NCBI GenBank assembly: GCA_048885925.1
Contig: JBHLLG010000001.1
Location: 259,105 to 323,104 of the forward strand
Origin: Candidatus Hermodarchaeota archaeon
GTDB taxonomy: Archaea > Asgardarchaeota > Lokiarchaeia > Sigyniarchaeales > SOKP01
Length of the DNA: 64,000 bases
Direction: 5' to 3'
Shown: piece by piece, positions 1-64,000 of the stretch
How positions within the stretch are numbered: the stretch's first letter is position 1
How the letters are laid out: every line of letters begins with the position of its first letter
Made by a program: the position numbers and the translations under genes
Notes under the pieces: generated by a model
What the model saw: the letters and a program-made list of their open reading frames with translations, nothing else
Databases searched by the model: none
Told to the model about the DNA's origin: nothing

Positions 1-1
1 A

Positions 2-430
2 CGATTAAAAGAATATATAACTATTCCACTGGTTGGAAATGGTGATATTATTAGTCCAAAAAGTGCAAAATATTTTGTTGATTATACTAAAGTTGATGCT
101 TTAATGATAGGGAGAGAATCGATGGGGAATCCAGAAATTTTCAATCAACTCCACCACTATTTTACAAAAGGCAAAGAGATATTATTTAAAAAAGATTTTG
201 ATTTATTTGAAAAATATTTTGAGATTTATGAAGAAATTATTAATGATTTTCTTAACGGAATTCCACATCCATTTGGCAATGAAGATATTAAATTTATTGA
301 ATTGAAGCGGAATGCCATATGGTTAACTAAAAATATTAAGAACTCTAGAAACATAAGATTTGAATTAAGTAGAGCAAATAATCTTGCCCAAATCAAGAAT
401 ATAATAAAAAAAATCACAGGATATAATTAA
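2..430 (+). CDS. dus: tRNA-dihydrouridine synthase family protein, C-terminal part (5' end outside window)
   Basis: Frame open from position 2: IPLVGNGDI...VDALMIGR, typical Dus FMN-binding motifs. Confidence 0.85.
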   Translation, partial: RLKEYITIPLVGNGDIISPKSAKYFVDYTKVDALMIGRESMGNPEIFNQLHHYFTKGKEILFKKDFDLFEKYFEIYEEIINDFLNGIPHPFGNEDIKFIELKRNAIWLTKNIKNSRNIRFELSRANNLAQIKNIIKKITGYN

Positions 431-453
431 AAAACTAGATTTATTTAAGAATT

Positions 454-1473
454 TTATTTATATTTTTTTAAAAGCTCCTCTGGAGTATAAACTCCATCTT
501 CAGTAAGTATACCTGTTACTAACCTAAATGGGGTAATATCGAAAGCATAATTTAAACAATCAACTCCATCAGGAACAATTTGAACTTTTCCTAATATAGT
601 ACTAACTTCTGTACTATCTCTCTGTTCAATTATAACATCATCAATAGTTTCATGAAGAGATAATGTGGAGGTAGGAGCCGCGACGTAAAAAGGAATATTA
701 TTATCTTTTGCTGCTAAGGCAACCAAATAAGTTCCAATTTTATTAAATACGGCATCTGAAGTCACTCTATCAGTTCCAACAATTACCTTATTTATTTTCC
801 CAAGTCTCATTAATAATCCAGATGATGTATCTGAAATTACTTTTACTGGAATTTTATCATATTTTAATTCATATGCGGTTAATCTAGCTCCTTGTAATCT
901 AGGTCTAGTTTCATCTGCAATTACTTCAATTTTTTTCCCTTGTTCTATTGCTGTTCTCACAGGAGCTAAAGCAGTGCCATATTGAACAGTTGCAAGTGAT
1001 CCAGCATTACAATGAGTTAAAACTACATCCCCATCATTCAACAATGCTGCTCCATTTCTACCGATACTTTTATTAACATTAATATCTTCTTGAGCCATTA
1101 GTTTAGCCTCTTCAATAACAAGCTCCGATAAATTAGTAGGTTGATCAGGATAATCTTTAATTATTTTCCAAATTCGATCAACAGCCCAAAATAAATTAGA
1201 TGCTGTAGGTCTAGTATTTCTAATTAATTTCGCAGCATCCTCCATTTTTTCAAGGAAATCCTCCTTCTGCAATCCTTTATATTCGATTGTAGCTAAAGCC
1301 ATGCCCATTGCTGCTGCTACACCGATTGCAGGAGCACCACGGATATTCATTACTTTAATCGCTGTTGCTACATCCCTAAAATCATCAAACTCAAGAAACT
1401 CAAGATTATATGGAAGTTTAGTTTGATCAATCATTTTTACCTTATTATTGAAGAATTCTATAGAAGGAATCAT
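454..1473 (-). CDS. mtnA: S-methyl-5-thioribose-1-phosphate isomerase (eIF2B-like)
   Basis: IDQTKLP, RGAPAIG, TRPTASNL, LTHCNAGSLAT, ETRPRLQGARLT, NKIGTY motifs. Confidence 0.95.
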   Translation of the reverse strand: MIPSIEFFNNKVKMIDQTKLPYNLEFLEFDDFRDVATAIKVMNIRGAPAIGVAAAMGMALATIEYKGLQKEDFLEKMEDAAKLIRNTRPTASNLFWAVDRIWKIIKDYPDQPTNLSELVIEEAKLMAQEDINVNKSIGRNGAALLNDGDVVLTHCNAGSLATVQYGTALAPVRTAIEQGKKIEVIADETRPRLQGARLTAYELKYDKIPVKVISDTSSGLLMRLGKINKVIVGTDRVTSDAVFNKIGTYLVALAAKDNNIPFYVAAPTSTLSLHETIDDVIIEQRDSTEVSTILGKVQIVPDGVDCLNYAFDITPFRLVTGILTEDGVYTPEELLKKYK

Positions 1474-1556
1474 GACTATATGTAATATTGTAAACTTTAA
1501 ATAATTAATAAAAAGTAAATATGACCAATCAAAACTAAATTTTAACTACTTTTTTT

Positions 1557-1946
1557 TTAGTCATCAATCACGCAATCAGCTTCAATTTCAACTAACCACT
1601 CAGGATCGACAAAGCTACTCACTTCTAAAAATGTGCAAGCTGGTCTGATATTGGAAAAGTATTCTCCATGTGCTTGAGCTGCTTCTTTCCATTTAGAAAT
1701 ATCAATTAACATTATTCTGGTACGAATAACATTCATAAGATTGCCTCCTGCATCTTCAATTGCTTTCTTTATAATATTTAAACAGTGTTTTGTTTGTCTA
1801 TACAGATCAGATGGGTAAGCTGTTGAACCATCTAAAGCAATTGGTGCAGTTCCTGACACAGAAATAATATTATTAATTCTTACTGCTCTTGAGAAGCCAA
1901 TATGCTCTTCATATGGAGATCCTGAAGAAATATTTTTTCTTACCAT
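1557..1946 (-). CDS. RidA/YjgF family protein
   Basis: GFSRAVR, VSGT, RPACT, LVEIEAD. Confidence 0.9.
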   Translation of the reverse strand: MVRKNISSGSPYEEHIGFSRAVRINNIISVSGTAPIALDGSTAYPSDLYRQTKHCLNIIKKAIEDAGGNLMNVIRTRIMLIDISKWKEAAQAHGEYFSNIRPACTFLEVSSFVDPEWLVEIEADCVIDD

Positions 1947-2071
1947 GAATCTCTATAATAAATTAATCCTTAAAAAATAAACTTTGAATGGGTTAATTAA
2001 TTGATTTGTAAATTAAAAGAAAAAAGGATATAATTCAAGTATTTTTATGTGCATCAGATAAAAAAAGTCAT

Positions 2072-4573
2072 TTGAAAATAAGAATGATTATAGAAAATAA
2101 TTTAATTAGAATAACTATCGAAGAAAATCAGAATTTTACATCAGAAAGAGTTGAAATAAAGGATAAAGATAACATTATTCCTGTACTTGCTAGTGATGAT
2201 GGATATAGTACTTTATGCTACTGGACCAAAAATGAAAGAAAAACAAAATTCCTTTCATATCGTAAAAGCACTAAAAAAAAATTATATTACCAACTTAATG
2301 ATAATGATTTTCAATTAGATTTAGATTATTGCTTAGAAGAGAATAACATTATTCACATTAGATACAAATTATTTAATAAAAATCCAATACAATTATCAAA
2401 ACTACTTGTAAATTATTCTATTTTATTAGAAAAAGATCCAGATTTTACTTGGGTTCCGCATCATTGTCCTGGAGAAGATTTTGTTATTGGAGACCACGTA
2501 TTTCGCTCACCTGTAATAATTTACAAAAAAAATAAATATACCTTTGCATTCATTCCCGATTTGAAAACCCTTAGAAATAACCACCCATTTCAATCTTTTA
2601 TTAATTTCAATTTAAAACCTTATGATATAGATAAGAAACCTCAATTATCTTATGGATTTGGAAATTATAAACCAGTTAAACATAAACTCTTCAAACACGA
2701 TCCATTAAGAGAATGGTATATTGAGCCGAATACAGATTTAACTTTTCGTTTTTATATAATTATCTTTATTGATAAAGATATCGATGACATTCTACATATC
2801 ATTAATAACTTCTTTTGGGAGAAATATGGTAAGAAATATATTAATGAAAGTTTAAATCCTCAGATTTTACCATATGAAAAGAATGTTCAAGAAGGGTATG
2901 CCGCCATTTTTGAACGTCATAAAGTTTGGGGAGATTTTAAGATAAGTAATATAGATTGTGGAGGCATTTGGTTTAGATCATGGGCTGGAAAAAAGAAAAA
3001 AGCTATTGAATACATAAAACCTGAGTATTTAGATGATTTTCGAAAAAATAGTACATCTGGAATGCCTAGTATACAATCTAAAACTATTGATATGGTGAAT
3101 GAATTAACATATGACCCAGAAAAGGTTAAGTGGTTTGATAGCTTTACACGTAAAAGAGCATATATTCCAAGGACTGCAGAAATTTGGAATAATGCATTTT
3201 TTCTCAATGTTAGGACAGGTTTTGGTTTAGTTTTTTTTGGAAAGTTATGGAGTAATAATGAATTGATTGAAAGAGGAACCAGAACTTTAAATACAATACT
3301 AAAATTATCTCGAATTAGGGGTCTATTCCCAAGTGTAATTTTTCCTTCCTCACCGAATTCTGAAGTAATTTCTACTATTAATGGGCTTAAAGCATTTGGT
3401 TATACAGATGATTTTCATGTAGTTGATTCATGTTTAGCAATGTATTGGGCACTTAAATACTATGAAGATCTCGAAAAGAATGAAGAAATCCTTGCGAAAT
3501 GTAAAATGTTAGTAGATCTTTTAGAGAAAATACAACAAATAAGTGGTGAAATTCCAACTTTCATAAATTTTAAGGAAAACAATGAACAAGTTGTTATTAG
3601 AGATTTATTAATTGATTCAGCTAGTTCTGGAGCTTCACTAATGTTTTTAACAGAATATTATAAAATTTCAAGAGATTTAAAGAGTTTCTCAATTGCTAAG
3701 AAAATTGCTAAATTCATCAAGAAAAAAATTGTCCCATCAAACAAATGGCAGGATTTCGAACCTTACTTTAGCTGTAGCCAATTGCTCTTAGACACGTATG
3801 ATCATTATACAAAAAGCCATATTATGAATACTTTGAGTATCTATTGGTCCGCTGAGGGTTTTAAAGAACTTTTCAAGATTACAAATAGTGTAGATTATCT
3901 AAAAATTGGTGAATATGTATTAGCGATATTATCATTGTTTCAACAAGTATGGGACATGCCCTATATTAGCATTAATACATTTGGAGGATTTGGAGTTCAA
4001 AATTCAGATGCCGAGTTGAATGATGCTCGACAGGCTTTATTTGTTCGCACCTATATGGAATATTATCTATTAACTGGTAAAAAAGAATATATGGAAAGAG
4101 GTATTGCAGCATTAAGGGCATCTTGGGTTTTACAATTATTAAAAGATTATGAAGATTTATGCCCTGGTAATATACAAGGAATTGATACTATTGACGGCAT
4201 AGATAAAGGTGTGGTATATGAGAATTATGGTCATACTGGAAGTGATTTTAGAACCCCTGGATTAGCTCCATTTAATTGGGGGGTGGGTACAGCTGCTACT
4301 GCTACTGCATATGTAAAGAAACATTTTGGAGACTTATTCATAGATTTTAAGGAAAAATCTATTTGGGGTATTGACGGTATATTAATAAAACAATTTCAGT
4401 TTTTAGGAGAAAAAATTAAAGTAGAGTATTACATAATTCCTGAGAAAAAGAATTTTCTCATCAAGGCTAGAGAAGCTCCCTATTATCCAATAGAAATTAT
4501 ATTAAATGAAAAATCTATTGGTATATACAATAAAAAAGCTTTAGAGGAAGGATTCAAACAATATTTTGATTAG
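2072..4573 (+). CDS. Large hypothetical protein, C-terminal (alpha/alpha) barrel, glycoside hydrolase-like
   Basis: 833 aa ORF with helical repeats such as YYLLTGKKEYMERGIAAL and LFKITNSVDYLKIG. Confidence 0.55.
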   Translation: MKIRMIIENNLIRITIEENQNFTSERVEIKDKDNIIPVLASDDGYSTLCYWTKNERKTKFLSYRKSTKKKLYYQLNDNDFQLDLDYCLEENNIIHIRYKLFNKNPIQLSKLLVNYSILLEKDPDFTWVPHHCPGEDFVIGDHVFRSPVIIYKKNKYTFAFIPDLKTLRNNHPFQSFINFNLKPYDIDKKPQLSYGFGNYKPVKHKLFKHDPLREWYIEPNTDLTFRFYIIIFIDKDIDDILHIINNFFWEKYGKKYINESLNPQILPYEKNVQEGYAAIFERHKVWGDFKISNIDCGGIWFRSWAGKKKKAIEYIKPEYLDDFRKNSTSGMPSIQSKTIDMVNELTYDPEKVKWFDSFTRKRAYIPRTAEIWNNAFFLNVRTGFGLVFFGKLWSNNELIERGTRTLNTILKLSRIRGLFPSVIFPSSPNSEVISTINGLKAFGYTDDFHVVDSCLAMYWALKYYEDLEKNEEILAKCKMLVDLLEKIQQISGEIPTFINFKENNEQVVIRDLLIDSASSGASLMFLTEYYKISRDLKSFSIAKKIAKFIKKKIVPSNKWQDFEPYFSCSQLLLDTYDHYTKSHIMNTLSIYWSAEGFKELFKITNSVDYLKIGEYVLAILSLFQQVWDMPYISINTFGGFGVQNSDAELNDARQALFVRTYMEYYLLTGKKEYMERGIAALRASWVLQLLKDYEDLCPGNIQGIDTIDGIDKGVVYENYGHTGSDFRTPGLAPFNWGVGTAATATAYVKKHFGDLFIDFKEKSIWGIDGILIKQFQFLGEKIKVEYYIIPEKKNFLIKAREAPYYPIEIILNEKSIGIYNKKALEEGFKQYFD

Positions 4574-5444
4574 ATTTATGAATATATTAAAATCCCCCAT
4601 AATATCTTGTAGTCGGAGGACAGATATACCTGCATTTTTAATGAATTGGGTTATTCAACAAATTAAAATTGGGTACGTCGATGTGGTAAATCCTTTTAAT
4701 CGAAGCCAAATAACTCGTATTTCATTAAAACCAGACGATGTTAAATGTTGGGTATGGTGGTCAAAAGATTTTGGAAATTGGATAGAAGTTTATAATCAAC
4801 ATATTGATTTATTTAAATTATATAGAGGGCATTATTTTCAATTTACAATAAATTCACCTTCAGAGTTAGAAAAAGGTATTAATATCTCTTTAGAAGATAG
4901 ATTCAAACAATTAGAGTGGTTAATAAAAGAATTTGGAACATTAGCAGTAAATTACAGGTTTGATCCAATAATTTTGTATAAAAAGTATGATTCAAATCAA
5001 TTGAAAAGTAATTTAAGTAAATTTGAATATATTATTGAATATGTATCATCGCTGGGGTTGAAAGAAATGATATTTTCTTTTGCTACAATTTATCCAAAAG
5101 TAAAGACTAGGATGAGAGCTAGGGATTATATACCTATAGATGCTTCAATAAAGAAAAAAAAAGAAATCCTTGTTAAATTATTTGAGATCTGCCAGCAAAA
5201 TAACATGAAAATGAAGGCATGCTGTCAACCAGACTTACTTGGATTAAATGATATTGAACAAGCACATTGTATTGATGCTAATAAAATTGAAAAGATTGTT
5301 GGGGAACCAATTCCTAAAGTTTTGGATAGCGGGCAACGAAAAGATTGTGGATGCTTTAAATCGAAAGATATTGGAGGTTATTCCGGAATCTTTCGTTGTA
5401 AACATAATTGTGATTATTGTTATGCTTCCCCTGCTAAAAGATGA
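4566..5444 (+). CDS. DUF1848 family protein (C-terminal Cys cluster); ATG at 4578 is the likely start
   Basis: IISCSRRTDIPAF, RFDPI, GQRKDCGC..SKDIG, CKHNCDYCYA. Confidence 0.9.
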   Translation: MIRFMNILKSPIISCSRRTDIPAFLMNWVIQQIKIGYVDVVNPFNRSQITRISLKPDDVKCWVWWSKDFGNWIEVYNQHIDLFKLYRGHYFQFTINSPSELEKGINISLEDRFKQLEWLIKEFGTLAVNYRFDPIILYKKYDSNQLKSNLSKFEYIIEYVSSLGLKEMIFSFATIYPKVKTRMRARDYIPIDASIKKKKEILVKLFEICQQNNMKMKACCQPDLLGLNDIEQAHCIDANKIEKIVGEPIPKVLDSGQRKDCGCFKSKDIGGYSGIFRCKHNCDYCYASPAKR

Positions 5445-5462
5445 CAAATTGTATTCTAATTT

Positions 5463-5912
5463 CTATGTATCCTTGAAATATTTATGTAATTCTATAAATG
5501 ATGGAACTACTCCAAGTTCAGTTAAAATATCATAAAAACAAAAAGCGCCCCATCGATCAATAATTTTACGTTCAGAATTCAGATATAAAATTGTAGCACC
5601 TTCAAATGATACTTCTTTCTTGGTTGGTTCAAATCCCCATGCTTTTCCTAGATGAGTACCATATCCTTTATAACGAATCCATACTTTATTTTCTTCTCCG
5701 ACTATATCAACCACTTCATATTTTAAATTAGGAAAGATACTTCGAAAATAAGTGATTTCATGTTTTACTTGAGCAGGTCCACTTTTAGGGATAGAAATCC
5801 AATTTGGTTTGTATAAAGGATCTACTATTTCATCCGCAAGTGTTAGATCTGGCTTACTCCACATCTCTTCAAACCATAATTTTCCAATTTTTTCAGTTTC
5901 TTCAATGTTCAT
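5463..5912 (-). CDS. SnoaL-like ester cyclase (NTF2 fold)
   Basis: FPNLKYEVVDIVGEENKVWIRY, GTHLG, PTKKEV. Confidence 0.85.
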   Translation of the reverse strand: MNIEETEKIGKLWFEEMWSKPDLTLADEIVDPLYKPNWISIPKSGPAQVKHEITYFRSIFPNLKYEVVDIVGEENKVWIRYKGYGTHLGKAWGFEPTKKEVSFEGATILYLNSERKIIDRWGAFCFYDILTELGVVPSFIELHKYFKDT

Positions 5913-6087
5913 TTTATAATTTTTAAAATTTAATCTATAAAATAAAAGATATAATTATACATTTTAATAAAATCAAATATTTTGAATATTTAAGAAAACG
6001 CCAAAATAGATGTAAATATAAAATAGTTCGTTTTATATATTACATGGATAGAATATTTTAGTTTTTAATCAATATTGAGGTAATGCA

Positions 6088-6966
6088 ATGCCAAAATGTA
6101 AATTTTATATAGTAGATGTATTTGCTGAAAGAAAATATGAAGGGAATCAGTTAGCTGTATTTATATGTGAAAATGATCTTTCTGATTCAGAAATGCAGAA
6201 AATAGCAAAAGAAATGAACTATTCAGAAACAACTTTTATTACATCACCAAAAAATTATGATGTTCGGATTTTTACTCCAGAAGTAGAATTACCCTTTGCA
6301 GGTCATCCTACTATAGGAACTGCTTTTGTTATTCAACAAGAAATAGTCAAAGGAAATGTGAAAACTATGCTTCTTAACCTTAAAATCGGTCCAATCCCGG
6401 TATTGTTTAAATACAAATCTGGAAATCCTGATATAATATGGATGGAGCAAAATCCACCAACTTTTGGCAGGTTTTTCGATACAGAGCTAGTTACGCAAAT
6501 TCTTAATCTCAAAGAAAAAGATATTGATGCAAGGTTTCCAATTCAAGAAGTTTCAACCGGAGGATATTTCATGATTGTTCCATTGAGAACTTTGGATGCT
6601 TTAAAACGAGTTAAAGTAAATGTCGATAAATGTCTTGATCTTATGGATAAGATTGAATCAAAATCTATATTAGTTTTTTGTCCTGAAGCACGAATCAAAG
6701 GAAATAATTTGAGTGTACGTGTTTTTGCACATTATCATGGGATACCAGAAGATCCAGCAACAGGATCTGGTAATGGTTGTTTAGCGGCATATCTAGTAAA
6801 GCATAAATATTTCATTAAAAATCGTATAGATATTAGAGTTGAGCAAGGTCACGAAGTCGGTCGTCCATCGCTACTTTACTTGAGATCAGAAGAGAATGAT
6901 AGCGGACAAATCAGTGTTTCTGTTGGAGGTAAAGTATTTTTTTCAGCTAAAGGAGAATTAGTATAA
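6088..6966 (+). CDS. phzF: PhzF family isomerase
   Basis: VDVF..GNQLAV, NYSETTF, ELPFAGHPT, EDPATGS. Confidence 0.9.
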   Translation: MPKCKFYIVDVFAERKYEGNQLAVFICENDLSDSEMQKIAKEMNYSETTFITSPKNYDVRIFTPEVELPFAGHPTIGTAFVIQQEIVKGNVKTMLLNLKIGPIPVLFKYKSGNPDIIWMEQNPPTFGRFFDTELVTQILNLKEKDIDARFPIQEVSTGGYFMIVPLRTLDALKRVKVNVDKCLDLMDKIESKSILVFCPEARIKGNNLSVRVFAHYHGIPEDPATGSGNGCLAAYLVKHKYFIKNRIDIRVEQGHEVGRPSLLYLRSEENDSGQISVSVGGKVFFSAKGELV

Positions 6967-7003
6967 AGATTATTTTTATAAATACTAAAAATATCAAATT
7001 TTT

Positions 7004-8122
7004 TTAAGCTTTTGTTCTATAAGCATGAACTCTCTTAACCAGTTCATTTACTTCATTAGGATGAGAAAATAGTGCGCATGGAGATCCATTAGTTTCTAAT
7101 AGATTCTCATTTTCCCTTATAATTTTAAATAATTGACTATCTAAACCTTCTCTCAAAGATGATTTGGTTAAATTATGAGTAGCAATATTAGAAACTGGAC
7201 AAGGTGTTAAGTCTCCTAGCGGTGTTATATGAGCAAATCCTCTTCCTGCCGACACACATCCTCCCATATATTCTTCATCTCCGGGTGAATGAACAATGAA
7301 GATTTGTTTCGTTTCTCGATAATTTAATATCATTTCTCTAAATTTATTACTTTCCTCAGTTGTAAGCATTAATTCAGTATCATTTTTTACAGGGATGTAT
7401 TCAAGAAAGAAAGCTAAACGAATACCTTTAAAGATTATCTTATCAATATTTTGTGGATCCATCCAAAAATTAACATTTTTACGGTTAATCGTTACTGAAA
7501 TTCCACTTATAATCCCTTTATTGTCTAACTCATTAATTGTATTTATGATTTTTTCATAAACACCTAAACCTCTACGCTTATCAGTTAATTCTTGGTTTCC
7601 TTCAATACTTACAACTATAACTGTATTTCTTAGTCGTTTTAATTTTTCAATATCGTTATTTTTTAAGATTGTGCCGTTAGTAAAAATTAAAAATAATCTA
7701 TCTTGAAATTCTTCACTAATTTTTAATAGATTTGGCATTAAAAAAGGTTCTCCTCCAGCTATTATAAAAGCAAATACTCCCATTTCACAGGCTTCTTTGA
7801 TTATTTTTATCCATTGATCAATATCCAGAGTTTTTTGTGTTTTTTCAGAACATAACGTGCCTGTAGCTGCCGCATAACAGCCAGCACATTTAAGGTTACA
7901 ATTTGAAGTAATACTTAAAATTAAGAAAGGTGGTACTTTTATCCCTTTAAGAAGTTCTTCTCCTCTTATTCTGCGTGATTTTTTATACGCTTTTGCTAAC
8001 CGCATCATTTTATACATACTTTTTGGATGTTTCAAAATCCATGGCATAAAGACTTTCGCCATCTTTGGATCAACTTTCTTTAAAGTTCGATCTATAACCA
8101 GAGTAGTTTTATTATCCACCAT
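7004..8122 (-). CDS. Radical SAM/SPASM-twitch domain protein
   Basis: CNLKCAGC motif, GGEP, GCVSAGRG..PCP. Confidence 0.9.
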   Translation of the reverse strand: MVDNKTTLVIDRTLKKVDPKMAKVFMPWILKHPKSMYKMMRLAKAYKKSRRIRGEELLKGIKVPPFLILSITSNCNLKCAGCYAAATGTLCSEKTQKTLDIDQWIKIIKEACEMGVFAFIIAGGEPFLMPNLLKISEEFQDRLFLIFTNGTILKNNDIEKLKRLRNTVIVVSIEGNQELTDKRRGLGVYEKIINTINELDNKGIISGISVTINRKNVNFWMDPQNIDKIIFKGIRLAFFLEYIPVKNDTELMLTTEESNKFREMILNYRETKQIFIVHSPGDEEYMGGCVSAGRGFAHITPLGDLTPCPVSNIATHNLTKSSLREGLDSQLFKIIRENENLLETNGSPCALFSHPNEVNELVKRVHAYRTKA

Positions 8123-8463
8123 AATTTCCTTTAACTTTTTGTTTATTCAAATTAAGGAAAAATCAATATAATTTTTAACAAAGAAAAATCTAACTTATAA
8201 CTTTAGTAGTCCAATTTTTAAAAAGAGTAAAATTAATAAAATTTTACCAACATTTATGTCTATTTAATTATTTTTTATGAATAAAAAGTATTATTATTTA
8301 TAGTTTCATTAAACGACCATTCTTCATAAAAATTTTAATATTGGTAAAATAGTAATTTAATGGTGATAATTAGTTTTTAGTTAAGGATAAATTATTTTAA
8401 ATCATTTCTATATTAAATTTTGAATAATTTTAACAATTAGATAGTCATTAAATCCCTTATATT

Positions 8464-9903
8464 ATGGATCTGAAAATCAAATTTGGCTTTTTAACTGTTC
8501 TTGTAATAATTTTTCAGTCATTTTTAAAATTAATTGGGGTCTTAATCACAGGAAGCTTAAGTTTTCTTTCTGAAACTGCTGATACTTTTACAGACATATT
8601 GTTTGTCTCGATTACTTTATACTCTTTATATCATAGTCAAAAACCTGCAGATTATGAACATATGTATGGTCATACGAAAACAGATTCGATAGGAGCTCTG
8701 ATTCAAGGAATTATATTAATGAATATATATGTTTTGTTAATTTATAACGCGTTTTTAGCAATTATTCAAAATAGAATTCAAATCACTGAACCTGGAATAG
8801 GTCTTATTATTTTAATAATCTCATTTTCTGTAAATGTAATTTTCTCAAGGATCCTTATTTTTCAAGGCAAGCGTAGTAAAAGTTTGACCTTAGAAATTCA
8901 AGGTCTTAATTTATTTCAAGATTCTATGAGAGCAATTTTAGTTTTTATTAGTTTTATTTTAGCATATTTTAATTTTATTTTTGTTGATCCTATTTTAAGT
9001 ATTATTCTATCTGTTTGGATAATAAGCGGAGCGGTGAAATTGGCAAGAAATGGTATAAAAGAACTTACTGATACAAATCCTATAAATTTAATTATTATAG
9101 AGGAATTGAGAGAAAAAATTTTTAAATTAGAACATGTTGTTGGTTTGCATAACATAAAAATTAGAACAAGCGGTAAAATATTATTTTTAGAAGTTCATTT
9201 ATCTGTTGAAGATCATATATCCATCGTTCATGCTAATGAAATTATCAAGTCTATAAGAACTCTGAGTAAGAAGATATTTCCATTATATGAAGTTGAGTGT
9301 ATCGTCGAAATGAATCCTATGGCTAGTGAAAAATCAATAGGCGAAGGTATATTAAATTTAATTTTTTCAATGAAGTCAGAATATCCAGAAATTGTAAATT
9401 TCAAAGATCTTAACATTTTCAGTATTGAAAATGAGTACTTCATTTCTCTGATTATTATAGTTGATGATTCTCTTTCACTTGCAAAAGCTCATAAAATATC
9501 TTCTCTTTTTGAAAGTGAAATTAAAAAACAAGCACCACTTATATCAAGAGTTATTACACATATAGAAAGTGAAACTCCCAAAGATACATTAATTCCAAAT
9601 CAGATTAAATGTGCTGATGTAGGACCAGAAATGATACAACAAATAAGTGACTCGGTTGAAAAAGTTATAAGATCACATCCCCAAGTCAAAGGATTTCATG
9701 GGTTAGAATTTTGGGCTACATTAGATTATTGTATCTTAGAAGCTCATATATTTTTTGATGGTTCATTGAATATTTCGCAAATTCATGACTATATATCTGA
9801 ATTAGAAGTCAATATTAGAGAAGAGCTAGGTATTGACAATTTAGATACAATATTTCTTCATTCTGAACCAATCGAAGAACAAAAAGAAGGTATATTCTTT
9901 TAA
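8464..9903 (+). CDS. Cation diffusion facilitator transporter with three tandem C-terminal ZT-dimer domains
   Basis: KPADYEHMYGH; 6 TM segments; repeated ISIVHANEI / LSLAKAHKI / LNISQIHDY ... HxE modules. Confidence 0.85.
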   Translation: MDLKIKFGFLTVLVIIFQSFLKLIGVLITGSLSFLSETADTFTDILFVSITLYSLYHSQKPADYEHMYGHTKTDSIGALIQGIILMNIYVLLIYNAFLAIIQNRIQITEPGIGLIILIISFSVNVIFSRILIFQGKRSKSLTLEIQGLNLFQDSMRAILVFISFILAYFNFIFVDPILSIILSVWIISGAVKLARNGIKELTDTNPINLIIIEELREKIFKLEHVVGLHNIKIRTSGKILFLEVHLSVEDHISIVHANEIIKSIRTLSKKIFPLYEVECIVEMNPMASEKSIGEGILNLIFSMKSEYPEIVNFKDLNIFSIENEYFISLIIIVDDSLSLAKAHKISSLFESEIKKQAPLISRVITHIESETPKDTLIPNQIKCADVGPEMIQQISDSVEKVIRSHPQVKGFHGLEFWATLDYCILEAHIFFDGSLNISQIHDYISELEVNIREELGIDNLDTIFLHSEPIEEQKEGIFF

Positions 9904-9914
9904 TAAATACCCAT

Positions 9915-11075
9915 TTAAAATGGAAAATTATAATTATTTAATCCAAGTTCATTTTGTATGATTTTAATATCATTTTGCAAACTTTTATTTATTGGAATTC
10001 CATTCCTTTTCTTTTCTAACTCATTATAATATTCTTTTTCCCCTGCAGTGTATATTCTTTCTTTTCCTGGTGCTTTCTTAGAACATCTCAATTCTCGCAT
10101 AATATTTCCTGTTATTCTTTTAAATTTTGATACTGGAATGAAATTCTGAACGTTAATAGCTAAAAAGAAATGTCCTACTTTTAATCTTTTTTGACCATTT
10201 TCAATAATTCCTGCTGTATCTTTTAGATATACTCCATCCTGCAACGCTGAAGATAATATCTCAGCAAAGGTAGCATAACCATAACCTTTGTGACCTGAAG
10301 TTTCCTCTCCTTTACCTCCTAATGGTAATAACGCCGCAGAACGATTGATTAATTTATTTAATACTATATTAGGATCAGTTTTTGAATTCCCATTGTTAGA
10401 AATAATTACCCCTTCTGGTAGAGATTTGTGAATACGATTATACACCTCAACCTTACCTCGTTGTATAATTGAAGTAGCAGCATCAATAAGAAACGGAAAA
10501 TCCTCGTCGGTAGGAGCTCCATAGGTTAAAGGATTAGTACCTAACATAGGTTCAATGCCAAAAGTAGGGGGTACAGATGGTCTTGTGTTAGTTGTTACAA
10601 AGCCAATCATTCCTTCCTTTATTGCCATAAGTGAATAATACCCAGCAATTCCAAAGTGAGAACTATTACGAACTGCAACAGCTCCGATACCATATTTTTT
10701 TGCTTTTTGAATTGCTAATTTCATTGCATTATAAGCGATAACATGTCCCATACCACATTTACCATCAATAACTGCTGTTGATTTATTATCAGAAATAATT
10801 TCCAAATCAGTTTTAGGATTATAAATTCCCTCTCTTATTCGATCGTAATACATTTTAAGTCTCTGAATTCCATGAGAATCAATACCCCTTAAATCTGATG
10901 ATATAAGAACATCCGCTATAATTTCGGCATCCTTTTTAGGAACTTTAAGATTAACAAAAACATTTTTTATAAAATCCTTAAGAAGATAAGCATCTAAATA
11001 AAATATTTCATCTGAGGAAGAATTTAATGTACTTTTCGTGTCCTTGTTTACTTTTTCTTTTAATATCTTTTCCAT
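9915..11075 (-). CDS. Ldh_2 family oxidoreductase (malate/L-lactate/sulfolactate dehydrogenase type 2), copy 1
   Basis: SDLRGIDSHG, NSSHFG, GTNP, HKGYG. Confidence 0.9.
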   Translation of the reverse strand: MEKILKEKVNKDTKSTLNSSSDEIFYLDAYLLKDFIKNVFVNLKVPKKDAEIIADVLISSDLRGIDSHGIQRLKMYYDRIREGIYNPKTDLEIISDNKSTAVIDGKCGMGHVIAYNAMKLAIQKAKKYGIGAVAVRNSSHFGIAGYYSLMAIKEGMIGFVTTNTRPSVPPTFGIEPMLGTNPLTYGAPTDEDFPFLIDAATSIIQRGKVEVYNRIHKSLPEGVIISNNGNSKTDPNIVLNKLINRSAALLPLGGKGEETSGHKGYGYATFAEILSSALQDGVYLKDTAGIIENGQKRLKVGHFFLAINVQNFIPVSKFKRITGNIMRELRCSKKAPGKERIYTAGEKEYYNELEKKRNGIPINKSLQNDIKIIQNELGLNNYNFPF

Positions 11076-11335
11076 TATATTAACAAAAAATGTGATAGAA
11101 AAAAATTAGGAACCTTTCTATTTAATTAAAACCCTATTTTAGATAAGGTGAAAGTTAGTGATTTCCATGTTTTATTATTAATTTTTGAGATTTTATTTAA
11201 TAATATTCTATATCAAAAGAAAAATTTAGAATTATAGAAGGGACGAAAATTTTTATGTGAGAGAACTGATTTATAAAATAACGGCAGAAATTTTCTTTAT
11301 TTCAAAATGTTAAAGTCTAGAATTATAATAAAAAA

Positions 11336-11455
11336 TGGCTCCTGTCAATCCCCTGGATTTTTGTCTTTTGGTTGTGTAATTAATTACACATAGGAATAAC
11401 CTACTCTGCCTTTTGAAAATTTTTGCCTTATATTAAGGCTTTTTGGCAGGAGCCA
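11336..11455 (+). ncRNA. Putative structured ncRNA, copy 1 (unknown family)
   Basis: Closing stem TGGCTCCTGTCAA/TTGGCAGGAGCCA, internal hairpins, and a 22-nt core identical to the element at 47540-47672. Confidence 0.55.
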
Positions 11456-11516
11456 CCTTTTATCAATTTCTGAACAGAGTTATTTACTTTTACTTTCCTT
11501 TATAAAAGGAGTTAGT

Positions 11517-12362
11517 TCAAAGTAATAAGAATATCTCAATCAAAAACAAATCTAAATTTAAATCTTTTAATAATTTCATATTATTATAGATGTATGTGTA
11601 AATATTTTCGTCGCTGAAATATTTAAAGCATAAACTTTTACCTTTTACTTCTTTTATAATTTTGACTATATTAGAGAGAATTAACTTCAAATTTTTTATA
11701 ACAAAATCCCTGTCACTCTTAATTAAGTTTATATCTATAATATTAAACCAATTTTCTTTACTGAAAGTTATATTCTCGAGTTCAGGATTTTTAATAAAAT
11801 CTTGTTTAGTTTTAAATTCAATACAGAACTCCTCTATTTTATTAAGAATTATATTTTTCGATTTGGTATACATTTTATTCTCAATAACATTTCTTAACAT
11901 TATTAGAATTTTTTGGAAGATACCTAAAGTATCAAAAAAATCTGCTACTTGTTCTAAATTTTCTACTTCTACCCATTGATTATAATAATCTTCAAGTTCA
12001 TTAAGAAATGGTAAAAAAACATTAATATCTCCGTCCCAACTTTTACCTTTTTTTATCCAGACAGGTTCATACTGTTTTATAAAGGAATTTTTAATTACAT
12101 TAAGTCTGCTTAATAAAAGCTCAGTCTTTATATGTTTTGTATCAGCTGCCACAAAAAGTAATTTAAATTTATCTTCTAGTATATAAACCCATCTTAAACC
12201 CCCCATCTCTATAGAGTCCAACGATTCTTTAAATTCCACCATTGAAAAATGGTGAAATGCCGTTAAAAAACCAGAAACTATATCCTCATCTGCATCTGTT
12301 TTCAAAAAGGATTTATATAATAATTTAATCCCTGATTCAGCATCCATTATCCAGATGAGCAA
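11517..12362 (-). CDS. Longin-like domain protein (Asgard eukaryotic-signature type)
   Basis: N-terminal IMDAESGIKLLY...IVSGFLTAF...SIEMGG pattern typical of Asgard longin-like proteins. Confidence 0.65.
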   Translation of the reverse strand: MLIWIMDAESGIKLLYKSFLKTDADEDIVSGFLTAFHHFSMVEFKESLDSIEMGGLRWVYILEDKFKLLFVAADTKHIKTELLLSRLNVIKNSFIKQYEPVWIKKGKSWDGDINVFLPFLNELEDYYNQWVEVENLEQVADFFDTLGIFQKILIMLRNVIENKMYTKSKNIILNKIEEFCIEFKTKQDFIKNPELENITFSKENWFNIIDINLIKSDRDFVIKNLKLILSNIVKIIKEVKGKSLCFKYFSDENIYTYIYNNMKLLKDLNLDLFLIEIFLLL

Positions 12363-12581
12363 AAAAATCCCTTATGTGTGGATATTTTTAGTATCTTATA
12401 TGAAATAATAAATTCTCTATAAGAGAAAATAAATATATTAATCTTATAAATTATTTCAAACAATATTTATGATATTACGTAAGCATACAAATATTAAACC
12501 TTCAGAAGAAAAATAATCAAATTAAAATACTTAAATTAAAAATCAAATATAGAACATCAGATAGAGAAATCACAATTAGAA

Positions 12582-12824
12582 TTATAAATCAAAGTCTTTT
12601 TCTAAGGATTTGAAAAATCGCTTGCGGGTTTTTTTATCTTTTAATTCGTTAAAAGCATCCACTAATTCGTGTAGATCTTCTTCTGCTAATATATCTTCCT
12701 CATCAATATTACTATCAAGTGTCTCTTTAAAAAATGTTAATCCACATTGTGTACACTCTAAAAGATCTTCATACTCCATAATATTTTCCGATTTACACTG
12801 AGGACAGTAATACTTTTTAGGCAT
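12582..12824 (-). CDS. Small TFIIB-type Zn-ribbon protein with acidic tail, paralog A
   Basis: CPQC...CTQC; clear paralog at 27313-27555. Confidence 0.8.
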   Translation of the reverse strand: MPKKYYCPQCKSENIMEYEDLLECTQCGLTFFKETLDSNIDEEDILAEEDLHELVDAFNELKDKKTRKRFFKSLEKDFDL

Positions 12825-13021
12825 TTTGGTAGTGAAAAATATACAAAAATGGATTATTATTAATATTATTGCAACTTAAAATATAAACCTATCATTGGAA
12901 ATTATACCCAAAATATAAAGGGGAAAAAAATGGGAATTCTTACTATATTAGAACTATTGATCGATATAAGCTTAATTTTATTCTTTTTTCAAAGGATAGT
13001 ATCATAAAGATTCTAATTATT

Positions 13022-13570
13022 TTATTTATCTTTTTTAAAACATGGAATAAGAAAAGGAACTTTTTTCTTATAATCTATATAATTTTCACCAAATCGCTGA
13101 ATTAATTCCTTTTCTTCATAAAATAAAATTGCAATCAACATTGGATTATAAATAAATGTCATTAATACTAATGGAATAAGATCAAAAATAAGACTTACTC
13201 CAGGTAAAATGAATATAAAGCCTAATGTGATTGGATGACGACAAATAGAAAAAGCTCCACTTTTTATTAAAGTAGAATATTCAAGACTCTTTCCAATTTC
13301 CTGTCCACTTGCACGAGCTCTAGTTATTGAAGTTAAACCCCAAGTGAAAAAATAAAGTCCCCCAATAGTTAATAAGTAGCCCAAAATCAATTCAGCTAAT
13401 CGTAATGGAAAAGAAACATCATATCTAGGGAAAAACAACCACGGAAGCTCGAATAAGAACCATAAGTATATCATAATGCCTAATATTATAAAAAATAACA
13501 CATTTGGGAATATTACTATTATAAATCGAGAACTTTTCTTTTTGCCCTGAGAATAGTTTTTATCAGTCAC
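13022..13570 (-). CDS. Isoprenylcysteine carboxylmethyltransferase/PEMT family membrane protein
   Basis: LIKSGAFSICRHP, EEKELIQRFGENYIDYKKKVP. Confidence 0.85.
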   Translation of the reverse strand: MTDKNYSQGKKKSSRFIIVIFPNVLFFIILGIMIYLWFLFELPWLFFPRYDVSFPLRLAELILGYLLTIGGLYFFTWGLTSITRARASGQEIGKSLEYSTLIKSGAFSICRHPITLGFIFILPGVSLIFDLIPLVLMTFIYNPMLIAILFYEEKELIQRFGENYIDYKKKVPFLIPCFKKDK

Positions 13571-13804
13571 AGTTCACTCATGACTTTAACTATTTGAATA
13601 TATTTTGTTACATCTTTCATATTTAAATAGTTGTCTTAGTTCTATAGTAAAAACTACACAAGCACAAAAAGAAATGAAAAATATAAAGTAGATTTAAGAT
13701 TTAGAGTTTTATTAATTTAGAGTTTACAAACTCTATTTTATAATATTAAATTTAGATAATTTACAAGTCAAATAGTTAAATTTTACTCTTTAATTATCTT
13801 TACT

Positions 13805-14200
13805 ATGGATAAACTTGAAAAGATCTTTTTAGAAATAAAAAGAATTTTAGAAAAAAACTCGAGTTCTTTTTTAATAAAGAATCAATATATTGGTTCTCAA
13901 GCAAAACAGCAAAAACCGGGGTATCATTTGTATGGAAGGAAGGAAGTTACTTTATTTGGAAAAAAACCACAAAATACTTATATCGCAGGAGTAATACAAC
14001 AAAAAAATTATGTCAGCTTTTATTTCTCCCCTATTTATTCACACCCTGATTTATTCACAGATATTAGTCTAGATCTTAAAAAATTTTTAAAAGGAAAGTC
14101 TTGTTTTAATATAAATAAAACTACTCCTCAACTTTTGAGGGAAATTGAAGATATATTGAAAAAAGGAATAGGCAAATACAAGAAAATCAAATGGGTATAA
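13805..14200 (+). CDS. DUF1801-like protein
   Basis: QKNYVSFY...LKGKSCFN. Confidence 0.65.
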   Translation: MDKLEKIFLEIKRILEKNSSSFLIKNQYIGSQAKQQKPGYHLYGRKEVTLFGKKPQNTYIAGVIQQKNYVSFYFSPIYSHPDLFTDISLDLKKFLKGKSCFNINKTTPQLLREIEDILKKGIGKYKKIKWV

Positions 14201-14420
14201 ATTTAAAAGAAAAAGAATTGTTTTCCTTAATTTAAGATAATTTGATTAAAAATAATATGAATATCTAAATGAAAACTAATGATTTGAAAATTAAAAGATT
14301 ACATGAAAAGTATTAAATTTGCGATATAAAATAGGATCCTTATTTATATTAATTAAGGTTTTATAAAAAAAATTTTTTATCATCAAATTCGCCTTATTAT
14401 TTTTCTAAAATTTGTTTTTC

Positions 14421-14810
14421 TTAGTTTAATTCAATTATTATCCTTAACATAATATAGATTATAACAGGCATAAAGGGAAGTATTAAAACAAAAATCACTA
14501 GACCTATTGGACCAATGACCAACGTGCTTAGCGGAATCCACCACCATAAATACCATCTCTCAGAAACAATTGAAATTGATAAAACACAACCTATTACGCC
14601 TCCAAGAATTAATAAAAAAATCAGAGGTTTTTTATGCAATAAATACCAATAATACTTCCCTATCAAACTTTTCTTGGTGCATACTCTTTTTCTTTTTTCT
14701 AAACTAAATAAAGTCTCTTCTTCTTGCCCATATTTATTAAATCTCTCATTTATTTCTAGATCATCGACTAAAATAGAAATATGATTTTTTGAATTGCTTA
14801 TATTTGCCAC
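14421..14810 (-). CDS. Hypothetical membrane protein
   Basis: ORF with two C-terminal hydrophobic helices. Confidence 0.5.
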   Translation of the reverse strand: MANISNSKNHISILVDDLEINERFNKYGQEEETLFSLEKRKRVCTKKSLIGKYYWYLLHKKPLIFLLILGGVIGCVLSISIVSERWYLWWWIPLSTLVIGPIGLVIFVLILPFMPVIIYIMLRIIIELN

Positions 14811-14952
14811 CTCGTTTTTTCATATAATTTTTTAGGAAATTAATTTGTGCGTGTTTTTTTTGAATTAAATTTTATATGTCTATCTATTCAACCATATTGG
14901 GAAATCCAAAAAAAAATAAAAAAATATATTTTTAAAATTAAATTATATAATT

Positions 14953-15288
14953 TCATTCAATTGTTTTAGTAGCTTCACTTACCATCAAGTTTCTTTCTAG
15001 TGCCTTATTCCCAGCGACTTTTACAACGACAGCTCCTATGAGTAATGGCACGAATATAATTAATTTATCCTTAGCAAGTGTCCAATAACCCTCAGCAATA
15101 GCTTGTTGAACCCTTGGATCGTCCATGTAATAGCCATAAATAGATTCTAAATAGTCTATATATTCGGTAAATTCTACCATATCACTTATCATGATAAAGA
15201 GAAATATAAAACCTATCAAGGCGAGGATTCCTGCTATCACATTAATCGCTAATTTTCCTTTTCTTATTTCTTCTCTTTCCATTTTCAC
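14953..15288 (-). CDS. Hypothetical membrane protein (2 TM)
   Basis: GGAGG Shine-Dalgarno upstream; two hydrophobic segments. Confidence 0.7.
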   Translation of the reverse strand: MKMEREEIRKGKLAINVIAGILALIGFIFLFIMISDMVEFTEYIDYLESIYGYYMDDPRVQQAIAEGYWTLAKDKLIIFVPLLIGAVVVKVAGNKALERNLMVSEATKTIE

Positions 15289-15536
15289 ATCAACCTCCTT
15301 TTTTATTAAATATTTTTATTTGAGTTTTTTTTAATTTTAATAAATGTAAACTTCTTTATTTAGTTCTTTATGTAGAACTTTTTGCGAAGTTCGAAGAGGA
15401 AAGTTAGGTAAGAATATATTAAAAAGTATTTTTATATTTCAATATTTTGGTAGCAGAAATGAAATCCGACATTCTCAAGGCATTTTTTGGATTCAATTCA
15501 ATTTTTAAAAAAAGTAAAAAAATTTAATTAAGTTAG

Positions 15537-16031
15537 TTAATCACGTTCCATAAAGACAGAGAGTATACCGAAAGCTCCCCCCGCGAGTATTAAATATACA
15601 CCTAATGCTAAATCTCCTAAATTTACGAGAACTGGAAAAAAATCGCCAAATTGTTCTCCTAAAAATACATTAGCAAAAAAAGCAGATTTAATTCCTAGAA
15701 AGTCAGTATATGCTAAAAATATGAACAATAGTCCTACTCCAAGAGGAAAGAGTGAAAATATGAAACTAACAGCTCTACTTTCTATACTAAGCATTTGTAA
15801 AACTCCAGCGCCAAGAAAGATGATAAACAGTACTAAGTATACGTAATAAAGCGCAACTGGAGTGCTTAATAAAGCGGCTATAGTATCAGCTTCCGTGAAT
15901 AAGTCAGGTATATTCATAATAAAGCCAATACCGGATCCAACACTACCTGTAACCCCATAAAGAGCAAAAACATAAGTCCCTACAAGAGTTAATAAGCCTC
16001 CTAAAAACGCAAAAACTTTTCCTGCACTCAT
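15537..16031 (-). CDS. Hypothetical membrane protein (about 4 TM)
   Basis: Hydrophobic Gly-rich ORF with a TATA-like element upstream. Confidence 0.75.
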   Translation of the reverse strand: MSAGKVFAFLGGLLTLVGTYVFALYGVTGSVGSGIGFIMNIPDLFTEADTIAALLSTPVALYYVYLVLFIIFLGAGVLQMLSIESRAVSFIFSLFPLGVGLLFIFLAYTDFLGIKSAFFANVFLGEQFGDFFPVLVNLGDLALGVYLILAGGAFGILSVFMERD

Positions 16032-16357
16032 AGTTTTATACCTTTATAAAAATTCAAACAATTAATTAATAATTAAAGCATTGTTAGGAGTAATTTAACT
16101 TGATAATATTTAAAAATTTAGTTATTTACATAGTTTCCAATAGTGTATAATATCGGCTTTCTATAAAAAATAAATACCATTCGTTCAATTAAATTATTTA
16201 ATAATAACTGCATATGATATTTAGGTCTATCTTCTGAATTACAAAAAAAAGAAGATCTGTTAAGGGGAAAATTCTTTTTCTTTTTCATTCTTTTTTTTAA
16301 AAAGTTGATATTTTATTTAGGGTATTTAAATTCTTACCAATTAGAATCTTAAAGAAA

Positions 16358-19270
16358 TTAATGAGAATGGTTTAATTTTTCTTTTTTTATTTTTTCCAGC
16401 TGTCGATTGGTGATAACGAGTGCCACTCCCGGAACTAGAATAAATGTAACAGTTAAAGGAATGGCAGGTGCTATATCGAGATTCTTCTTTACGAGAATGA
16501 TACCTTGATAGAATGTCATATTTTCGATACTAGCAACTTGAAACCCATCATCAAGAAAAATTTCAATGCGATAATTTCCTTCAACAAGAGGATAATAATC
16601 TAGCGTAAACATACTAAATTTGGTTGATTTGTTATGGGAAAAATATTCAAGTGAATCAAAGATATTCTCTATAAATACTTGAATATAAGCACTTCCGTAT
16701 GTTAATTCATGGCGAGATACATTACCAGAAATTAACGAACTGTTGATCTGCATGTGAATTATATATTCTTCAAGTTCAATTGATACTTTCTTTTCTAATT
16801 CATAGGTGGTTGTAAACGAGAGGGGATACTCTGCTTTAAGTATGCTTCCTTCATAGGCACAGAGCTTTCCAGAAATTACAGGATAATTTTCGGGAAGAAG
16901 TGGAATTAAAATTTCTTGGGAATAGGTATTATTAGCTCCTTTAATGAAAGCAAAAGTTCCTAATTGATCACATTCAAACTTAAAGGTTATATAGGTACCA
17001 AAATCACGTAATATTAGGTTTTGAAGGGACGCACTCATTTTATTAGAGCCTCCAATGTATGCCTCGTGGTCATAGATGGCGTTAATTTTAATTTCGCTAT
17101 TCCTTGCCATCTCGCAGATCCATAAGAATGCTTCTTGATTAATTGTAGTTCTATCAGTGGTTTCATAAAATTCTTTAAGCTCATTATCATAAAGCGTGTG
17201 GACTAAATTCTGAACTTTTAAAGTATTAAACTCAATATCCAAACCCAAAATCTCTGAAATCTTATAACAATAATACACATTTTCAATATTATTGTAATTT
17301 AGATTAGCAAGCACGAAATTCTTGATTTTATTGGTGTTCTTTATATACATATCTAATGTTTTAAGTAAATATATCATATAATAGGTATTTCGTAAGGTAA
17401 TTTCAAGATCATTAGTATATTTAGGATTAAAATAAAGTGTTGTTGGCGTTTCGATTATATTCCGATCAATAAAGCCAAATAGAGCATTTTTATCAAATCC
17501 TAAAGTAGTAAGCTCTCCCAAATCTAAATACTTTTCTAACAGTTCCAGACATTTAATTGCGTAATAGGAATTCTCCAAAAAGATTTTATTACTTAGATAC
17601 TCAGATTGACTTTCCTGAAAATATGGTAAAAAAGTAAATCCACCATAGCTCTCGTAATAGGAATCATTTAGAAATTGAGTAGCAATAATGTCATTCATTA
17701 ATTTTTGAAGGTCAAATTGAGAGGCAAAATCGTCCAGCTTAAATAAAGTCCTTAATATATCAAGGGCTAAAAATGTGGATTTATGAGAGCTTAGTCGAGC
17801 AATACGGTCTACAAAATAAGAAAAGTATTCCACAGGATAAGAACGAAGTAACAGAAATTCCCGTGATTTTTCTAAATATCCACTAAAAAAATTGGCAATT
17901 GGCTGAGTTTGAGTATAGAAATAAGAATCTTTAACTTGGGTATACAAAGAAGGAATATTGAGTTCTGACATTCTATCATACAAATCAAACACCAAGACTA
18001 TGGTATGCAATAAATTCATAGAAGTATAATCCTCTGAAACAGAAGAATATCCGTTATAATACCAATAATACATGGTAGAATTCCCTATTTCATCTTTTTC
18101 TTCTAATGTGAGCTGTGATAATTCTTGATAATCATAAAGAGATCTAAGAATTTGAAAGGTATCAATTAATTCATGATGGGGAATAGTGGTTGATCCATCC
18201 CAATTTCCCAAAGCATTCCGATTGCTTAAAAGAAAATTAAAAAGTGCCATATTATCAATAGAAGTAAACCCCGTAATATTGGAAAGATCTAATCCAATCG
18301 AAGTTGCTACAATATTAGAGTAATTTACATTGTAATCCAATTCACTCATCCGAAAATAATCATCATTATAGAGATAATTAAGGAATTGATGAAAATCACT
18401 GGTTCGAATGGTGCCTACCATTCCAAATACTTGCAGTGCTTTGAGGCAATAGTACGAAGCAAGCAAGCTTGGATCGAAATATGGATATAAACTATCAAAT
18501 CTCGTATTCAAATCATTTACAAAACCTCCAGCATTCCATCCTGATCCTCCCGGCAATTGTAGATCATTAATAAATTGAATAATATCATGTCGTTCTGTAG
18601 CATACCCCACCCAGTCATCCATTAATAAATCTAAAGTCTTAACAGCGAAATAAGTATTATCTGCGGTTGCGACTTTAAATTCCTCTTCTAAAGCGGAGTC
18701 ATATGGTTGTCCTATAAATCCACTTGAAACATCATTATAACAACTCCAAATGAAACTAATCATTTCTGGGATATCTATCTCATCTAAAGCATTCAATATC
18801 TCCAAGGAAAGAACGGCATAACAATTGATTTCTAATACCGTAGATAAGGGATAATATTTTTGAGAAAAATCAGCATTTAAATATCGATATGCTAGCTCAT
18901 CCATAAAGATATAGGATTCAGGATCATAATGCGAAATGATATATTCTACAAACCACGATTGATTTATTCCATCGAGTTTATCAAGGGCGTGAAGAATAAA
19001 CAATACATGATAGGCAGCCTGGATGGAAGGTTTATATAGCTGCGAAAAATAGCCTTGACTATAATATTGTGAAATTTTACTATTTATAATATCGTTAATA
19101 TGATCTTTATTATTTGAAGTAGAGAGAAGTGGTACATCTGGGTATTCAGCTTGGACTGGTGTTTCTGTATTTAAAGTATAAGATAAATAAGAATCTTTTT
19201 GAAAAATAACACTATAGCAGAAAAAACCAATAATCAGACCTATAATGATAATATTTTTTCTAATCTTCAT
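16358..19270 (-). CDS. Secreted, C-terminally anchored prenyltransferase/squalene-cyclase-like alpha-toroid protein
   Basis: N-terminal signal, repeated GGF...TY(F/Y)A(V/I)K.L..L units, C-terminal TM with basic tail. Confidence 0.7.
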   Translation of the reverse strand: MKIRKNIIIIGLIIGFFCYSVIFQKDSYLSYTLNTETPVQAEYPDVPLLSTSNNKDHINDIINSKISQYYSQGYFSQLYKPSIQAAYHVLFILHALDKLDGINQSWFVEYIISHYDPESYIFMDELAYRYLNADFSQKYYPLSTVLEINCYAVLSLEILNALDEIDIPEMISFIWSCYNDVSSGFIGQPYDSALEEEFKVATADNTYFAVKTLDLLMDDWVGYATERHDIIQFINDLQLPGGSGWNAGGFVNDLNTRFDSLYPYFDPSLLASYYCLKALQVFGMVGTIRTSDFHQFLNYLYNDDYFRMSELDYNVNYSNIVATSIGLDLSNITGFTSIDNMALFNFLLSNRNALGNWDGSTTIPHHELIDTFQILRSLYDYQELSQLTLEEKDEIGNSTMYYWYYNGYSSVSEDYTSMNLLHTIVLVFDLYDRMSELNIPSLYTQVKDSYFYTQTQPIANFFSGYLEKSREFLLLRSYPVEYFSYFVDRIARLSSHKSTFLALDILRTLFKLDDFASQFDLQKLMNDIIATQFLNDSYYESYGGFTFLPYFQESQSEYLSNKIFLENSYYAIKCLELLEKYLDLGELTTLGFDKNALFGFIDRNIIETPTTLYFNPKYTNDLEITLRNTYYMIYLLKTLDMYIKNTNKIKNFVLANLNYNNIENVYYCYKISEILGLDIEFNTLKVQNLVHTLYDNELKEFYETTDRTTINQEAFLWICEMARNSEIKINAIYDHEAYIGGSNKMSASLQNLILRDFGTYITFKFECDQLGTFAFIKGANNTYSQEILIPLLPENYPVISGKLCAYEGSILKAEYPLSFTTTYELEKKVSIELEEYIIHMQINSSLISGNVSRHELTYGSAYIQVFIENIFDSLEYFSHNKSTKFSMFTLDYYPLVEGNYRIEIFLDDGFQVASIENMTFYQGIILVKKNLDIAPAIPLTVTFILVPGVALVITNRQLEKIKKEKLNHSH

Positions 19271-19425
19271 ATCAGAACCAAAATATGTTTAATCTTAATC
19301 TTATATTGTAATTATTTAAATGAAAAATCAAAAAATCAGGATAAAAAAGAAATTTTATGAAAAAAATAAGAATTCAATAATAAAAAATGAATTAATTTCG
19401 AGTCATACCTCGAAATAAATTTACC

Positions 19426-19884
19426 ATGTCCTTATCTCAAGACTTATTATTTGTCTCCAATGCTTTTATGCATATTTCTATTTGAAATGCCTGTTAACCT
19501 GATTAAGTGAACATTTTCTTTGATATTTTAAGTAAAATCTATGGTTCTGCCACTTCTGAAATAATGTACCTTTTTTATTTAATTAATAAATTTAAACGAG
19601 AATTTCGGGAAGATACAGTTGTATAGATTCAATCAATACTCAGTGCTATCGAACCTCCAGTTAGTATTGATGCGCTATTTAGAACGCTCGGAGCTTTTAT
19701 ATTATGGCGAATTATTGGTAAATATTGGGAAAAAAATCTAGAATTACGATTAAATCTTAATGGAGATATGATACGGAATAAAAATTATAAATTTTATATA
19801 TCGGTATTGATATCTAAACTTCTTAAAACTACATTAAAACAAAAAATTGTAAATGAATTTAACTCATTTTTAGAAAGATTCTAA
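19426..19884 (+). pseudogene. Possible decayed ORF
   Basis: Single frame from ATG 19426 to TAA 19884 with four in-frame stops; last 85 codons open. Confidence 0.3.
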
Positions 19885-19892
19885 TTTTTTTT

Positions 19893-20432
19893 TTAATCAT
19901 TATCTTCCTTTTTTTGAGCCTTGGTCTCTCTATATTTAAGATACCTTCTTTTTAGAATCATTATTAACAGGTAATAAAAAGCACTGGTTCCGATGATAAT
20001 TAATATTATAAGTATAATAGAACCAACTACATAATAGGGTGGGTATGTCAAGATTGTAAATAGATTGACTTTAAATGAAACGAAAGTGATATAGGTAAAT
20101 AAAGTAATTAACCCTAATAAAGGAATGAATTTCGCTATTAAAATAAGGAACGCTCTAAAGTAATATTTAAACCAGATCCATCTTTTCTTGAGTGAAGATC
20201 TAATTCGATTCTGGAGTGGTTCTAAATACCTCACAGGCTTATGCCTTTCTGTTGGTAATTTATCCGTTAGTCTTGGCACTTCTTTAGCTAATTCTAAAAT
20301 ATGTTCTTGAATTATTTGAAGTTCCTTCATAAATGGTTTAATTTGTTCAAAATCTTCTCCCTTTGTCAATTGTTCCAATTGCTCTTGATGGTTTTTAAGA
20401 AATCGTTTATACTTGTTTTTCAACCTTGTCAT
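19893..20432 (-). CDS. Hypothetical coiled-coil plus 2-TM membrane protein
   Basis: ORF with TATA about 23 nt upstream. Confidence 0.75.
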   Translation of the reverse strand: MTRLKNKYKRFLKNHQEQLEQLTKGEDFEQIKPFMKELQIIQEHILELAKEVPRLTDKLPTERHKPVRYLEPLQNRIRSSLKKRWIWFKYYFRAFLILIAKFIPLLGLITLFTYITFVSFKVNLFTILTYPPYYVVGSIILIILIIIGTSAFYYLLIMILKRRYLKYRETKAQKKEDND

Positions 20433-20454
20433 ACATATATATTATTCATACGGC

Positions 20455-20505
20455 TATTTAAAAAGAAAATAAAAAAAAAACTACTATTGTCTTTTTTTTT
20501 AAATA
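20455..20505. promoter_or_regulatory. Back-to-back T-tract/TTTAAATA promoters
   Basis: Minus-strand TTTAAATA at 20455-20462 and plus-strand TTTAAATA at 20498-20505, each preceded by a T run, between divergent genes. Confidence 0.6.
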
Positions 20506-20551
20506 GAATTGGATCTTATTATTTTAAATCAATACCAAACAATGAACAAAA

Positions 20552-21220
20552 ATGACAGATAATCACAGTTATAGTTTTTTTGGACAGAAAGTAGGCTTGA
20601 TTATTCAAAGTTCTGCGAAAATAGATCCTTACATGTTTTTCAGGCTTATTAGAAACAAGAATGACGGATCATGGGAGAAACCAAGCAGCGGAGAAGGGAA
20701 AGTTATTAAATTTTCATTAGAAGAAATGATCCATATTATCCAGGTGCTAAAAAAAGAAGTTGATTCTTGGTCAAGTTATCATACCTTTAAGGATACGAAA
20801 ACGCAAATCGCTTTTAAATGGGAAAATGGAGAGAAGAAAAAGCTATGGATCCATATTGATAAATATTCCAAGATGTTAGATTATGCCCAATTTACGATAT
20901 TAGAGATGCTCATGAGTCACATCTTGACAGAAAAGATAGAGTTTGCTACTAAATTGAGTACAAAAGAAAATAATGGCACTTACATTGTTGAAACACGAGA
21001 AGGTATATCCAAAAATACGAAAGATACATTAAAAGTAATAAAAATTTCTGGAATTATCAAAGGAGTCTCATCAAAAGCGTTATTAATTGAGTTCCCAAAC
21101 GAGCAAGAAGTATGGATACCGAAATCCACTATAAGTTCCAATTATATTGAAGATCAAAAGGATTCTCAATCGTTTAATATTCAAACGTGGATCTTAGAAA
21201 AAAACAAAATAACCATATAA
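20552..21220 (+). CDS. Putative ssDNA-binding protein (PC4/Whirly-like N-terminus, small beta-barrel C-terminus)
   Basis: Repeated beta-beta-beta-helix pattern (GSWEKPS..IKFSLEEM; KMLDYAQF); C-terminal SKALLIEF..EVWIPKS. Confidence 0.45.
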   Translation: MTDNHSYSFFGQKVGLIIQSSAKIDPYMFFRLIRNKNDGSWEKPSSGEGKVIKFSLEEMIHIIQVLKKEVDSWSSYHTFKDTKTQIAFKWENGEKKKLWIHIDKYSKMLDYAQFTILEMLMSHILTEKIEFATKLSTKENNGTYIVETREGISKNTKDTLKVIKISGIIKGVSSKALLIEFPNEQEVWIPKSTISSNYIEDQKDSQSFNIQTWILEKNKITI

Positions 21221-21265
21221 TCTAAATGTAATCAATAGTATTTATTGTATAACACTAAAATGAAA

Positions 21266-21658
21266 TCACATAGCGGGAGGGGCAGTCATAAAGTATTTAC
21301 CTGGAAAAATAATAATCAAGAAAAATGCAAATAATGCAACATATATAATAATATAAAAGAGTTGTTTATATGAGAAGAGTCTCGATTTTTCTTTATATTG
21401 CAAAACATTTTTTCCAAGATTTATAAATATGAGAGCTAAAAAAAAGAAAAAAGATGAAAAGATTACTAAATTATAAAAGACATAGTCCACAAAGTAGAAA
21501 TACGCAGAGCTAGTCCATTTATTAAAATAATAAATTACAAAAAAGGAACTTATCGGAATTATTGCAATTGCTAAAAAAATTAAGCCCCCAATAAGATAAA
21601 GTATACTTTGAATTCTTTTCTCCATAGTCTTTTCAAGAAGAATATTAAGATAATTCAC
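21266..21658 (-). CDS. Hypothetical membrane protein (3 TM)
   Basis: Hydrophobic ORF. Confidence 0.6.
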   Translation of the reverse strand: MNYLNILLEKTMEKRIQSILYLIGGLIFLAIAIIPISSFFVIYYFNKWTSSAYFYFVDYVFYNLVIFSSFFFFLALIFINLGKNVLQYKEKSRLFSYKQLFYIIIYVALFAFFLIIIFPGKYFMTAPPAM

Positions 21659-21681
21659 TATATAATTTTTTATGTATATCT

Positions 21682-22890
21682 TTACTCAGTGTTTATTCCA
21701 ATCAATTGAAGCACATTCTCTATTTCACCCAAAATTTCTAATTTGGTTGCATCTCCAATCTCATGTTTTTCTATATTATCAATGATATGTTCTAAATTAT
21801 TTAATTGAGTAAAAATCCACTGAATATATGAATCGCACTCCTCAGTTGGAGAAGGCATAGGAACGGAAATGTCTTCTAAATCTGATTCAGACAAAATTTC
21901 TATTTCTGGCACCTTTGGTAATTCCATTGGGGGTGATTGTGGATAAATCTCCAATTTTTTTAGAATCTCATGAAGATCATCTCTATCTTCTTCTAATAAC
22001 GTATATCCTGAAACTTTCATACGAGCCCACTCCTGAATAAATTCTATAGGGATACCCTCCTTCCAATGATGATTTCGCAAATAATTATATAATTTCTGGG
22101 GCATGTATAATTCTTCTAATTCCAGATGGGCGGGATTGACCTTTTTCTCACGATAATCATGCATTAACAGGATAAATTCTTTCCCAAGCTGTTTATTTTT
22201 GGATACAATCGTTTCATATTCCTCAGAAAAATCTTTCACGACAGTCCGTGGTTTCAATCTAATCGAATTAATCTTGGGAATATCGATCTTATAAAATTGG
22301 CTGGTATAAGCAATAATTGAATGCCAATATTTTTTATCATAATCACTTAATATATTTGCTAAATTCTCTAAATTGCCCACTTGATTTAATTCTTCAAAAA
22401 TTCGTAATGCCACAATCTTAATTTTATGAATTCTATCTTGTAGGGTACCCACACTATCAAAATCTGAACATAATTTCTTTTCAAATTCTAATTCAGAATC
22501 CATAACATCATAGTTTAGGAATTGCCCACTTTTTTTGTTAAAGAATATAAAGGTGGATCCATTAGCTAAGTTGGAAACATTTTCATTCGAGTTAATAATA
22601 CAGCGAATTCCTTCTAATTGAATAATTTCTTTTACTTTCTCAGTTCTAGCATTATAAATAAAAAAAAGAGTAGGATTTTGGGAATATGAATTGGATTTTT
22701 CGAACTCAATAATCTCTTTTAAGTTATGGAGAGCTGTTGATTCCAAGTCTACAATATTATATCCTTCTCCAAATATTTCTAGAGAACGGAGATGTTTCAT
22801 ATCTATATACGGAAATATAACTAAATTTTTCTGCTGAAAAAATAAAATATTTAAAAATTCTGGTCGCAAAAAATCCATTCCTGTATCCAT
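21682..22890 (-). CDS. Hypothetical protein
   Basis: 402 aa ORF co-oriented downstream of the GTPase. Confidence 0.75.
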   Translation of the reverse strand: MDTGMDFLRPEFLNILFFQQKNLVIFPYIDMKHLRSLEIFGEGYNIVDLESTALHNLKEIIEFEKSNSYSQNPTLFFIYNARTEKVKEIIQLEGIRCIINSNENVSNLANGSTFIFFNKKSGQFLNYDVMDSELEFEKKLCSDFDSVGTLQDRIHKIKIVALRIFEELNQVGNLENLANILSDYDKKYWHSIIAYTSQFYKIDIPKINSIRLKPRTVVKDFSEEYETIVSKNKQLGKEFILLMHDYREKKVNPAHLELEELYMPQKLYNYLRNHHWKEGIPIEFIQEWARMKVSGYTLLEEDRDDLHEILKKLEIYPQSPPMELPKVPEIEILSESDLEDISVPMPSPTEECDSYIQWIFTQLNNLEHIIDNIEKHEIGDATKLEILGEIENVLQLIGINTE

Positions 22891-22930
22891 AATAACACCT
22901 GTTTTATATTGAATTATTCCTTAAATTGAG

Positions 22931-23623
22931 TTAACCCTTAAAATAATTGAAAAGTACATGAAGGATGAGATCTTTAAAACATTGAACCACATTTTTTCCT
23001 TGTAATGCTTCGGTTGGATAAACAATATATGTTCCATCTGGATATTTTTCTTGGAAGGGAAGCCCCAAATGAAGTTTAAAATCGGTAATAGGAATAGCAT
23101 TTTTTAAATCACGTTTGTTTAACTGGATCAAATAGGGAATATTCTTCGGCTTAGCAAAACTCACTAGCTCTCGAAAGCTTCTTTTATTCTGTTCTATTTT
23201 CTCTGGATCTGAATCCCCAACAAACATGATTCCATCCGCTCCGTCCAAAACATATTCACGAGTAGATAAAAACCGTTCCTGCCCTGTACATGTAACCACA
23301 TGACAAATAATATTAAACTTGACATCATGAAGATTAAACTTGAACAGTAAATAGAGTGAATCTTCCCATAGTGTTCTTCCTTCTGTAGTCTCTATTGAAT
23401 AACCTTTAGTCAATTTCAGCAGGTCAAACTTTTCTCTTAAGCGAAAGAAGTTTGTGGTTTTCCCGCTTTCACCTGGTCCCCAGTATACAATCTTAAACTG
23501 TATCATGTTTTTTGAATCATTGAAATCAAATTCTTCACTTAATTCCACTTTCTCTTTTCCTAAATCACTCTGTTCTGACTGCATTGTATCACCTGAAATG
23601 ATTTCTTTAGGAAATGGTGCCAA
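22931..23623 (-). CDS. mglA: MglA-family small GTPase
   Basis: KIVYWGPGESGKTTN, TCTGQ, LDGADGIMFVGDS, QLNKRDL. Confidence 0.85.
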   Translation of the reverse strand: MAPFPKEIISGDTMQSEQSDLGKEKVELSEEFDFNDSKNMIQFKIVYWGPGESGKTTNFFRLREKFDLLKLTKGYSIETTEGRTLWEDSLYLLFKFNLHDVKFNIICHVVTCTGQERFLSTREYVLDGADGIMFVGDSDPEKIEQNKRSFRELVSFAKPKNIPYLIQLNKRDLKNAIPITDFKLHLGLPFQEKYPDGTYIVYPTEALQGKNVVQCFKDLILHVLFNYFKG

Positions 23624-24206
23624 TTTTATCAGTAAATATCTCTTTTTTCAGCTCTTTAATATGGTCTTTCAGATCTTCCTCTGATAATTTGAGTTTATGT
23701 TGAATATATTCACTTTTTTCGATTTCTTCTTTGATCTTCTGCGCAAATTTGCTCATCTGAAGTATCATCACTCCTAGATTGACTTCTTTATCGGTTAAAA
23801 GTACAACTAAAATGTCTCTTTTCCCCTTTTTGTGGAGGTCAACATTGGTTATAGCCTTCACAAACAATTGCATATCACTATAAATAATTGTTGCCCGTTC
23901 CAACGACTCTGTTTCAAAGAAATCTTGACCTTGTCTAGCTACACCATAGAGTGCTGCTCCTATAGAGCTTAAATCCCAATAATTTAATTTTCGATCGAAT
24001 CGAGAGTCGATTGCGATAATTTTGGCGTCTTGATCAATCGTAATTAGTCCGTATATAATTCCTTTTCGAGTTAACTTACTATACTGGAATCTAATATCAT
24101 CTAAAACTTCAGTTATTTTATTTTGATATAATATTTTTGGAATATGAGTTATCATTTTCTCAAACTTATTCTTTAAATTATGTTTACATATTATTGGATT
24201 TTCCAT
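23607..24206 (-). CDS. Roadblock/LC7 (MglB-like) protein; ATG at 24155 is the likely start
   Basis: LITIDQDAKII...LSSIGAALYGVARQ...EVNLGVMILQM; overlaps the GTPase start. Confidence 0.7.
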   Translation of the reverse strand: MENPIICKHNLKNKFEKMITHIPKILYQNKITEVLDDIRFQYSKLTRKGIIYGLITIDQDAKIIAIDSRFDRKLNYWDLSSIGAALYGVARQGQDFFETESLERATIIYSDMQLFVKAITNVDLHKKGKRDILVVLLTDKEVNLGVMILQMSKFAQKIKEEIEKSEYIQHKLKLSEEDLKDHIKELKKEIFTDKIGTIS

Positions 24207-24260
24207 ATATAAAGAAAAAAAATTTAATTAATGTGATTCTAGAATATTTCTTAAGACAAT

Positions 24261-24557
24261 TTGGAGAAGATAATGACTTACTGTACAAATTGTGGTGTTA
24301 AATTAGAAGGAAATGAAAGTTTTTGTCCGCTTTGTGGAAAAACTTTAACTAGCGATATACATTCCACTAGTACGAATGAAATTGAATCCCTTAAAAGAGA
24401 AGTCGAAAGTTTAAAAGAACAGCTCAGAAAAAAGGATACATATATGCCAATACCTCAAAAAAAAACAGATACCACTTGTATTATATGCTGTGTAGTAGTG
24501 ATCTTATTGATGATTTTCTTTTCAATCATTCCGTTTATGCTTTTTTATAGTATGTAA
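24261..24557 (+). CDS. Zinc-ribbon, coiled-coil, C-terminal TM protein
   Basis: YCTNCG...FCPLCG, coiled-coil segment, CIICC-containing TM. Confidence 0.75.
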   Translation: MEKIMTYCTNCGVKLEGNESFCPLCGKTLTSDIHSTSTNEIESLKREVESLKEQLRKKDTYMPIPQKKTDTTCIICCVVVILLMIFFSIIPFMLFYSM

Positions 24558-24718
24558 AATCAAATAATCTCTAAATTTGAGTTTCTTTTGAAGTTTAGTT
24601 TTTTCTCATTAGAATAATGATTTTCTTTTATTATTACATTCCTCCGCATGTTCTGTTATAATGCATCTTAAATTTGTTATTCAAAAATTAAATAATGGTA
24701 TAAGAACACTTTTAAAAC

Positions 24719-25324
24719 CTATAAATTGTTCACATACTCCGTATTTAAGCCAAGTTTATTGCGAGTTCTATGGAATGCGTAGGCGGAACAACTACACAGC
24801 GCTCTTAAGTTGGTTTGGATTATTTTTTGCTCCTGTTGTTCATCTAATAAATCAGTAATAAAAATAACAACAGCTATTTGCGTCATAACCCGAGGCCAAA
24901 AAAATATCTGGTCGAGTTTCAATTTTAATCGCTTTGCATTTTCTTTAGCACGTTTATAATCAAAAATAGGAGCTAGACGGTAGAATTTATGTAAATATAT
25001 CTGAACTTTCCGATCTTGTCTCTTTGAACTAAGAATAGAGGGATTCTCATAAAGAAACTGTTTTAATCGTATTAAATTGACCAGAAATTCGCTGATAAAT
25101 TTATGAACAAGTACTTTGGGTATTTTGATTCTTTTACATATCTGATTATATTCCATCGATGTTAAAGCTCGTACTTTTTCTTGCTTTCCTAAAAAAGAAA
25201 TATTTCGAAATAAATAATTTAACACTAATGGCTTAATTTTATCCTGATCCTTGAAATATTTTGTGTAATAATCTTCTACCTCAGTTAGGTCAACTTCTTG
25301 TCTCTTTAATATCTGAGTCATCAC
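24719..25324 (-). CDS. Hypothetical protein, C-terminus resembles a TFIIB cyclin repeat
   Basis: QIAVVIFI...IIQTNLRALCSCSAYAFHRTRNKL resembles the TFB C-terminal HTH. Confidence 0.45.
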   Translation of the reverse strand: MMTQILKRQEVDLTEVEDYYTKYFKDQDKIKPLVLNYLFRNISFLGKQEKVRALTSMEYNQICKRIKIPKVLVHKFISEFLVNLIRLKQFLYENPSILSSKRQDRKVQIYLHKFYRLAPIFDYKRAKENAKRLKLKLDQIFFWPRVMTQIAVVIFITDLLDEQQEQKIIQTNLRALCSCSAYAFHRTRNKLGLNTEYVNNL

Positions 25325-25418
25325 TTTTCATGGGCTTTATCAAAGGCTTACTATACCCTAATAGCAAGAATATTTAAATAAAAAATTGGAAATCATTCTA
25401 AAATCACGTAAAATAATT

Positions 25419-26504
25419 TCACAATAACTTCATTTGTATTTTTTTTGGAGTCTTGCTTTGATGTTTGAAATAATCACGACATTTTGTATAATTATGTTCT
25501 AACTTCTCTAGGTTTTGTAAAACTCGTACTTTATTTAAAAAATGTTCTTGACATAATAAAGCTAAGATTCTTTCCTTATCGGGAAAATTCCAATATAAAA
25601 TTCCTATATTTTCATTTATATCAGGAGCTAAAAAGATTGCTCTAATTTTTTTAATTGTTTTGGGTTTAAGAGTACCAAAATCATAGTTTAAATGTTCTTT
25701 AAGAATTAAATTCTCAAGGGTAATATATTTTCTAATAAGAGTCAACGCTTTTTTTGATCCGATTCCTTTGATCCCTGGAAAATAATCAGTTCCAATTAAT
25801 ATTGCTATATCTACCAATTGAAAAATGGTAATCCCTAAATTCTCTAAATTTTTATGTAAATCAATTTTTAAAGGTTGAATTTTCTCATACCTCCATTTGT
25901 TCTGAATTTTTCTTCTCATAGATTTTGAAAGATTTTGAATTACAAAAGGGCACCCAAATAATAATGAATCGAAATCTTGAGAGTTTGAAAAGTCAACGAT
26001 TTTTTTTCTCACTAAATATGCACATTGTGATTCTGCTGAGGCTGGTGATTCAATATATGGTACTCCTAATGCTCCAAGAAGGTGTTTCGATTCTAAGATT
26101 ATGTTATGCCACATATATTCCTTACTTAAGGCAATCTGACTTGCTAAAGAGGTGTTTCCACTTTTCATTGCTTGTTTGTACCACTTCTGCGTGAATCGAA
26201 AATCATTGAGTTGATCTTTCGTAATAATTCTTTTTAATTCAGATACCTTTCCATCAAAACAAAAAATCGGGAAAATGTTTTTGGAATAATAAAAACTCAC
26301 ACGATACAAAATCCCGTATAGATGAGAAATTGGTCTTTGAGTTCTATCCAAGATTAGCTCGGCATAGGTTCCATCTGGATTTTTCCGAGCAAAACTAAAT
26401 AAACCCATAATAATATTGGGGGCATCGATGGCAATGATTTTCCCTGCTAATTCGGGAAAGTTAATTTCTTTCCGGACAATGATATTTTGCAATTTTACTC
26501 CCAT
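25419..26504 (-). CDS. fen: Flap endonuclease FEN1/XPG family, divergent
   Basis: MGVKL start, IAIDA, FCFDG, SQDFDSLLFG, GTDY..GIKGIG. Confidence 0.9.
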   Translation of the reverse strand: MGVKLQNIIVRKEINFPELAGKIIAIDAPNIIMGLFSFARKNPDGTYAELILDRTQRPISHLYGILYRVSFYYSKNIFPIFCFDGKVSELKRIITKDQLNDFRFTQKWYKQAMKSGNTSLASQIALSKEYMWHNIILESKHLLGALGVPYIESPASAESQCAYLVRKKIVDFSNSQDFDSLLFGCPFVIQNLSKSMRRKIQNKWRYEKIQPLKIDLHKNLENLGITIFQLVDIAILIGTDYFPGIKGIGSKKALTLIRKYITLENLILKEHLNYDFGTLKPKTIKKIRAIFLAPDINENIGILYWNFPDKERILALLCQEHFLNKVRVLQNLEKLEHNYTKCRDYFKHQSKTPKKIQMKLL

Positions 26505-26689
26505 GAAATTGTGTACGAATATGATTATAAAAAGAAAAAAAAGAGTTGAATAAACTAATTCGCTCAAACCTATTTAGATTAATTTAATTCTAAAAAATAT
26601 AATAACAATTAAATAATAATCTTCCTTAATTTTTATTTAACCCATTATTTCGTAATTTATTTAAAAATTTTTGTAGAAATCCAATAATT

Positions 26690-27013
26690 TTGAAAAGGGG
26701 TATGAAAATGCCAAAATATTTTGTAATTCATCCATTTGATAAAAGGTTTCAAGAAGCGATAATAGACCTTCCTCCTGAGAAAAACAAATTAATGCAAGAT
26801 TTAAAAGCCAATTGTACGGATGATGCTGATTGGATAAGAAGTTGGGCAGTACCAGAACAAGAAAAGTTCTATTGTGAATGGGATGCAAAAAGTCCTGAAG
26901 CAATTCGTGAAGTATTTGATAAAATTGGAGGTACAGCAATAGACGCAATTTATAAACTACATATTTTAGAAGCAGAAGATTTTAAGAAAAAGGTCTTGAC
27001 TGAACCAATTTAA
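26690..27013 (+). CDS. DUF4242-like protein
   Basis: WIRSW...KFYCEWDAKSPEAIREV. Confidence 0.7.
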   Translation: MKRGMKMPKYFVIHPFDKRFQEAIIDLPPEKNKLMQDLKANCTDDADWIRSWAVPEQEKFYCEWDAKSPEAIREVFDKIGGTAIDAIYKLHILEAEDFKKKVLTEPI

Positions 27014-27164
27014 CCATAGGATTTGAAGGCTGAGGTTCTTGAAGGAGTTTTGGTGGTTTAATTTAATTCAATTTAGTAAATTAGTTTAATTTTGTAACTT
27101 TGTTCCCATATTATCTTTTATTTAATCCAAAAATATAAAAAGAAAAAAAAGGAGTTAAGGTTTT

Positions 27165-27227
27165 TTACCATCCTTTAATTAGATGGTATAGACGTGTTAA
27201 TCGGCAGAAAAATCGTATTTTCATCAT
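27165..27227 (-). CDS. Candidate 20-aa peptide MMKIRFFCRLTRLYHLIKGW (or small RNA)
   Basis: Own TATA at 27275-27282, adjacent GGTGA, T-rich tract downstream. Confidence 0.3.
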   Translation of the reverse strand: MMKIRFFCRLTRLYHLIKGW

Positions 27228-27312
27228 TCACCTTCAAGTTTGTAATTATAGCTGAATAGTAGATCAAGCACGAGTATTTAAAAAAAAAGTAAAATTTTAG
27301 GGAAAAAAGAGA

Positions 27313-27555
27313 TTATTCGTCAAAATCTTTTTCCAGAGATCTAAAGAATTCTTTACGAGTATTTTTATCTTTTAATTCTTCAAAAGCATCCATAAATCCC
27401 TCCAGTTCATCCTCTGATAAAATATCCTCATCTTCAATATCACTATCAAGATCTTCTTTAAAAAAAATCCGTCCGCATTCCTGACATTCTATATAATCAT
27501 CATATTCGATAATATTATCCGATTGGCATCGCGGACAGTAATATTCCGAAGGCAT
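27313..27555 (-). CDS. Small TFIIB-type Zn-ribbon protein with acidic tail, paralog B
   Basis: MPSEYYCPRC...CQECG; same 80-aa length as paralog A. Confidence 0.8.
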   Translation of the reverse strand: MPSEYYCPRCQSDNIIEYDDYIECQECGRIFFKEDLDSDIEDEDILSEDELEGFMDAFEELKDKNTRKEFFRSLEKDFDE

Positions 27556-27871
27556 CCGAGGATTGAATCTCATACAGATTTGAATACTAATTAGTATTAT
27601 AGCTGAAAATAAAAACTTATCATAATCTCTAATAATAACAATAAATATCGAAAATTGCATAGAAGTTCGTTTTTCACTACATTCTATAATTTATGCATTT
27701 ATAATAACCATGCTTATTTAAATGAAAAGTGCTGCTTCTAAGTCGAGGTTTTTTCTTTAAAAAGAATAGGCATTAGAGTATCACTAAAAGAATAATATGA
27801 AGTGAATGTAAATTACTAAAGAAGAATATCATGTTATAGGACTGAGACCTGTTTCTCATTCAAGAATAATT

Positions 27872-28189
27872 ATGTATATTTTATTTGGAATCTTGGTGTT
27901 TGTGGTTATTTTCTTTCCTATTTATGGACTTACATTGAGATATTATATAGGGTATATACTACAAAGGGTTTTTGATATTATTGGGTATTATTCTTTAATA
28001 GGAGGAGGATTTTTATTGTTACTTTGTATAATAGGACTTTTTGTAGGAAGACGTATAACATACCATTATTTTATACTGGCGATTGTACTTTTATGGATAG
28101 GTGGGTGGTGTACTGGACAAGTAATCGAACTATTTGGGATTGCGATTAACGAATCTACTACTTCACAAGGAACTCCAGGATACCACTAA
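27872..28189 (+). CDS. Small membrane protein (3 TM)
   Basis: Hydrophobic ORF. Confidence 0.7.
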   Translation: MYILFGILVFVVIFFPIYGLTLRYYIGYILQRVFDIIGYYSLIGGGFLLLLCIIGLFVGRRITYHYFILAIVLLWIGGWCTGQVIELFGIAINESTTSQGTPGYH

Positions 28190-28204
28190 CAAGGTTTTTT
28201 TAAT

Positions 28205-28435
28205 TTAATAAATTCTGAAATATTTGATTCCCGTATGGAGGCCACACACAGTTAATAGAATAATTGAGACTACAATTACGCTTATCATTTTGTGACGTTG
28301 AAATTGTCCAAGAAAAAGCCAACCTAAAATCCCAACAATTAATCCGAGTAAACCTATGATTGAGCCTAAAGCCATTAGGAATTCAATACCTCCTCCAATC
28401 CCATCAAAATAATCAAATATCATAATATTATTCAA
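28205..28435 (-). CDS. Small 2-TM protein, VirB2/TrbC/CedA1 pilin-like architecture; ATG at 28423 is the likely start
   Basis: About 72 aa; amphipathic N-terminus and two hydrophobic helices joined by a basic loop (QRHK). Confidence 0.55.
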   Translation of the reverse strand: MNNIMIFDYFDGIGGGIEFLMALGSIIGLLGLIVGILGWLFLGQFQRHKMISVIVVSIILLTVCGLHTGIKYFRIY

Positions 28436-28447
28436 TAGGACACGATC

Positions 28448-28490
28448 TTTATAAACAAAAAATCACCATTCTTCTTTTTTTCTTTATATA
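28448..28490. promoter_or_regulatory. Back-to-back T-tract/TTTATAWA promoters
   Basis: Minus TTTTTTGTTTATAAA and plus TTTTTTTCTTTATATA between divergent genes. Confidence 0.55.
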
Positions 28491-28538
28491 ATTTAGAATT
28501 ATTCCTTCATAACAACAACAAATAATCATCAATCTTAT

Positions 28539-28856
28539 ATGAGAAAATTAGATGAAATTGGTATTTGTCCCAATTGTGACTGTTCGCTTTCAATCTATAA
28601 AACGCAAAATTACAAGCGATTTGTAAAGTGTGAAATTTGCGGGTTCTCATATGCCTTACCAAAGCGGGGTTCACTCGAAAACTCTGCATTATTATGCCCA
28701 AAGAATAACCTTCCTATCTTAATTGTAAATAAAAAAGGGCAGAAGGCGTATTTTTGGACTGAACAGCCCTGTTTTAGTTGCGTGAAATATGATAAATGCG
28801 AAACGGTTCACGATTTAATTTCTGAATTCGAAGAATTAGAGGTGCATGGCTATTAA
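28539..28856 (+). CDS. Multi-Cys zinc-ribbon protein (topoisomerase C4-type-like)
   Basis: CPNC...FVKCEIC...CPK...CFSC..C. Confidence 0.75.
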   Translation: MRKLDEIGICPNCDCSLSIYKTQNYKRFVKCEICGFSYALPKRGSLENSALLCPKNNLPILIVNKKGQKAYFWTEQPCFSCVKYDKCETVHDLISEFEELEVHGY

Positions 28857-29847
28857 AAAATATGGATTATTCGGATTAATTTTAATCATAGGACTCTTTA
28901 TTCCTCTGAATTTCATTGTTAGCATTTCTGAAGAAAATCCCATAAATTCTAACTTAAAGACCGGCAGCACGGATACAATTATAATTGATAAGGTATATAA
29001 TTTCACAGTAGCAAATCCCACTTTGGAATTTCATGAAAATATCTTTCTAAAAAAGTATTATTATTACTATATTACGGTTACAGTTGTTTCGCCTCATGCG
29101 TGTAATATGAGTATTATTCTATGGGATCCTGAAGGAGATCAATTTGATATTACGTATGAAATCAACATAACGCAAGATGATTACCGGGAAATACCTTTCG
29201 GAACAGTTATGGAAGGAAATTACAGCATGCAATTTACAGCAGATCTTACTTATAATCTAAATGTCCATATTATCATTGAACGTGGGGATAAATGCATATA
29301 TGAAAAAATAGAATTGCAAGAAAGAGAAGATATTATCTATTACAACATCTCAAAATTTGATAATGGAAAGACCATTGAGTTCACTTACGATTTTAAGACT
29401 GATCGATACTATGAATTCTTTTTCGAAAGAGTTTCTACAATTTCAGGACAATTAAGCAATTATGTGGGAATGGACCATGATATCTTAGATTCACAAGGAA
29501 TTACCTTTATCATATATCGAAATGAATCTCTGGGATATACTTATTACTTTTTTGGAACTGCTGTAGAAGGGTTGTGTACAATGAATATCACTATCTATTG
29601 CGATGTCGAGTGGGTGAATGTTGCCTATGTCGTGGTCTATAAAGGGCGCTTAACAGATACAGTCGATCCAAACGATCCTCTTCCGCCTCCTTCTGACGAT
29701 CCTCCCAGTAATACTACAAGTGGGGGAATAGAAGCATTTATTCCGTTTGAAGGGACAGTCACCGTTGTAATTTTAGCAGGGTTAGCCGTATTTATTCCAT
29801 GTGTTATTACTTTATACAAGAGAAAAAAGAATGTAGGAACTTTCTAA
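28846..29847 (+). CDS. Secreted beta-rich protein with Pro-rich linker and C-terminal TM anchor
   Basis: Signal-like N-terminus, DPNDPLPPPSDDPP linker, TM followed by KRKK. Confidence 0.75.
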   Translation: MAIKKYGLFGLILIIGLFIPLNFIVSISEENPINSNLKTGSTDTIIIDKVYNFTVANPTLEFHENIFLKKYYYYYITVTVVSPHACNMSIILWDPEGDQFDITYEINITQDDYREIPFGTVMEGNYSMQFTADLTYNLNVHIIIERGDKCIYEKIELQEREDIIYYNISKFDNGKTIEFTYDFKTDRYYEFFFERVSTISGQLSNYVGMDHDILDSQGITFIIYRNESLGYTYYFFGTAVEGLCTMNITIYCDVEWVNVAYVVVYKGRLTDTVDPNDPLPPPSDDPPSNTTSGGIEAFIPFEGTVTVVILAGLAVFIPCVITLYKRKKNVGTF

Positions 29848-29910
29848 ATTTTAAATATTATTCTGTTCAATAAAAATAAATAACATAATTAAGATTAATT
29901 AATCAAGAAA

Positions 29911-30066
29911 ATGAAAATAAAAAACTTGAATAGGTCTGTAGAGTATAAGCCTCATGAAAATATGAGTGGAGAAATTAAGGAGAATTTTCCTCCTATTTTC
30001 ATTAGTGTAATACTACCCTTAGGTATTATGTTAATCCTCTTATTAATATTTGCTATAGGAGTTTAA
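29911..30066 (+). CDS. Candidate 51-aa tail-anchored membrane protein
   Basis: MKIKNLNRS...FPPIFISVILPLGIMLILLLIFAIGV; not in the ORF track. Confidence 0.4.
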   Translation: MKIKNLNRSVEYKPHENMSGEIKENFPPIFISVILPLGIMLILLLIFAIGV

Positions 30067-30345
30067 TAACAGTTAATAAAAATGAAATCAATCCAAAATA
30101 AATTCTGCTGGAGGAAATTTCATTATAAAATTCACTTTTCTAATTTTTTGTCTTATTATTACATAGGATATATCCAATTATAAATGATAATGCTTTTTAC
30201 TTGTTTTTTTTTCAATTTATTCCTGTATTTTCTCAAATATCGAATTTAAGAAATAACTGCTTATCAGAGATTAAATATTGCAACACATCAATGATTAAGA
30301 AACACCGATACTCTTTTTTAATTGCTCATACAAAAAAACTAAGAT

Positions 30346-31563
30346 TTAGGTATTCATTAATACTCTTGCATTCTTCTGCCACTCACTCACTGTTTTTACT
30401 GAAGCACCGTTCATCCGTGCTGATAATTCTTCAGGATCAGCTACTAATAAATCTGCTATCGAGTTTATACCTTGTGCTTTTAGATTTTCAAATGTTCCTT
30501 TTCCAATGCCTTTTACTTGGGTTAACAGAACCTCCTCATTCTCGGGTTGCTCTGGATCAGTATCTTCATACAAGGATTCTACTTTAAAATCTAACCCTTG
30601 TCCTTCTGGAAGTTCTATATTATCGGTATCAGCAACCCCAACTCCTGTAATAAAGAATTCACATTCTTCAGGTGGGAGATCAGGAGCATCTACGATAACT
30701 GCTCTACGTTTTAATGAATTATTGGAAGAAAATCCTTTAGTCTTAAACATCACACGAAAGTGACACCCATGAGCTACGATATTTCCCCCTATGGCATCAT
30801 CCCCAGAGAACATTCCGACCATTTTCACAGCTACTTGATTGGTAAGCAGCACGGCACAGCTATAGGTTTCAGCTATTCGAGATAACGCGTGAATCATGTT
30901 ATTTAGGACTGCTTGTCGAGGGGCTAGATGACCTATGCCTACATATTCAGCACGGAGTAATGCCGTTAAACTATCTATAATTAGTAATCGTACACCACGA
31001 GTCTTACACAAAGCCTCAGCTTTTTGGATCATTTGGACCTGATGATCAGATGAGAAGATCCTGGCATGATAAATTTTCGAAAGTACATTCTGAGGATTTA
31101 ATCCAAATCGTTTGGCAATCCGTTTTATTTTTTCTTTAGAAAAGGTATTTTCACTGTCAATATAGGCAACTGAACTGCTTAACCCTCCCTTTTTCTCTGG
31201 AAGCTGAACGGTAACTGATATAGTATGAGCTAAAGCGGTTTTTCCTGATTTAAACGGTCCATATACTTCCGTTAATTTTCCCGTTTGAAAGCCTCCTCCT
31301 AAAATTCTATTTAATTCGGCAGATCCCGTAGTAATGTACTCAACATGGTCATCAATCTTAGCAGCAGGAGTAAAATCGGTCATTCCAAGGGCATTCCGTG
31401 CATTCCAGATAAGTTTCTGTGATGTTTTATCTCCAAGCCCATCGATGGCAGAGACAGTAGAGTGTGGAGTCATGGCAAGGGCTTCAGCAGTACTGATTCC
31501 GTTTTCTTCTAAAAGCTTGATATGGCGCGGTTTAATATCTTTTACCTTGCTTAGTTCTGACAT
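30346..31563 (-). CDS. radA: RadA/Rad51-family recombinase with extra C-terminal HhH domain
   Basis: N-terminal HhH, FTPA polymerisation motif, GPFKSGKT, LIIDS, TNQV, GGNIVAH. Confidence 0.9.
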   Translation of the reverse strand: MSELSKVKDIKPRHIKLLEENGISTAEALAMTPHSTVSAIDGLGDKTSQKLIWNARNALGMTDFTPAAKIDDHVEYITTGSAELNRILGGGFQTGKLTEVYGPFKSGKTALAHTISVTVQLPEKKGGLSSSVAYIDSENTFSKEKIKRIAKRFGLNPQNVLSKIYHARIFSSDHQVQMIQKAEALCKTRGVRLLIIDSLTALLRAEYVGIGHLAPRQAVLNNMIHALSRIAETYSCAVLLTNQVAVKMVGMFSGDDAIGGNIVAHGCHFRVMFKTKGFSSNNSLKRRAVIVDAPDLPPEECEFFITGVGVADTDNIELPEGQGLDFKVESLYEDTDPEQPENEEVLLTQVKGIGKGTFENLKAQGINSIADLLVADPEELSARMNGASVKTVSEWQKNARVLMNT

Positions 31564-31621
31564 TCCTTTTTTATATCATCTCTTTTCTTTAATTTTGATT
31601 ACTCAATAGTTATATCCAAAC

Positions 31622-31640
31622 TATTTAAAGAAAAAAGAGA
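31622..31640 (-). promoter_or_regulatory. radA promoter, T-tract type
   Basis: Minus strand CTCTTTTTTCTTTAAATAG, 59 nt above the ATG. Confidence 0.55.
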
Positions 31641-32225
31641 ACATTAGAAAAGAAGTAATAACTAGTGTTATTTTCAACACACAGAGAGGTGAGAAAGACT
31701 ACATCAAACCGGATTATTCAAAAGTCATATTGTATTACTTTTTTCTAATTATTAAGATTGCTCTTATTCCATTACTCAGTTATCATGTTAAGATCTTCTG
31801 TATCCTTTTTTAAATATTCTTGAAAGTCAAAATTAGCTAAGTTATCTAAATCATCTTTAAATATAATCACTAAATAAGGAAAAAAGTTATTTAAGGCTAA
31901 TAAATAAGTTCTTATCGTCTTTTCTGCTTTTGGAGTATCCTTTAGGTATTCTTTAAAATTGCCATAAAAATCAATTTTTAAAAATGGAAGTTACTTAAGT
32001 ATTAAAAGAAAAATAAAAGATAGCTACTGTGACGGTAGAAGAATATAAAAATCGTAGTTCACTAGAAGAATTTAATAAGAAAGGACCAAACCATAATATT
32101 CTTTTGTTTTAAAACCGGGGATGGAATGCCCCAATCTCTTTTTTTAAAGTAATATCATGAGAGAAAAATCATAAGAAATGTTAAAATGAAGGATTATTCA
32201 ATATTATACTAGAGGTAAATATAAA

Positions 32226-34712
32226 ATGATGGAATCACTTACTTTTGAACCACGTGAAATTGTTAAACAACCTTCTACGGAAAGAATTCGACTATTACGT
32301 GATAAATATTTATCGGAACCTTTGATGATCGACCCTGAGTATATTTATCGGTATATGGATGCTCATCGTAAAACTGATGGAATGAATGTTCTAGAAAGAA
32401 GGGCTGAATGTCATGCTTATGCTTTGGAGAATATAACATCATTTATAAGAGATAATGAACTTATTGTTGGAAGTAAAACTAGATTCGTTCGTGGGGCTAT
32501 TCCTTATTGTAATTATGCTTCTAATTATATTCTAAGAGTTTTTGAAAAGGAGCAACAAGAAGCTCAAGATAGTGTGACAGATTTAGGAGAAGGAGGTGGG
32601 ATTGCTAAAGGAAGGGAACTTGCTCAATCAGGAGACTTTGAGATTTTTTCTCACAAATTTCTAATATCAAAAAGTGATAAAAAGAAGCTGAAAGAATGTG
32701 CAGAATATTTTAGAGGTAAAAACATGCAAGATGTGGGTGATGCTTTATGGAAGACGACTTTTTCCGAAGCAGATTATATAGAAAAAGGTTGGGAAGCAGT
32801 TTTATACTCAGCCCCCCATGATCCTGCTCCTGAAGGAAGATACGTTCTTGATTTCGAAACAGCATTGAATGAAGGTTTTTTAAAAATTATTGATAGAATG
32901 AAAAATAATATCTTAAAAACACGAATAACTGACTTTAAATCAGCAGAAAAAGTATACTTTTGGAAAGCTGGAATAAGAGTACTAGAGGCAACAATTAATT
33001 GGGCTAATAATTATGCTAAAGAAGCAGAAAGATTAGCACAAATAGAAATGGATCCAAAAAGAAAACAAGAATTACTATTAATCGCTAATCATTGTAAATG
33101 GGTACCAAAAAATCCACCAAGAAACTTTAAGGAAGCTATACAAGCTTTTTGGTTTATTTACTTAGCTGGTCATATTGAGGGAGCTCATCTTGGGTATTCA
33201 CCTGGAAGATTCGATAGATATATGTATTCATTCTATAAGAAAGATACTAAAATTACTGATAATGAAGTACTAGAGTTATTAGAAGCATTACGCATAAAAA
33301 TGACAGAAATTGAATATGTGGCTTCCTTCTCATGGGAGGGACTTGGATCAGGAAATTTATTTCAAAATATGATTATTGGTGGGACCGATGAAAATGGAAG
33401 AAGAGGTGATAACGAATTATCGATATTAATTCTGAAAGCAGCTATTAATTGCCAGACTATACAACCAACCTTATCAATATGGTATGATGATTCTCTTAGT
33501 GAGGAATTTCTTTTAAAAGCAGTCGAATGCGTGAAAACTGGATGCGGTTTCCCAGCCTGGTTTAATCTCAAGATCTATATCCAACATGAATTACAAAAAT
33601 CTGGATTACCAGTTCCTGTTATTAGGCAATATGCTGCTATGGGAGGCTGTACCGAACCAACCATGGAAGGGATGAGTTATGGAATCGTTCAAGCAGGATT
33701 TATTAATCATGGGAAATTACTTGAATTAGCAATGTATGGGGGAAAAGATCCACGCACAGGTTTACAATTCACTGAAACAAAGATTCCTCAAAACTATGAA
33801 GAATTAATTAAGACTTATAAGATTCATTTAGAAATAGCTATACAGAATTGGCAATCTTACTGGAATATCGTTATGGCAGCTCATCGACAAACTTGTAACC
33901 TAATTTATTCTTCTGTTTTAATCCGCGATTGTATAGAAAGAGGTTTATCTCTTGATGATGGTGGAGCAATTTGTAATGAAGTACCAACTACTCTTTCCAC
34001 AGGGATGGTAAATGTTGCGAATTCTCTTGCTGCAGTAAAAAAGCTTGTAGAAGATCAAAGACTATATACAATGTTAGAAGTTATGGAATCTTGTAAGATT
34101 AATTTTAAGAACAACGATGATATGAGAAGAAAAACTCTTGATGCTCCTAAATGGGGTAATAATGATGATTATGTTGATGAGATTTTTGTTGATCTTTTTA
34201 ATACCTACTGCGATTTTGTAAAGAATGGGATTAATTATTTAGGTAAACCATATGATCCATCAATGCTAGCAATTAGTACTCATACACCATTTGGGAAAGT
34301 AACTGGAGCAACACCTGATGGTAGACTTGCAGGAGTTTCCTTATGCGATGGAGTAACATCACCATTCCCCGGAACTGATATTAATGGGCCAGTTGCTACA
34401 ATCTTATCAGCAGCGAAAGTTGACCATACCAAAATACGAGGTGGACTTCACAACATGAAATTCCATCCTAGCGCTCTAAAAGGAATTTCAGGTTCAAAAA
34501 AATTAATTTCCTTAATTAAAACATATTTTGATTTCCTTGGTTTTCAATTGCAATTTAATGTGGTTGATACTAAGATGCTAAGGGATGCCCAAAAGAATCC
34601 AGATAAATATCGTGATTTAATTGTTCGAGTCGCTGGATTTAGTGCTTTCTTTGTTGAATTAAGTAAGTCTATTCAAGACCAAGTTATTGAAAGAACTGAA
34701 TTAATGTTTTGA
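32226..34712 (+). CDS. Glycyl radical enzyme (PFL2/GRE family), substrate unknown
   Basis: GGCTEP Cys loop, KWGNND, LIVRVAGFS Gly loop. Confidence 0.9.
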   Translation: MMESLTFEPREIVKQPSTERIRLLRDKYLSEPLMIDPEYIYRYMDAHRKTDGMNVLERRAECHAYALENITSFIRDNELIVGSKTRFVRGAIPYCNYASNYILRVFEKEQQEAQDSVTDLGEGGGIAKGRELAQSGDFEIFSHKFLISKSDKKKLKECAEYFRGKNMQDVGDALWKTTFSEADYIEKGWEAVLYSAPHDPAPEGRYVLDFETALNEGFLKIIDRMKNNILKTRITDFKSAEKVYFWKAGIRVLEATINWANNYAKEAERLAQIEMDPKRKQELLLIANHCKWVPKNPPRNFKEAIQAFWFIYLAGHIEGAHLGYSPGRFDRYMYSFYKKDTKITDNEVLELLEALRIKMTEIEYVASFSWEGLGSGNLFQNMIIGGTDENGRRGDNELSILILKAAINCQTIQPTLSIWYDDSLSEEFLLKAVECVKTGCGFPAWFNLKIYIQHELQKSGLPVPVIRQYAAMGGCTEPTMEGMSYGIVQAGFINHGKLLELAMYGGKDPRTGLQFTETKIPQNYEELIKTYKIHLEIAIQNWQSYWNIVMAAHRQTCNLIYSSVLIRDCIERGLSLDDGGAICNEVPTTLSTGMVNVANSLAAVKKLVEDQRLYTMLEVMESCKINFKNNDDMRRKTLDAPKWGNNDDYVDEIFVDLFNTYCDFVKNGINYLGKPYDPSMLAISTHTPFGKVTGATPDGRLAGVSLCDGVTSPFPGTDINGPVATILSAAKVDHTKIRGGLHNMKFHPSALKGISGSKKLISLIKTYFDFLGFQLQFNVVDTKMLRDAQKNPDKYRDLIVRVAGFSAFFVELSKSIQDQVIERTELMF

Positions 34713-35665
34713 TGACGTTGGTGCCAGATTTAACAAATCCAATATCCTTCAAAAATGAACAAACAATAATTTTTAATATACAAGATTATTGTGTGGATGA
34801 TGGACCAGGAATAAGAACAGTTGTCTTTTTTAAGGGTTGTTATCTTCGATGTGCTTGGTGTTCGAACCCAGAAAGTCAATTATTTGAACCAGAAATTGTT
34901 TATTCAGAAATAAAATGCAAAAAATGTAGAAAATGTGAAAAAGCTTGTCCTTATTTTTATATTGATTTTTCCAATTTAGAATTCCCACTTATCAATAGAA
35001 AGAATTGTTCAATTTGTGAATCAAAGATATGTACAAAAGTATGCCCTGAGAATGCTTTAAAAATCTGTGGATACCCTATTACAGTTTTAGAGTTATTTGA
35101 GAGAGTAAAAAAGAATTCATTGTTATTCAGGAATTCAGGAGGTGGGATAACACTTTCGGGTGGTGAACCACTAGCCCATACAGACTTTATTAGGGAATTC
35201 TTAAAGAAGACTATGGCAATAGGGTTTTCTGTTGGGATAGAAACTTGTGGTTATTTTAATTGGGAAAAAGTAGTTGATCTTATACCAAATATTGATTTTT
35301 TCTTTTTTGACTTGAAGATTATGGATTCAGAGTCTCATAAAGCATTAACAGGGGTAAATAATGAAAAGATTCACTTAAATCTTAAAAAATTAAGTCAAAA
35401 TGAACTTAATAAGATTGCTATTACAGTCCCAATTGTTCCAGGAATTAATGATTATTTAGAAAACATTAAAAAGATCATCAATTTATGCACAGAATTAGGA
35501 ATCAAAAAAATTCGGTTTCTTAGATATCATGAATGGGGAAGAGGTAAATATGAAGAATTGGGGCGTCAATATTTATTAAATAAAAAATTGAAACTTCAAG
35601 AAAGTGATCTTAAGACCTTCGAAGTATTAGCTAGAAAAGCTGGTTTACAAGTTACCATTATTTAG
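34709..35665 (+). CDS. Glycyl radical enzyme activase with ferredoxin insert
   Basis: DGPGIRT, KGCYLRCAWCSNPE, two CxxCxxC clusters, GGEP. Confidence 0.93.
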   Translation: MMTLVPDLTNPISFKNEQTIIFNIQDYCVDDGPGIRTVVFFKGCYLRCAWCSNPESQLFEPEIVYSEIKCKKCRKCEKACPYFYIDFSNLEFPLINRKNCSICESKICTKVCPENALKICGYPITVLELFERVKKNSLLFRNSGGGITLSGGEPLAHTDFIREFLKKTMAIGFSVGIETCGYFNWEKVVDLIPNIDFFFFDLKIMDSESHKALTGVNNEKIHLNLKKLSQNELNKIAITVPIVPGINDYLENIKKIINLCTELGIKKIRFLRYHEWGRGKYEELGRQYLLNKKLKLQESDLKTFEVLARKAGLQVTII

Positions 35666-35874
35666 TATAAAATCATTAAGATCGATTTTGCAAAAAAAAT
35701 CATTCAAATGTAAACATATTTCATGGATTTTAAGTTTGGTCATTAACCTTCTGGTTCTTTGTCTAAATCTATTTATAGTGTAATTCTTGTAGTTCAATAA
35801 AAAGAAATAAGTAAAAATTCGAAATATATACAAAATATAATTTTATTTAAAAAAAAATAAGAATAAAAAAAGAG

Positions 35875-36255
35875 TTAATCTTCTAATAATATTTTTAATC
35901 CTTGTTTATACTGATGGGGAGTAACGCCATGTAATAGTGCTTGATGTATTTTTTTAATGTTCATCTTGTCATTAGAATTTGTTGTAGAAGCAAGTGGCTT
36001 TAACAGGTGGTATAATGAAAATTCAGAATCTTTTATCATTCCGAAGTAGCCTCCATAGGCATGGAATAGATTTGCCATGAATTCAAGGTCTTGCGGTGAA
36101 TTATCTCTATAGCATTTTTCACACACTACACCAAAAGTAAGTCCTTCTTTGTAAATTTTTGCCTCTCTCCCGATATGATTTCGGCATATCCCACATTGTA
36201 CACCACGATTGGTATGGGGATCAAGTGAGTCCAGATGTATTGAATTAAGCTCCAT
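35875..36255 (-). CDS. Small Zn-finger protein
   Basis: CGIC...CEKC; TATA 22 nt upstream. Confidence 0.75.
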   Translation of the reverse strand: MELNSIHLDSLDPHTNRGVQCGICRNHIGREAKIYKEGLTFGVVCEKCYRDNSPQDLEFMANLFHAYGGYFGMIKDSEFSLYHLLKPLASTTNSNDKMNIKKIHQALLHGVTPHQYKQGLKILLED

Positions 36256-36345
36256 AGTATACCTATAGACTGAAGATATTTAAAAAAAAAATGTTTTACA
36301 TACAAAAATCATTAAATTTTGTGTGTTTGGTGTTAGGGAATTATA

Positions 36346-37068
36346 TTAGAGGATATTGATACCTTTCTCATTAATAAGATAATCAAAATTTAACCGAGAA
36401 GAATTGAAGAAGATCCGAAGCTTTTTTTTTTTGGTGTTATAGTTATTACTAAGCTCTATATCTATTGTTTTTATTCTATGATATAATTTATAGAAGAATG
36501 GTCTATTGTATTGATCCTTAGGACTATAGGTTAATTCATGGATCAAGACGAGAACAATTCCTTTTAATTTACAAAATAAAAGGAGGGGCATCAACTGTGT
36601 ATCATAAAAGCTGTTTAGCAATGATGATACATTTGATATATTCGTGTATTGCATTAGCTGAAATCGGAGATGATGAGAGATGTTATCAATAACAATATAT
36701 CGAAGATTGGGAGGAAGAACCGTAGAAGGAGTTAAAATCTTCTCGATTATTGAAGTTTGTTGTTTATAACTCGAAATTGGATCTTTTTTTGGAATCACAT
36801 ATATATTTTGCTGGATATATTGTGATTCTTCACTTTGCTCTTGGAACAATTGTGATAATCGCTTAAAAGGAAATCTCTCACCTGCTTGAATCCAAACACA
36901 AGAATCATGATAGGGTTTTTTATCTACTAAAAAGTTTCCGATAATAAACATTGCAAGTGTGGTTTTACCAGTACCCGACTCTCCCGAAATAGATATAATA
37001 TAATGATGAGTACACAGTTTCTTAATTCCTTGAATAAAATCTACTGCGGAACAGGTATTAATCGTCAT
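36346..37068 (-). CDS. RadB-like RecA-fold ATPase (RadA paralog lacking the N-terminal domain)
   Basis: GESGTGKTT, ERFPFKRL.Q, IVIDNIS. Confidence 0.8.
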   Translation of the reverse strand: MTINTCSAVDFIQGIKKLCTHHYIISISGESGTGKTTLAMFIIGNFLVDKKPYHDSCVWIQAGERFPFKRLSQLFQEQSEESQYIQQNIYVIPKKDPISSYKQQTSIIEKILTPSTVLPPNLRYIVIDNISHHLRFQLMQYTNISNVSSLLNSFYDTQLMPLLLFCKLKGIVLVLIHELTYSPKDQYNRPFFYKLYHRIKTIDIELSNNYNTKKKKLRIFFNSSRLNFDYLINEKGINIL

Positions 37069-37402
37069 TTAATAAGCTCTGGATCTCTCTTTTGGTCTTA
37101 TCAATATAGCTTTCCTTTTGATTTTGTTCATGTTCATTATGAGATGGAGTTTTTGAAGCATTATCAGAGGAAAATAACTGCTGGATCATCATGAAGGTAA
37201 TTAAATCATTCATTCGATTATCTTGCTCCGATTGCTTTCCACTTAAAAAGCGAAATATACCACTTGAAGAGCTCGATTTTCGGGACTTAAAAAAAATAAA
37301 CACCCCAACAAATAACGCAATAATAACGACTGCATATACTGGGTTCTGCTGGTAAAAAAGAAAAAACCCTATAATTAATACAATATAACACAATCCTTTC
37401 AT
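37058..37402 (-). CDS. Small 2-TM membrane protein
   Basis: N-terminal TM hairpin; overlaps the RadB-like start. Confidence 0.7.
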   Translation of the reverse strand: MKGLCYIVLIIGFFLFYQQNPVYAVVIIALFVGVFIFFKSRKSSSSSGIFRFLSGKQSEQDNRMNDLITFMMIQQLFSSDNASKTPSHNEHEQNQKESYIDKTKREIQSLLNDD

Positions 37403-37410
37403 TTTTTATC

Positions 37411-38163
37411 TCACCACTCTCGATGTGGTTTTTTTGGTGTGTAATGACGGCGGGTAAAGCCTTTAAAATGTACTCTTGAAGGTTTTTGATAATTTCGTGA
37501 TGATAATTTATAGATAATACTCTTGATGCCAAAAACACTCCCTTTCAATGCAAAATAAATTCCGGCAATACTAAGATAATAAAATACATCTAAAATGAAT
37601 TGAACTTGGGTAAAGAGGAGAATCCCCCATAAAATCAGCCCTGAGCATATGATTAATAGGATTTGATACATCGAATGAGAGGGATCTAATCGAAAGGCTT
37701 GATCAATACACCGAAAATCTTGCGTAGACGGAGCAGCACCAAGTATTAATGAAATACATAAGAATCCCGCAACAATTCTCAACAATAAAATGTACACAGG
37801 ACTAAGCATAATAAAAAAGAAAAGGAGTATAAGCCATGTGGAAATATATAAAGGAGCTATGCAAATAACAATTGCTTGCAAAAAACTCTCGAGTTTCTCA
37901 GGTTTCACTACTCCATGCGGAGAACGAAACCCATTTTTTTCATTCCTCCATTTTATTGAGATACTTTCTGGCTTGGTTCCGACCGCTACACTCATTACCC
38001 AATGTGAAATTTCATGAACTACCACTCCTACAAATTCTAACCGTAATAGAATTGGATAAAAAGGACCTAATACCCTCTTTCCTTTTAATAGGATGTTCCT
38101 TACTAAAAGTGAAATACATAAGATTATAAAAAAAATAACTAATTCTTCTAGCATGGTATTCAA
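37411..38163 (-). CDS. M50-like membrane zinc metalloprotease; ATG at 38154 is the likely start
   Basis: VVVHEISH, IAPL, APSTQD, multiple TMs. Confidence 0.8.
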   Translation of the reverse strand: MNTMLEELVIFFIILCISLLVRNILLKGKRVLGPFYPILLRLEFVGVVVHEISHWVMSVAVGTKPESISIKWRNEKNGFRSPHGVVKPEKLESFLQAIVICIAPLYISTWLILLFFFIMLSPVYILLLRIVAGFLCISLILGAAPSTQDFRCIDQAFRLDPSHSMYQILLIICSGLILWGILLFTQVQFILDVFYYLSIAGIYFALKGSVFGIKSIIYKLSSRNYQKPSRVHFKGFTRRHYTPKKPHREW

Positions 38164-38577
38164 TACTAGCCTCCTAATTTAAAGAAAAAAAAATATTTTT
38201 CCTTTCGATACCATCTATAATTTATCGTTAGAAGCGCTAGGCTCCCCATTCTTGTATTTCTTAAGATCAAAGTTAGTAAAAGGTGTTCGATCACTATAGA
38301 AAAATCATTAGTTTAGGACGCTGTAATAAATTTCTTCTTTAAAAAAGAACCCAAGGCTTCACGGGAATAGTAAAAAAACATAAAATTAATACACTAAATT
38401 CTAAGATATGCTTAGACAAAAGTGTCAAAGGGTCAAATGAAAAAATGAGAAAAAGTTCCCCATTCCCAAAATTGAATTTGATGAGTAGGCGCCCTCTCCT
38501 CATAAATTTAATCACAGAAGATAATATTTAAAAGGCAAACTGGTACCCAAATATTCTTTAGAAAAATAAGAAAAATA

Positions 38578-39822
38578 GTGATCAAAGCAGTGGCAAGTAT
38601 TAAATCATTTCAAGAAAGTGCCCTCTCTCTAGATTCTTCCTTCTTAAAATGTGATATTTGTAGTTCGGAAGATATTCAGGAGGTTCGAGAGGGGTATGTG
38701 TGTTTAAATTGTGCTGTCGTATTAGAAGTTCAAAAATTGCAATATGATAGACCTTATAATGAAGATATAATACAATATGCAAAGGGTGTAGGCAGAACAG
38801 AAATAGGAACAAGGCGAGAAAGAGTAATCTCGCCTATTTCTATTAAATTACGTAGAATAAGTAAATATAATAAATTAATTGATAACGAACTAGCAGTTAA
38901 GGATACGGCGAGGGCTGAAATTGCAAGAATTTTTGGTTGTTTGGACTTAGCAGATTATAATGATGTAAAAACCATGGTTTTAAAGAGATCTTTATCAATT
39001 CGAAGAAATTTTCAATCGGGAACTAAGTATCGGAGTATAGAAAAATTAGTGACGATTGTTACTTATTTATGTTTAAAACTGCGAAGTATCCCTGTAAATC
39101 CATATAAATTATTAGAAAGTTCTAAGATTTCTAAAAAAGAATTTAATGATTTTATCTTACAGGTTCGAAGATATCTACCTGAATATGAAGAGCGAAATAG
39201 ACAGAAATATATAATTCATCGGATTTCAGAAGTATTTGAGCATTTTGGCTTGGGAATGCCATATTTTTACCTAGCAAAGAAAATTCTGTTTAGATTATGG
39301 CATGGAATTAAAAATACTACAGATGATGCGGTATGCGGATTAGTAAGTTCAATTGCATTAATCTGTTCTGACGAGAAAGGTGTTACGGTAAATTCTATCT
39401 GTAATTATCTGGGTATTAGAATGAGCACTGTACAATCACAGGTTAAAAAAAAACTTTTTGATCGTTTCAAAATAGAAGGGTTCGTAAGTTTGATAAGATC
39501 ATCTGATCTTTTGAAAATCCTTATTCGGAAGCTTGGATTGATAGAATGTGAGGCACCAGAAATAGTTATCACTTCTGATAGGATTAAAATTGTAGTTGGA
39601 GCTATAACCAAGATATTTAATGGTCATCATAATATTAATTACTATTTTTTTGCTTTAAGAGGAAATGACCATACTCCTACAGTTATTACTCTTAAAATCA
39701 ATGAATTTATTTTCAAAATCAATAATTCTAAAAACATGAAAGGGAATCGACTTCCCAATTTGCTTGAATTTGAAATATATAAGTATTTTCCCCATAAAGG
39801 GCCACCACTCAAAGTTAAATAG
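38578..39822 (+). CDS. Divergent TFB/TFIIB paralog with C-terminal extension
   Basis: CDIC...VCLNCAVV Zn ribbon, two cyclin-like repeats, final HTH (YLGIRMSTVQSQ). Confidence 0.7.
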   Translation: MIKAVASIKSFQESALSLDSSFLKCDICSSEDIQEVREGYVCLNCAVVLEVQKLQYDRPYNEDIIQYAKGVGRTEIGTRRERVISPISIKLRRISKYNKLIDNELAVKDTARAEIARIFGCLDLADYNDVKTMVLKRSLSIRRNFQSGTKYRSIEKLVTIVTYLCLKLRSIPVNPYKLLESSKISKKEFNDFILQVRRYLPEYEERNRQKYIIHRISEVFEHFGLGMPYFYLAKKILFRLWHGIKNTTDDAVCGLVSSIALICSDEKGVTVNSICNYLGIRMSTVQSQVKKKLFDRFKIEGFVSLIRSSDLLKILIRKLGLIECEAPEIVITSDRIKIVVGAITKIFNGHHNINYYFFALRGNDHTPTVITLKINEFIFKINNSKNMKGNRLPNLLEFEIYKYFPHKGPPLKVK

Positions 39823-39879
39823 AATGAGATCTTTACCTTTCAAAAGTGTAATAAATATCCTATTTTTTCTTCTTTTTCT

Positions 39880-40563
39880 ATGTTCCTATCTAATTTAGAT
39901 GTAAATTATGATTTTTTCTTTTTATATGACTATAATATTTTATATAGAATGACCGTGTCTTCGGAGTACAACCATGTCAATCCTGCACAATTTCGAAAAG
40001 GAGTGCACCTCATACATAAAATAGTCGATATTCTAGATGAATTTAAGCATAATTATAGTAAAAAGTTAAATTTTTCTAAATTGGCAGAACTTTTAAAGAT
40101 ACCAAAATCTGAAGTTGATGATCTTATTGCACTCCTTCTTAATGTTCAGGAGAAATTTGAAACTACCTTTAAAAATTACCATTTGACAAAAAAACGGGAA
40201 CAGGGGCAGTTATTTTTAGTAGTGGAAGAGAGGATTTCTATTCCACCAGTAAGAATCCCACAAGATATTATCTTATCTCAATCTCATTACAAACTATACA
40301 ATGATATTTTTTATATGTTTAGGTATTTGAATAGAGGGAAAGGATTTGATCTATCCGCTAATGGAACTGAGTTATCAACAAATATAAGACAATTAATCAG
40401 CCATCATCCCTATTTATTTGAGATAAAAGAAAGTGGTCTTATTTATCCCTCTACTTTAGGTATGAAATTAGGTGACCTTATTATCTCCTATAATAAAGGA
40501 AATAGACTAATTGAGCGGCTTGAACTTGATAATCATATAATAATGGTGAAAGAGAATGGGTGA
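39880..40563 (+). CDS. Putative winged-helix DNA-binding protein; ATG at 39949 is the likely start
   Basis: LNFSKLAELLKIPKSEVDDLI HTH-like segment. Confidence 0.6.
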   Translation: MFLSNLDVNYDFFFLYDYNILYRMTVSSEYNHVNPAQFRKGVHLIHKIVDILDEFKHNYSKKLNFSKLAELLKIPKSEVDDLIALLLNVQEKFETTFKNYHLTKKREQGQLFLVVEERISIPPVRIPQDIILSQSHYKLYNDIFYMFRYLNRGKGFDLSANGTELSTNIRQLISHHPYLFEIKESGLIYPSTLGMKLGDLIISYNKGNRLIERLELDNHIIMVKENG

Positions 40564-42697
40564 ACTCCAAGAAAAGAATTTTTTTAATAAACAATCATTC
40601 ACTCAACACGGGCTTGAGATACGAGAATATCAGGTGAAAATCGCCCAACAATGTATCGATAAAAATTCATTAGTAGTATTACCCACGGGGCTTGGAAAAA
40701 CCATTATCGCAGTATTAGTATCGAGTGAGATATTAAAAAAATTCCCTCCCGAAAGTAAGATTATTGTCCTTGCTCCAACAAGACCGTTAATCAATCAACA
40801 TTATGATACATTTCTCAAATATCTCAAGATTGCAGAAGATCAATATGCTATTTTGACGGGGAAGACACTTCCTGATAAAAGGCAAGAAATATTTCAAACC
40901 CATCAAATTCTATTTTACACACCTCAGACGTTAAGGAATGATTTGGTTAATAAGAAATATACTCTAAATGATACTGCTTTATTGGTTATCGATGAAGCCC
41001 ATCATGCTTCTGGTGATTATCCCTATCCGATCATCTCTGATATTTATGTAGACCATAATCCTGATGGAATTATTTTGGCATTAACTGCATCTCCAGGATC
41101 TTCTAAGAAAAAGATTGAAACCTTATGTAGTAATTTACATATTCCTCTCGAAAATATTCATATCAGAACAAGAAAAGATGAGGATGTTGCAACCTATATC
41201 AAACCGATGGATATTTATAAGATAGGAGTTGATTTAACTCCTTTAATGGAAGGGGTCTATCATGCCCTTACAATTGTATTGGAAGAACGATTGCATTATC
41301 TTTCTCAACTGAATTTTTTAGAGCAAAAAGGAGAACACTTACATACAAAGATAATTCGAAAAGATTTACTAAAATTAAATACTGAGTTAGTTTCACTTCT
41401 ACAAAGTAATGGTGATAAAACCGGAGTGTATAGTGCTTTATCTATTAACGCCCAAGCCTTGATTGTATATCATATGCTTGAATTGGTAGAACAGCAAGGC
41501 TTAAACATACTATTAGATTATATTGAAAAATTAAAAAAAGAGGCACATAAAAAATCCAGCTCAAAAGCAAACAAGATATTAGCAGCAGATCAAAGACTTC
41601 ACGCTGTCCATATGGAATTACGAAAGAATGCAGAACTCTCTCCTGAAAATCTCATCCATCCAAAATATCCTGTATTAGTCAAAATTATTCAAGAAGAATT
41701 ACGATATAATCCTCAATCGCGAATCTTAGTCTTTATAAAATTACGTGATTCGGTGAAAAATATTGTAAAAAATCTAAAAGAACATGAAATAATAAAAACA
41801 AAACGATTTGTTGGCCAAGCAACTAAAGGACAAGATGATAAAGGATTAACTCAGAAACAGCAAATTGAGATTTTAGACAAGTTTAAGAATGGAACATATA
41901 ATACTTTAGTTGGGACAAATGTAGCAGAAGAGGGACTAGACATAGCGGAGTGCGATCTAGTTATTTTCTATGATGTTGTTGCTTCAGAGATTCGATATAT
42001 TCAGAGAAAAGGGAGAACTGCCCGTCATCGGGAAGGAAAAGTAGTTATCTTATACTGTAAAGGAACAAGGGATGAAATGTATCTTAAAATCGCATTATCT
42101 AAGCTTACTCGAATGAATATTACCTTAAAAAATCCGCAACAATTTAAAGAATCTTGTATTAGAAGCTCACGATCATTCCTAAACTCAGGAGAGATTCCTA
42201 AAGAGCAAAAAATAGAAAAACCGAAGATCAATGTAGAAAAATCCGACCTCTCAAGTTCAAAAAAGCAATATCAATCCAATTTAGAATCTTTTTTAGAAGC
42301 AAAAATTCAAAAAAGTCTAATACAGGTTAGCAAATATTTCCCAATGAAATTTGGAATACTTAAGAAATTACAAGAAATGAATATTAAATATGATATAGTG
42401 AATTCCGACTTACATCTAGTATTGTATAACAAAGTGTTAGTTCAGATATTTACACCTTCCCAAATTATACTTGATGAATTTATCAATACTGCTAAAGATC
42501 TTCAACAAATATCTTCTCTTTTTATCGCTATAGTTGATTTTATAGACTTTAAAGAAGATGTTGAAGGCGCGAAGAAAATTTTCAAATGTAGGTTACAAGA
42601 AATCAGTCAAGAACACCATATACAAATAATCTCAATCGACAATGAAGAAGAACTATTTTTTATTTTAAAAAGTATTATTACAACAACACTGGAGTGA
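40556..42697 (+). CDS. hef: Hef/FANCM-family DEAH helicase with degenerate C-terminal ERCC4-like domain
   Basis: REYQ, LPTGLGKT, DEAH, TASP, RFVGQA, EEGLDI, QRKGRT. Confidence 0.9.
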   Translation: MGELQEKNFFNKQSFTQHGLEIREYQVKIAQQCIDKNSLVVLPTGLGKTIIAVLVSSEILKKFPPESKIIVLAPTRPLINQHYDTFLKYLKIAEDQYAILTGKTLPDKRQEIFQTHQILFYTPQTLRNDLVNKKYTLNDTALLVIDEAHHASGDYPYPIISDIYVDHNPDGIILALTASPGSSKKKIETLCSNLHIPLENIHIRTRKDEDVATYIKPMDIYKIGVDLTPLMEGVYHALTIVLEERLHYLSQLNFLEQKGEHLHTKIIRKDLLKLNTELVSLLQSNGDKTGVYSALSINAQALIVYHMLELVEQQGLNILLDYIEKLKKEAHKKSSSKANKILAADQRLHAVHMELRKNAELSPENLIHPKYPVLVKIIQEELRYNPQSRILVFIKLRDSVKNIVKNLKEHEIIKTKRFVGQATKGQDDKGLTQKQQIEILDKFKNGTYNTLVGTNVAEEGLDIAECDLVIFYDVVASEIRYIQRKGRTARHREGKVVILYCKGTRDEMYLKIALSKLTRMNITLKNPQQFKESCIRSSRSFLNSGEIPKEQKIEKPKINVEKSDLSSSKKQYQSNLESFLEAKIQKSLIQVSKYFPMKFGILKKLQEMNIKYDIVNSDLHLVLYNKVLVQIFTPSQIILDEFINTAKDLQQISSLFIAIVDFIDFKEDVEGAKKIFKCRLQEISQEHHIQIISIDNEEELFFILKSIITTTLE

Positions 42698-43227
42698 AAA
42701 AAATGGAAGAGGAAGGATGGCAAAAAGATACAACCCCCTATATCATATTTGCCTGTAAAAAGTGCCAGCAGTATATATTCGCAAAAACAACTCAAAAGAC
42801 AAAAAAGTGCTTACGGTGTGGTCGATTCCATAGAGTATCCGATATTAGTAATAATGGAGACCTTGTGAGAGGAATGAAAAATGCTCTTGAGATTATCAAA
42901 AAAAGACAAGAAGAATTTGTAATAGAGGCGGTAGGACAAGTGCCTGAGTTTAGAAGTCAATTCGATTTTAAATTAATTCAGGAATTCAAATATCAGAAGA
43001 ACCTCCATGCAGAAGATAATGATAATTATGAAAGGAAGTTTCAAGAAATGCTCATAGAATTAACCAAACTCTATAAAACGTTCCCACTTTATATTATAGA
43101 AATTTGGGCAGAAAAGTATAGAATTCCAAATGAAGAATTAAAAATTCTTATGAGAAATCTTCAGAGACAAGGAATTTTAATAAAAGTGAAGAATCACTCA
43201 TACAAGTTTAAAATTCGAAAAGAATGA
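42694..43227 (+). CDS. DUF1922-like Zn-ribbon protein with C-terminal winged helix
   Basis: IFACKKCQ...KKCLRCG. Confidence 0.65.
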   Translation: MKKMEEEGWQKDTTPYIIFACKKCQQYIFAKTTQKTKKCLRCGRFHRVSDISNNGDLVRGMKNALEIIKKRQEEFVIEAVGQVPEFRSQFDFKLIQEFKYQKNLHAEDNDNYERKFQEMLIELTKLYKTFPLYIIEIWAEKYRIPNEELKILMRNLQRQGILIKVKNHSYKFKIRKE

Positions 43228-43259
43228 TATTTCTCAATAGAGATGAGAAAGAAAATATT

Positions 43260-43493
43260 TTATTTTCTTCTTAAGCTTGACTTAAATTCATTTCGAAGTA
43301 GAGTCTGATATACAGGGTGCCTTTCACGAAAAGGAATCTTTTCTTGACCATAATAAATGAATTTTTCAGTGTTTTGAATCGCTGAGAAAGGGATAATGAT
43401 ATCTTTAAGATTGTATTCAATATTTACTTTTTGTGGCTGAATCTCTTGAATTTTTTTATCCTTTAATCTAGAGCTAATTTTTGATAACCCCAA
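43260..43493 (-). CDS. Small ERHPVY-motif protein 1
   Basis: YYGQEKIPFRERHPVYQTLLRNEF shared with its two neighbours. Confidence 0.7.
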   Translation of the reverse strand: MGLSKISSRLKDKKIQEIQPQKVNIEYNLKDIIIPFSAIQNTEKFIYYGQEKIPFRERHPVYQTLLRNEFKSSLRRK

Positions 43494-43541
43494 AAACTAT
43501 TTTTAATCCAATTATTAATTGTAATTATTTAAACAAAAAAT

Positions 43542-43769
43542 TCAGAATGAAAGATGAGTAAAAAATCGTTTTTTCAAAATAGATTTCTTGTTAGACACTT
43601 TCCTTACTTTATAGGGGAATTCTCCCAATAAAATAGCTTGATACACTGGATGTCTTTCCTTGAAGGGAATTTTCTCATTTCCTTCATATAAAAGATAAGG
43701 AATTGACCTTAGCTTAAATTGTTGGTCAGAATCGTCTTGTATTTTTTTATTTATGGTTTTAGAGCTCAT
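43542..43769 (-). CDS. Small ERHPVY-motif protein 2
   Basis: YEGNEKIPFKERHPVYQAILLGEF. Confidence 0.75.
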   Translation of the reverse strand: MSSKTINKKIQDDSDQQFKLRSIPYLLYEGNEKIPFKERHPVYQAILLGEFPYKVRKVSNKKSILKKRFFTHLSF

Positions 43770-43857
43770 AATTCTTCAAATTATTTTTCATTGAATGCCT
43801 TTTAATATAGGAGAAGATTGAAAAAATTTAAATAAAAATTATGAGCCTTTGAAGATT

Positions 43858-44190
43858 TTATGATTTTCTTATAAATTTTCTGATAATACTAACAGATTGT
43901 CTTTTCTTCATGCCAAACTCATTTAAAAGAAGTTGTTTATATACTGGATGTCTTTCTCTGAAGCTAGATTTTTCAATTCCATCATATATATATGAAGGTT
44001 CTTTATATTCACTCTCAAATTTTGAAAATGGAATTACGATCAAATTAAAATTTATAAACTCTTCTTCTAGATTATCTTTATTAGGGAAGATATAGATGCT
44101 ATTTTTTTTTAGTTGAGAGCTCATAATTATTTCACTTTCATATATTTTTTTCTTATACATAAAACCTAGATTTGGATATATAAAATCCAT
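43858..44190 (-). CDS. Small ERHPVY-motif protein 3
   Basis: YDGIEKSSFRERHPVYKQLLLNEF. Confidence 0.7.
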   Translation of the reverse strand: MDFIYPNLGFMYKKKIYESEIIMSSQLKKNSIYIFPNKDNLEEEFINFNLIVIPFSKFESEYKEPSYIYDGIEKSSFRERHPVYKQLLLNEFGMKKRQSVSIIRKFIRKS

Positions 44191-44226
44191 TGGAATGAAA
44201 TTGAAGTCTTTATCTTTTTAATTTTT

Positions 44227-44502
44227 TTATTCTTTCTTACTTTTATCTTTTAATTTTTTCAGGTATAATTTCATAAAATATCGTTCACTTTCACAAAAAT
44301 CGAATTTTTGTTTTTTAGAAAGATTTGAACAATTTAATAATATTGCATGAATTCTTTGAAGTGTTATAAGATTTTCATCACAGATATTCTCAATTTCTGT
44401 ATTATTTTTTTTTAGATTGGTTTTATCTGAATTTTGTAAAACTCTTGTGTTAGAGATTACTTCTTTGATCTTAATCCTTTCTTTTTCGATTTTTGTATCC
44501 AT
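44227..44502 (-). CDS. Hypothetical protein
   Basis: Start overlaps the helicase stop codon. Confidence 0.55.
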   Translation of the reverse strand: MDTKIEKERIKIKEVISNTRVLQNSDKTNLKKNNTEIENICDENLITLQRIHAILLNCSNLSKKQKFDFCESERYFMKLYLKKLKDKSKKE

Positions 44503-47045
44503 TATTTCTTGTGATTCTTGATTATTTTTTTACAAAGATTTATTCCTAATCCCGTTTTTTGATTTAAGACAAAAGGGCTTTCTTTTTTTACTTGAGAGGC
44601 AGTATGATATCCTGCATTATACAAAAGTCGCGCCCTTACTCGGGCAACATCATTTAATCGCATCACTAAATCAAATAACTCCTCGTGGATTCCATAATGC
44701 AATCGAATTTTTAGCGTTTCTGCCATTTCTGCAACAGAGACTAACTTATCATGCAGATCAGTACCATGAGTGCTTAAATTACTAGCGATAATTCCAATAA
44801 AGGTAATTATTCTTTCTAGATTATCTCTTACAGAAAATAAATCTCCCGCCATAATGTTGTATTTATCTAAGATTTCATCAATTGGTTCTTCATCTGCCCA
44901 TTCTAAAATCGGTTGTAGCATTTTCGTATCCTTTACTCTGAATTCTGCTCTTAAAATGTCAAAAGCCACTTTAATCAGTTCTTGGAAGCTATTAATCTCA
45001 CTATATTCCAATTTGTAGCGGATTATCACTCCTGATACAGGGTATAAATACAATCGTATAATGAGTTTTCCAAATTGAGAGCATTTGATGGTTCTATCTT
45101 CATTTTTTATAATTAATCCTTTCTCAAACAAGTAGGATAAGATATACTGATTCTTTATTGATTTAGGAATAATGGAATCTACATATTTCTGAAAGTTTGC
45201 ATCTGGTAATTGGACAAGGTAGATTAAGAAGCTAGAAACATGATCACAAAACTCAAAACTAAACTCATCATTAGCAAAGTTATCGGAAATACCATTTTGA
45301 ACCCCGCAAGTACATTGAATTCCCGTGTCGATGTCAAATTGACAAAAATATACCCCATACGAGGTCTTAATATACCCAGAGATATTGGAATCGTTGAATT
45401 TAGTTAATTTAATCTGATAATTGTTTTCTTTTAATGACTGGATTTTAGCAGGATTTGCATGTAATTTTAAGATATTTATAGGAGTAATTTCTTTTATCAT
45501 TAAGAGCTGTTCAATAGGTATTTGTTGTTCTTTCATTTTATGTTTAATTCCATACCAAAAGTATGTTTTTTCAAAAAATTGTTTTAATAACTTTAATGTG
45601 ATATTTTTTTCCTCATAAATTCTTAAAAGAACTTGTTCTTTGAGTGTATTAATTTTGTTTAACCCTGATGTTAAATCATTATATTTTGGTATAAGGATTT
45701 TTGTAATTGGTTGTGTTTGAAAGAAATGATCTTCTACCCACATTTTTTCCTCAATGTCGTGTACTAAAATGATACCATACCCTACTGAATCAAGACCAGG
45801 ACGTCCTGCTCTTCCTAATATTTGAAATACTTCATTCGCAGAAAAAGATTTAAAATAGGAAAACCCATCTCCGTTTTCATGAAATCCTGAAAAATTCTTA
45901 ATATTATGCCCAGAAGTAACATACTTTTTAAAATCTTTTAAAATAACAACCCGAGCTGGAGTATTAATGCCCGCTGATAATGTGGTAGTACAGCAAATAA
46001 CTTTAATAATTCGTTTTCGGAAATAATCTTCTACTAGTTTTCTTTCTTTTGGTAAAAGTCCAGCATGATGAAAAGCCACTCCCGATTTGATGACTTTTTG
46101 AAGATCTTTATGCCCTCCTCTGATTGAACTCAATTGCTTTTCTAAATTTTTACATATTTTCAGCTCATTCTCACTTACTACCTTTTTAACGAGGGATTTA
46201 AGATTCTCTGCTGATTGTTGGGTCTTTTTTCGTTTATTGAGAAAAATAAGTAATTGTCCATCTTTTCCTAATATTGATTTTACAATTCTTTTGATGGTAG
46301 AATCCTTGTTTTGAGTAATTTCGATCTTATAATGAAGAGGCACAGGTCGAGTATCAGATTGAATCAGTGTAGTGTCATTCCCCAATGAAGACAACCACGA
46401 ATTAAAAAATTCAGGATTAGCAATAGTGGCTGAAAGCCCAAGGATTTGAGGATTATGTAAGAATTCATTTAATCTTACAATCAAGGATTCTAATCGTGGA
46501 CCTCTATCTGATTCCCCTATGATATGGATCTCATCAATAATAATAGTTGAAATATCATAAATCCACTCCTTATCATAGAAATTTCTCAGGATCGAATCCA
46601 TTTTCTCATAAGTAGTTATAATCATATCTGCTTTTTCTAGTTTTGAATCATCCACATCATAATCTCCTATGGAAAGCTCCACATGAACATTAAAGCGCTC
46701 ATAATTTTTTTTAAAATGAAAATATTTTTCTGTGGCTAATGCTTTGTAAGGGACTAAATATACTGATTTTCCGAAATTCTGAAATACATTATTTATTGCA
46801 CACACTTCACCGATTAATGTTTTACCACTTCCAGAAGGTGCACATACTAAAAATGATTTCCGAAAAAATAATCCTTTTTTGATGGTCTCTTTTTGAATCT
46901 CCCGTAATTGGAAGATTTTACTTTCAAATAGTACTCGTAAAATCCGTTCATCCTGAATAAATTTAAAAATTTCTTTATCAATATCATCCTTGACTTTTTC
47001 TTTTTCCACTTTATCGGTAAAGTCGGTTAGTGTTATTAAAAGCAC
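44502..47045 (-). CDS. hel308: Hel308/Ski2-like DExH helicase with SWIM-like Zn-finger insertion
   Basis: APSGSGKT, DEIH, RGPRLE, LSAT, HHAGL, TLSAGIN, GRAGRP; C-terminal ratchet and HhH. Confidence 0.88.
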   Translation of the reverse strand: MLLITLTDFTDKVEKEKVKDDIDKEIFKFIQDERILRVLFESKIFQLREIQKETIKKGLFFRKSFLVCAPSGSGKTLIGEVCAINNVFQNFGKSVYLVPYKALATEKYFHFKKNYERFNVHVELSIGDYDVDDSKLEKADMIITTYEKMDSILRNFYDKEWIYDISTIIIDEIHIIGESDRGPRLESLIVRLNEFLHNPQILGLSATIANPEFFNSWLSSLGNDTTLIQSDTRPVPLHYKIEITQNKDSTIKRIVKSILGKDGQLLIFLNKRKKTQQSAENLKSLVKKVVSENELKICKNLEKQLSSIRGGHKDLQKVIKSGVAFHHAGLLPKERKLVEDYFRKRIIKVICCTTTLSAGINTPARVVILKDFKKYVTSGHNIKNFSGFHENGDGFSYFKSFSANEVFQILGRAGRPGLDSVGYGIILVHDIEEKMWVEDHFFQTQPITKILIPKYNDLTSGLNKINTLKEQVLLRIYEEKNITLKLLKQFFEKTYFWYGIKHKMKEQQIPIEQLLMIKEITPINILKLHANPAKIQSLKENNYQIKLTKFNDSNISGYIKTSYGVYFCQFDIDTGIQCTCGVQNGISDNFANDEFSFEFCDHVSSFLIYLVQLPDANFQKYVDSIIPKSIKNQYILSYLFEKGLIIKNEDRTIKCSQFGKLIIRLYLYPVSGVIIRYKLEYSEINSFQELIKVAFDILRAEFRVKDTKMLQPILEWADEEPIDEILDKYNIMAGDLFSVRDNLERIITFIGIIASNLSTHGTDLHDKLVSVAEMAETLKIRLHYGIHEELFDLVMRLNDVARVRARLLYNAGYHTASQVKKESPFVLNQKTGLGINLCKKIIKNHKK

Positions 47046-47048
47046 CTC

Positions 47049-47303
47049 TTAATAGGGATTTGTCCACTTTTTCATACATTGACTAAATGTTTCTGAATCT
47101 CGCGAAATTTCTATGCTTTTGATAACGCTTAAATTTCTAATTTGTAAATTTGAACTAATATAGCAGATTAACGCATGCAAAGGGGTACCATGAATATGAA
47201 TGTGAGGAAAATATATTGTTGGTTGTAACGTATTTAATGTCCCAATTTCTATTCCTAATGAAATATTTTTCTTACAAAAGGGGCATACGACTTTTTTTTT
47301 CAC
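47049..47303 (-). CDS. Small Cys/His Zn-binding protein
   Basis: CPFC...HIHIHG..H. Confidence 0.65.
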   Translation of the reverse strand: MKKKVVCPFCKKNISLGIEIGTLNTLQPTIYFPHIHIHGTPLHALICYISSNLQIRNLSVIKSIEISRDSETFSQCMKKWTNPY

Positions 47304-47539
47304 GTTTTTTTTTACTTCATTGGTATTTTTTATTTTTCCGAATGCAACGACGATAACTTATCACATCAAATTTAATTATAGTTACTTAATAAAACCATGA
47401 AATTTAAAGAAAAAAGCGAAAGAATGATCTATCTTATAAAAAGGAGGTTAAAGACAAAGACAAAATTGAAAGATAGAATCCTTGATAAAAAAGAAATTAA
47501 AATGGATATTACAATAAAATTTTTTATTTTTAGAAAAAG

Positions 47540-47672
47540 TGTCTAGCTCCCGATACTACCAGACGCAAGAACGCGTCTATAAAACAAAATAGGGGGAGGA
47601 GGGCGAAATTAGAGTGTAAGAAATTACACTACCAAAAGACAAAAATCCAGGGTGTAATTCGGGAGCTAAACA
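47540..47672 (-). ncRNA. Putative structured ncRNA, copy 2
   Basis: Closing stem TGTTTAGCTCCCGA/TCGGGAGCTAGACA on the minus strand, same 22-nt core and hairpin order as copy 1; TTTAAATA upstream at 47734-47741. Confidence 0.55.
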
Positions 47673-47774
47673 TGAATTTTGATTTTGAGTCATGCACATT
47701 TTTGCCATTTCTAAGATTATAATTCAATAACTCTATTTAAAATTGTAGCTTATAAAAAAATTCTCTGATTTTTT

Positions 47775-47791
47775 AATTTTTTCTTTAAATA
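47775..47791 (+). promoter_or_regulatory. Promoter of the HhH/VirB4-like operon, T-tract type
   Basis: TTTTTTCTTTAAATA about 20-28 nt before the candidate ATGs. Confidence 0.55.
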
Positions 47792-47809
47792 TGAATAGAA
47801 GATATTAGG

Positions 47810-49621
47810 ATGATATATATGACTGTCTTAGAGGATCAGCTTCCTAGGAAAAAAGAGGATACTGAGATTTATGAAGAACAGTTGGCTTCAGATTCTCTTA
47901 CGATTTCTTTTAAAAAAGGAGATTTAACCGTTATTAAAGGCATAGGTCCTAATGTTGCAGAGAAACTGAAAGCACAAGGATATATTACTGTAGAAGATAT
48001 TGCAAATGCAAATGTACGCCAAATTTCATTGATTAAAGGTATAGGACTTTCGACTGCAGAAAAATTTATTGAAAATGCAAAAGCATATTTACAAATTCAT
48101 AATAAAGACTTATCAACTTTTTCTATACCTCAAATATCTGACACTAGTTCAAATGAATATTCAGTAGAGGAGGTAAAGAAGGATGAGAGCGTTCCACTTG
48201 AGATAATTGATGAAACACCATGTAAGGTTGAGATAAAACCATGGTTTGATCCAAAATACAAGATTTCACGATTAGGAAAAAGTTATGATGTTAAGAAAGA
48301 AAGAGTTCTAGGAGATAATATAGAAGAAATAGATGAAAATTTGGATGAAAATCGTGATATACCAAAAGATTATGAAGATGAAGAATCATTACATAAAGGT
48401 TTTATTGAAGAACCGAGTTTTTTACCAAGAAACGAGTCTTCAAATTCTACTCAAATAGAAATGATAGATATTCAAATTTCAAGAGATCTTGAACGTTTAG
48501 GGTTTTACCTTCTTAAAAAGACACCAGAATTACGTCAATTATTTCTAGGAATAGATATGTTGGCTATTAAGCTTGTTCGTGCAAAAGAATTTTTAGACTT
48601 CATCTACATTATTCCTTTAAAAATCAGCACACTAAAAGGAGTTTTAGTTGTATCTGAGACTACCATTGAATATCGCCCTACTACCGAGGAAAAAGATACT
48701 CTTTTTAAAATGAGGGGAGTGCCAGAATCAATTTTAAAGGGACTTCACAATTCAGGACAAAAGATTTTTCAAGACATTTTGAATATTGGGACGCTTTACA
48801 AGCTTATTAAACAATATCTACAAATTGATATCTCCCTTAAAAAGACAGTAATCCGTGAAACTCTGTTTTTTCATTCTGGTCCGTTACAATATCGATTTTT
48901 ATTGGAACCAATCCTGATCTCCCAAGGAACTGTAGGATTCACAGAGAAATTAATTCCGTTTGCGTATCACAAACACACTAATATCCATATTATTGAAGTA
49001 TCTCAGTTATCGAATTTCTTAGATTATATTGATCAAAAATACTTGCTTATAGAAAATTATACACAACAGAAGACTTCGATTGAGCTCCATGAAGAATCGA
49101 TGTACAAATTCTCAAAAGATATAAGAAATTTTTCGGCTCCTTTTATGCTGTTTGGATTTGTATTTTTATCATTATTGATATTTCAGGCGTATTCAGTTTT
49201 ATCTATATTCATTAGTTTAGGATATGGAGTTTCAGCACTGTATGGTATTGGATTTGGCTATCTGTATTTAAAGTATCATCAGCAAAAAGTGGCTATTAAG
49301 AATGAGCTGTCCACTCCTTACTATCAGAGAAAGTATGAATTCAAAAAGCCTGATTTGGACTTAATCGCAGAAGAATTTAGCCCAAAACTTATGGAACAAT
49401 TCATTTATGAATGTGTCAATAAAGAAATAGCTTCTAATATCATTTCTAAAATAGAACGAGAGAATGCTGAAGCTTATTTCTCAAGCAAAGTAGCCCAAAA
49501 GACAATAGAAGAAGATTCGCTATTTGAGGCTGAAACCCCAACTCCTCTTGTAAAGGAGAAAAGAAATTCTGAGTTTACTGAGCAATTATCAGATAAATTT
49601 AGTTCGTTTCTGGAGGATTAA
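47810..49621 (+). CDS. Membrane-anchored helix-hairpin-helix DNA-binding protein
   Basis: IKGIGPNVAEKL...IKGIGLSTAEKF double HhH, acidic linker, 2 TM near the C-terminus. Confidence 0.75.
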   Translation: MIYMTVLEDQLPRKKEDTEIYEEQLASDSLTISFKKGDLTVIKGIGPNVAEKLKAQGYITVEDIANANVRQISLIKGIGLSTAEKFIENAKAYLQIHNKDLSTFSIPQISDTSSNEYSVEEVKKDESVPLEIIDETPCKVEIKPWFDPKYKISRLGKSYDVKKERVLGDNIEEIDENLDENRDIPKDYEDEESLHKGFIEEPSFLPRNESSNSTQIEMIDIQISRDLERLGFYLLKKTPELRQLFLGIDMLAIKLVRAKEFLDFIYIIPLKISTLKGVLVVSETTIEYRPTTEEKDTLFKMRGVPESILKGLHNSGQKIFQDILNIGTLYKLIKQYLQIDISLKKTVIRETLFFHSGPLQYRFLLEPILISQGTVGFTEKLIPFAYHKHTNIHIIEVSQLSNFLDYIDQKYLLIENYTQQKTSIELHEESMYKFSKDIRNFSAPFMLFGFVFLSLLIFQAYSVLSIFISLGYGVSALYGIGFGYLYLKYHQQKVAIKNELSTPYYQRKYEFKKPDLDLIAEEFSPKLMEQFIYECVNKEIASNIISKIERENAEAYFSSKVAQKTIEEDSLFEAETPTPLVKEKRNSEFTEQLSDKFSSFLED

Positions 49622-49623
49622 AA

Positions 49624-50295
49624 ATGAAGTTAAGATCAGTACAAACATTTCGAGTATTATTTCTAATTGGGCTTATTTTGTTGTTATTTTCCGTGTTTTT
49701 ACAGTGGTATTCTTTTCAAATATATAACTTGGATCACGAGCTTCTGGTATCATGGGACTATACTATGTTTAGTGGATGGAACACACCCTTAGTCTATAGT
49801 TCATTTTTCAATGAGTCAATGAAACCAATAAATAACGGATCTCCGTTAATGTTTACGATCCTTCTTGCTGGTGGGATTATTTTATCCGGCTATGTCATCC
49901 TTTTTCATGACATTGAAAATGCTATAAATCCCGATTCCTGTTATAAATTTGGATACCTTCTTGCCTTTGTAGTTGCCGTAATTTTTGTTTATATTTGCAT
50001 TTTTCCTGCTTTATACATAATATCCAATAATTTAATGTTTCCTTTTTTTACCGTTGTAAATAATGATGCTGGACTTATCTCTTATTATAGTATTGGACCT
50101 GGATATCTCTTACAACTAATTACATTTCCATTATTATTTCCTTATTGCTTTTTTTACATTGCCACAATTCGAAAATTCAAACAACAGGACAATACACCCG
50201 AAAAAAAAGTAGAAAAATTAATAACAAAATCGCAAGATGTTCTGGATTTAGATAAACTCATTGCCGAAGAAGAATTAAAGCAAAAAATAGGGTGA
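49624..50295 (+). CDS. Membrane protein (4 TM)
   Basis: Hydrophobic ORF in the operon. Confidence 0.75.
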   Translation: MKLRSVQTFRVLFLIGLILLLFSVFLQWYSFQIYNLDHELLVSWDYTMFSGWNTPLVYSSFFNESMKPINNGSPLMFTILLAGGIILSGYVILFHDIENAINPDSCYKFGYLLAFVVAVIFVYICIFPALYIISNNLMFPFFTVVNNDAGLISYYSIGPGYLLQLITFPLLFPYCFFYIATIRKFKQQDNTPEKKVEKLITKSQDVLDLDKLIAEEELKQKIG

Positions 50296-50302
50296 GAAAA
50301 AG

Positions 50303-51160
50303 ATGGAACAAGAGATAATTGATATAAAGCTGAAAAATCTAATTCAAGTGTGTAAGGAAACACAAAATTTTAAAAAATTAGCTGTAGTAAGTTTTGTTCT
50401 CACAGATAATACTATTGAAAAAATAGGAATTAATCTTGGGTTGAGACCTCGTAATAGATCCTCAGGAGAAAAAGTGTATGAATATATGGAGTTGATTAAC
50501 ACTTTTCTTCTTAAAAATTTAAATATTACTGTTTTTCGCGAAGAGTGGATAGAGACAGTGAAGGATTACGAAATATTATTTCTTAGAAGCAAGGGAAGAC
50601 TTCCCCATGATTATATTAAGATGATGTTTATCCTATATTACGAATTACGAAAATTGGATGTCCCAAATGTCTATAAAACTATAAAATCTGATGATTTTTT
50701 TTGTTATTCTGAAGTAGGATTGTACTCTTACTTAACTCCTATGTCAAAAAAAAAGAAAGATCAAAATAATCTTACTCCTCTCATGTTACAAAAACTTCGA
50801 GAAAAGGAGAAAGTTCTTCAAAAAGAATTAAGTTGTGCTTTTAATAGTGAAAAATTAGAAACTATGATACATTTGCACAACGTTAAACAATCCATTTCTC
50901 AAGATAGAAAGGGGAAATTCACGATTCAAGGAACTCTTAAGGATAACCTTAATTATCAATATACTGTAGAGAAAATAGTGGGATATTTTTTTTTAGGATT
51001 AATTGTTTTATTAATAGCTCTGGGAAGTGTTATAATCTATGAAGTAAGTGTACTTCCCTCCTATGTAGGAGTTATAGACCTTTTTGCATTTATTTTTTTT
51101 GGAAGCTCAATTCCTTTAATTTGGGCATATATGAAATATTTAAAAAAACAGAGCGTGTAA
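50303..51160 (+). CDS. Membrane protein, 2 C-terminal TM
   Basis: Operon-coupled ORF. Confidence 0.75.
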   Translation: MEQEIIDIKLKNLIQVCKETQNFKKLAVVSFVLTDNTIEKIGINLGLRPRNRSSGEKVYEYMELINTFLLKNLNITVFREEWIETVKDYEILFLRSKGRLPHDYIKMMFILYYELRKLDVPNVYKTIKSDDFFCYSEVGLYSYLTPMSKKKKDQNNLTPLMLQKLREKEKVLQKELSCAFNSEKLETMIHLHNVKQSISQDRKGKFTIQGTLKDNLNYQYTVEKIVGYFFLGLIVLLIALGSVIIYEVSVLPSYVGVIDLFAFIFFGSSIPLIWAYMKYLKKQSV

Positions 51161-51161
51161 T

Positions 51162-54100
51162 ATGGTAAAAGGTTATGATACAGAAGATGAAATGTTTGAA
51201 ATAAGTACAAGAAAGAAAAAAAAAGTTGTTATTGAAGAGAAAGGGGTTCCAAAACACCGCTTTAGACTTTGGGATGACAACCCCTCCTTTAAGGATATCA
51301 ATACTACCTTTTCATATATCAAATTAGGATTTTTATCTGTTATGGTAATGTTCATTATTATCTCAAGTTACCTGTTATTTGGAAATGTATGGGGGGCGGT
51401 TGGCTTTGGGATTTTTTGTCTTGTAATTTTTATAGGGATATTTCATGAGGAGTTTCATGGCTTGCGATATTTATTCCGCTTTGGTACAACACTAACAATT
51501 AATCTCTTTGAAGATTTTGTATTCTGGTATGAAAAAGAAGCACCAAAAACATTGTATCTCTCCAATAAAAAGGATTTAATCCATATAGCACTTCAGATCT
51601 ACAAAATAACCGTGATACCTGAAAAAATTCATGCTGCAATCGTGAATTTTGTAAGAGCTATGGGGTCAAAAGATATTAGACTCTCCTATTCATATCAAAT
51701 AGTACAAAAACCGATTATCCCTTTAGATTATACGAATATATCCCGGGAGACCGCATTAAAATCACTTCATTCCAAAGAAGCAACCATTTACTTTATTGTC
51801 TTTTACCGTGAAAAAGGATTGCTCACTCAACATAAGATAGATCATATGAACTATTTTATTACAAAATATTCCAATAATCTAAAAAGTAATTTAGTAAGTA
51901 ATTTCCATCATTTTAAGACAAAATGTCTTTCTCGAGATGCTCTCGTTAATGCGATTCGTACTTTTTTTGTGAAAACAGACATTTCTTCGAAACAAAATAA
52001 TACAAAAACTTCTCACCATTATATTAATAAAGCTCATTTTCTGGGAAAACTTTCCATAACTTGTATATTGCTTATTTACATTGATATAGTCTTGTTTACC
52101 ATAAAATTATTTTATGGCTATATCTTGCTTATAAATTCTGTGTTTATTGTATCATTTTTATTTATTTGGTGGAGAGTTGCATTCTTTCAAATAACTAAAC
52201 GAAGGTTGTACCATAATCATAAATATGTAGTGGTAAATCCCTTTAAAAATTTGAGGGTTCATTTTAGTAAGATATATCCTTACACTCTTTTTATTCACAT
52301 TGATCAAAGGGTATTACTCGGAATGAAGATGGTCAACCTAAAACATGTATTTAAATCTCCCTATTGTGATATAGGCAAATTCATTGAAAGTCTCAATAAC
52401 CAAAACGTTTATTTTAGTTATACTCTTCGAAATGGGGCTTTAGAATATTATTATGTCTATAAGTATGGATTAAAACATATGTATGAGAAAGTAAAGAAAA
52501 AGATGTTATTTCATCCATATAAACGAATAAAAAATGAAGAAGATAGCGAAGTATGGTTAGGATATCGCGCCGGGATGTGGTATAGCCTCCTCACGATGTC
52601 TGCTAATATCTACCGCTTTACTTCTAAAATTCATAATGATCTTCTCAGAGAAGTAGAAAATGAGCTGGTGAGACAGATTGATACTTTAAAAGGAGCGTTT
52701 AATGGTAATTCTTACGGATACCAACTTGAAGATTTAAGAGGAGCTACATTACTTTCGGGATTTCTTTTTTCATGTCTAAAATATAACGGATTTCGTCTAA
52801 ATGGGTCTCATCTCAATTATATTATGATGCAAGGAACCACTATGTACTCCTTAACCGCCATTGCTGATATACTAAAAAAAGGAGTAGAAGCAGAAATTCC
52901 TGCTGAATTTAACACTCCTCTCTATCTAGAAAATTTTCTAACAATTGGTTATACGATTAATACAGAGGTTTTAGAATCTGAAGTCCCCGTAGGATTTACT
53001 CATGACCAGATAAAAAACCTATTGATTATCAATGGAGAGACAAAACAACGAGAATTAATATGCCTGAAAATTGTGGCAGAATTAATAAAAGTTCAACTTC
53101 CTTCCCTTATTTTTGATTATTCAGGTATATGGTCTAAATTAATGAGCTATTTTAGATATACCCGTTATGAACAGGATATCTTGTATTTTAAATACAGAAG
53201 CGCCTTTGTTATTGATCCTATCAGTTCCGATATTCCTCATGATAAAAATCAGATTGAGTATATTAACTATATGCTATATGCTTTCGGATTAGCGTTAAAG
53301 AAAGACGATCGTACAATAGAAATGTTCCGAAATATTTTACAAAGACATCCTGATGAGGATCTAAAAACCATAGTAACTTCCCTAAAAAATCAAAGTGAGT
53401 GGGAAAAAAGCCCTATTAGTGATGTATTACTTTCCTTACTCTCTGATTTTTCTCAGGAAGATCTTTCTTATTTTCAGTCAGCTCAAACCAAAGGAATTGT
53501 GCCTAATGATTTTATTCGAAATAACAAGACAGTTATCATCGATTTATCCGCTATTAAAGAGCTTAATAAAAAATCCTATTTAACATTCACAATATTGGCT
53601 AAAATCATTCATTATATTAATCAGGGGGGAAAGTTCTATGAAAAATGTATCATAGTGCCGAATGTTGACAATTTCTTTGATTTTTTTTATCTTGATATAA
53701 AAAGAAATTATGATAAAGTGGATCTGTTTTTGAAGCCTTTATTTGATAATAATTTTGGATTAATTGTTACTGCCAATCAAATTCATTATCTTCATGCCAA
53801 TTTTCTTCTCTATTTTCATAATTATATAACATTGAGGGCAACTGATAATCGAGATGTGAGTATACTGAGGAATATAATGAATTTAAACGAGCTTGAAGGA
53901 ACGGGATATTACTCAGATTCTCGTAAGAATTCATATCAAGTGCTTTACTTAAAAAACCTAAAAGACAATAAAGTATTGATCCGTAGGGATGATATCGCCC
54001 AACTATTTCCGGCATTAATAGCATGGGAAGATCTTGATGAATCCCCTCTTATGTCCTATGTAGAAATTGTGAGACATATGAAAGATCAAGGGTATGATGT

Positions 54101-54989
54101 GCATTTTAGCGAGAAAAAAATATTAGAACATGCCAAGCGAACAATATTCGAAATTGATCTGGATAATTATTATATCTATGTAGAAGAAGTGATTCAATTC
54201 TTAGATTATGTAAAAACTATAGATCAAATGAGTCTTTACAATAAAAATCTTAAGGAGAGTTTAAAAAAAATTATCTATCTAAAACTTTCGAGAGCTAATA
54301 TGAAAAAAGAGCACATGAAAAAGGTACGGGATGGGTTGTTAGATGTATTAATCAAACAAGGATATCTAGTTGAACATCATCCCAGACAGGCAAGTGGTTC
54401 ACAAACAATAAGAACATCATATTGCGTTGGAGAGCGCTATCAACAAGCTTTAAAAGAATATTTTAAGACAAAAGGAAAGGCACAGACTGATATTAATGTT
54501 GAGATCATGGAAAAGGCAACTACGCAGACTCCCCGTCTCACAGATATATTTAAGGTATCCCAACCACCTAGAAAATATATTATCCAAAAAGAGAATCTCC
54601 AACTAGCATTAATGCGTGAATTTAGCCATTTTCATTTTGATATATTTAAAATGTATCGCTATATCAAACATGAAGATTATGCCCAGGTATTAAAGATCGG
54701 ACATGATTTAATTAGTCAATTTTTAACAGGGGTATACAGAGATTATAATAATATGAATGGGGAAGTTACTGCCCCTATTTTTTCACAATTTCTAGAATAT
54801 TTAGTGACCTTCGAGCATTTTCCGTTTACCTTAGCAGAACTTCATAACTATATTGAAAAGTATAAATTAATCGATGTTCAAGCAGGAGGACCATTAGCCA
54901 TAGAAGTATATCAGTTTCTTTACATTTTTTTTATTCGAATTTTAAATTACATTTACAAGGGATATAATAACAATGGAATCAACAAATAA
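51162..54989 (+). CDS. Large membrane-anchored HerA/VirB4-like P-loop protein with degenerate Walker motifs
   Basis: Two TM hairpins; NLLIINGETKQRE at the Walker A position, LIFDYSG, VIIDLS, IIVPNVDN at the Walker B position, GLIVTANQ. Confidence 0.65.
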   Translation: MVKGYDTEDEMFEISTRKKKKVVIEEKGVPKHRFRLWDDNPSFKDINTTFSYIKLGFLSVMVMFIIISSYLLFGNVWGAVGFGIFCLVIFIGIFHEEFHGLRYLFRFGTTLTINLFEDFVFWYEKEAPKTLYLSNKKDLIHIALQIYKITVIPEKIHAAIVNFVRAMGSKDIRLSYSYQIVQKPIIPLDYTNISRETALKSLHSKEATIYFIVFYREKGLLTQHKIDHMNYFITKYSNNLKSNLVSNFHHFKTKCLSRDALVNAIRTFFVKTDISSKQNNTKTSHHYINKAHFLGKLSITCILLIYIDIVLFTIKLFYGYILLINSVFIVSFLFIWWRVAFFQITKRRLYHNHKYVVVNPFKNLRVHFSKIYPYTLFIHIDQRVLLGMKMVNLKHVFKSPYCDIGKFIESLNNQNVYFSYTLRNGALEYYYVYKYGLKHMYEKVKKKMLFHPYKRIKNEEDSEVWLGYRAGMWYSLLTMSANIYRFTSKIHNDLLREVENELVRQIDTLKGAFNGNSYGYQLEDLRGATLLSGFLFSCLKYNGFRLNGSHLNYIMMQGTTMYSLTAIADILKKGVEAEIPAEFNTPLYLENFLTIGYTINTEVLESEVPVGFTHDQIKNLLIINGETKQRELICLKIVAELIKVQLPSLIFDYSGIWSKLMSYFRYTRYEQDILYFKYRSAFVIDPISSDIPHDKNQIEYINYMLYAFGLALKKDDRTIEMFRNILQRHPDEDLKTIVTSLKNQSEWEKSPISDVLLSLLSDFSQEDLSYFQSAQTKGIVPNDFIRNNKTVIIDLSAIKELNKKSYLTFTILAKIIHYINQGGKFYEKCIIVPNVDNFFDFFYLDIKRNYDKVDLFLKPLFDNNFGLIVTANQIHYLHANFLLYFHNYITLRATDNRDVSILRNIMNLNELEGTGYYSDSRKNSYQVLYLKNLKDNKVLIRRDDIAQLFPALIAWEDLDESPLMSYVEIVRHMKDQGYDVHFSEKKILEHAKRTIFEIDLDNYYIYVEEVIQFLDYVKTIDQMSLYNKNLKESLKKIIYLKLSRANMKKEHMKKVRDGLLDVLIKQGYLVEHHPRQASGSQTIRTSYCVGERYQQALKEYFKTKGKAQTDINVEIMEKATTQTPRLTDIFKVSQPPRKYIIQKENLQLALMREFSHFHFDIFKMYRYIKHEDYAQVLKIGHDLISQFLTGVYRDYNNMNGEVTAPIFSQFLEYLVTFEHFPFTLAELHNYIEKYKLIDVQAGGPLAIEVYQFLYIFFIRILNYIYKGYNNNGINK

Positions 54990-55311
54990 ATTCATACATG
55001 AAAATTTGGAAGCGATCTTATTTGATGAAGATCGGCTTACCTCATTAAAAGAAGCCATTCATAAAGTCGCAATGGGAAAACTTTCGACTCGAGCTTTTAA
55101 GGATCTGTTTCTTAAATCTCAAATTCAGTTGTTTGAAAAATTAGTGGATTTTTTTCCTTTCTGTGTTAAAAATATGAATACTGCCCTCTCTTTGGATACG
55201 ATCACAAATCAAAAAGATCTTTCTCCTGAGTTAGAAGAAAAGGATAATGTTATTAAAGAAATTGGAATAAGGATACAAAGAATTTATGAGAAATTAAAAG
55301 AAAAGATATAA
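54973..55311 (+). CDS. Hypothetical protein
   Basis: Overlaps the upstream stop; last gene of the operon. Confidence 0.65.
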   Translation: MESTNKFIHENLEAILFDEDRLTSLKEAIHKVAMGKLSTRAFKDLFLKSQIQLFEKLVDFFPFCVKNMNTALSLDTITNQKDLSPELEEKDNVIKEIGIRIQRIYEKLKEKI

Positions 55312-55483
55312 AAGAATTTTCACAATCTCTTTTTCTCTCTTCAGAATTGGAAAAAACACTATAAAAGGTATTTAAAGAAAAAAAATTGCATCCTATTTCT
55401 TCTTTTTTATTTAAATATACTCGGCAATTTTGATGTTAAATAGGAGTAAGCCTCCCATTTAATACTCAATATAACAAAATTGA

Positions 55484-56767
55484 TTGACCATGTTATCAGT
55501 TTCCTATGATGAAATGTTTATGAACTTCACTCAACAGTTTTTACAGTCATTCGAAAAAATTGCTAATTGTGATTTTCAAGTAGGTACCCATTTTGATTTC
55601 GAAATTGAGGGAAGAACTCAAAAGAAGCGTATCAATCCTCTTATTCGATTAGCGACACCAGAAGATATCGATGAAATTATTTTTACTTATAGAGATATTT
55701 ATGAAGATTCATATCCCTATAAAGAAATGGAAGATCCAGGAGAAATTCGAAGAATGATTAAGAGTCCTAATGTTGAGTGGCTTATTTTTGAGACTTTATC
55801 TGGTGAAATTGTTGGAAGTTTTACCTTTATACTTGACTTTGAGAAAAAACTAGGAAATATTCGAGGATTTGTCATAAAGAAGAAATTCTTAGGAAAAGTT
55901 GATATTATGAAGATGGCTATGGGCTCCATCATCGCCATGTATAAGAAATATAATGATAGAATTTTTCGGTGGTACGGAGAATGCAGAACTGCTCATACCA
56001 AATCTCAACATTTTTGCAGTGCGTTTGGGTTTAAACCTGTTGGTTTCTATCCTTGTAAGGATATTTTCTATAATAAAGTTGAGTCTGACTTATTAATTGT
56101 AAGTTATGACGAAAGGGCTTTGACTACGCTGCGATGTAAAAATACCCCAAAAATTCTTCCTGAAGTTCTTAATGGGTTTTTATATTCTGATAGGCGCTAT
56201 CATTTAGGTTCATGCAAAATTGAAAATTTCAATAATGTTAGTTATAATAATCTCAAAATTAAAAAATTAGGAAAAATGCTTTTGAGAAACATATCAAAAG
56301 ATCGATTTGGCTATGAAACGATTATATTTTCTTTTGATAATTCAGATTCTTACTTTGAATTTTTATATACTCCTACTGTTCAGAATTTTGAAAAAACATC
56401 TTATAAAGTAAATTCGATAGAAGAACTTTATGTATTTGTTAAAGAATTTTTGAAATACGGAAAGCAATATAATATCCGTTATTGCGAAGCTTTTGTCTCT
56501 GCATATAAACCTAATCATCAAAAATTATTTTATGATTTAGGTCTTTATCCACGAGGTTATGTTCCAAGCTGGAATTATAATCATCAAACAAGGAAATTTG
56601 ACGATTTTATCTTATTCAATTGGTATCGGGGAGAGATCGTAGATATTCAGTTGCTCGATGAAGGTAAAGATCTTTTAGATATACTAGGAGTTCAATATTC
56701 CTGTGAATCGCGAAGTATTCAACAGAAACATATGAAATTGTCACATTTATCTCCTTTGAAATTATGA
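55484..56767 (+). CDS. GNAT-fold N-acyltransferase-like protein
   Basis: IRLATPEDIDEI, ECRTAHTKSQ, GFKPVGF, GYVPSW. Confidence 0.65.
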   Translation: MTMLSVSYDEMFMNFTQQFLQSFEKIANCDFQVGTHFDFEIEGRTQKKRINPLIRLATPEDIDEIIFTYRDIYEDSYPYKEMEDPGEIRRMIKSPNVEWLIFETLSGEIVGSFTFILDFEKKLGNIRGFVIKKKFLGKVDIMKMAMGSIIAMYKKYNDRIFRWYGECRTAHTKSQHFCSAFGFKPVGFYPCKDIFYNKVESDLLIVSYDERALTTLRCKNTPKILPEVLNGFLYSDRRYHLGSCKIENFNNVSYNNLKIKKLGKMLLRNISKDRFGYETIIFSFDNSDSYFEFLYTPTVQNFEKTSYKVNSIEELYVFVKEFLKYGKQYNIRYCEAFVSAYKPNHQKLFYDLGLYPRGYVPSWNYNHQTRKFDDFILFNWYRGEIVDIQLLDEGKDLLDILGVQYSCESRSIQQKHMKLSHLSPLKL

Positions 56768-56857
56768 AATCTTAATTAATTCGTATTTTCTTTTAAATTA
56801 ATATACTTTAAATAACCCAAGGCTATAATCATTAAAAAATAGGAGTAATTACTTATA

Positions 56858-57727
56858 TTATTCAACAAACTCTTCCATCTTTAATTCTTTTTTTATTAAG
56901 TAATTTGATTTTTTATAAAGACCAGTAAATATAGTGATGAATATAAATATATCTATTGATTCTGCTATAATGACAAATAAAGAAGATTCACCGACAATAA
57001 ATTGTATTATCGGCCTTAAAATGGATGTGATTAAATAGAAGCCAAATCCAATCATGAGGATAAAGGTGTTAACTTGGGATAATCGTTGATTTCTCCACGC
57101 AAAATTAAACAACCACACAATCGCGATCAATGAAGGAAGAATTGTAATTGGATATATGATGGGAGAATTTTCTATAGTTAAAACAAAAATATCGACAATT
57201 ATTTCAATAGCAACAATTATTATTAAAATCCAGGTTCTAACCGTATTGAGAGTGTTTTCGTTATTCAGTCTTTTGAACCTTTGCCTCAATGAGAGTGAAA
57301 ATAAAATCATAAAAATACTAAGGGACATCATTGGGAGGAGATTTAAGATTGCGATAAGATATCGAGCTTTCATAACAAGGAGCAGTAATTCTTGATCTAA
57401 CTGAAAGTAACTAAAATCAATGAATAAGTCTAATAATTTTCCAAAAATAAGCAGTAAGAAAAAGATACCGAACAGAAAAGGGATATCTGAGAAATATTGT
57501 TTTTCTTGTTTAAACCATCTATAGAAGGTATAGATTGCCATTAAAGAAACAAGAAACACACGAATCCCTATAGTTATGACAATTGTTAAGGTCCCTTCGT
57601 GGGTTTGGTAAGTTTCAACTAAAATAGCCCAATTAAAAATATATAGAAACGAGATAGCAATGATTCCAATTATAATACTACATACCAATAAAGGCAAAAA
57701 AGTTAATTTTATTTTTTGAAAAGTCAT
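56858..57727 (-). CDS. Multi-pass membrane protein (7-8 TM)
   Basis: Hydrophobic ORF. Confidence 0.75.
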   Translation of the reverse strand: MTFQKIKLTFLPLLVCSIIIGIIAISFLYIFNWAILVETYQTHEGTLTIVITIGIRVFLVSLMAIYTFYRWFKQEKQYFSDIPFLFGIFFLLLIFGKLLDLFIDFSYFQLDQELLLLVMKARYLIAILNLLPMMSLSIFMILFSLSLRQRFKRLNNENTLNTVRTWILIIIVAIEIIVDIFVLTIENSPIIYPITILPSLIAIVWLFNFAWRNQRLSQVNTFILMIGFGFYLITSILRPIIQFIVGESSLFVIIAESIDIFIFITIFTGLYKKSNYLIKKELKMEEFVE

Positions 57728-57893
57728 ACACTCTATTTTTCACCTAACTATAAAAATTAATATTTTTTTTAAAAAACAATATTTTAAAGGGCAAAGAAAG
57801 CTATTTCTTGAGTTTTCAAAATTAGACTTTTATTTTTTTCCTTTATATATAATAGGAAAAGAGTAGTATCATAAAATATTTTTAATTTAAAAT

Positions 57894-59042
57894 GTGAATT
57901 TACTGATGCAAGTAGTAGAAAAAATAGATTTAACAACATCGTTTGACCTTGAGGAAATTAGGATTGCATTACAAGACACTCTGTATGTGCCAAATATTTA
58001 TGTAAAAAGCAAAGTAATTGATGAAATTATCCTTTATTTAAAGAAATGTTTTTCCGAACCAGAGTATAAAATGAAACCAATTATTGCATATTATAATGGA
58101 AGGGTCTTAGGATTTGTACTTTGTTGTATTGAACCTCATTATACTAGTTACAGTAGAAAATGTGGTACCTTTGGATGGTTACAAGCAGATTCTTTAGAAA
58201 TTTGTAGGCATTTAATGAGAGAATGTGAGCAATTTATCAAGGAAAATAAAATTAGAAGAATTAGAGGTCCTATTAACTTTCCTAAAAGTATGGGAGGAAT
58301 GGGAATACAATTTTTAGGTTTCCGAGAACAAATGCTTTATGGAGTGGGATTTACAGATCCTCAATCAAAAGTTCTAGAATGCTTAGAGGCTTTAGGATAT
58401 CAGAAAGAATCTGAATATACTTGTGTTTATGTCGCTCAAAGAAGTTGGACAAAAGGAAAAAAAGTCGATAAAAATATTGTTCTTAAATATCTCACTTTGG
58501 ATGAATTGTATAATCATATTGAAGCTATTGAAAATTTGGCTGCGAATTCATTGTATCAAATAATGCCTGACTCCTCGGGAATTAACCGCATTTATGAAGT
58601 CTTTGATGCGTACCGTAAACAACCTAAGTCTTTTTATAAACTCAAGACAGAATTTAACCCAAGAGATTACACAAATATACCAGAGTTTATAGAAGCTTGG
58701 GAAAATTGTGACCTCGAGAAGATTGAAGCTCAACCTACGGCTTTTGATAGAAAGACTGGAGAATTAGTAGGCATTATTTTGACCCTACCTGATTTATTTG
58801 AGACTTGGACTGGAAATCCAATTACTCGTGTGAATGTAGATACCGCAATGATAAAAAAAGGCTATTATGGAAAGGGTATTTTTTCAGCACTTAATAATAT
58901 TGGTCAAATCACGTATAGTCTACGAGGTGCCTATTATTATGAAGGAACATACATATGGTCTAATAACTCACGGGCAATTGACACAATATTTCCCCATTGT
59001 AAACCGATACGAAAACACTATGTAATGCAAAAACGTATTTAA
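57894..59042 (+). CDS. Double-GNAT-fold N-acyltransferase-like protein
   Basis: GTFGW..IRGPINF, YYGKGIFSAL, IWSNNSRAI. Confidence 0.65.
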   Translation: MNLLMQVVEKIDLTTSFDLEEIRIALQDTLYVPNIYVKSKVIDEIILYLKKCFSEPEYKMKPIIAYYNGRVLGFVLCCIEPHYTSYSRKCGTFGWLQADSLEICRHLMRECEQFIKENKIRRIRGPINFPKSMGGMGIQFLGFREQMLYGVGFTDPQSKVLECLEALGYQKESEYTCVYVAQRSWTKGKKVDKNIVLKYLTLDELYNHIEAIENLAANSLYQIMPDSSGINRIYEVFDAYRKQPKSFYKLKTEFNPRDYTNIPEFIEAWENCDLEKIEAQPTAFDRKTGELVGIILTLPDLFETWTGNPITRVNVDTAMIKKGYYGKGIFSALNNIGQITYSLRGAYYYEGTYIWSNNSRAIDTIFPHCKPIRKHYVMQKRI

Positions 59043-59096
59043 TACATAAAATTACAATTTATTTTATTAAACAAAAAAAAATTAGAGATTTTCTTA

Positions 59097-60260
59097 TTAT
59101 ATTGGAATTGTAGGTTGCGCCTGTTTTTTCTTTCGGTACATATCGATATTTTTTCTTATTGAATTTCTATTTGGATCTTTTTCTACTTGAGTATTGATAT
59201 ACTCAACTATTTCTTCTTGAGTAACTCCAATCTGATTGAAAAAGGTATTTACCGCTTCTGTTTTGAATTTGTTTTCAAGAATTAAAGGAGCTACCATTTT
59301 TAATGTTCGCAACCATTTCTTTCGTGACTCTGGATTTTGACGTACCAATTCAGCATATTGACAAGCATATAAGATACCACCGTATCTGTTTAAGTCATAG
59401 AACGTAGCAGCATGGATCACATTGCAATTGGTAAGTAATGGATCAGAATGACCTTTTTTAATATAGTTTTTTGACTCTACTAAGGCAATAATATCTTGTT
59501 CTCGATATGGGATTATGTGGTAAGGAAGTAACACACGAGGAATGATTCCACTCTGTATTTCTTCTGGAGTTAAATACCATCTATGGTCATATTCGTTAAA
59601 AGAAGGATCATTGAAAACTAAGTCTGGCATCCAATTTTCAATAACTTCTTTCTGTGGCATTTCATAGAAATAGCGAAAGGTTTGGTCAGGTGAATAACCA
59701 AATAATACATAAGAAATTTCCCGTTTTATTGCTTCTTTTACTACAATACTATGGATTAAATCAGAACAATGATCACATATGCAACGTGCTAAAAAGGTCT
59801 CATTAGATGTATGATTAAAGAAATGCCATTTATAGAGTTTGGCAAACGTGCTTTTACAATCTTCAATAACCACATGTTCCACCCGAATTCGATCCAATGT
59901 ATCTTTGATATTAGTTTTCGCAATCTCTGTCATAAAACCTGTATCTGAAGTAACAGTTAAAGGAGTTAATCCTATATCATTTACCAGATAATCTAAAAGT
60001 GCTGTTGAGTCCTTTCCTCCGGAATACCCTAAAATGCAATCATATTCTCTTTGACCATGATTTTTTTGCATATCTTTTACCACTAACTCCCAATCTTTTA
60101 GAGCCTTGTTCTTTCTTTCCATAGTAATTATAGTTCGAAAATAATTGACATTTTGATAGGTGGAGTCTGCACAGAAATTACAAAGTCTATCTGAATTCAA
60201 TTTAATTCCCAAAAACCCTTCAGGTAAAATACATTTTTGGCATATATGTTGTTGTATCAT
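59097..60260 (-). CDS. PP-loop N-type ATP pyrophosphatase (N-acetyl sugar amidotransferase-like)
   Basis: CQKC..CNFC N-terminus, YDCILGYSGGKDS, CDHC. Confidence 0.8.
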   Translation of the reverse strand: MIQQHICQKCILPEGFLGIKLNSDRLCNFCADSTYQNVNYFRTIITMERKNKALKDWELVVKDMQKNHGQREYDCILGYSGGKDSTALLDYLVNDIGLTPLTVTSDTGFMTEIAKTNIKDTLDRIRVEHVVIEDCKSTFAKLYKWHFFNHTSNETFLARCICDHCSDLIHSIVVKEAIKREISYVLFGYSPDQTFRYFYEMPQKEVIENWMPDLVFNDPSFNEYDHRWYLTPEEIQSGIIPRVLLPYHIIPYREQDIIALVESKNYIKKGHSDPLLTNCNVIHAATFYDLNRYGGILYACQYAELVRQNPESRKKWLRTLKMVAPLILENKFKTEAVNTFFNQIGVTQEEIVEYINTQVEKDPNRNSIRKNIDMYRKKKQAQPTIPI

Positions 60261-60489
60261 GTAATCACTTTTTAGAAAGTTCTATGATCTAATTAGATAG
60301 TTGTATTTAAAGGAAAAATAAATAAAATCTTTCAATTTCGTTTCAGATTGTAAATTAGACTTTATTAAATAGAATTATGATAAAATAGTCCATATTTTGA
60401 GTAAATTATCTGTGGTTTCTTCCGATGTTATTTGAAGGTTTAAGATAATCTCACTTTCATAAATTTATATTACTTCTACTAATATAAAA

Positions 60490-61596
60490 TTATGAAAAAT
60501 CAAACTTGTATTTGTCTAATCCCATCTCTTTCTGCATTTTTAGAATATCTTCTTGTATACTTTTGTTTAAAGGAATACCTTTCTCTTTTCTTTCAAGTTC
60601 AGCAAAATATTCTTTTTCTCCAGCGGTATATATTCGATCCTCATATGGTATTTTCCTTGAGTCTCTAAGATCTCTCATGACATTACCGGCTGTTCTTTTG
60701 AATGATTGTAATCCAGAAAAATTTTCAAGGTTAATCGCCAAGAAAAAGTGACCAACTTTAAGCCTTTTTTGACCATCCTCAACGATTCCAAGAGTGTCTT
60801 TTAAAAAAATACCCTCTTGTAAAGCAGCAGAGAGAAGTTCAACGACAGTTGCATAGCCATATCCTTTATATCCCGCTGTTTCTTCTCCCTTACCTCCTAA
60901 TGGCAATAGTGATGCTTTTCTTTCTAACATCTTTTTTAAAACTTTGTTAGGATTTGTTAAAATTTCACCATTTTCATCAATCACAGTATTTTCTGGAAGT
61001 AGTTTATTAATTCGAGCATTTACTTCAACTTTTCCTCTCTGTATGATTGAGGTAGCACAATCAAGAAGAAAAGGAAATTCCTCATCAGTAGGAGCTCCTA
61101 TTGTTAGTGGATTCGTTCCCAACATTGGTTCAGATCCAAAAGTTGGAGGAATAGATGGTCTCGCATTAGTAGTTACTATACCAATCATTCCTTCCTTTAT
61201 TGCCATAAGTGAATAATACCCAGCTATCCCAAAATGTGTAGAATTTCTAACTGCTACTGCTCCTAATCCATATTGTTTTGCTTTCTCAATTGCCATTTTC
61301 ATAGCCTTATAAGCGATTACATGACCCATTCCACAATTTCCATCTAAAAGGGCAGTCGTAAGGGTTTCTTTTATAACATCAATTTTAGTTATTGACTCGT
61401 AAATTCCTTCCTTAATTCGATCGTAATACATTTTACATCTCTGAATACCGTGTGACTCAATCCCTCTTAAATCGGAAGTAATTAGAACATTAGATATAAT
61501 AGTCGCATCTTCTTTAGGCACTCCAAGACCTTGAAAAACATCTCTCATAAAATTTTCAAGCTGATTAACATCAATATATACAATATCTTCCGACAT
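60490..61596 (-). CDS. Ldh_2 family oxidoreductase, copy 2
   Basis: SDLRGIESHG, NSTHFG, GTNP, YKGYG; close paralog of 9915-11075. Confidence 0.9.
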   Translation of the reverse strand: MSEDIVYIDVNQLENFMRDVFQGLGVPKEDATIISNVLITSDLRGIESHGIQRCKMYYDRIKEGIYESITKIDVIKETLTTALLDGNCGMGHVIAYKAMKMAIEKAKQYGLGAVAVRNSTHFGIAGYYSLMAIKEGMIGIVTTNARPSIPPTFGSEPMLGTNPLTIGAPTDEEFPFLLDCATSIIQRGKVEVNARINKLLPENTVIDENGEILTNPNKVLKKMLERKASLLPLGGKGEETAGYKGYGYATVVELLSAALQEGIFLKDTLGIVEDGQKRLKVGHFFLAINLENFSGLQSFKRTAGNVMRDLRDSRKIPYEDRIYTAGEKEYFAELERKEKGIPLNKSIQEDILKMQKEMGLDKYKFDFS

Positions 61597-61844
61597 TTTA
61601 GAAATTATTTTCTCGTGTTTGGTTATATTATATTTTTAAAACATTAAATCCGTTTAATTTTTACTTCTAAATAATAATTCTTATTATGAAATAAATAGTA
61701 ATATTCTTTTTCGTAATTCTATAAATATTTTCACTAAATGAAATATTTTCCACATATTATTTCCGTATATATATTACCAATTATACTAGCCTTTGTGATA
61801 CTATACAATGAATAATAGGATAATTATATATATTTAAGAAAGTT

Positions 61845-62702
61845 ATGAAGGAAAAAGAAAAACTGAAATGCCCGTTATGTAGTATTAAATTCATCCCGAG
61901 GACTTTTTACCCCGAAGAGTCAACATTTTCAAATACAGATGGAAAGATTTTATCTGGATTTGATGGTTATATAAGTTCTAGAGGCGTGAAACCATCTGAA
62001 GTAATCTTAGGTTCTTGGATTACATATTGTCCAAATTGCAATTATATTATGAAATTTGTTAAGGAAATTGTGAAAAAAGAAAAAATCCAATCACCAACCT
62101 TAGCAGCTAAAGATATTAAAGAAAAATATAATAATTATTACTTTGGATTTCCTTTTGAGGATTATTCACAATATTTAGCCAATGTTGCTAAGAATGTGAA
62201 TAAAAGTATTGAAAGCTCTCTTAAAGATTTGGATTTAAGTGTTTGGGAAAGTATGTATGATATTGAGGATACTTTTAAATTACTAGTTAGGTTTTATGCT
62301 AATCTAGAAAATTACTGCAACTCACAGAATCCAACAGATAAGGAGGCAGATTTACCGAGTAAAATAAAATTATTAAACATTTCTAAAGACTTGGAGAAAA
62401 CTTTAATAGAATTAAATGAAATAAGAAATCAAACTATTCAAGGAAAATATGAATTATCTGATAATGATAAAGATGAGATAAATAAAGCTGTTGTGAATTT
62501 TATATTAAATTTGATTGAAAGGCATATCAAGCCGCAAATTGATAGTAAAAAATTGAAAAATACATATAATTATATCGATTTAAAAGATCTTTATTCTGAA
62601 ATCAAAGCATTCCTTATTAGTTACTTAAACAGTTTTTTTAATCATGGAAAATCTGCTAATAATCAAATTAAACCATTTTTAGATCAAATCCTCTTAAATT
62701 GA
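61845..62702 (+). CDS. Zn-ribbon plus HEPN-like helical domain protein
   Basis: CPLC...CPNC; ELNEIRNQTIQG resembles the HEPN Rx4H motif with H replaced by Q. Confidence 0.55.
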   Translation: MKEKEKLKCPLCSIKFIPRTFYPEESTFSNTDGKILSGFDGYISSRGVKPSEVILGSWITYCPNCNYIMKFVKEIVKKEKIQSPTLAAKDIKEKYNNYYFGFPFEDYSQYLANVAKNVNKSIESSLKDLDLSVWESMYDIEDTFKLLVRFYANLENYCNSQNPTDKEADLPSKIKLLNISKDLEKTLIELNEIRNQTIQGKYELSDNDKDEINKAVVNFILNLIERHIKPQIDSKKLKNTYNYIDLKDLYSEIKAFLISYLNSFFNHGKSANNQIKPFLDQILLN

Positions 62703-62794
62703 GGGAATTATCTTCAATTTCTTATTTTATCATTACTGGCATGTTATCACCATGCTATTTCTTTTTTTGAATCTCCGTTTCTAATTTTAAGTTT

Positions 62795-62959
62795 ATGATA
62801 TTAAATGATTTAAATACTAAAGTTAAAGGTAAATTCTACAAGGAAGTTACTATTGATGATGATGATGGAGAGGATATCGTATATGTATTTCCAGATACAA
62901 AAGAATTCCTATCAATAATTAGGAGAAAAGAAATTAAAAACAATTTGAGATCCAAATAA
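62795..62959 (+). CDS. Candidate 54-aa small protein
   Basis: MILNDLNTKVKGKFYKEVTIDDDDGEDIVYVFPDTKEFLSIIRRKEIKNNLRSK; not in the ORF track. Confidence 0.35.
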   Translation: MILNDLNTKVKGKFYKEVTIDDDDGEDIVYVFPDTKEFLSIIRRKEIKNNLRSK

Positions 62960-63038
62960 TAAACAGGTTAAAAAGATAAAGAAATTTTAGTTGATTTATT
63001 GAAGGTATAACTTTAAATTTTATAGTGAATTATTATTC

Positions 63039-63317
63039 GTGGCCAACTTGGGCATGGCTGAAACCCCTTCTGCTGGGTGGACCACAAAATGCTCATAGTG
63101 GAAATTGCCTGAATTCAGATTTCATAAGCATTATTATCCAAGCTTATATTCCGTAGAAGCTGTCCCCATGATGGTGGGTGTCAGGGCAGTACCTTTTGTA
63201 GGAAAGGTATAAGCTCGTAATTAGAAAACCGGATAGGCCAGGGATGGAGCAGCCGTAACTATAGGCGTTCACGCTTCATGGTTAAGGCAGTGGAGGTGTA
63301 TGAGATTATTTGGTCAT
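63039..63317 (+). ncRNA. ffs: Archaeal SRP (7S) RNA
   Basis: GC-rich island; helix 1 GTGGCCAA/TTGGTCAT; helix 6 TACCTTTT-GTAG-GAAAGGTA with GNAR loop; helix-8 CCAGG...GAGCAGCC; TATA at about 63012. Confidence 0.8.
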
Positions 63318-63349
63318 AATAGTAGGATTGAAATCGAGGTTTAGGTTTT

Positions 63350-63814
63350 TTATTCTTTCGGATTATTAGTACTCTTTTTATCAAATTTTAATCTATATTT
63401 ACATTTTTTATTATTGGATTTGAGAATACATTCATTAATTTCTAATTTGTATGTATAATCGGAATTTAGTGAAGCTAATATTGCAGTTGTATAAGGGATA
63501 CATATTGTTTCTTGGATAAGTTTAGCACGTTCTGAATTATGTTTTCCTCCAATAGGGCAAAAACTTTTAGAATACTTAAGTGAAACCTCAAGATTATTGT
63601 CATCTAAACTTTTAATTGTAGTTTTAGCATTGAGAACATTATAAATTTTCTTTAAACCGCTTTGTACTTCTGTAATACCCCTAGATTTAAGAATTTTGCC
63701 TAATTTAGCACCTAAACTAGTTGAGATTGACTTTGGAAGATTCTCACCACCGATATCAATCATTTGGTAAATAAAGTTTTGAAAAAACTTTAATGCATCT
63801 CGGTTTTTTGACAT
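63350..63814 (-). CDS. V4R/methanogen-output-domain-like (Bet3-related fold) protein
   Basis: LGAKLGK, FCPIGG, ICIPYTTAIL, ECI...CKY. Confidence 0.65.
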   Translation of the reverse strand: MSKNRDALKFFQNFIYQMIDIGGENLPKSISTSLGAKLGKILKSRGITEVQSGLKKIYNVLNAKTTIKSLDDNNLEVSLKYSKSFCPIGGKHNSERAKLIQETICIPYTTAILASLNSDYTYKLEINECILKSNNKKCKYRLKFDKKSTNNPKE

Positions 63815-64000
63815 AATAATGATTCTATAATTTTAATAAAATAAAGAAAAGTATAGTTAAATCTCTACTTTTAGATATATAAAAATTATTATCAAAATTA
63901 TTTATTTAACAATAAAATAGAAAAGTTAAAGATTTCCAATAAATGTCTAATATTTTAATTAAGAAATGCCGAATTTAGTAGAAATTTAATGAAATTTATA

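Follow-up and report, generated by a model that had tools for sequence, protein, structure and literature searches.

The window, a stretch of 64 kb, belongs to a host assembly of 3.9 Mb (181 contigs, ~30% G+C) and carries two copies of an intergenic RNA element, both flanked by ordinary chromosomal genes. Copy 1 occupies positions 11336..11455 of the plus strand. It is bordered by a gene of the malate/lactate dehydrogenase family (9915-11075, minus strand) and by a gene for a protein of 281 aa without known function (11517-12362, minus strand). Copy 2, including an extended closing helix, is located on the minus strand at 47541..47671, between the gene of a Ski2-like helicase (44502-47045, minus strand) and that of a helix-hairpin-helix (HHH) protein (47810-49621, plus strand). 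No tRNA or tmRNA genes were found in the window. The two copies have in common the 22-nt core CCCTGGATTTTTGTCTTTTGGT, which matches the window exactly twice (11351-11372 on the plus strand, 47631-47652 on the minus strand); two core matches were not obtained in any of 100 shuffles that preserved the dinucleotides. This confirms the statement of the initial annotation that the core is identical in an inverted copy. According to both the pattern search and the covariance model, the host assembly contains these two copies only.

Copy 1 folds with -41 kcal/mol (z -4.85), and none of 200 shuffles was equally stable. It is matched by the covariance model R1 (14 sequences, structure written by hand) with 103.4 bits (E 6.7e-21) and by the model R2 (built from 99 matches) with 98.1 bits. 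The closing helix P1 is formed in the fold by the 5' arm TGGCTCCTGTCAA (11336..11348) and the 3' arm TTGGCAGGAGCCA (11443..11455), which pair over 13 bp with one G-U; this helix covaries family-wide. The invariant U-rich core (11351..11372) contains an A-U5-G heptad, then UCUUUUGGU. The hairpins P2 (TGTGTAAT/ATTACACA, 11373..11390) and P3 (GCCTTA/TAAGGC, 11425..11439) are supported by the fold as well as by covariation, and P3 shows compensatory changes between orthologs. Between them lies the linker J2/3 (11391..11424), which is of a non-canonical type and harbors a small TAGG/CCTA hairpin. The terminator-like CCTTTT tail (11456..11461) corresponds to a CC(C/T)TT motif found after P1 at most loci of the family. 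All elements that the initial annotation had listed for this copy, namely the 13-bp stem with its G-U pair, the core and three hairpins, are present in the fold; the TAGG/CCTA hairpin is peculiar to the copy-1 type and has no family-wide presence.

Copy 2 is matched by R1 with 90 bits (E 1.1e-17) and by R2 with 103.2 bits, the covariance-model match spanning 47544-47668 of the minus strand, and its fold has a z of -6.8. On this strand the P1 5' arm (47654..47671) is followed by the core (47631..47652, identical to that of copy 1), hairpin P2 (47613..47630), a C-rich J2/3 linker, which is of the canonical type (…UUUCGCCCUCCUCCCCCUAUUUU…, 47579..47612), hairpin P3 (47561..47578) and the P1 3' arm (47541..47560), all helices being seen in the fold. 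A terminator-like T5 tract (47534..47538) is situated directly past P1. The layout is that of copy 1 and the stem sequences are different, which bears out the earlier claim that the stems of the two copies differ in a compensatory way.

Architecture and covariation of the RNA family

The order of parts is common to all members of the family and runs from the P1 5' arm through the core, P2, a linker of ~30 nt and P3 to the P1 3' arm and a CC(Y)UUU tail. The RNA has a length of ~120-130 nt and forms a three-helix junction, with the ends paired in P1 and with P2 and P3 split by two joints. The commonest sequence of the P1 5' arm is GACUCCUGCC, and P2 frequently has the sequence UAGYGUA…UACRCU. 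The P1 sequences are quite unlike among paralogs, and the stems were found one by one.

For 92 distinct sequences, standard pairing is observed in 94.5% of the cells, as compared with 26-48% after displacement of the 3' partners by 1-3 columns. Changes on both sides occur in 23 of the 23 modelled pairs, and 0 of 500 shuffles reached the observed values; these counts are biased in favour of the model, since the alignment was fitted to it, and they come from sequences gathered mostly via the exact core. A plain MAFFT alignment gives compensatory changes in 13 of the 19 predicted pairs. G-U and U-G cells are more numerous than A-C and C-A cells (90 vs 26), and this excess demonstrates selection on the given RNA strand. 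The initial annotation had proposed a structured small-RNA family, and the compensatory changes at every modelled pair agree with this proposal: very probably, we are dealing with a real structured RNA gene family.

Distribution of the RNA and its novelty

The core was found with up to 3 mismatches in 127 of the 153 genomes of the order (several hundred matches, as compared with 8 matches of a reversed control pattern). Almost all of these genomes (125 of 133) belong to f1, a single family of Promethearchaeia (Lokiarchaeal Asgards) that carries the RNA; outside f1 the core is present in 1 of 19 genomes, with 1/14 in f3, 0/1 in f2 and 0/4 in f4, the other families of the order. R1 matches 118 of 125 f1 genomes with 1-18 copies per genome, and 1 of 24 genomes of the class outside f1. 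The sole f3 locus matched by R1 may be a binning error, since it is located on a contig of 1.8 kb and resembles the copies of an f1 genus. R2, run on a sample of the phylum, matches all 25 f1 genomes in it; among the 125 genomes sampled from 26 other families it matches a single one, and this match is borderline (29 bits, E 6e-4). The RNA is confined to one family of Promethearchaeia, save for this borderline match elsewhere in the phylum. The search of Asgard genomes with a covariance model, which the initial annotation had suggested, has recovered the family.

The exact 20-mer of the core was also searched in one genome per prokaryotic species and gave at least 108 loci; nearly all of those listed are titled Promethearchaeota or Promethearchaeia, and few otherwise. 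The Lokiarchaeal Asgard archaea are now called Promethearchaeota (kingdom Promethearchaeati), and the titles of the RNA-bearing contigs agree with the Asgard host lineage assumed initially. R1 matches 79 of the 80 exact-20-mer loci listed. The single listed locus without such a match belongs to a MAG labelled as Clostridia, does not fold and seems to be fortuitous; by arithmetic, ~1 exact 20-mer match is expected by chance per 596 billion bases. Three exact core matches were observed in viral contigs, but the model scored them weakly (42, 23 and 23 bits).

With Rfam 15 the entire window remained without a match at gathering thresholds. When the cutoff was relaxed to E 10 for four loci, four chance-level matches appeared (E 1.5-5), one of which overlaps the element on the opposite strand. 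The comparison with Rfam proposed in the initial annotation matched no family, so the RNA is new to Rfam. A 17-nt core string was not found in the main texts of the literature searched, and a 13-nt DNA string of the core occurs there only in five papers that, by title, deal with unrelated organisms. No description of such an Asgard small RNA was found in the same main texts. This is a previously undescribed structured small-RNA family.

Small ribozymes typically consist of helices that covary freely and meet, as in a three-helix junction, at joining strands that do not vary, and a self-cleaving or otherwise catalytic RNA would fit the architecture, the invariant junction strand and the multi-copy nature of the family. 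This reading is highly improbable, as the Rfam ribozyme families remained unmatched with a cutoff as permissive as E 10, paralogs differ in their second junction strand and the copies have no association with repeats or retroelements. The RNA also resembles Y RNAs, the partners of Ro60, in its size (~100-130 nt), in the pairing of its ends in a long stem, in the 3' U tail and in the presence of several paralogs per genome. The comparison breaks down at the protein partner, since a search for a Ro60/TROVE gene was negative: PF05731 had no matches in the host genome (95% complete), and positive controls were matched. In contrast to Y RNAs, the Lokiarchaeal closing stem covaries freely and has no conserved protein-binding bulge, and the Rfam Y RNA model was not matched. 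Among other RNA classes, a C/D box sRNA was rejected, since the C box RUGAUGA is present in none of the 92 members.

Gene boundaries and inheritance of the loci

The loci have gene-like boundaries. TTT occurs within 10 nt past P1 at 67 of 90 loci (29/90 and 35/90 in two control windows), and the motif CC(C/T)TT occurs within the same distance at 60 of 90 loci (2/90 and 1/90 in the control windows). Archaeal termination usually takes place at a T-tract, and the CC(Y)UUU tail fits such termination, as far as can be judged from the motif. The regions upstream of the RNA are A/T-rich, and 23 of 92 loci have a TAGGG/A box there, roughly between -16 and -28 (2/92 in a control window); these regions are at most compatible with a promoter of its own. 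From these boundaries we infer that the RNA loci are transcribed as independent genes. Three metatranscriptomes of the same study yielded no contig for positions 45500-49500 of the window, and no RNA data set was listed for positions 9500-13500, which counts neither for nor against transcription. A small protein-coding gene was rejected: 36 of 92 members have no ATG upstream of the core, and in the others the core falls into the three frames set by the ATG 23, 23 and 9 times.

A congeneric species has the gene order of the window around both copies (tblastx). The copy-1 type stands there between the dehydrogenase gene and the gene of the 281-aa protein, and the copy-2 type between a small ORF with the helicase start and the HHH gene; the two copies are spaced by 6.5 kb, as compared with 36 kb in the window. 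When the copy-1 orthologs of three species are compared, 108 of 120 positions of the RNA prove invariant, but only 69 of 150 upstream positions; within the linker 30 of 34 positions are invariant, and the changes in P3 are compensatory. The copies are vertically inherited. Among 63 ORFs flanking 46 loci no recurrent neighbour family was found, except for one small membrane ORF. This ORF is oriented divergently from the canonical copy in several genera, with 9 of the 13 compared ORFs homologous, and its recurrence indicates stable synteny. Within a single genome, some copies are duplicates with hardly any differences, and others are paralogs with nothing in common but core and fold.

These observations bear on the possibility of a MITE-like non-autonomous mobile element or of a DNA-level repeat, such as a binding site for a recombinase or a regulator. 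Like MITEs and other small non-autonomous repeats, the copies are short, multiple and paired at their ends, and several of them are found at contig ends. The two window copies are inverted, and three copies of one genome (L027, L042 and L176 of G041) are near-identical with their flanks included. However, both window copies are syntenic in another species, the paralogs have diverged by compensatory stem changes around the shared core and fold, and the excess of G-U over A-C (90 to 26) indicates selection on a single strand. No transposase, integrase, reverse transcriptase or Cas protein was found among the 63 ORFs flanking 46 loci, nor any transposase or integrase among the 16 window ORFs. A mobile or DNA-level repeat is therefore extremely improbable, and the MITE family that the initial annotation had named as a possible refutation is ruled out by synteny, by the absence of transposases and by the conservation of orthologs in place.

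Another reading would make the RNA a cis-acting element of a neighbouring gene, for example a leader, a riboswitch, a 3' UTR structure or a terminator. It could be suggested by copy 2, which is situated upstream of a co-directional small ORF and the Ski2-like helicase, and by some other copies that also precede co-directional genes. The orientation of the neighbours is mixed, though: at the 46 loci there are ~13 co-directional downstream ORFs and 10 convergent ones, the remaining loci having no ORF of at least 90 aa. Copy 1 has no co-directional downstream gene, the neighbour families are unrelated and the RNA element possesses its own T-tract. A cis-regulatory leader or riboswitch was rejected on the basis of the mixed orientations and unrelated neighbours, and the probability left for any cis element is almost negligible.

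The U-rich core as a candidate Sm-type site

Joint 1 of the junction is the invariant 20-nt U-rich core CUGGAUUUUUGUCUUUUGGU, common to all paralogs. In 25 diverse sequences 19 columns of it are invariant, as compared with a mean column identity of 51%. The exact 20-mer is present in ~5/6 of the matches listed in the pattern search of the order, and most core deviations among these listed matches fall in the two bases preceding the 20-mer. The conservation is partly a matter of ascertainment, since most sequences were gathered through the exact core. Thermodynamic folding predicts an unpaired probability of 0.51 for the core and of 0.44 for the remaining RNA, and so does not single out the core as clearly unpaired. 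The A-U5-G heptad is invariant and is followed by GUCU. This Sm-site-like stretch is flanked by P1 on its 5' side and by P2 directly on its 3' side, both helices being supported by covariation. The initial annotation had pointed to a motif resembling the Sm consensus followed by a hairpin, and an invariant heptad between two helices is indeed what the family contains. The invariance of the core extends over 20 bases and exceeds the contact size of an Sm ring, which needs ~7 bases. The variants L190, L202 and L203 carry an insert of 26-28 nt within the U tract, with CCUGGAU kept before the insert and with (Y)GGAAUUUUGUCUUUUGGU as well as an A-A-U4-G stretch kept after it. No consistent hairpin or fold was found in these three inserts.

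In PMC12360213 the consensus of the U7-type Sm site is given as AAUUUGUCUAG and that of the spliceosomal site as AAUUUUUGG; the bases around the heptad fit the former better than the latter. Another source (PMC12817955) describes binding of U-rich RNA by SmAPs and the presence of three SmAP genes as typical of TACK and Asgard archaea. Our LSM search of the host genome gave matches of 76, 59 and 54 bits, corresponding to three SmAP genes, and a weak fourth match of 24 bits. The f3 genomes without the RNA encode the same LSM gene set, therefore no dedicated partner is visible, and a dedicated Sm paralog is ruled out by the equality of the sets in f1 and f3. The Sm/SmAP reading of the core is plausible in view of its sequence. 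An Sm-like protein would be the most economical guess for the partner of the core; that it is in fact one of the SmAPs is possible, with the balance tilted somewhat against it.

The closest formal look-alike of the archaeal RNA is U7 snRNA, of which it is not a member. As in U7 and other Sm-class snRNAs, the strand with the A-U5-G heptad connects two helices, and a hairpin comes next. Judging by PMC12360213, the GUCU after the U tract is of the U7 type rather than of the spliceosomal consensus. Like U7, the archaeal molecule has a separate pyrimidine-rich single strand as a potential antisense element and is a short RNA ending at a T-tract. In contrast to the snRNAs, its ends are paired in a long closing stem, a G precedes the heptad, 20 nt are invariant instead of ~9, and the Sm site is a putative one. 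The linker is located 3' of the core, whereas the antisense region of U7 is described in PMC12360213 as lying 5' of the Sm site. Unlike Sm-class snRNAs, the RNA is restricted to one family, with a borderline match in 1 of 125 genomes of 26 other families. This restriction makes descent shared with snRNAs unlikely and weakens the link to eukaryotic snRNAs implied by the initial annotation; an ancestral tie is unlikely.

The comparison with SmAP-associated archaeal sRNAs (Sulfolobus, Haloferax and others) is of another kind. Here the likeness consists in a U-rich tract as the likely protein site, in the intergenic location and in independent transcription, which for the Lokiarchaeal RNA is suggested by its boundaries; the host also possesses the three SmAP genes that are typical of TACK and Asgard archaea according to PMC12817955. 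On the other hand, the RNA has no sequence or model similarity to the archaeal sRNAs in Rfam. The SmAP-associated sRNAs described so far are not known to make up a single family of many copies, all built on the same three-helix fold around a core that never varies.

It might be argued that the RNA is related to the ribosome, with the core pairing with a conserved 16S stretch as a chaperone or modulator and with the canonical linker mimicking the 16S 3' end. In the 16S rRNA of a relative, the 5' half contains GAGGGACGAAAGCCAGGG, to which the core is able to pair over 18 bp (5 G-U) with an energy of -24.7 kcal/mol; shuffled cores gave -19.5 +/- 2.0 and in 0 of 100 cases reached the observed value. 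An invariant core would suit an invariant target, and the linker is like the anti-Shine-Dalgarno end of 16S. However, the score is ~2.5 sd from the shuffles with two rRNAs tested, 23S gave nothing (22 of 100 shuffles were as good), and a U/G-rich core pairs promiscuously. The 16S stretch belongs to folded rRNA; it is identical in 10 of 12 f1 loci and also in 7 of 7 f3 genomes, which are without the RNA, so there is no phyletic link of the core to 16S. The pairing of the core with 16S is a weak lead, and the ribosome-related reading as a whole is very unlikely.

The linker and its possible targets

Joint 2 is a linker of ~30 nt with 6.8% G and 76% pyrimidine, as compared with 19% G in the whole RNA. 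Linkers vary between paralogs and are conserved between orthologs. The canonical linker, seen in copy 2, is C-rich (…GAUUUCGCCCUCCUCCCCCUAUUUU…); many other types exist, including that of copy 1. CCCUCC is found after the core in 49 of 89 family members. The Shine-Dalgarno motifs of the host, situated before start codons, are of the GGAGG/GGTGA type, and the 16S rRNA of relatives ends with GGAUCACCUCCU at the 3' end. A 5-mer of this 16S end is present in 53 of 84 distinct linkers, as compared with 25.3 +/- 3.8 for shuffled ones. The signal comes from the canonical subfamily only: among the non-canonical linkers 9 of 40 have an anti-Shine-Dalgarno 5-mer (7.2 expected), and copy 1 has no such motif. 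A linker tail mimicking the 16S 3' trailer was rejected, as the trailer of genus g2 differs and the linker tail is unchanged.

Both window linkers were scanned against 2683 start regions and matched intragenic controls. With RNAduplex energies below -15 kcal/mol, the linker of copy 2 matched 170 start regions and 157 controls, and that of copy 1 matched 95 start regions and 136 controls; neither shows enrichment at starts. Exact antisense 11-mers of the linkers gave only short AT-rich matches, and when G-U was permitted, the reversed linkers found complementary stretches of 11-13 nt at least as often as the linkers themselves.

The absence of target enrichment from the scans at start codons would be expected if the RNA had no base-paired targets at all and acted as a structural or protein-sequestering RNP RNA, whose core and linker are both platforms for proteins (e.g. 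SmAP and a C/U-binding protein) that are titrated or assembled. The invariance of the 20-nt core, the G-poor unstructured linker and the number of copies (1-18 per genome) also fit this reading. It is rather unlikely, however. The linkers of paralogs are very different and yet conserved among orthologs, and a linker that is paralog-specific and ortholog-conserved is better explained by sequence-specific recognition of nucleic acid than by one common protein. No candidate protein emerged from the analysis.

Some features are shared with bacterial Hfq-dependent sRNAs, for example those of the RsaE/RoxS type, in which a U-rich protein element is combined with a C-rich seed that masks the Shine-Dalgarno sequence and with a terminal helix that runs into a U tail. 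The Lokiarchaeal RNA is likewise modular, with a U-rich element, an unpaired C/U-rich strand and a terminal helix with a U tail, and the CCUCC repeats of its canonical linker complement the GGAGG motifs of the host. In contrast to these sRNAs, which belong to another domain of life and are not homologous, its anti-Shine-Dalgarno content is limited to one subfamily and its predicted targets are not enriched at start codons.

Proposed mode of action and significance

Our preferred explanation is that both loci are independent genes for a non-coding RNA of ~120-130 nt, in which the core would be a constant scaffold and the linker a variable recognition module. The core would be bound by a protein common to all members, for which the three SmAPs are the likeliest candidates, and the linker would pair in trans with purine-rich targets; both the protein partner and the trans pairing are deduced here from the conservation pattern. 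The canonical CCUCC-rich linker (the type of copy 2, the commonest subfamily) could mask ribosome-binding sites, since it resembles the anti-Shine-Dalgarno end of 16S. The presence of one module invariant across paralogs together with a second one conserved between orthologs leads to the logic of a scaffold plus a guide or seed, for which we see about an even chance. The complete mechanism, with a scaffold docked to SmAP and a linker pairing in trans, is more tentative and falls somewhat short of that. By analogy, the RNA probably works most like a protein-chaperoned trans-acting small RNA. It is conceivable, but quite unlikely, that it is a programmable guide RNA, in which an Sm-type ring or another dedicated protein on the U7-like core is combined with a paralog-specific linker directing it to complementary purine-rich RNA, which would then be cleaved, processed at its 3' end or silenced in translation; such a particle would be a functional counterpart of the U7 snRNP of independent origin.

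To our knowledge, few structured non-coding RNAs beyond the universal ones have been described for Asgard archaea, and the comparative support obtained here is greater than for any other that we found. The family supplies several hundred natural variants of a clear three-helix fold, and its invariant 20-nt element must touch something specific. The restriction to a single Lokiarchaeal family makes the RNA a lineage marker; it also shows that such RNPs can arise late, and gives reason for caution against reading them as relics of eukaryogenesis. If the partner is a SmAP ring, the core would be a well-defined Sm site of the snRNA style in an archaeon and would provide a handle on the roles of Sm proteins that preceded spliceosomes. 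If the linker is a guide, each genome would possess a small set of programmable regulators.

Possible pairing of the core with 16S rRNA

The 16S rRNA gene was not found in the whole source assembly (G000), and the checks on 16S rRNA were therefore made on relatives. The invariant core of the RNA, the 20–22-nt joint between the closing stem P1 and the hairpin P2, could form an 18-bp duplex, including 5 G-U pairs, with GAGGGACGAAAGCCAGGG in the 5' half of the 16S rRNA (locus L208 on contig C2 of genome G020). None of the 100 shuffles gave a duplex as stable as this one (0/100). Families that lack the RNA have an identical 16S target. In a conserved region, the 16S fragments L235 and L236, from genomes G104 and G147 that are labelled as members of f1 (the family of Promethearchaeia carrying the RNA), are strongly unlike the remaining 16S sequences of f1. 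They may belong to contaminating organisms in these two bins.

In three members, L190 (G035:C343), L202 (G034:C75) and L203 (G034:C208), the otherwise invariant core carries a 26–28-nt insert within its U5 tract. The CYGGA element occurs a second time after the insert, and a search for a fold common to the three inserts found none.

Upstream box and neighbouring genes

A AAATAGGGAA-like box is located at -16 to -28 from P1 in 23 upstream regions out of 92, as compared with 2/92 in the control window. Its complement is the CCCUAUUU part of the canonical linker, the one connecting P2 with hairpin P3. The box may serve as a promoter element, or its occurrence may be coincidental.

In several genera the canonical RNA copy has a divergent neighbour, a conserved hydrophobic ORF of about 125–140 aa without a Pfam match, which lies on the opposite strand about 180–600 nt upstream of the RNA (L005, L007, L014, L016, L025, L028, L029, L030 and L173). 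Genes of RNA metabolism adjoin several copies (L009, L013, L175, L186 and one in the window); these neighbours comprise a DEAD-box helicase, a Clp1-like kinase, a ThrRS editing domain, the tRNA-intron endonuclease and a Ski2-like helicase (window 44502–47045). As there are about five such cases among ~46 loci, this association may be due to chance.

Matches outside the family

The sole match in the order beyond f1 (L003 / L076, G010:C1000) is situated on a contig of 1.8 kb, and its RNA is similar to the copies of an f1 genus. Given the very short contig and this resemblance, the match is probably a binning error. The exact 20-mer core is also present in three IMG/VR contigs filed as viral (L240–L242), where the matches to the RNA model are weak or partial (42, 23 and 23 bits). 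One of these contigs, with a length of 225 kb, may be of cellular origin.

Genomic interval between the two window copies

Between the helicase gene and copy 2 (47541–47671, minus strand) there is a small ORF of ~85 aa with a CPFC motif (47045–47310, minus strand), which falls below the 90-aa minimum used for the ORF list of the window. Its protein sequence is conserved in a related species, for which tblastx gives 65% over 90 aa. The window also encodes two Ldh_2-family dehydrogenase paralogs, both on the minus strand (9915–11075 and 60490–61596). The single Ldh_2 gene of the relative, adjoining its copy-1-type RNA, matches the distant paralog at 82% versus 68% for the adjacent one.

The interval from copy 1 to copy 2 (11456–47540) spans 36 kb here versus 6.5 kb in the related species (L193, G048:C64:34000-53000). 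Since the genes common to both intervals are collinear, ~30 kb between the RNA genes must have been either gained here or lost in the relative.

Follow-up and report, generated by a model that had tools for sequence, protein, structure and literature searches.

Bacterial alternative sigma factors control regulons such as that of competence, with ComX and the cin-box, and the TFB3 response of Sulfolobales includes the Ups pili and Ced DNA import. In descriptions of the archaeal core promoter of M. jannaschii, a purine- or A-rich specificity element, the BRE, lies directly 5' of an 8-bp TTTAWATA box of defined orientation, the first T of the box stands about 29-32 nt from the start of leaderless genes, and position -34 is called the highly conserved BRE position (PMC2699501). 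TFB-paralog regulons have been described for TFB2 in the Sulfolobus cell cycle (bioRxiv 10.64898/2026.09.06.749720) and for the Tfb paralogs of Halobacterium (PMC3542263); as reported there, the BREs are similar, apart from spacing or a subtle 'AA' or 'CG' emphasis. The DNA-damage response of Sulfolobales is described as dependent on TFB3, a truncated TFB with an activator role, which provides a TFB-related switch for DNA exchange and repair genes (PMC6101594), and in Pyrococcus furiosus TFB-RF1 is described as activating weak-BRE promoters, with a BRE poor for the general TFB requiring help in recruitment (PMC5937170).

The locus analysed here, an island within a 64-kb stretch of DNA (the window) on a 388-kb contig, shares elements with each of these systems. 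Its promoters resemble the classical core promoter in the octamer and its orientation, in the distance to leaderless starts and in the placement of an upstream element directly 5' of the TATA box, but that element is oligo-T rather than purine- or A-rich. As in the TFB-paralog regulons, the genome encodes multiple TFBs (ten here) and a subset of genes has its own promoter flavour in a logic like that of sigma factors; here, however, the whole element is replaced, and none of the ten paralogs tracks the promoter class across genomes. Like the TFB3 response, the island brings a membrane operon together with paralogs of recombination and repair genes, but no TFB3-like gene was identified, the island zinc ribbon matching RpoP/Rpb12 better than a TFB ribbon. 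TFB-RF1 is described as serving a single operon, as against about 20 units here, and no factor like it was found. The ComX/cin-box case is an analogy only: one altered upstream element marks out genes for DNA uptake and recombination to be switched jointly, with other transcription machinery.

The island comprises genes that are conserved within one Asgard genus and evolve fast (Table 1). Its gene order is syntenic in four genomes of the same genus (G005, G003, G006 and G012). It encodes divergent second copies of RadA, FEN1, Hef and Hel308, together with a RadB/KaiC-like ATPase, HhH and zinc-finger proteins, an RpoP-like zinc ribbon and a membrane operon. The operon at 47810-55311 comprises an HhH protein, membrane proteins and a 1275-aa protein that, in a language-model look-alike search, lies near HerA/DUF87/TrwB-type ATPases (0.89-0.90). 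This protein is possibly HerA/FtsK-like, and the membrane operon may have a part in DNA transport; both are offered as leads only.

Such content raises the possibility that a mobile element or provirus integrated here long ago, with the motif as its type of promoter and the factor that reads it among its own products, an interpretation that overlaps with the operator reading considered below. Island proteins have evolved faster than those of the flanks (37-65% versus 75-87% identity to G005), the island duplicates host repair genes whose other copies elsewhere in the genome are 31-43% identical, the 1275-aa gene occurs in two to four copies in some genomes (three in G012), and the ATPase resemblance, as a lead, points the same way. 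Yet Pfam, PHROGs, NCBIfam and PADLOC detected no integrase, capsid, terminase or replication initiator in the island, and three queries found no relatives in viral contigs. Chromosomal context and gene order are common to G005 and partly to G003, gene order is retained in the G012 copy (a comparison confined to the island), a marker gene of the island is present in 20 of 23 species, and GC content is the same as in the flanks. We therefore regard a mobile origin as very unlikely.

Table 1. Coordinates of the island, its zinc-ribbon gene and its predicted T-tract/TATA promoters
Coordinates	Strand	Feature	Gene or context
16358..60321		island, ~44 kb	~24 transcription units, ~20 headed by a T-tract/TATA promoter
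19313..19330	-	promoter TTTTTCA-TTTAAATA	~50 nt before 970-aa gene 16358-19270
20455..20472	-	variant promoter, T-rich, C at -3, TTTAAATA	30 nt before ATG 20432; half of back-to-back pair
20488..20505	+	promoter T9-AAATA	54 nt before gene 20552-21220; pairs with 20455..20472
24206..24223	-	promoter T8-C-TTTATATA	heads operon 24206->21266, including Arf-like GTPase
25371..25388	-	promoter T6-A-TTTAAATA	57 nt before gene 24719-25321
26526..26543	-	promoter T8-C-TTTTTATA	29 nt before ATG of FEN1-like gene 25419-26504
27134..27151	-	orphan copy T8-C-TTTTTATA	no ORF >=70 aa behind
27275..27292	-	orphan copy T9-AAATA	just 3' of RpoP-like gene; same place in G005
27313..27573	-	zinc-ribbon protein with acidic tail	RNA polymerase subunit P/Rpb12-like; no T-tract promoter of its own
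27746..27763	+	relaxed variant T6-C-TTTAAAAA	116 nt before membrane-protein gene 27872-28189
28448..28465	-	promoter T6-G-TTTATAAA	32 nt before ATG 28423 (72-aa membrane protein)
28473..28490	+	promoter T7-C-TTTATATA	56 nt before 28539-28856
31622..31639	-	promoter T6-C-TTTAAATA	66 nt before RadA-like gene 30346-31563
35844..35861	-	orphan copy T9-AAATA	no ORF >=70 aa behind
36277..36294	-	promoter T10-AAATA	29 nt before ATG 36255; 29 nt also in G005, G003, G012
38176..38193	-	promoter T9-C-TTTAAATT	29 nt before ATG 38154; operon with RadB/KaiC-like ATPase
39911..39928	+	variant promoter T6-C-TT-TTTATATG	28 nt before ATG 39949; operon with Hef-like helicase
43526..43543	-	promoter T6-G-TTTAAATA	40 nt before 43260-43493; kept in 9/9 orthologous regions
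43825..43842	-	promoter T5-A-TTTAAATT	63 nt before 43542-43769
47401..47418	-	promoter T6-C-TTTAAATT	heads operon 47303->43858, including Hel308-like helicase; kept in 11/12 orthologous regions
47774..47791	+	promoter T6-C-TTTAAATA	26 nt before ATG 47810; heads operon 47810-55311
55369..55386	-	orphan copy T8-C-TTTAAATA	points antisense into end of 54973-55311
55400..55417	+	promoter T6-A-TTTAAATA	80 nt before 55490-56767; kept in 13/14 orthologous regions
57832..57849	+	promoter T7-CC-TTTATATA	64 nt before 57906-59042; kept in 11/12 orthologous regions
60304..60321	-	promoter T5-CC-TTTAAATA	51 nt before 59097-60260; kept in 8/10 orthologous regions; island right edge

The original prediction listed 19 sites, and all 19 are present as a T-rich run directly 5' of a TATA-like octamer facing a gene. 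Ten match the strictest pattern, TTTTTNTTTAWATA, while the other nine are variants with TTTAAATT, TTTTTATA or TTTATAAA or with a 2-nt spacer (CC/CA). Against 100 dinucleotide-preserving shuffles of the window, which yielded a mean of 0.37 matches to TTTTTNTTTAWATA (maximum 2), 12 exact matches were observed, all within 20492..55417 and two of them beyond the original list (35844-35857(-) and 55369-55382(-)). The mirror control AAAAANTTTAWATA, an A-run, matched once in the window with 0.45 expected and thus showed no excess. Across the 3.9-Mb genome, 20 of the 349 occurrences of the loose pattern TTTTTNTTTAWAW fall in the island; for the strict pattern of the original prediction, counted within 150 nt upstream of a gene, the figure is 12 of 25. 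When matches were counted in 20-kb bins (n = 302), the top two were both island bins, with 12 and 7 matches, followed by a bin with 6. The island holds 0.89% of intergenic bases (6,397/721,259) versus 18 of 142 intergenic matches (p=1e-15, binomial test). Counted by gene, a match is carried by 15 of 42 island genes versus 32 of 3,399 others (p=7e-19, Fisher's test).

With a host genome of 29% GC, in which T-runs and TATA-like words are frequent (TTTAWATA alone occurs 3,434 times), the motif might have been an artefact of AT-rich intergenic composition. That origin is refuted by the shuffles, by the comparison of intergenic with intergenic DNA, by the A-run control and by conservation in orthologs, and we give it practically no weight. 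The motif is real, strand-specific and gene-proximal, and the rest of the genome lacks it as a class. Four island units are without it: the glycyl-radical operon at 32226 and the genes at 38578, 56858 and 27313.

When 2,289 upstream regions outside the island were modelled de novo, a general promoter of the form a-a-A-n-n-TTTAAATA emerged, with A in 77% of cases three bases before TTTAAATA, and a T-tract seed failed to converge on the same regions. In the matrix of 24 island sites, T makes up 100% at -6 to -4, 92% at -3 and 88% at -2, with C at 50% at -1. The predicted placement of the T-tract exactly in the BRE position is thereby borne out: position -3, which corresponds to -34 in the M. jannaschii description (PMC2699501), is T in 22/24 island sites and A in 77% of ordinary promoters of the same genome. 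Because the general promoter found de novo is the classical one, the T-tract replaces the A-rich BRE in the island. An SRP RNA had been named among the flanking controls, but no Rfam family reached threshold in the window, so this control is without confirmation. Leaderless-type spacing had been proposed as well; measured from the first T of the TATA box, the ATGs at 20432, 26504, 28423, 36255, 38154 and 39949 indeed lie 30, 29, 32, 29, 29 and 28 nt away.

Divergent placement likewise held, with at least four back-to-back pairs, among them 28448..28465 (-) with 28473..28490 (+) and 55369..55386 (-) with 55400..55417 (+), whose TATA boxes start 28 and 34 bp apart, respectively. That archaeal transcription ends at oligo-T and that poly(dA:dT) keeps nucleosomes away is established, and the oligo-T could be a structural or insulating element that involves no dedicated factor: an intrinsic terminator against read-through, immediately ahead of each promoter, a rigid A-tract excluding histones, or both, in a promoter cassette kept by descent and duplication. 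Like archaeal oligo-T terminators, the island tracts have at least five T's on the coding strand, and some lie just 3' of a same-strand gene; about seven sites stand 2-170 nt behind such a gene, where the tract could also terminate (for example 25378, after FEN1, 36284, 43533, 43832, 39921 and 55410). Paralogous modules carry the motif, which indicates that some of it spread by duplication; the paralog of gene 20552-21220, encoded on contig C12, begins 29 nt from a copy of the same motif. However, many island tracts lie between divergent TATA boxes at a fixed 0-2 nt from the box, unlike terminators, and in the divergent pairs nothing is transcribed between the two boxes, which excludes a pure terminator role. 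Since the motif has also been kept while neighbouring bases and proteins (37-65% identity) diverged, which points to selection on the T-tract/TATA block and not to mere descent, we consider an element that works with no factor of its own very improbable.

Among orthologous island promoters from 14 relatives, 85 of 103 retain the motif, versus 6 of 47 flank promoters, and the alignments show a near-invariant T-tract/TATA block amid diverged flanks. TATA-to-ATG spacing is conserved in orthologs at 29 or 32 nt: the 32 nt of 28448..28465 recurs in G005, G006 and G012, and the 29 nt of 38176..38193 in G005 and G012. Downstream of 55400..55417, a GTTAAA is conserved at ~26-30 nt. In the closed genome of G006, where the island genes occupy three separate places, the motif has remained with them, and a further motif cluster there contains a paralog of the RpoP-like zinc ribbon. 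G012 has 68 motif matches versus 22 in the control, the island-less G021 has 6 versus 17, and three genomes of other families have no motif cluster. Conservation in orthologs argues for a function of the motif, and the sites very probably form a functional, dedicated promoter class.

The BRE/TATA region is a common overlap site of archaeal repressors, and the same block might be an operator, at which a repressor or silencer keeps the island off until, for example, DNA damage, much as LexA boxes do in the bacterial SOS regulon or as foreign AT-rich DNA is silenced. The gene content (RadA, Hel308, Hef and FEN1 paralogs) looks like that of damage response or recombination, and the back-to-back modules form inverted repeats (TATTTAAAG-A7...T7-C-TTTAAATA; TATA boxes beginning 28-36 bp from each other) whose shape could accommodate a dimer. 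Most sites, though, are single and non-palindromic, no candidate repressor was found, and what is conserved is the exact core-promoter geometry at a kept distance from the start codon, a distance that operators would be free to vary. An operator is therefore unlikely.

As promoters, the sites would bind TBP at the TTTAWATA box, and the 5-10 T's directly upstream, with a spacer of 0-2 nt (usually C), would occupy the position of the BRE. Since the key BRE position is T:A rather than the A:T of ordinary promoters, the housekeeping TFB should bind poorly, and a factor acting at the level of the initiation complex would then have to read the T-tract. The most likely reader would be a TFB paralog, one of ten that are all encoded outside the island, and it would act in the manner of an alternative sigma factor.

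The original prediction had placed this TFB within the island. When all six frames were searched with the TFIIB cyclin family, the ten TFB genes detected all lay outside the 388-kb contig and hence outside the island, and no TBP gene was found in the island; the island-encoded TFB falls, while the distinct island-linked promoter class stands. The motif is absent upstream of all ten TFB and three TBP genes. None of the paralogs has a cross-genome distribution that matches the island. The best candidate readers would be the genus-restricted C106/C9/C3 group (23/23 genus genomes versus 3/16 of other families, E <= 1e-90), although all three types are present in the island-less G021. The C2 type is missing from G021, is not found in the island-bearing G007 and G008, and has orthologs (55-69%) in other families, whose genomes are without the motif cluster; the C15 type occurs in 8/23 genus genomes at >=69% identity. 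Four variants of the C-terminal recognition helix exist among the ten TFBs, but its T-(L/I/V)-R-x-R core is the same in all, so an A-to-T specificity switch is not evident from sequence. A wholesale T-tract BRE is also without precedent among the TFB-paralog cases compared, as these are described. That an alternative TFB may read the T-tract is thus reasonable, if only partly supported, and for a TFB paralog as the reader we put the case at somewhat short of even.

The absence of a TFB paralog that tracks the island favours a factor that travels with it. The T-tract could serve as a BRE that is weak by design, the promoters being made to work by a dedicated activator or recruiter other than a TFB, perhaps island-encoded, which would bind at or next to the T-tract or on the polymerase and bring in the ordinary TFB, TBP and RNAP. 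The island conserves several small proteins of unknown function as well as zinc-ribbon and zinc-finger proteins. Its sole transcription-like protein, the acidic-tailed ribbon, best matches RNA polymerase subunit P/Rpb12 (Pfam 24.8 bits versus a cut-off of 24; Rpb12 chains at E about 1e-3), with a weak match to the TFIIB ribbon below cut-off (E = 0.002); the canonical RpoP gene is on contig C24, and the paralog of the ribbon in the further G006 cluster counts in its favour. Yet the acidic-tailed ribbon would not bind DNA, and none of the island proteins has a significant match to a DNA-binding domain, the best being HTH matches at E = 0.02-0.03. Known recruiters have their sites upstream of the BRE and not in its place, and a sequence-specific factor would hardly be expected to target a homopolymer. 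Precedents nevertheless exist in the activation of weak-BRE promoters (PMC5937170) and in the TFB3-type activator of DNA-damage genes (PMC6101594), as described, and we hold a dedicated recruiter to be rather unlikely.

Whichever factor reads it, the T-tract class heads about 20 of 24 island units, and the motif would therefore define a co-regulated regulon. The shared unusual promoter and its retention in related species suggest a separately switched gene set.

The island (window positions 16358–60321), which holds second copies of RadA, FEN1, Hef and Hel308 together with a membrane operon, carries a recurrent motif in which a T-tract of 5–10 T is followed, after a spacer of 0–2 nt (usually C), by a TTTAWATA-like TATA box. 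All 19 sites on which the original prediction of an island-specific promoter class was built are present, each with a T-rich run directly 5' of a gene-facing TATA-like octamer; ten match TTTTTNTTTAWATA exactly, and the remainder depart from it slightly, as TTTAAATT, TTTTTATA or TTTATAAA or by a 2-nt spacer. A further scan added the copies given in the table, for a total of 24 sites, all with a TTTAWAWW-like box oriented to the downstream gene. The exact pattern TTTTTNTTTAWATA occurs 12 times in the window, always within 20492–55417, whereas 100 dinucleotide-preserving shuffles averaged 0.37 matches and never gave more than 2, and a control with an A-run before the same TATA box yielded 1 match against 0.45 expected. 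GC content is flat along the window, and no RNA genes were found in it using Rfam at gathering thresholds and ARAGORN.

For a genome-wide census, 3,441 ORF-based genes were called across the whole assembly (3.9 Mb in 181 contigs, 29% GC), long ORFs being reliable as gene calls because AT-rich DNA is stop-rich. The loose pattern TTTTTNTTTAWAW has 349 matches on both strands, 20 of them inside the island, and the strict pattern of the original prediction is found 25 times within 150 nt upstream of a gene, 12 times in the island. When matches were counted in 20-kb bins, the two island bins were the richest of the 302 counted (12 and 7 matches), the next best holding 6. With 0–2 spacer bases allowed, 18 of the 142 intergenic matches reside within the island, which accounts for 0.89% of intergenic sequence (6,397/721,259 bases; p = 1e-15, binomial test), and 15/42 island genes have a match within 130 nt upstream compared to 32/3,399 other genes (p = 7e-19, Fisher's exact test). 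The motif is thus far from equally frequent in shuffled or non-island DNA, and its proposed link to the island holds. Non-island matches mostly lie within coding DNA or face no gene. Fourteen non-island genes with an upstream match were annotated and are functionally miscellaneous, with two exceptions: a paralog of an island gene on contig C12 (65% identical, motif 29 nt from its start) and the replication protein A gene on contig C24, which has T10-AAATA 64 nt upstream. The latter was considered as a regulon member outside the island and rejected, as its promoter is kept in the relatives G005 and G006 but also in the island-less relative G021; because the whole upstream region is conserved and present in G021, this promoter is uninformative.

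In the prevailing view, archaeal and eukaryotic promoters obtain their orientation and selection through a purine-rich BRE that is read by TFB or TFIIB. The ordinary promoter of this genome was described with our own EM motif model, which allows at most one site per sequence and uses a second-order background, run on 2,289 non-island upstream regions. From TATA seeds, the model returned a-a-A-n-n-TTTAAATA in about 37% of regions, with A at 76–77% three bases 5' of the box, and from a T-tract seed it did not converge on these regions; an alignment of 746 non-island TTTAWATW words gave flanks near background. The model was used in place of tRNA promoters because the 12 tRNA genes found by ARAGORN in 3.9 Mb (completeness 95%) are too few for a consensus, a number that suggests intron-containing or unassembled tRNA genes. 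In the matrix of the 24 island sites, T stands at 100% from −6 to −4, 92% at −3 and 88% at −2, followed by C at 50% at −1, and the sequence is T-rich as far as −14; a purine- or A-rich BRE directly 5' of the TATA box is absent from the island class, T making up 88–100% from −6 to −2. In Methanocaldococcus jannaschii, the BRE covers the nine bases 5' of the box, with −34 the highly conserved contact (PMC2699501), and the island −3 position corresponds to this −34. Comparison of the island matrix with the genome's own promoter model therefore indicates that the T-tract replaces the A-rich BRE, bearing out what had been read by eye, with T at −3 where the genome model has A.

Among archaea with several TFBs, the Sulfolobus TFB2 regulon has a similar BRE with different spacing (bioRxiv 10.64898/2026.09.06.749720), and the BREs of Halobacterium TFB paralogs are distinguished by an 'AA' or 'CG' emphasis (PMC3542263). 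In these two cases, the BREs are alike or subtly different, whereas in the island class the element is replaced wholesale by oligo-T. In full-text literature searches, neither an oligo-T BRE nor promoter motifs of this lineage were found described, and a paper on Asgard promoters does not deal with core motifs.

Genes were taken as heads of transcription units when they had a divergent neighbour or when the gap on their upstream side was at least about 50 nt, and two doubtful ORFs that have no match in relatives were excluded. Of 24 unit heads in the island, 20 carry the motif, two of these as relaxed variants; among 18 heads in the flanks, the strict motif is found at none and distant variants at two. 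At least four motif pairs stand back to back between divergent genes, and in three compact pairs both T-tracts lie between the two TATA boxes, the starts of which are 28–36 bp apart. The same compact modules are found in relatives, with TATA starts 28–39 bp apart. A T-tract might instead be an oligo-T intrinsic terminator, but only about 7 of the 24 sites lie shortly 3' of a same-strand gene, where they could have an additional terminator role, and the T-tracts of the three compact pairs fall in a stretch without transcription; terminators were therefore rejected as an account of the class, as originally argued.

At seven sites the ATG, used as a proxy for the transcription start, follows the first T of the TATA box at 26–32 nt, which would fit the leaderless-type spacing proposed for several of them, and the distance is kept in orthologs: 29 nt for a 126-aa gene (this genome, G005, G003 and G012), 29 nt for a 247-aa gene (this genome, G005 and G012) and 32 nt for a 72-aa gene (this genome, G005, G006 and G012), with the bases in between differing among orthologs. 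Across genes genome-wide, no leaderless TATA peak was detected; position-specific base composition and 6-mer peaks counted from the start codon revealed nothing beyond Shine-Dalgarno-like signals, and sense/antisense 8-mer ratios nothing beyond a mild A bias. At the promoter of a 427-aa gene, GTTAAA is conserved about 26–30 nt 3' of the first T of the TATA box, including in ortholog loci L043–L060, and may mark an initiator region. No ORF of at least 70 aa follows four of the full motif copies, which may instead serve small ORFs or the synthesis of non-coding or antisense RNAs. A run search for 24001–34000 listed no RNA data set, and two metatranscriptome runs from a study whose DNA run covers 19001–39000 gave no placed reads there; neither outcome speaks to expression.

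Coordinates of motif copies, transcription units and related genes (window positions unless a genome, contig or locus is named; G000, the genome holding the window; G006, a relative; C, contig; L, locus of a relative)
Feature	Position	Strand	Remark
Motif copies from the further scan	27141, 35851, 43832, 55376	−	
Motif copy from the further scan	27756	+	
Back-to-back divergent pairs	20462/20498; 28455/28483; 47408/47784; 55376/55410		
Relaxed motif variants	20462; 27756		
Motif copies without downstream ORF	27134–27151; 27275–27292; 35844–35861; 55369–55386	−	27275–27292 is 3' of the RpoP-like gene and also in G005
Excluded ORFs	24273–24557; 26702–27013		
Motif-less island heads	27313; 32226–35665; 38578; 56858		RpoP-like gene; operon; gene; 8-TM protein gene
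Flank heads with distant variants	1557–1946; 12582–12824		
GTTAAA region, 427-aa gene	55418–55445		
Island gene with paralog on C12	20552–21220		
Replication protein A gene	G000:C24:10548–12266	−	Promoter near 12330
Zinc ribbon (RpoP-like)	27313–27573	−	
Zinc ribbon paralog	12582–12824	−	
Zinc ribbon paralog	G006 L063:7663–7998		Within another G006 motif cluster
Canonical RpoP	G000:C24:20690–20800		
Operon of the 1275-aa protein	47810–55311		
Glycyl-radical operon	32226–35665	+	
289-aa membrane protein	56858–57727	−	
Second copy of 289-aa protein	G000:C2:114553–115377		
Ldh_2 paralogs	9915–11075; 60490–61596	−	
Small-gene block	13022–16031		Between left Ldh_2 paralog region and island
Island pieces in G006	205–224 kb; 492–496 kb; 2,641–2,645 kb		
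Back-to-back modules in G006	G006:C1:1204784–1208684		L063:6791–10712

The motif is conserved across more than a dozen species. In 14 relatives, 85 of 103 upstream regions of orthologous island heads carry it (80 strict) compared to 6 of 47 for orthologous flank heads (2 strict), counts that are given without a significance test since the relatives are not independent. In alignments, the T-tract/TATA block is nearly invariant and the surrounding DNA diverged; TTTTTTATTTAAATA before the 427-aa gene, for example, is kept in 13/14. Proteins of the flanks are 75–87% identical to those of G005, and most island proteins 37–65%. A 1275-aa island protein, used as a marker, is found in 20/23 same-genus genomes at 35–55% identity, with 2–4 matches in some, and gives no more than weak matches in other families. 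The island is syntenic in G005 and in part in G003 and G006, and has the same gene order in G012. In the closed genome of G006, the island genes are spread over three or more locations, each piece retains the motif, and the motif thus follows the genes where the island is split.

Motif counts across genomes track the amount of island content: G012, with three loci that have the 1275-aa gene, has 68 matches (control 22), G006, with the island split in three, 35 (control 22), and G021, where the marker was not found, 6 (control 17). In three genomes of other families (G037, 15 matches, control 20; G031, 14, control 9; G032, 1, control 1), no motif cluster was found. A separate stretch of G006 holds three near-identical back-to-back modules, TTTTTCTTTAAATA / TTTTTCCTTTAAAW, with TATA starts 34 bp apart and spaced 1.0–1.6 kb apart among small genes; they look like a tandem duplication of a promoter cassette. 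Taken together, these findings confirm and strengthen the original observation, revealing a conserved, gene-linked promoter class with oligo-T at the BRE position, and we consider it very probable that this class is functional and dedicated.

The island encodes FEN1-like, RadA-like (with an extra C-terminal HhH), RadB/KaiC-like, Hef-like, Hel308-like, HhH and zinc-finger proteins. Further copies of FEN1, RadA, Hef and Hel308 are found outside the island, at 31–43% identity, so the island versions are second, divergent copies. The accessory gene set that the motif class marks is shared across the genus and rich in private recombination enzymes. The island further contains an Arf-like GTPase operon, a 970-aa protein with a prenyltransferase-type toroid domain, a PP-loop amidotransferase-like protein and many proteins to which no family was assigned. 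One operon combines an HhH protein and membrane proteins with the 1275-aa protein, whose sole likeness found is to HerA/DUF87/TrwB ATPases (language-model score 0.89–0.90) and is a lead; searching PDB sequences with its profile yielded no significant match, and an AlphaFold2 model of residues 440–1010 (8 sequences) was poor, at a mean pLDDT of 41.

Some genes within and around the island stand apart. An operon without a T-tract promoter encodes a glycyl-radical enzyme, for which indoleacetate decarboxylase was the best NCBIfam match (below cut-off), together with its activase. This operon is probably a later insertion because it was not found in the islands of G005, G003 and G012. A 289-aa protein with eight predicted membrane segments likewise has no island promoter, and a second copy elsewhere in the genome is 93% identical. 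Two Ldh_2-family (malate/L-lactate dehydrogenase-like) paralogs, 67% identical, flank the island, as such a pair also does in G005. The adjoining small-gene block had no match in the examined regions of G005, G003 and G006 and appears, on this comparison, specific to this genome.

The island could itself be an integrated mobile element or provirus. Among relatives, it is split in G006, and the marker is multi-copy in G012, G014, G016 and G020 and was not found in G021, but its context is the same in G005 and in part in G003, the comparison with G012 covering gene order. Against such an origin, no integrase, replication initiator or virion hallmark gene was found with Pfam, PHROGs, NCBIfam or PADLOC, PHROGs and PADLOC giving generic helicase or recombinase matches only and nothing viral or defence-specific, and scans of viral contigs with the 1275-aa protein, its family alignment and the RadA-like protein found no relatives. 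We consider this origin improbable, an estimate that overlaps with those for the reader of the T-tract.

An alternative TFB had been proposed as that reader. The genome has ten TFB genes (contigs C24, C3, C9, C79, C74, C106, C2, C44, C116 and C15) and three TBP-like genes (C154, C58 and C152), all on contigs other than that of the window; there is accordingly no TFB gene in the island, contrary to the "island TFB" of the original prediction, and the motif is upstream of 0/10 TFB and 0/3 TBP-like genes. One TBP-like gene encodes a 428-aa protein in which other domains flank a single TBP repeat. The ten TFBs show four recognition-helix variants, with a common T-(L/I/V)-R-x-R core of the C-terminal recognition helix and differences at two neighbouring positions. 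In a TFB tree of this genome, island-bearing G006, and G021, where the marker was not found, the C2- and C15-types (named by contig) are missing from G021. Neither tracks the island: in a search of 40 genomes, the C2-type was found in 20/23 genus genomes, had no hit in G007 and G008, which both bear the island, and has 55–69% orthologs in other families without the motif, and the C15-type is present at 69% identity or more in only 8/23 genus genomes. The C106/C9/C3 group, found in 23/23 genus genomes versus 3/16 others (E ≤ 1e-90), is genus-restricted by these matches, and all three types occur in island-less G021.

From the co-occurrence results and the common helix core, a TFB reading is therefore plausible rather than specifically supported. 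What stands of the alternative-TFB regulon is that there are several TFB paralogs and that the motif is confined to a subset of genes; what does not is a paralog encoded or co-occurring with the motif class. We tentatively regard a TFB paralog as the likeliest of the readers considered, at less than even odds. Recruitment through another factor seems rather unlikely. Of the island proteins, a zinc ribbon of 86 aa that ends in an acidic C-terminal tail comes closest to a transcription component. Its best match is RNA polymerase subunit P/Rpb12: it scores 24.8 bits on the RpoP/Rpb12 ribbon family (cut-off 24) and matches PDB Rpb12 chains at E about 1e-3, and the TFIIB ribbon only at E = 0.002, below cut-off. 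It is a second RpoP-like copy, because the canonical 53-aa RpoP, which adjoins a TFB gene, lies on contig C24. That a repressor acts at these promoters is improbable, and that the T-tract has no dedicated factor slightly more so.

In its fullest form, the TFB reading would make one of the ten TFBs a true sigma-like factor, switched from the A-rich BRE to oligo-T and driving a programme of DNA exchange and homologous recombination, comprising the membrane DNA-translocase-like operon and the private RadA, Hel308, Hef and FEN1; we consider this quite unlikely. Such a programme, if real, would be this archaeon's equivalent of the competence regulons of bacteria or of the UV response of Sulfolobus. 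The genome is that of an Asgard archaeon, and the Asgard archaea are the archaeal group closest to eukaryotes. If a TFB paralog reads the T-tract, no clearer example would exist of a TFIIB-family protein selecting promoters in the manner of a sigma factor; if another factor does, that would point to a novel mode of recruitment for the archaeal initiation complex. In both cases, the island offers a precise, testable 15-bp cis-element with about 20 natural copies and natural negative controls within one genome, and flags a conserved, unstudied gene set, made up of a membrane operon and private recombination enzymes, as one regulatory unit.
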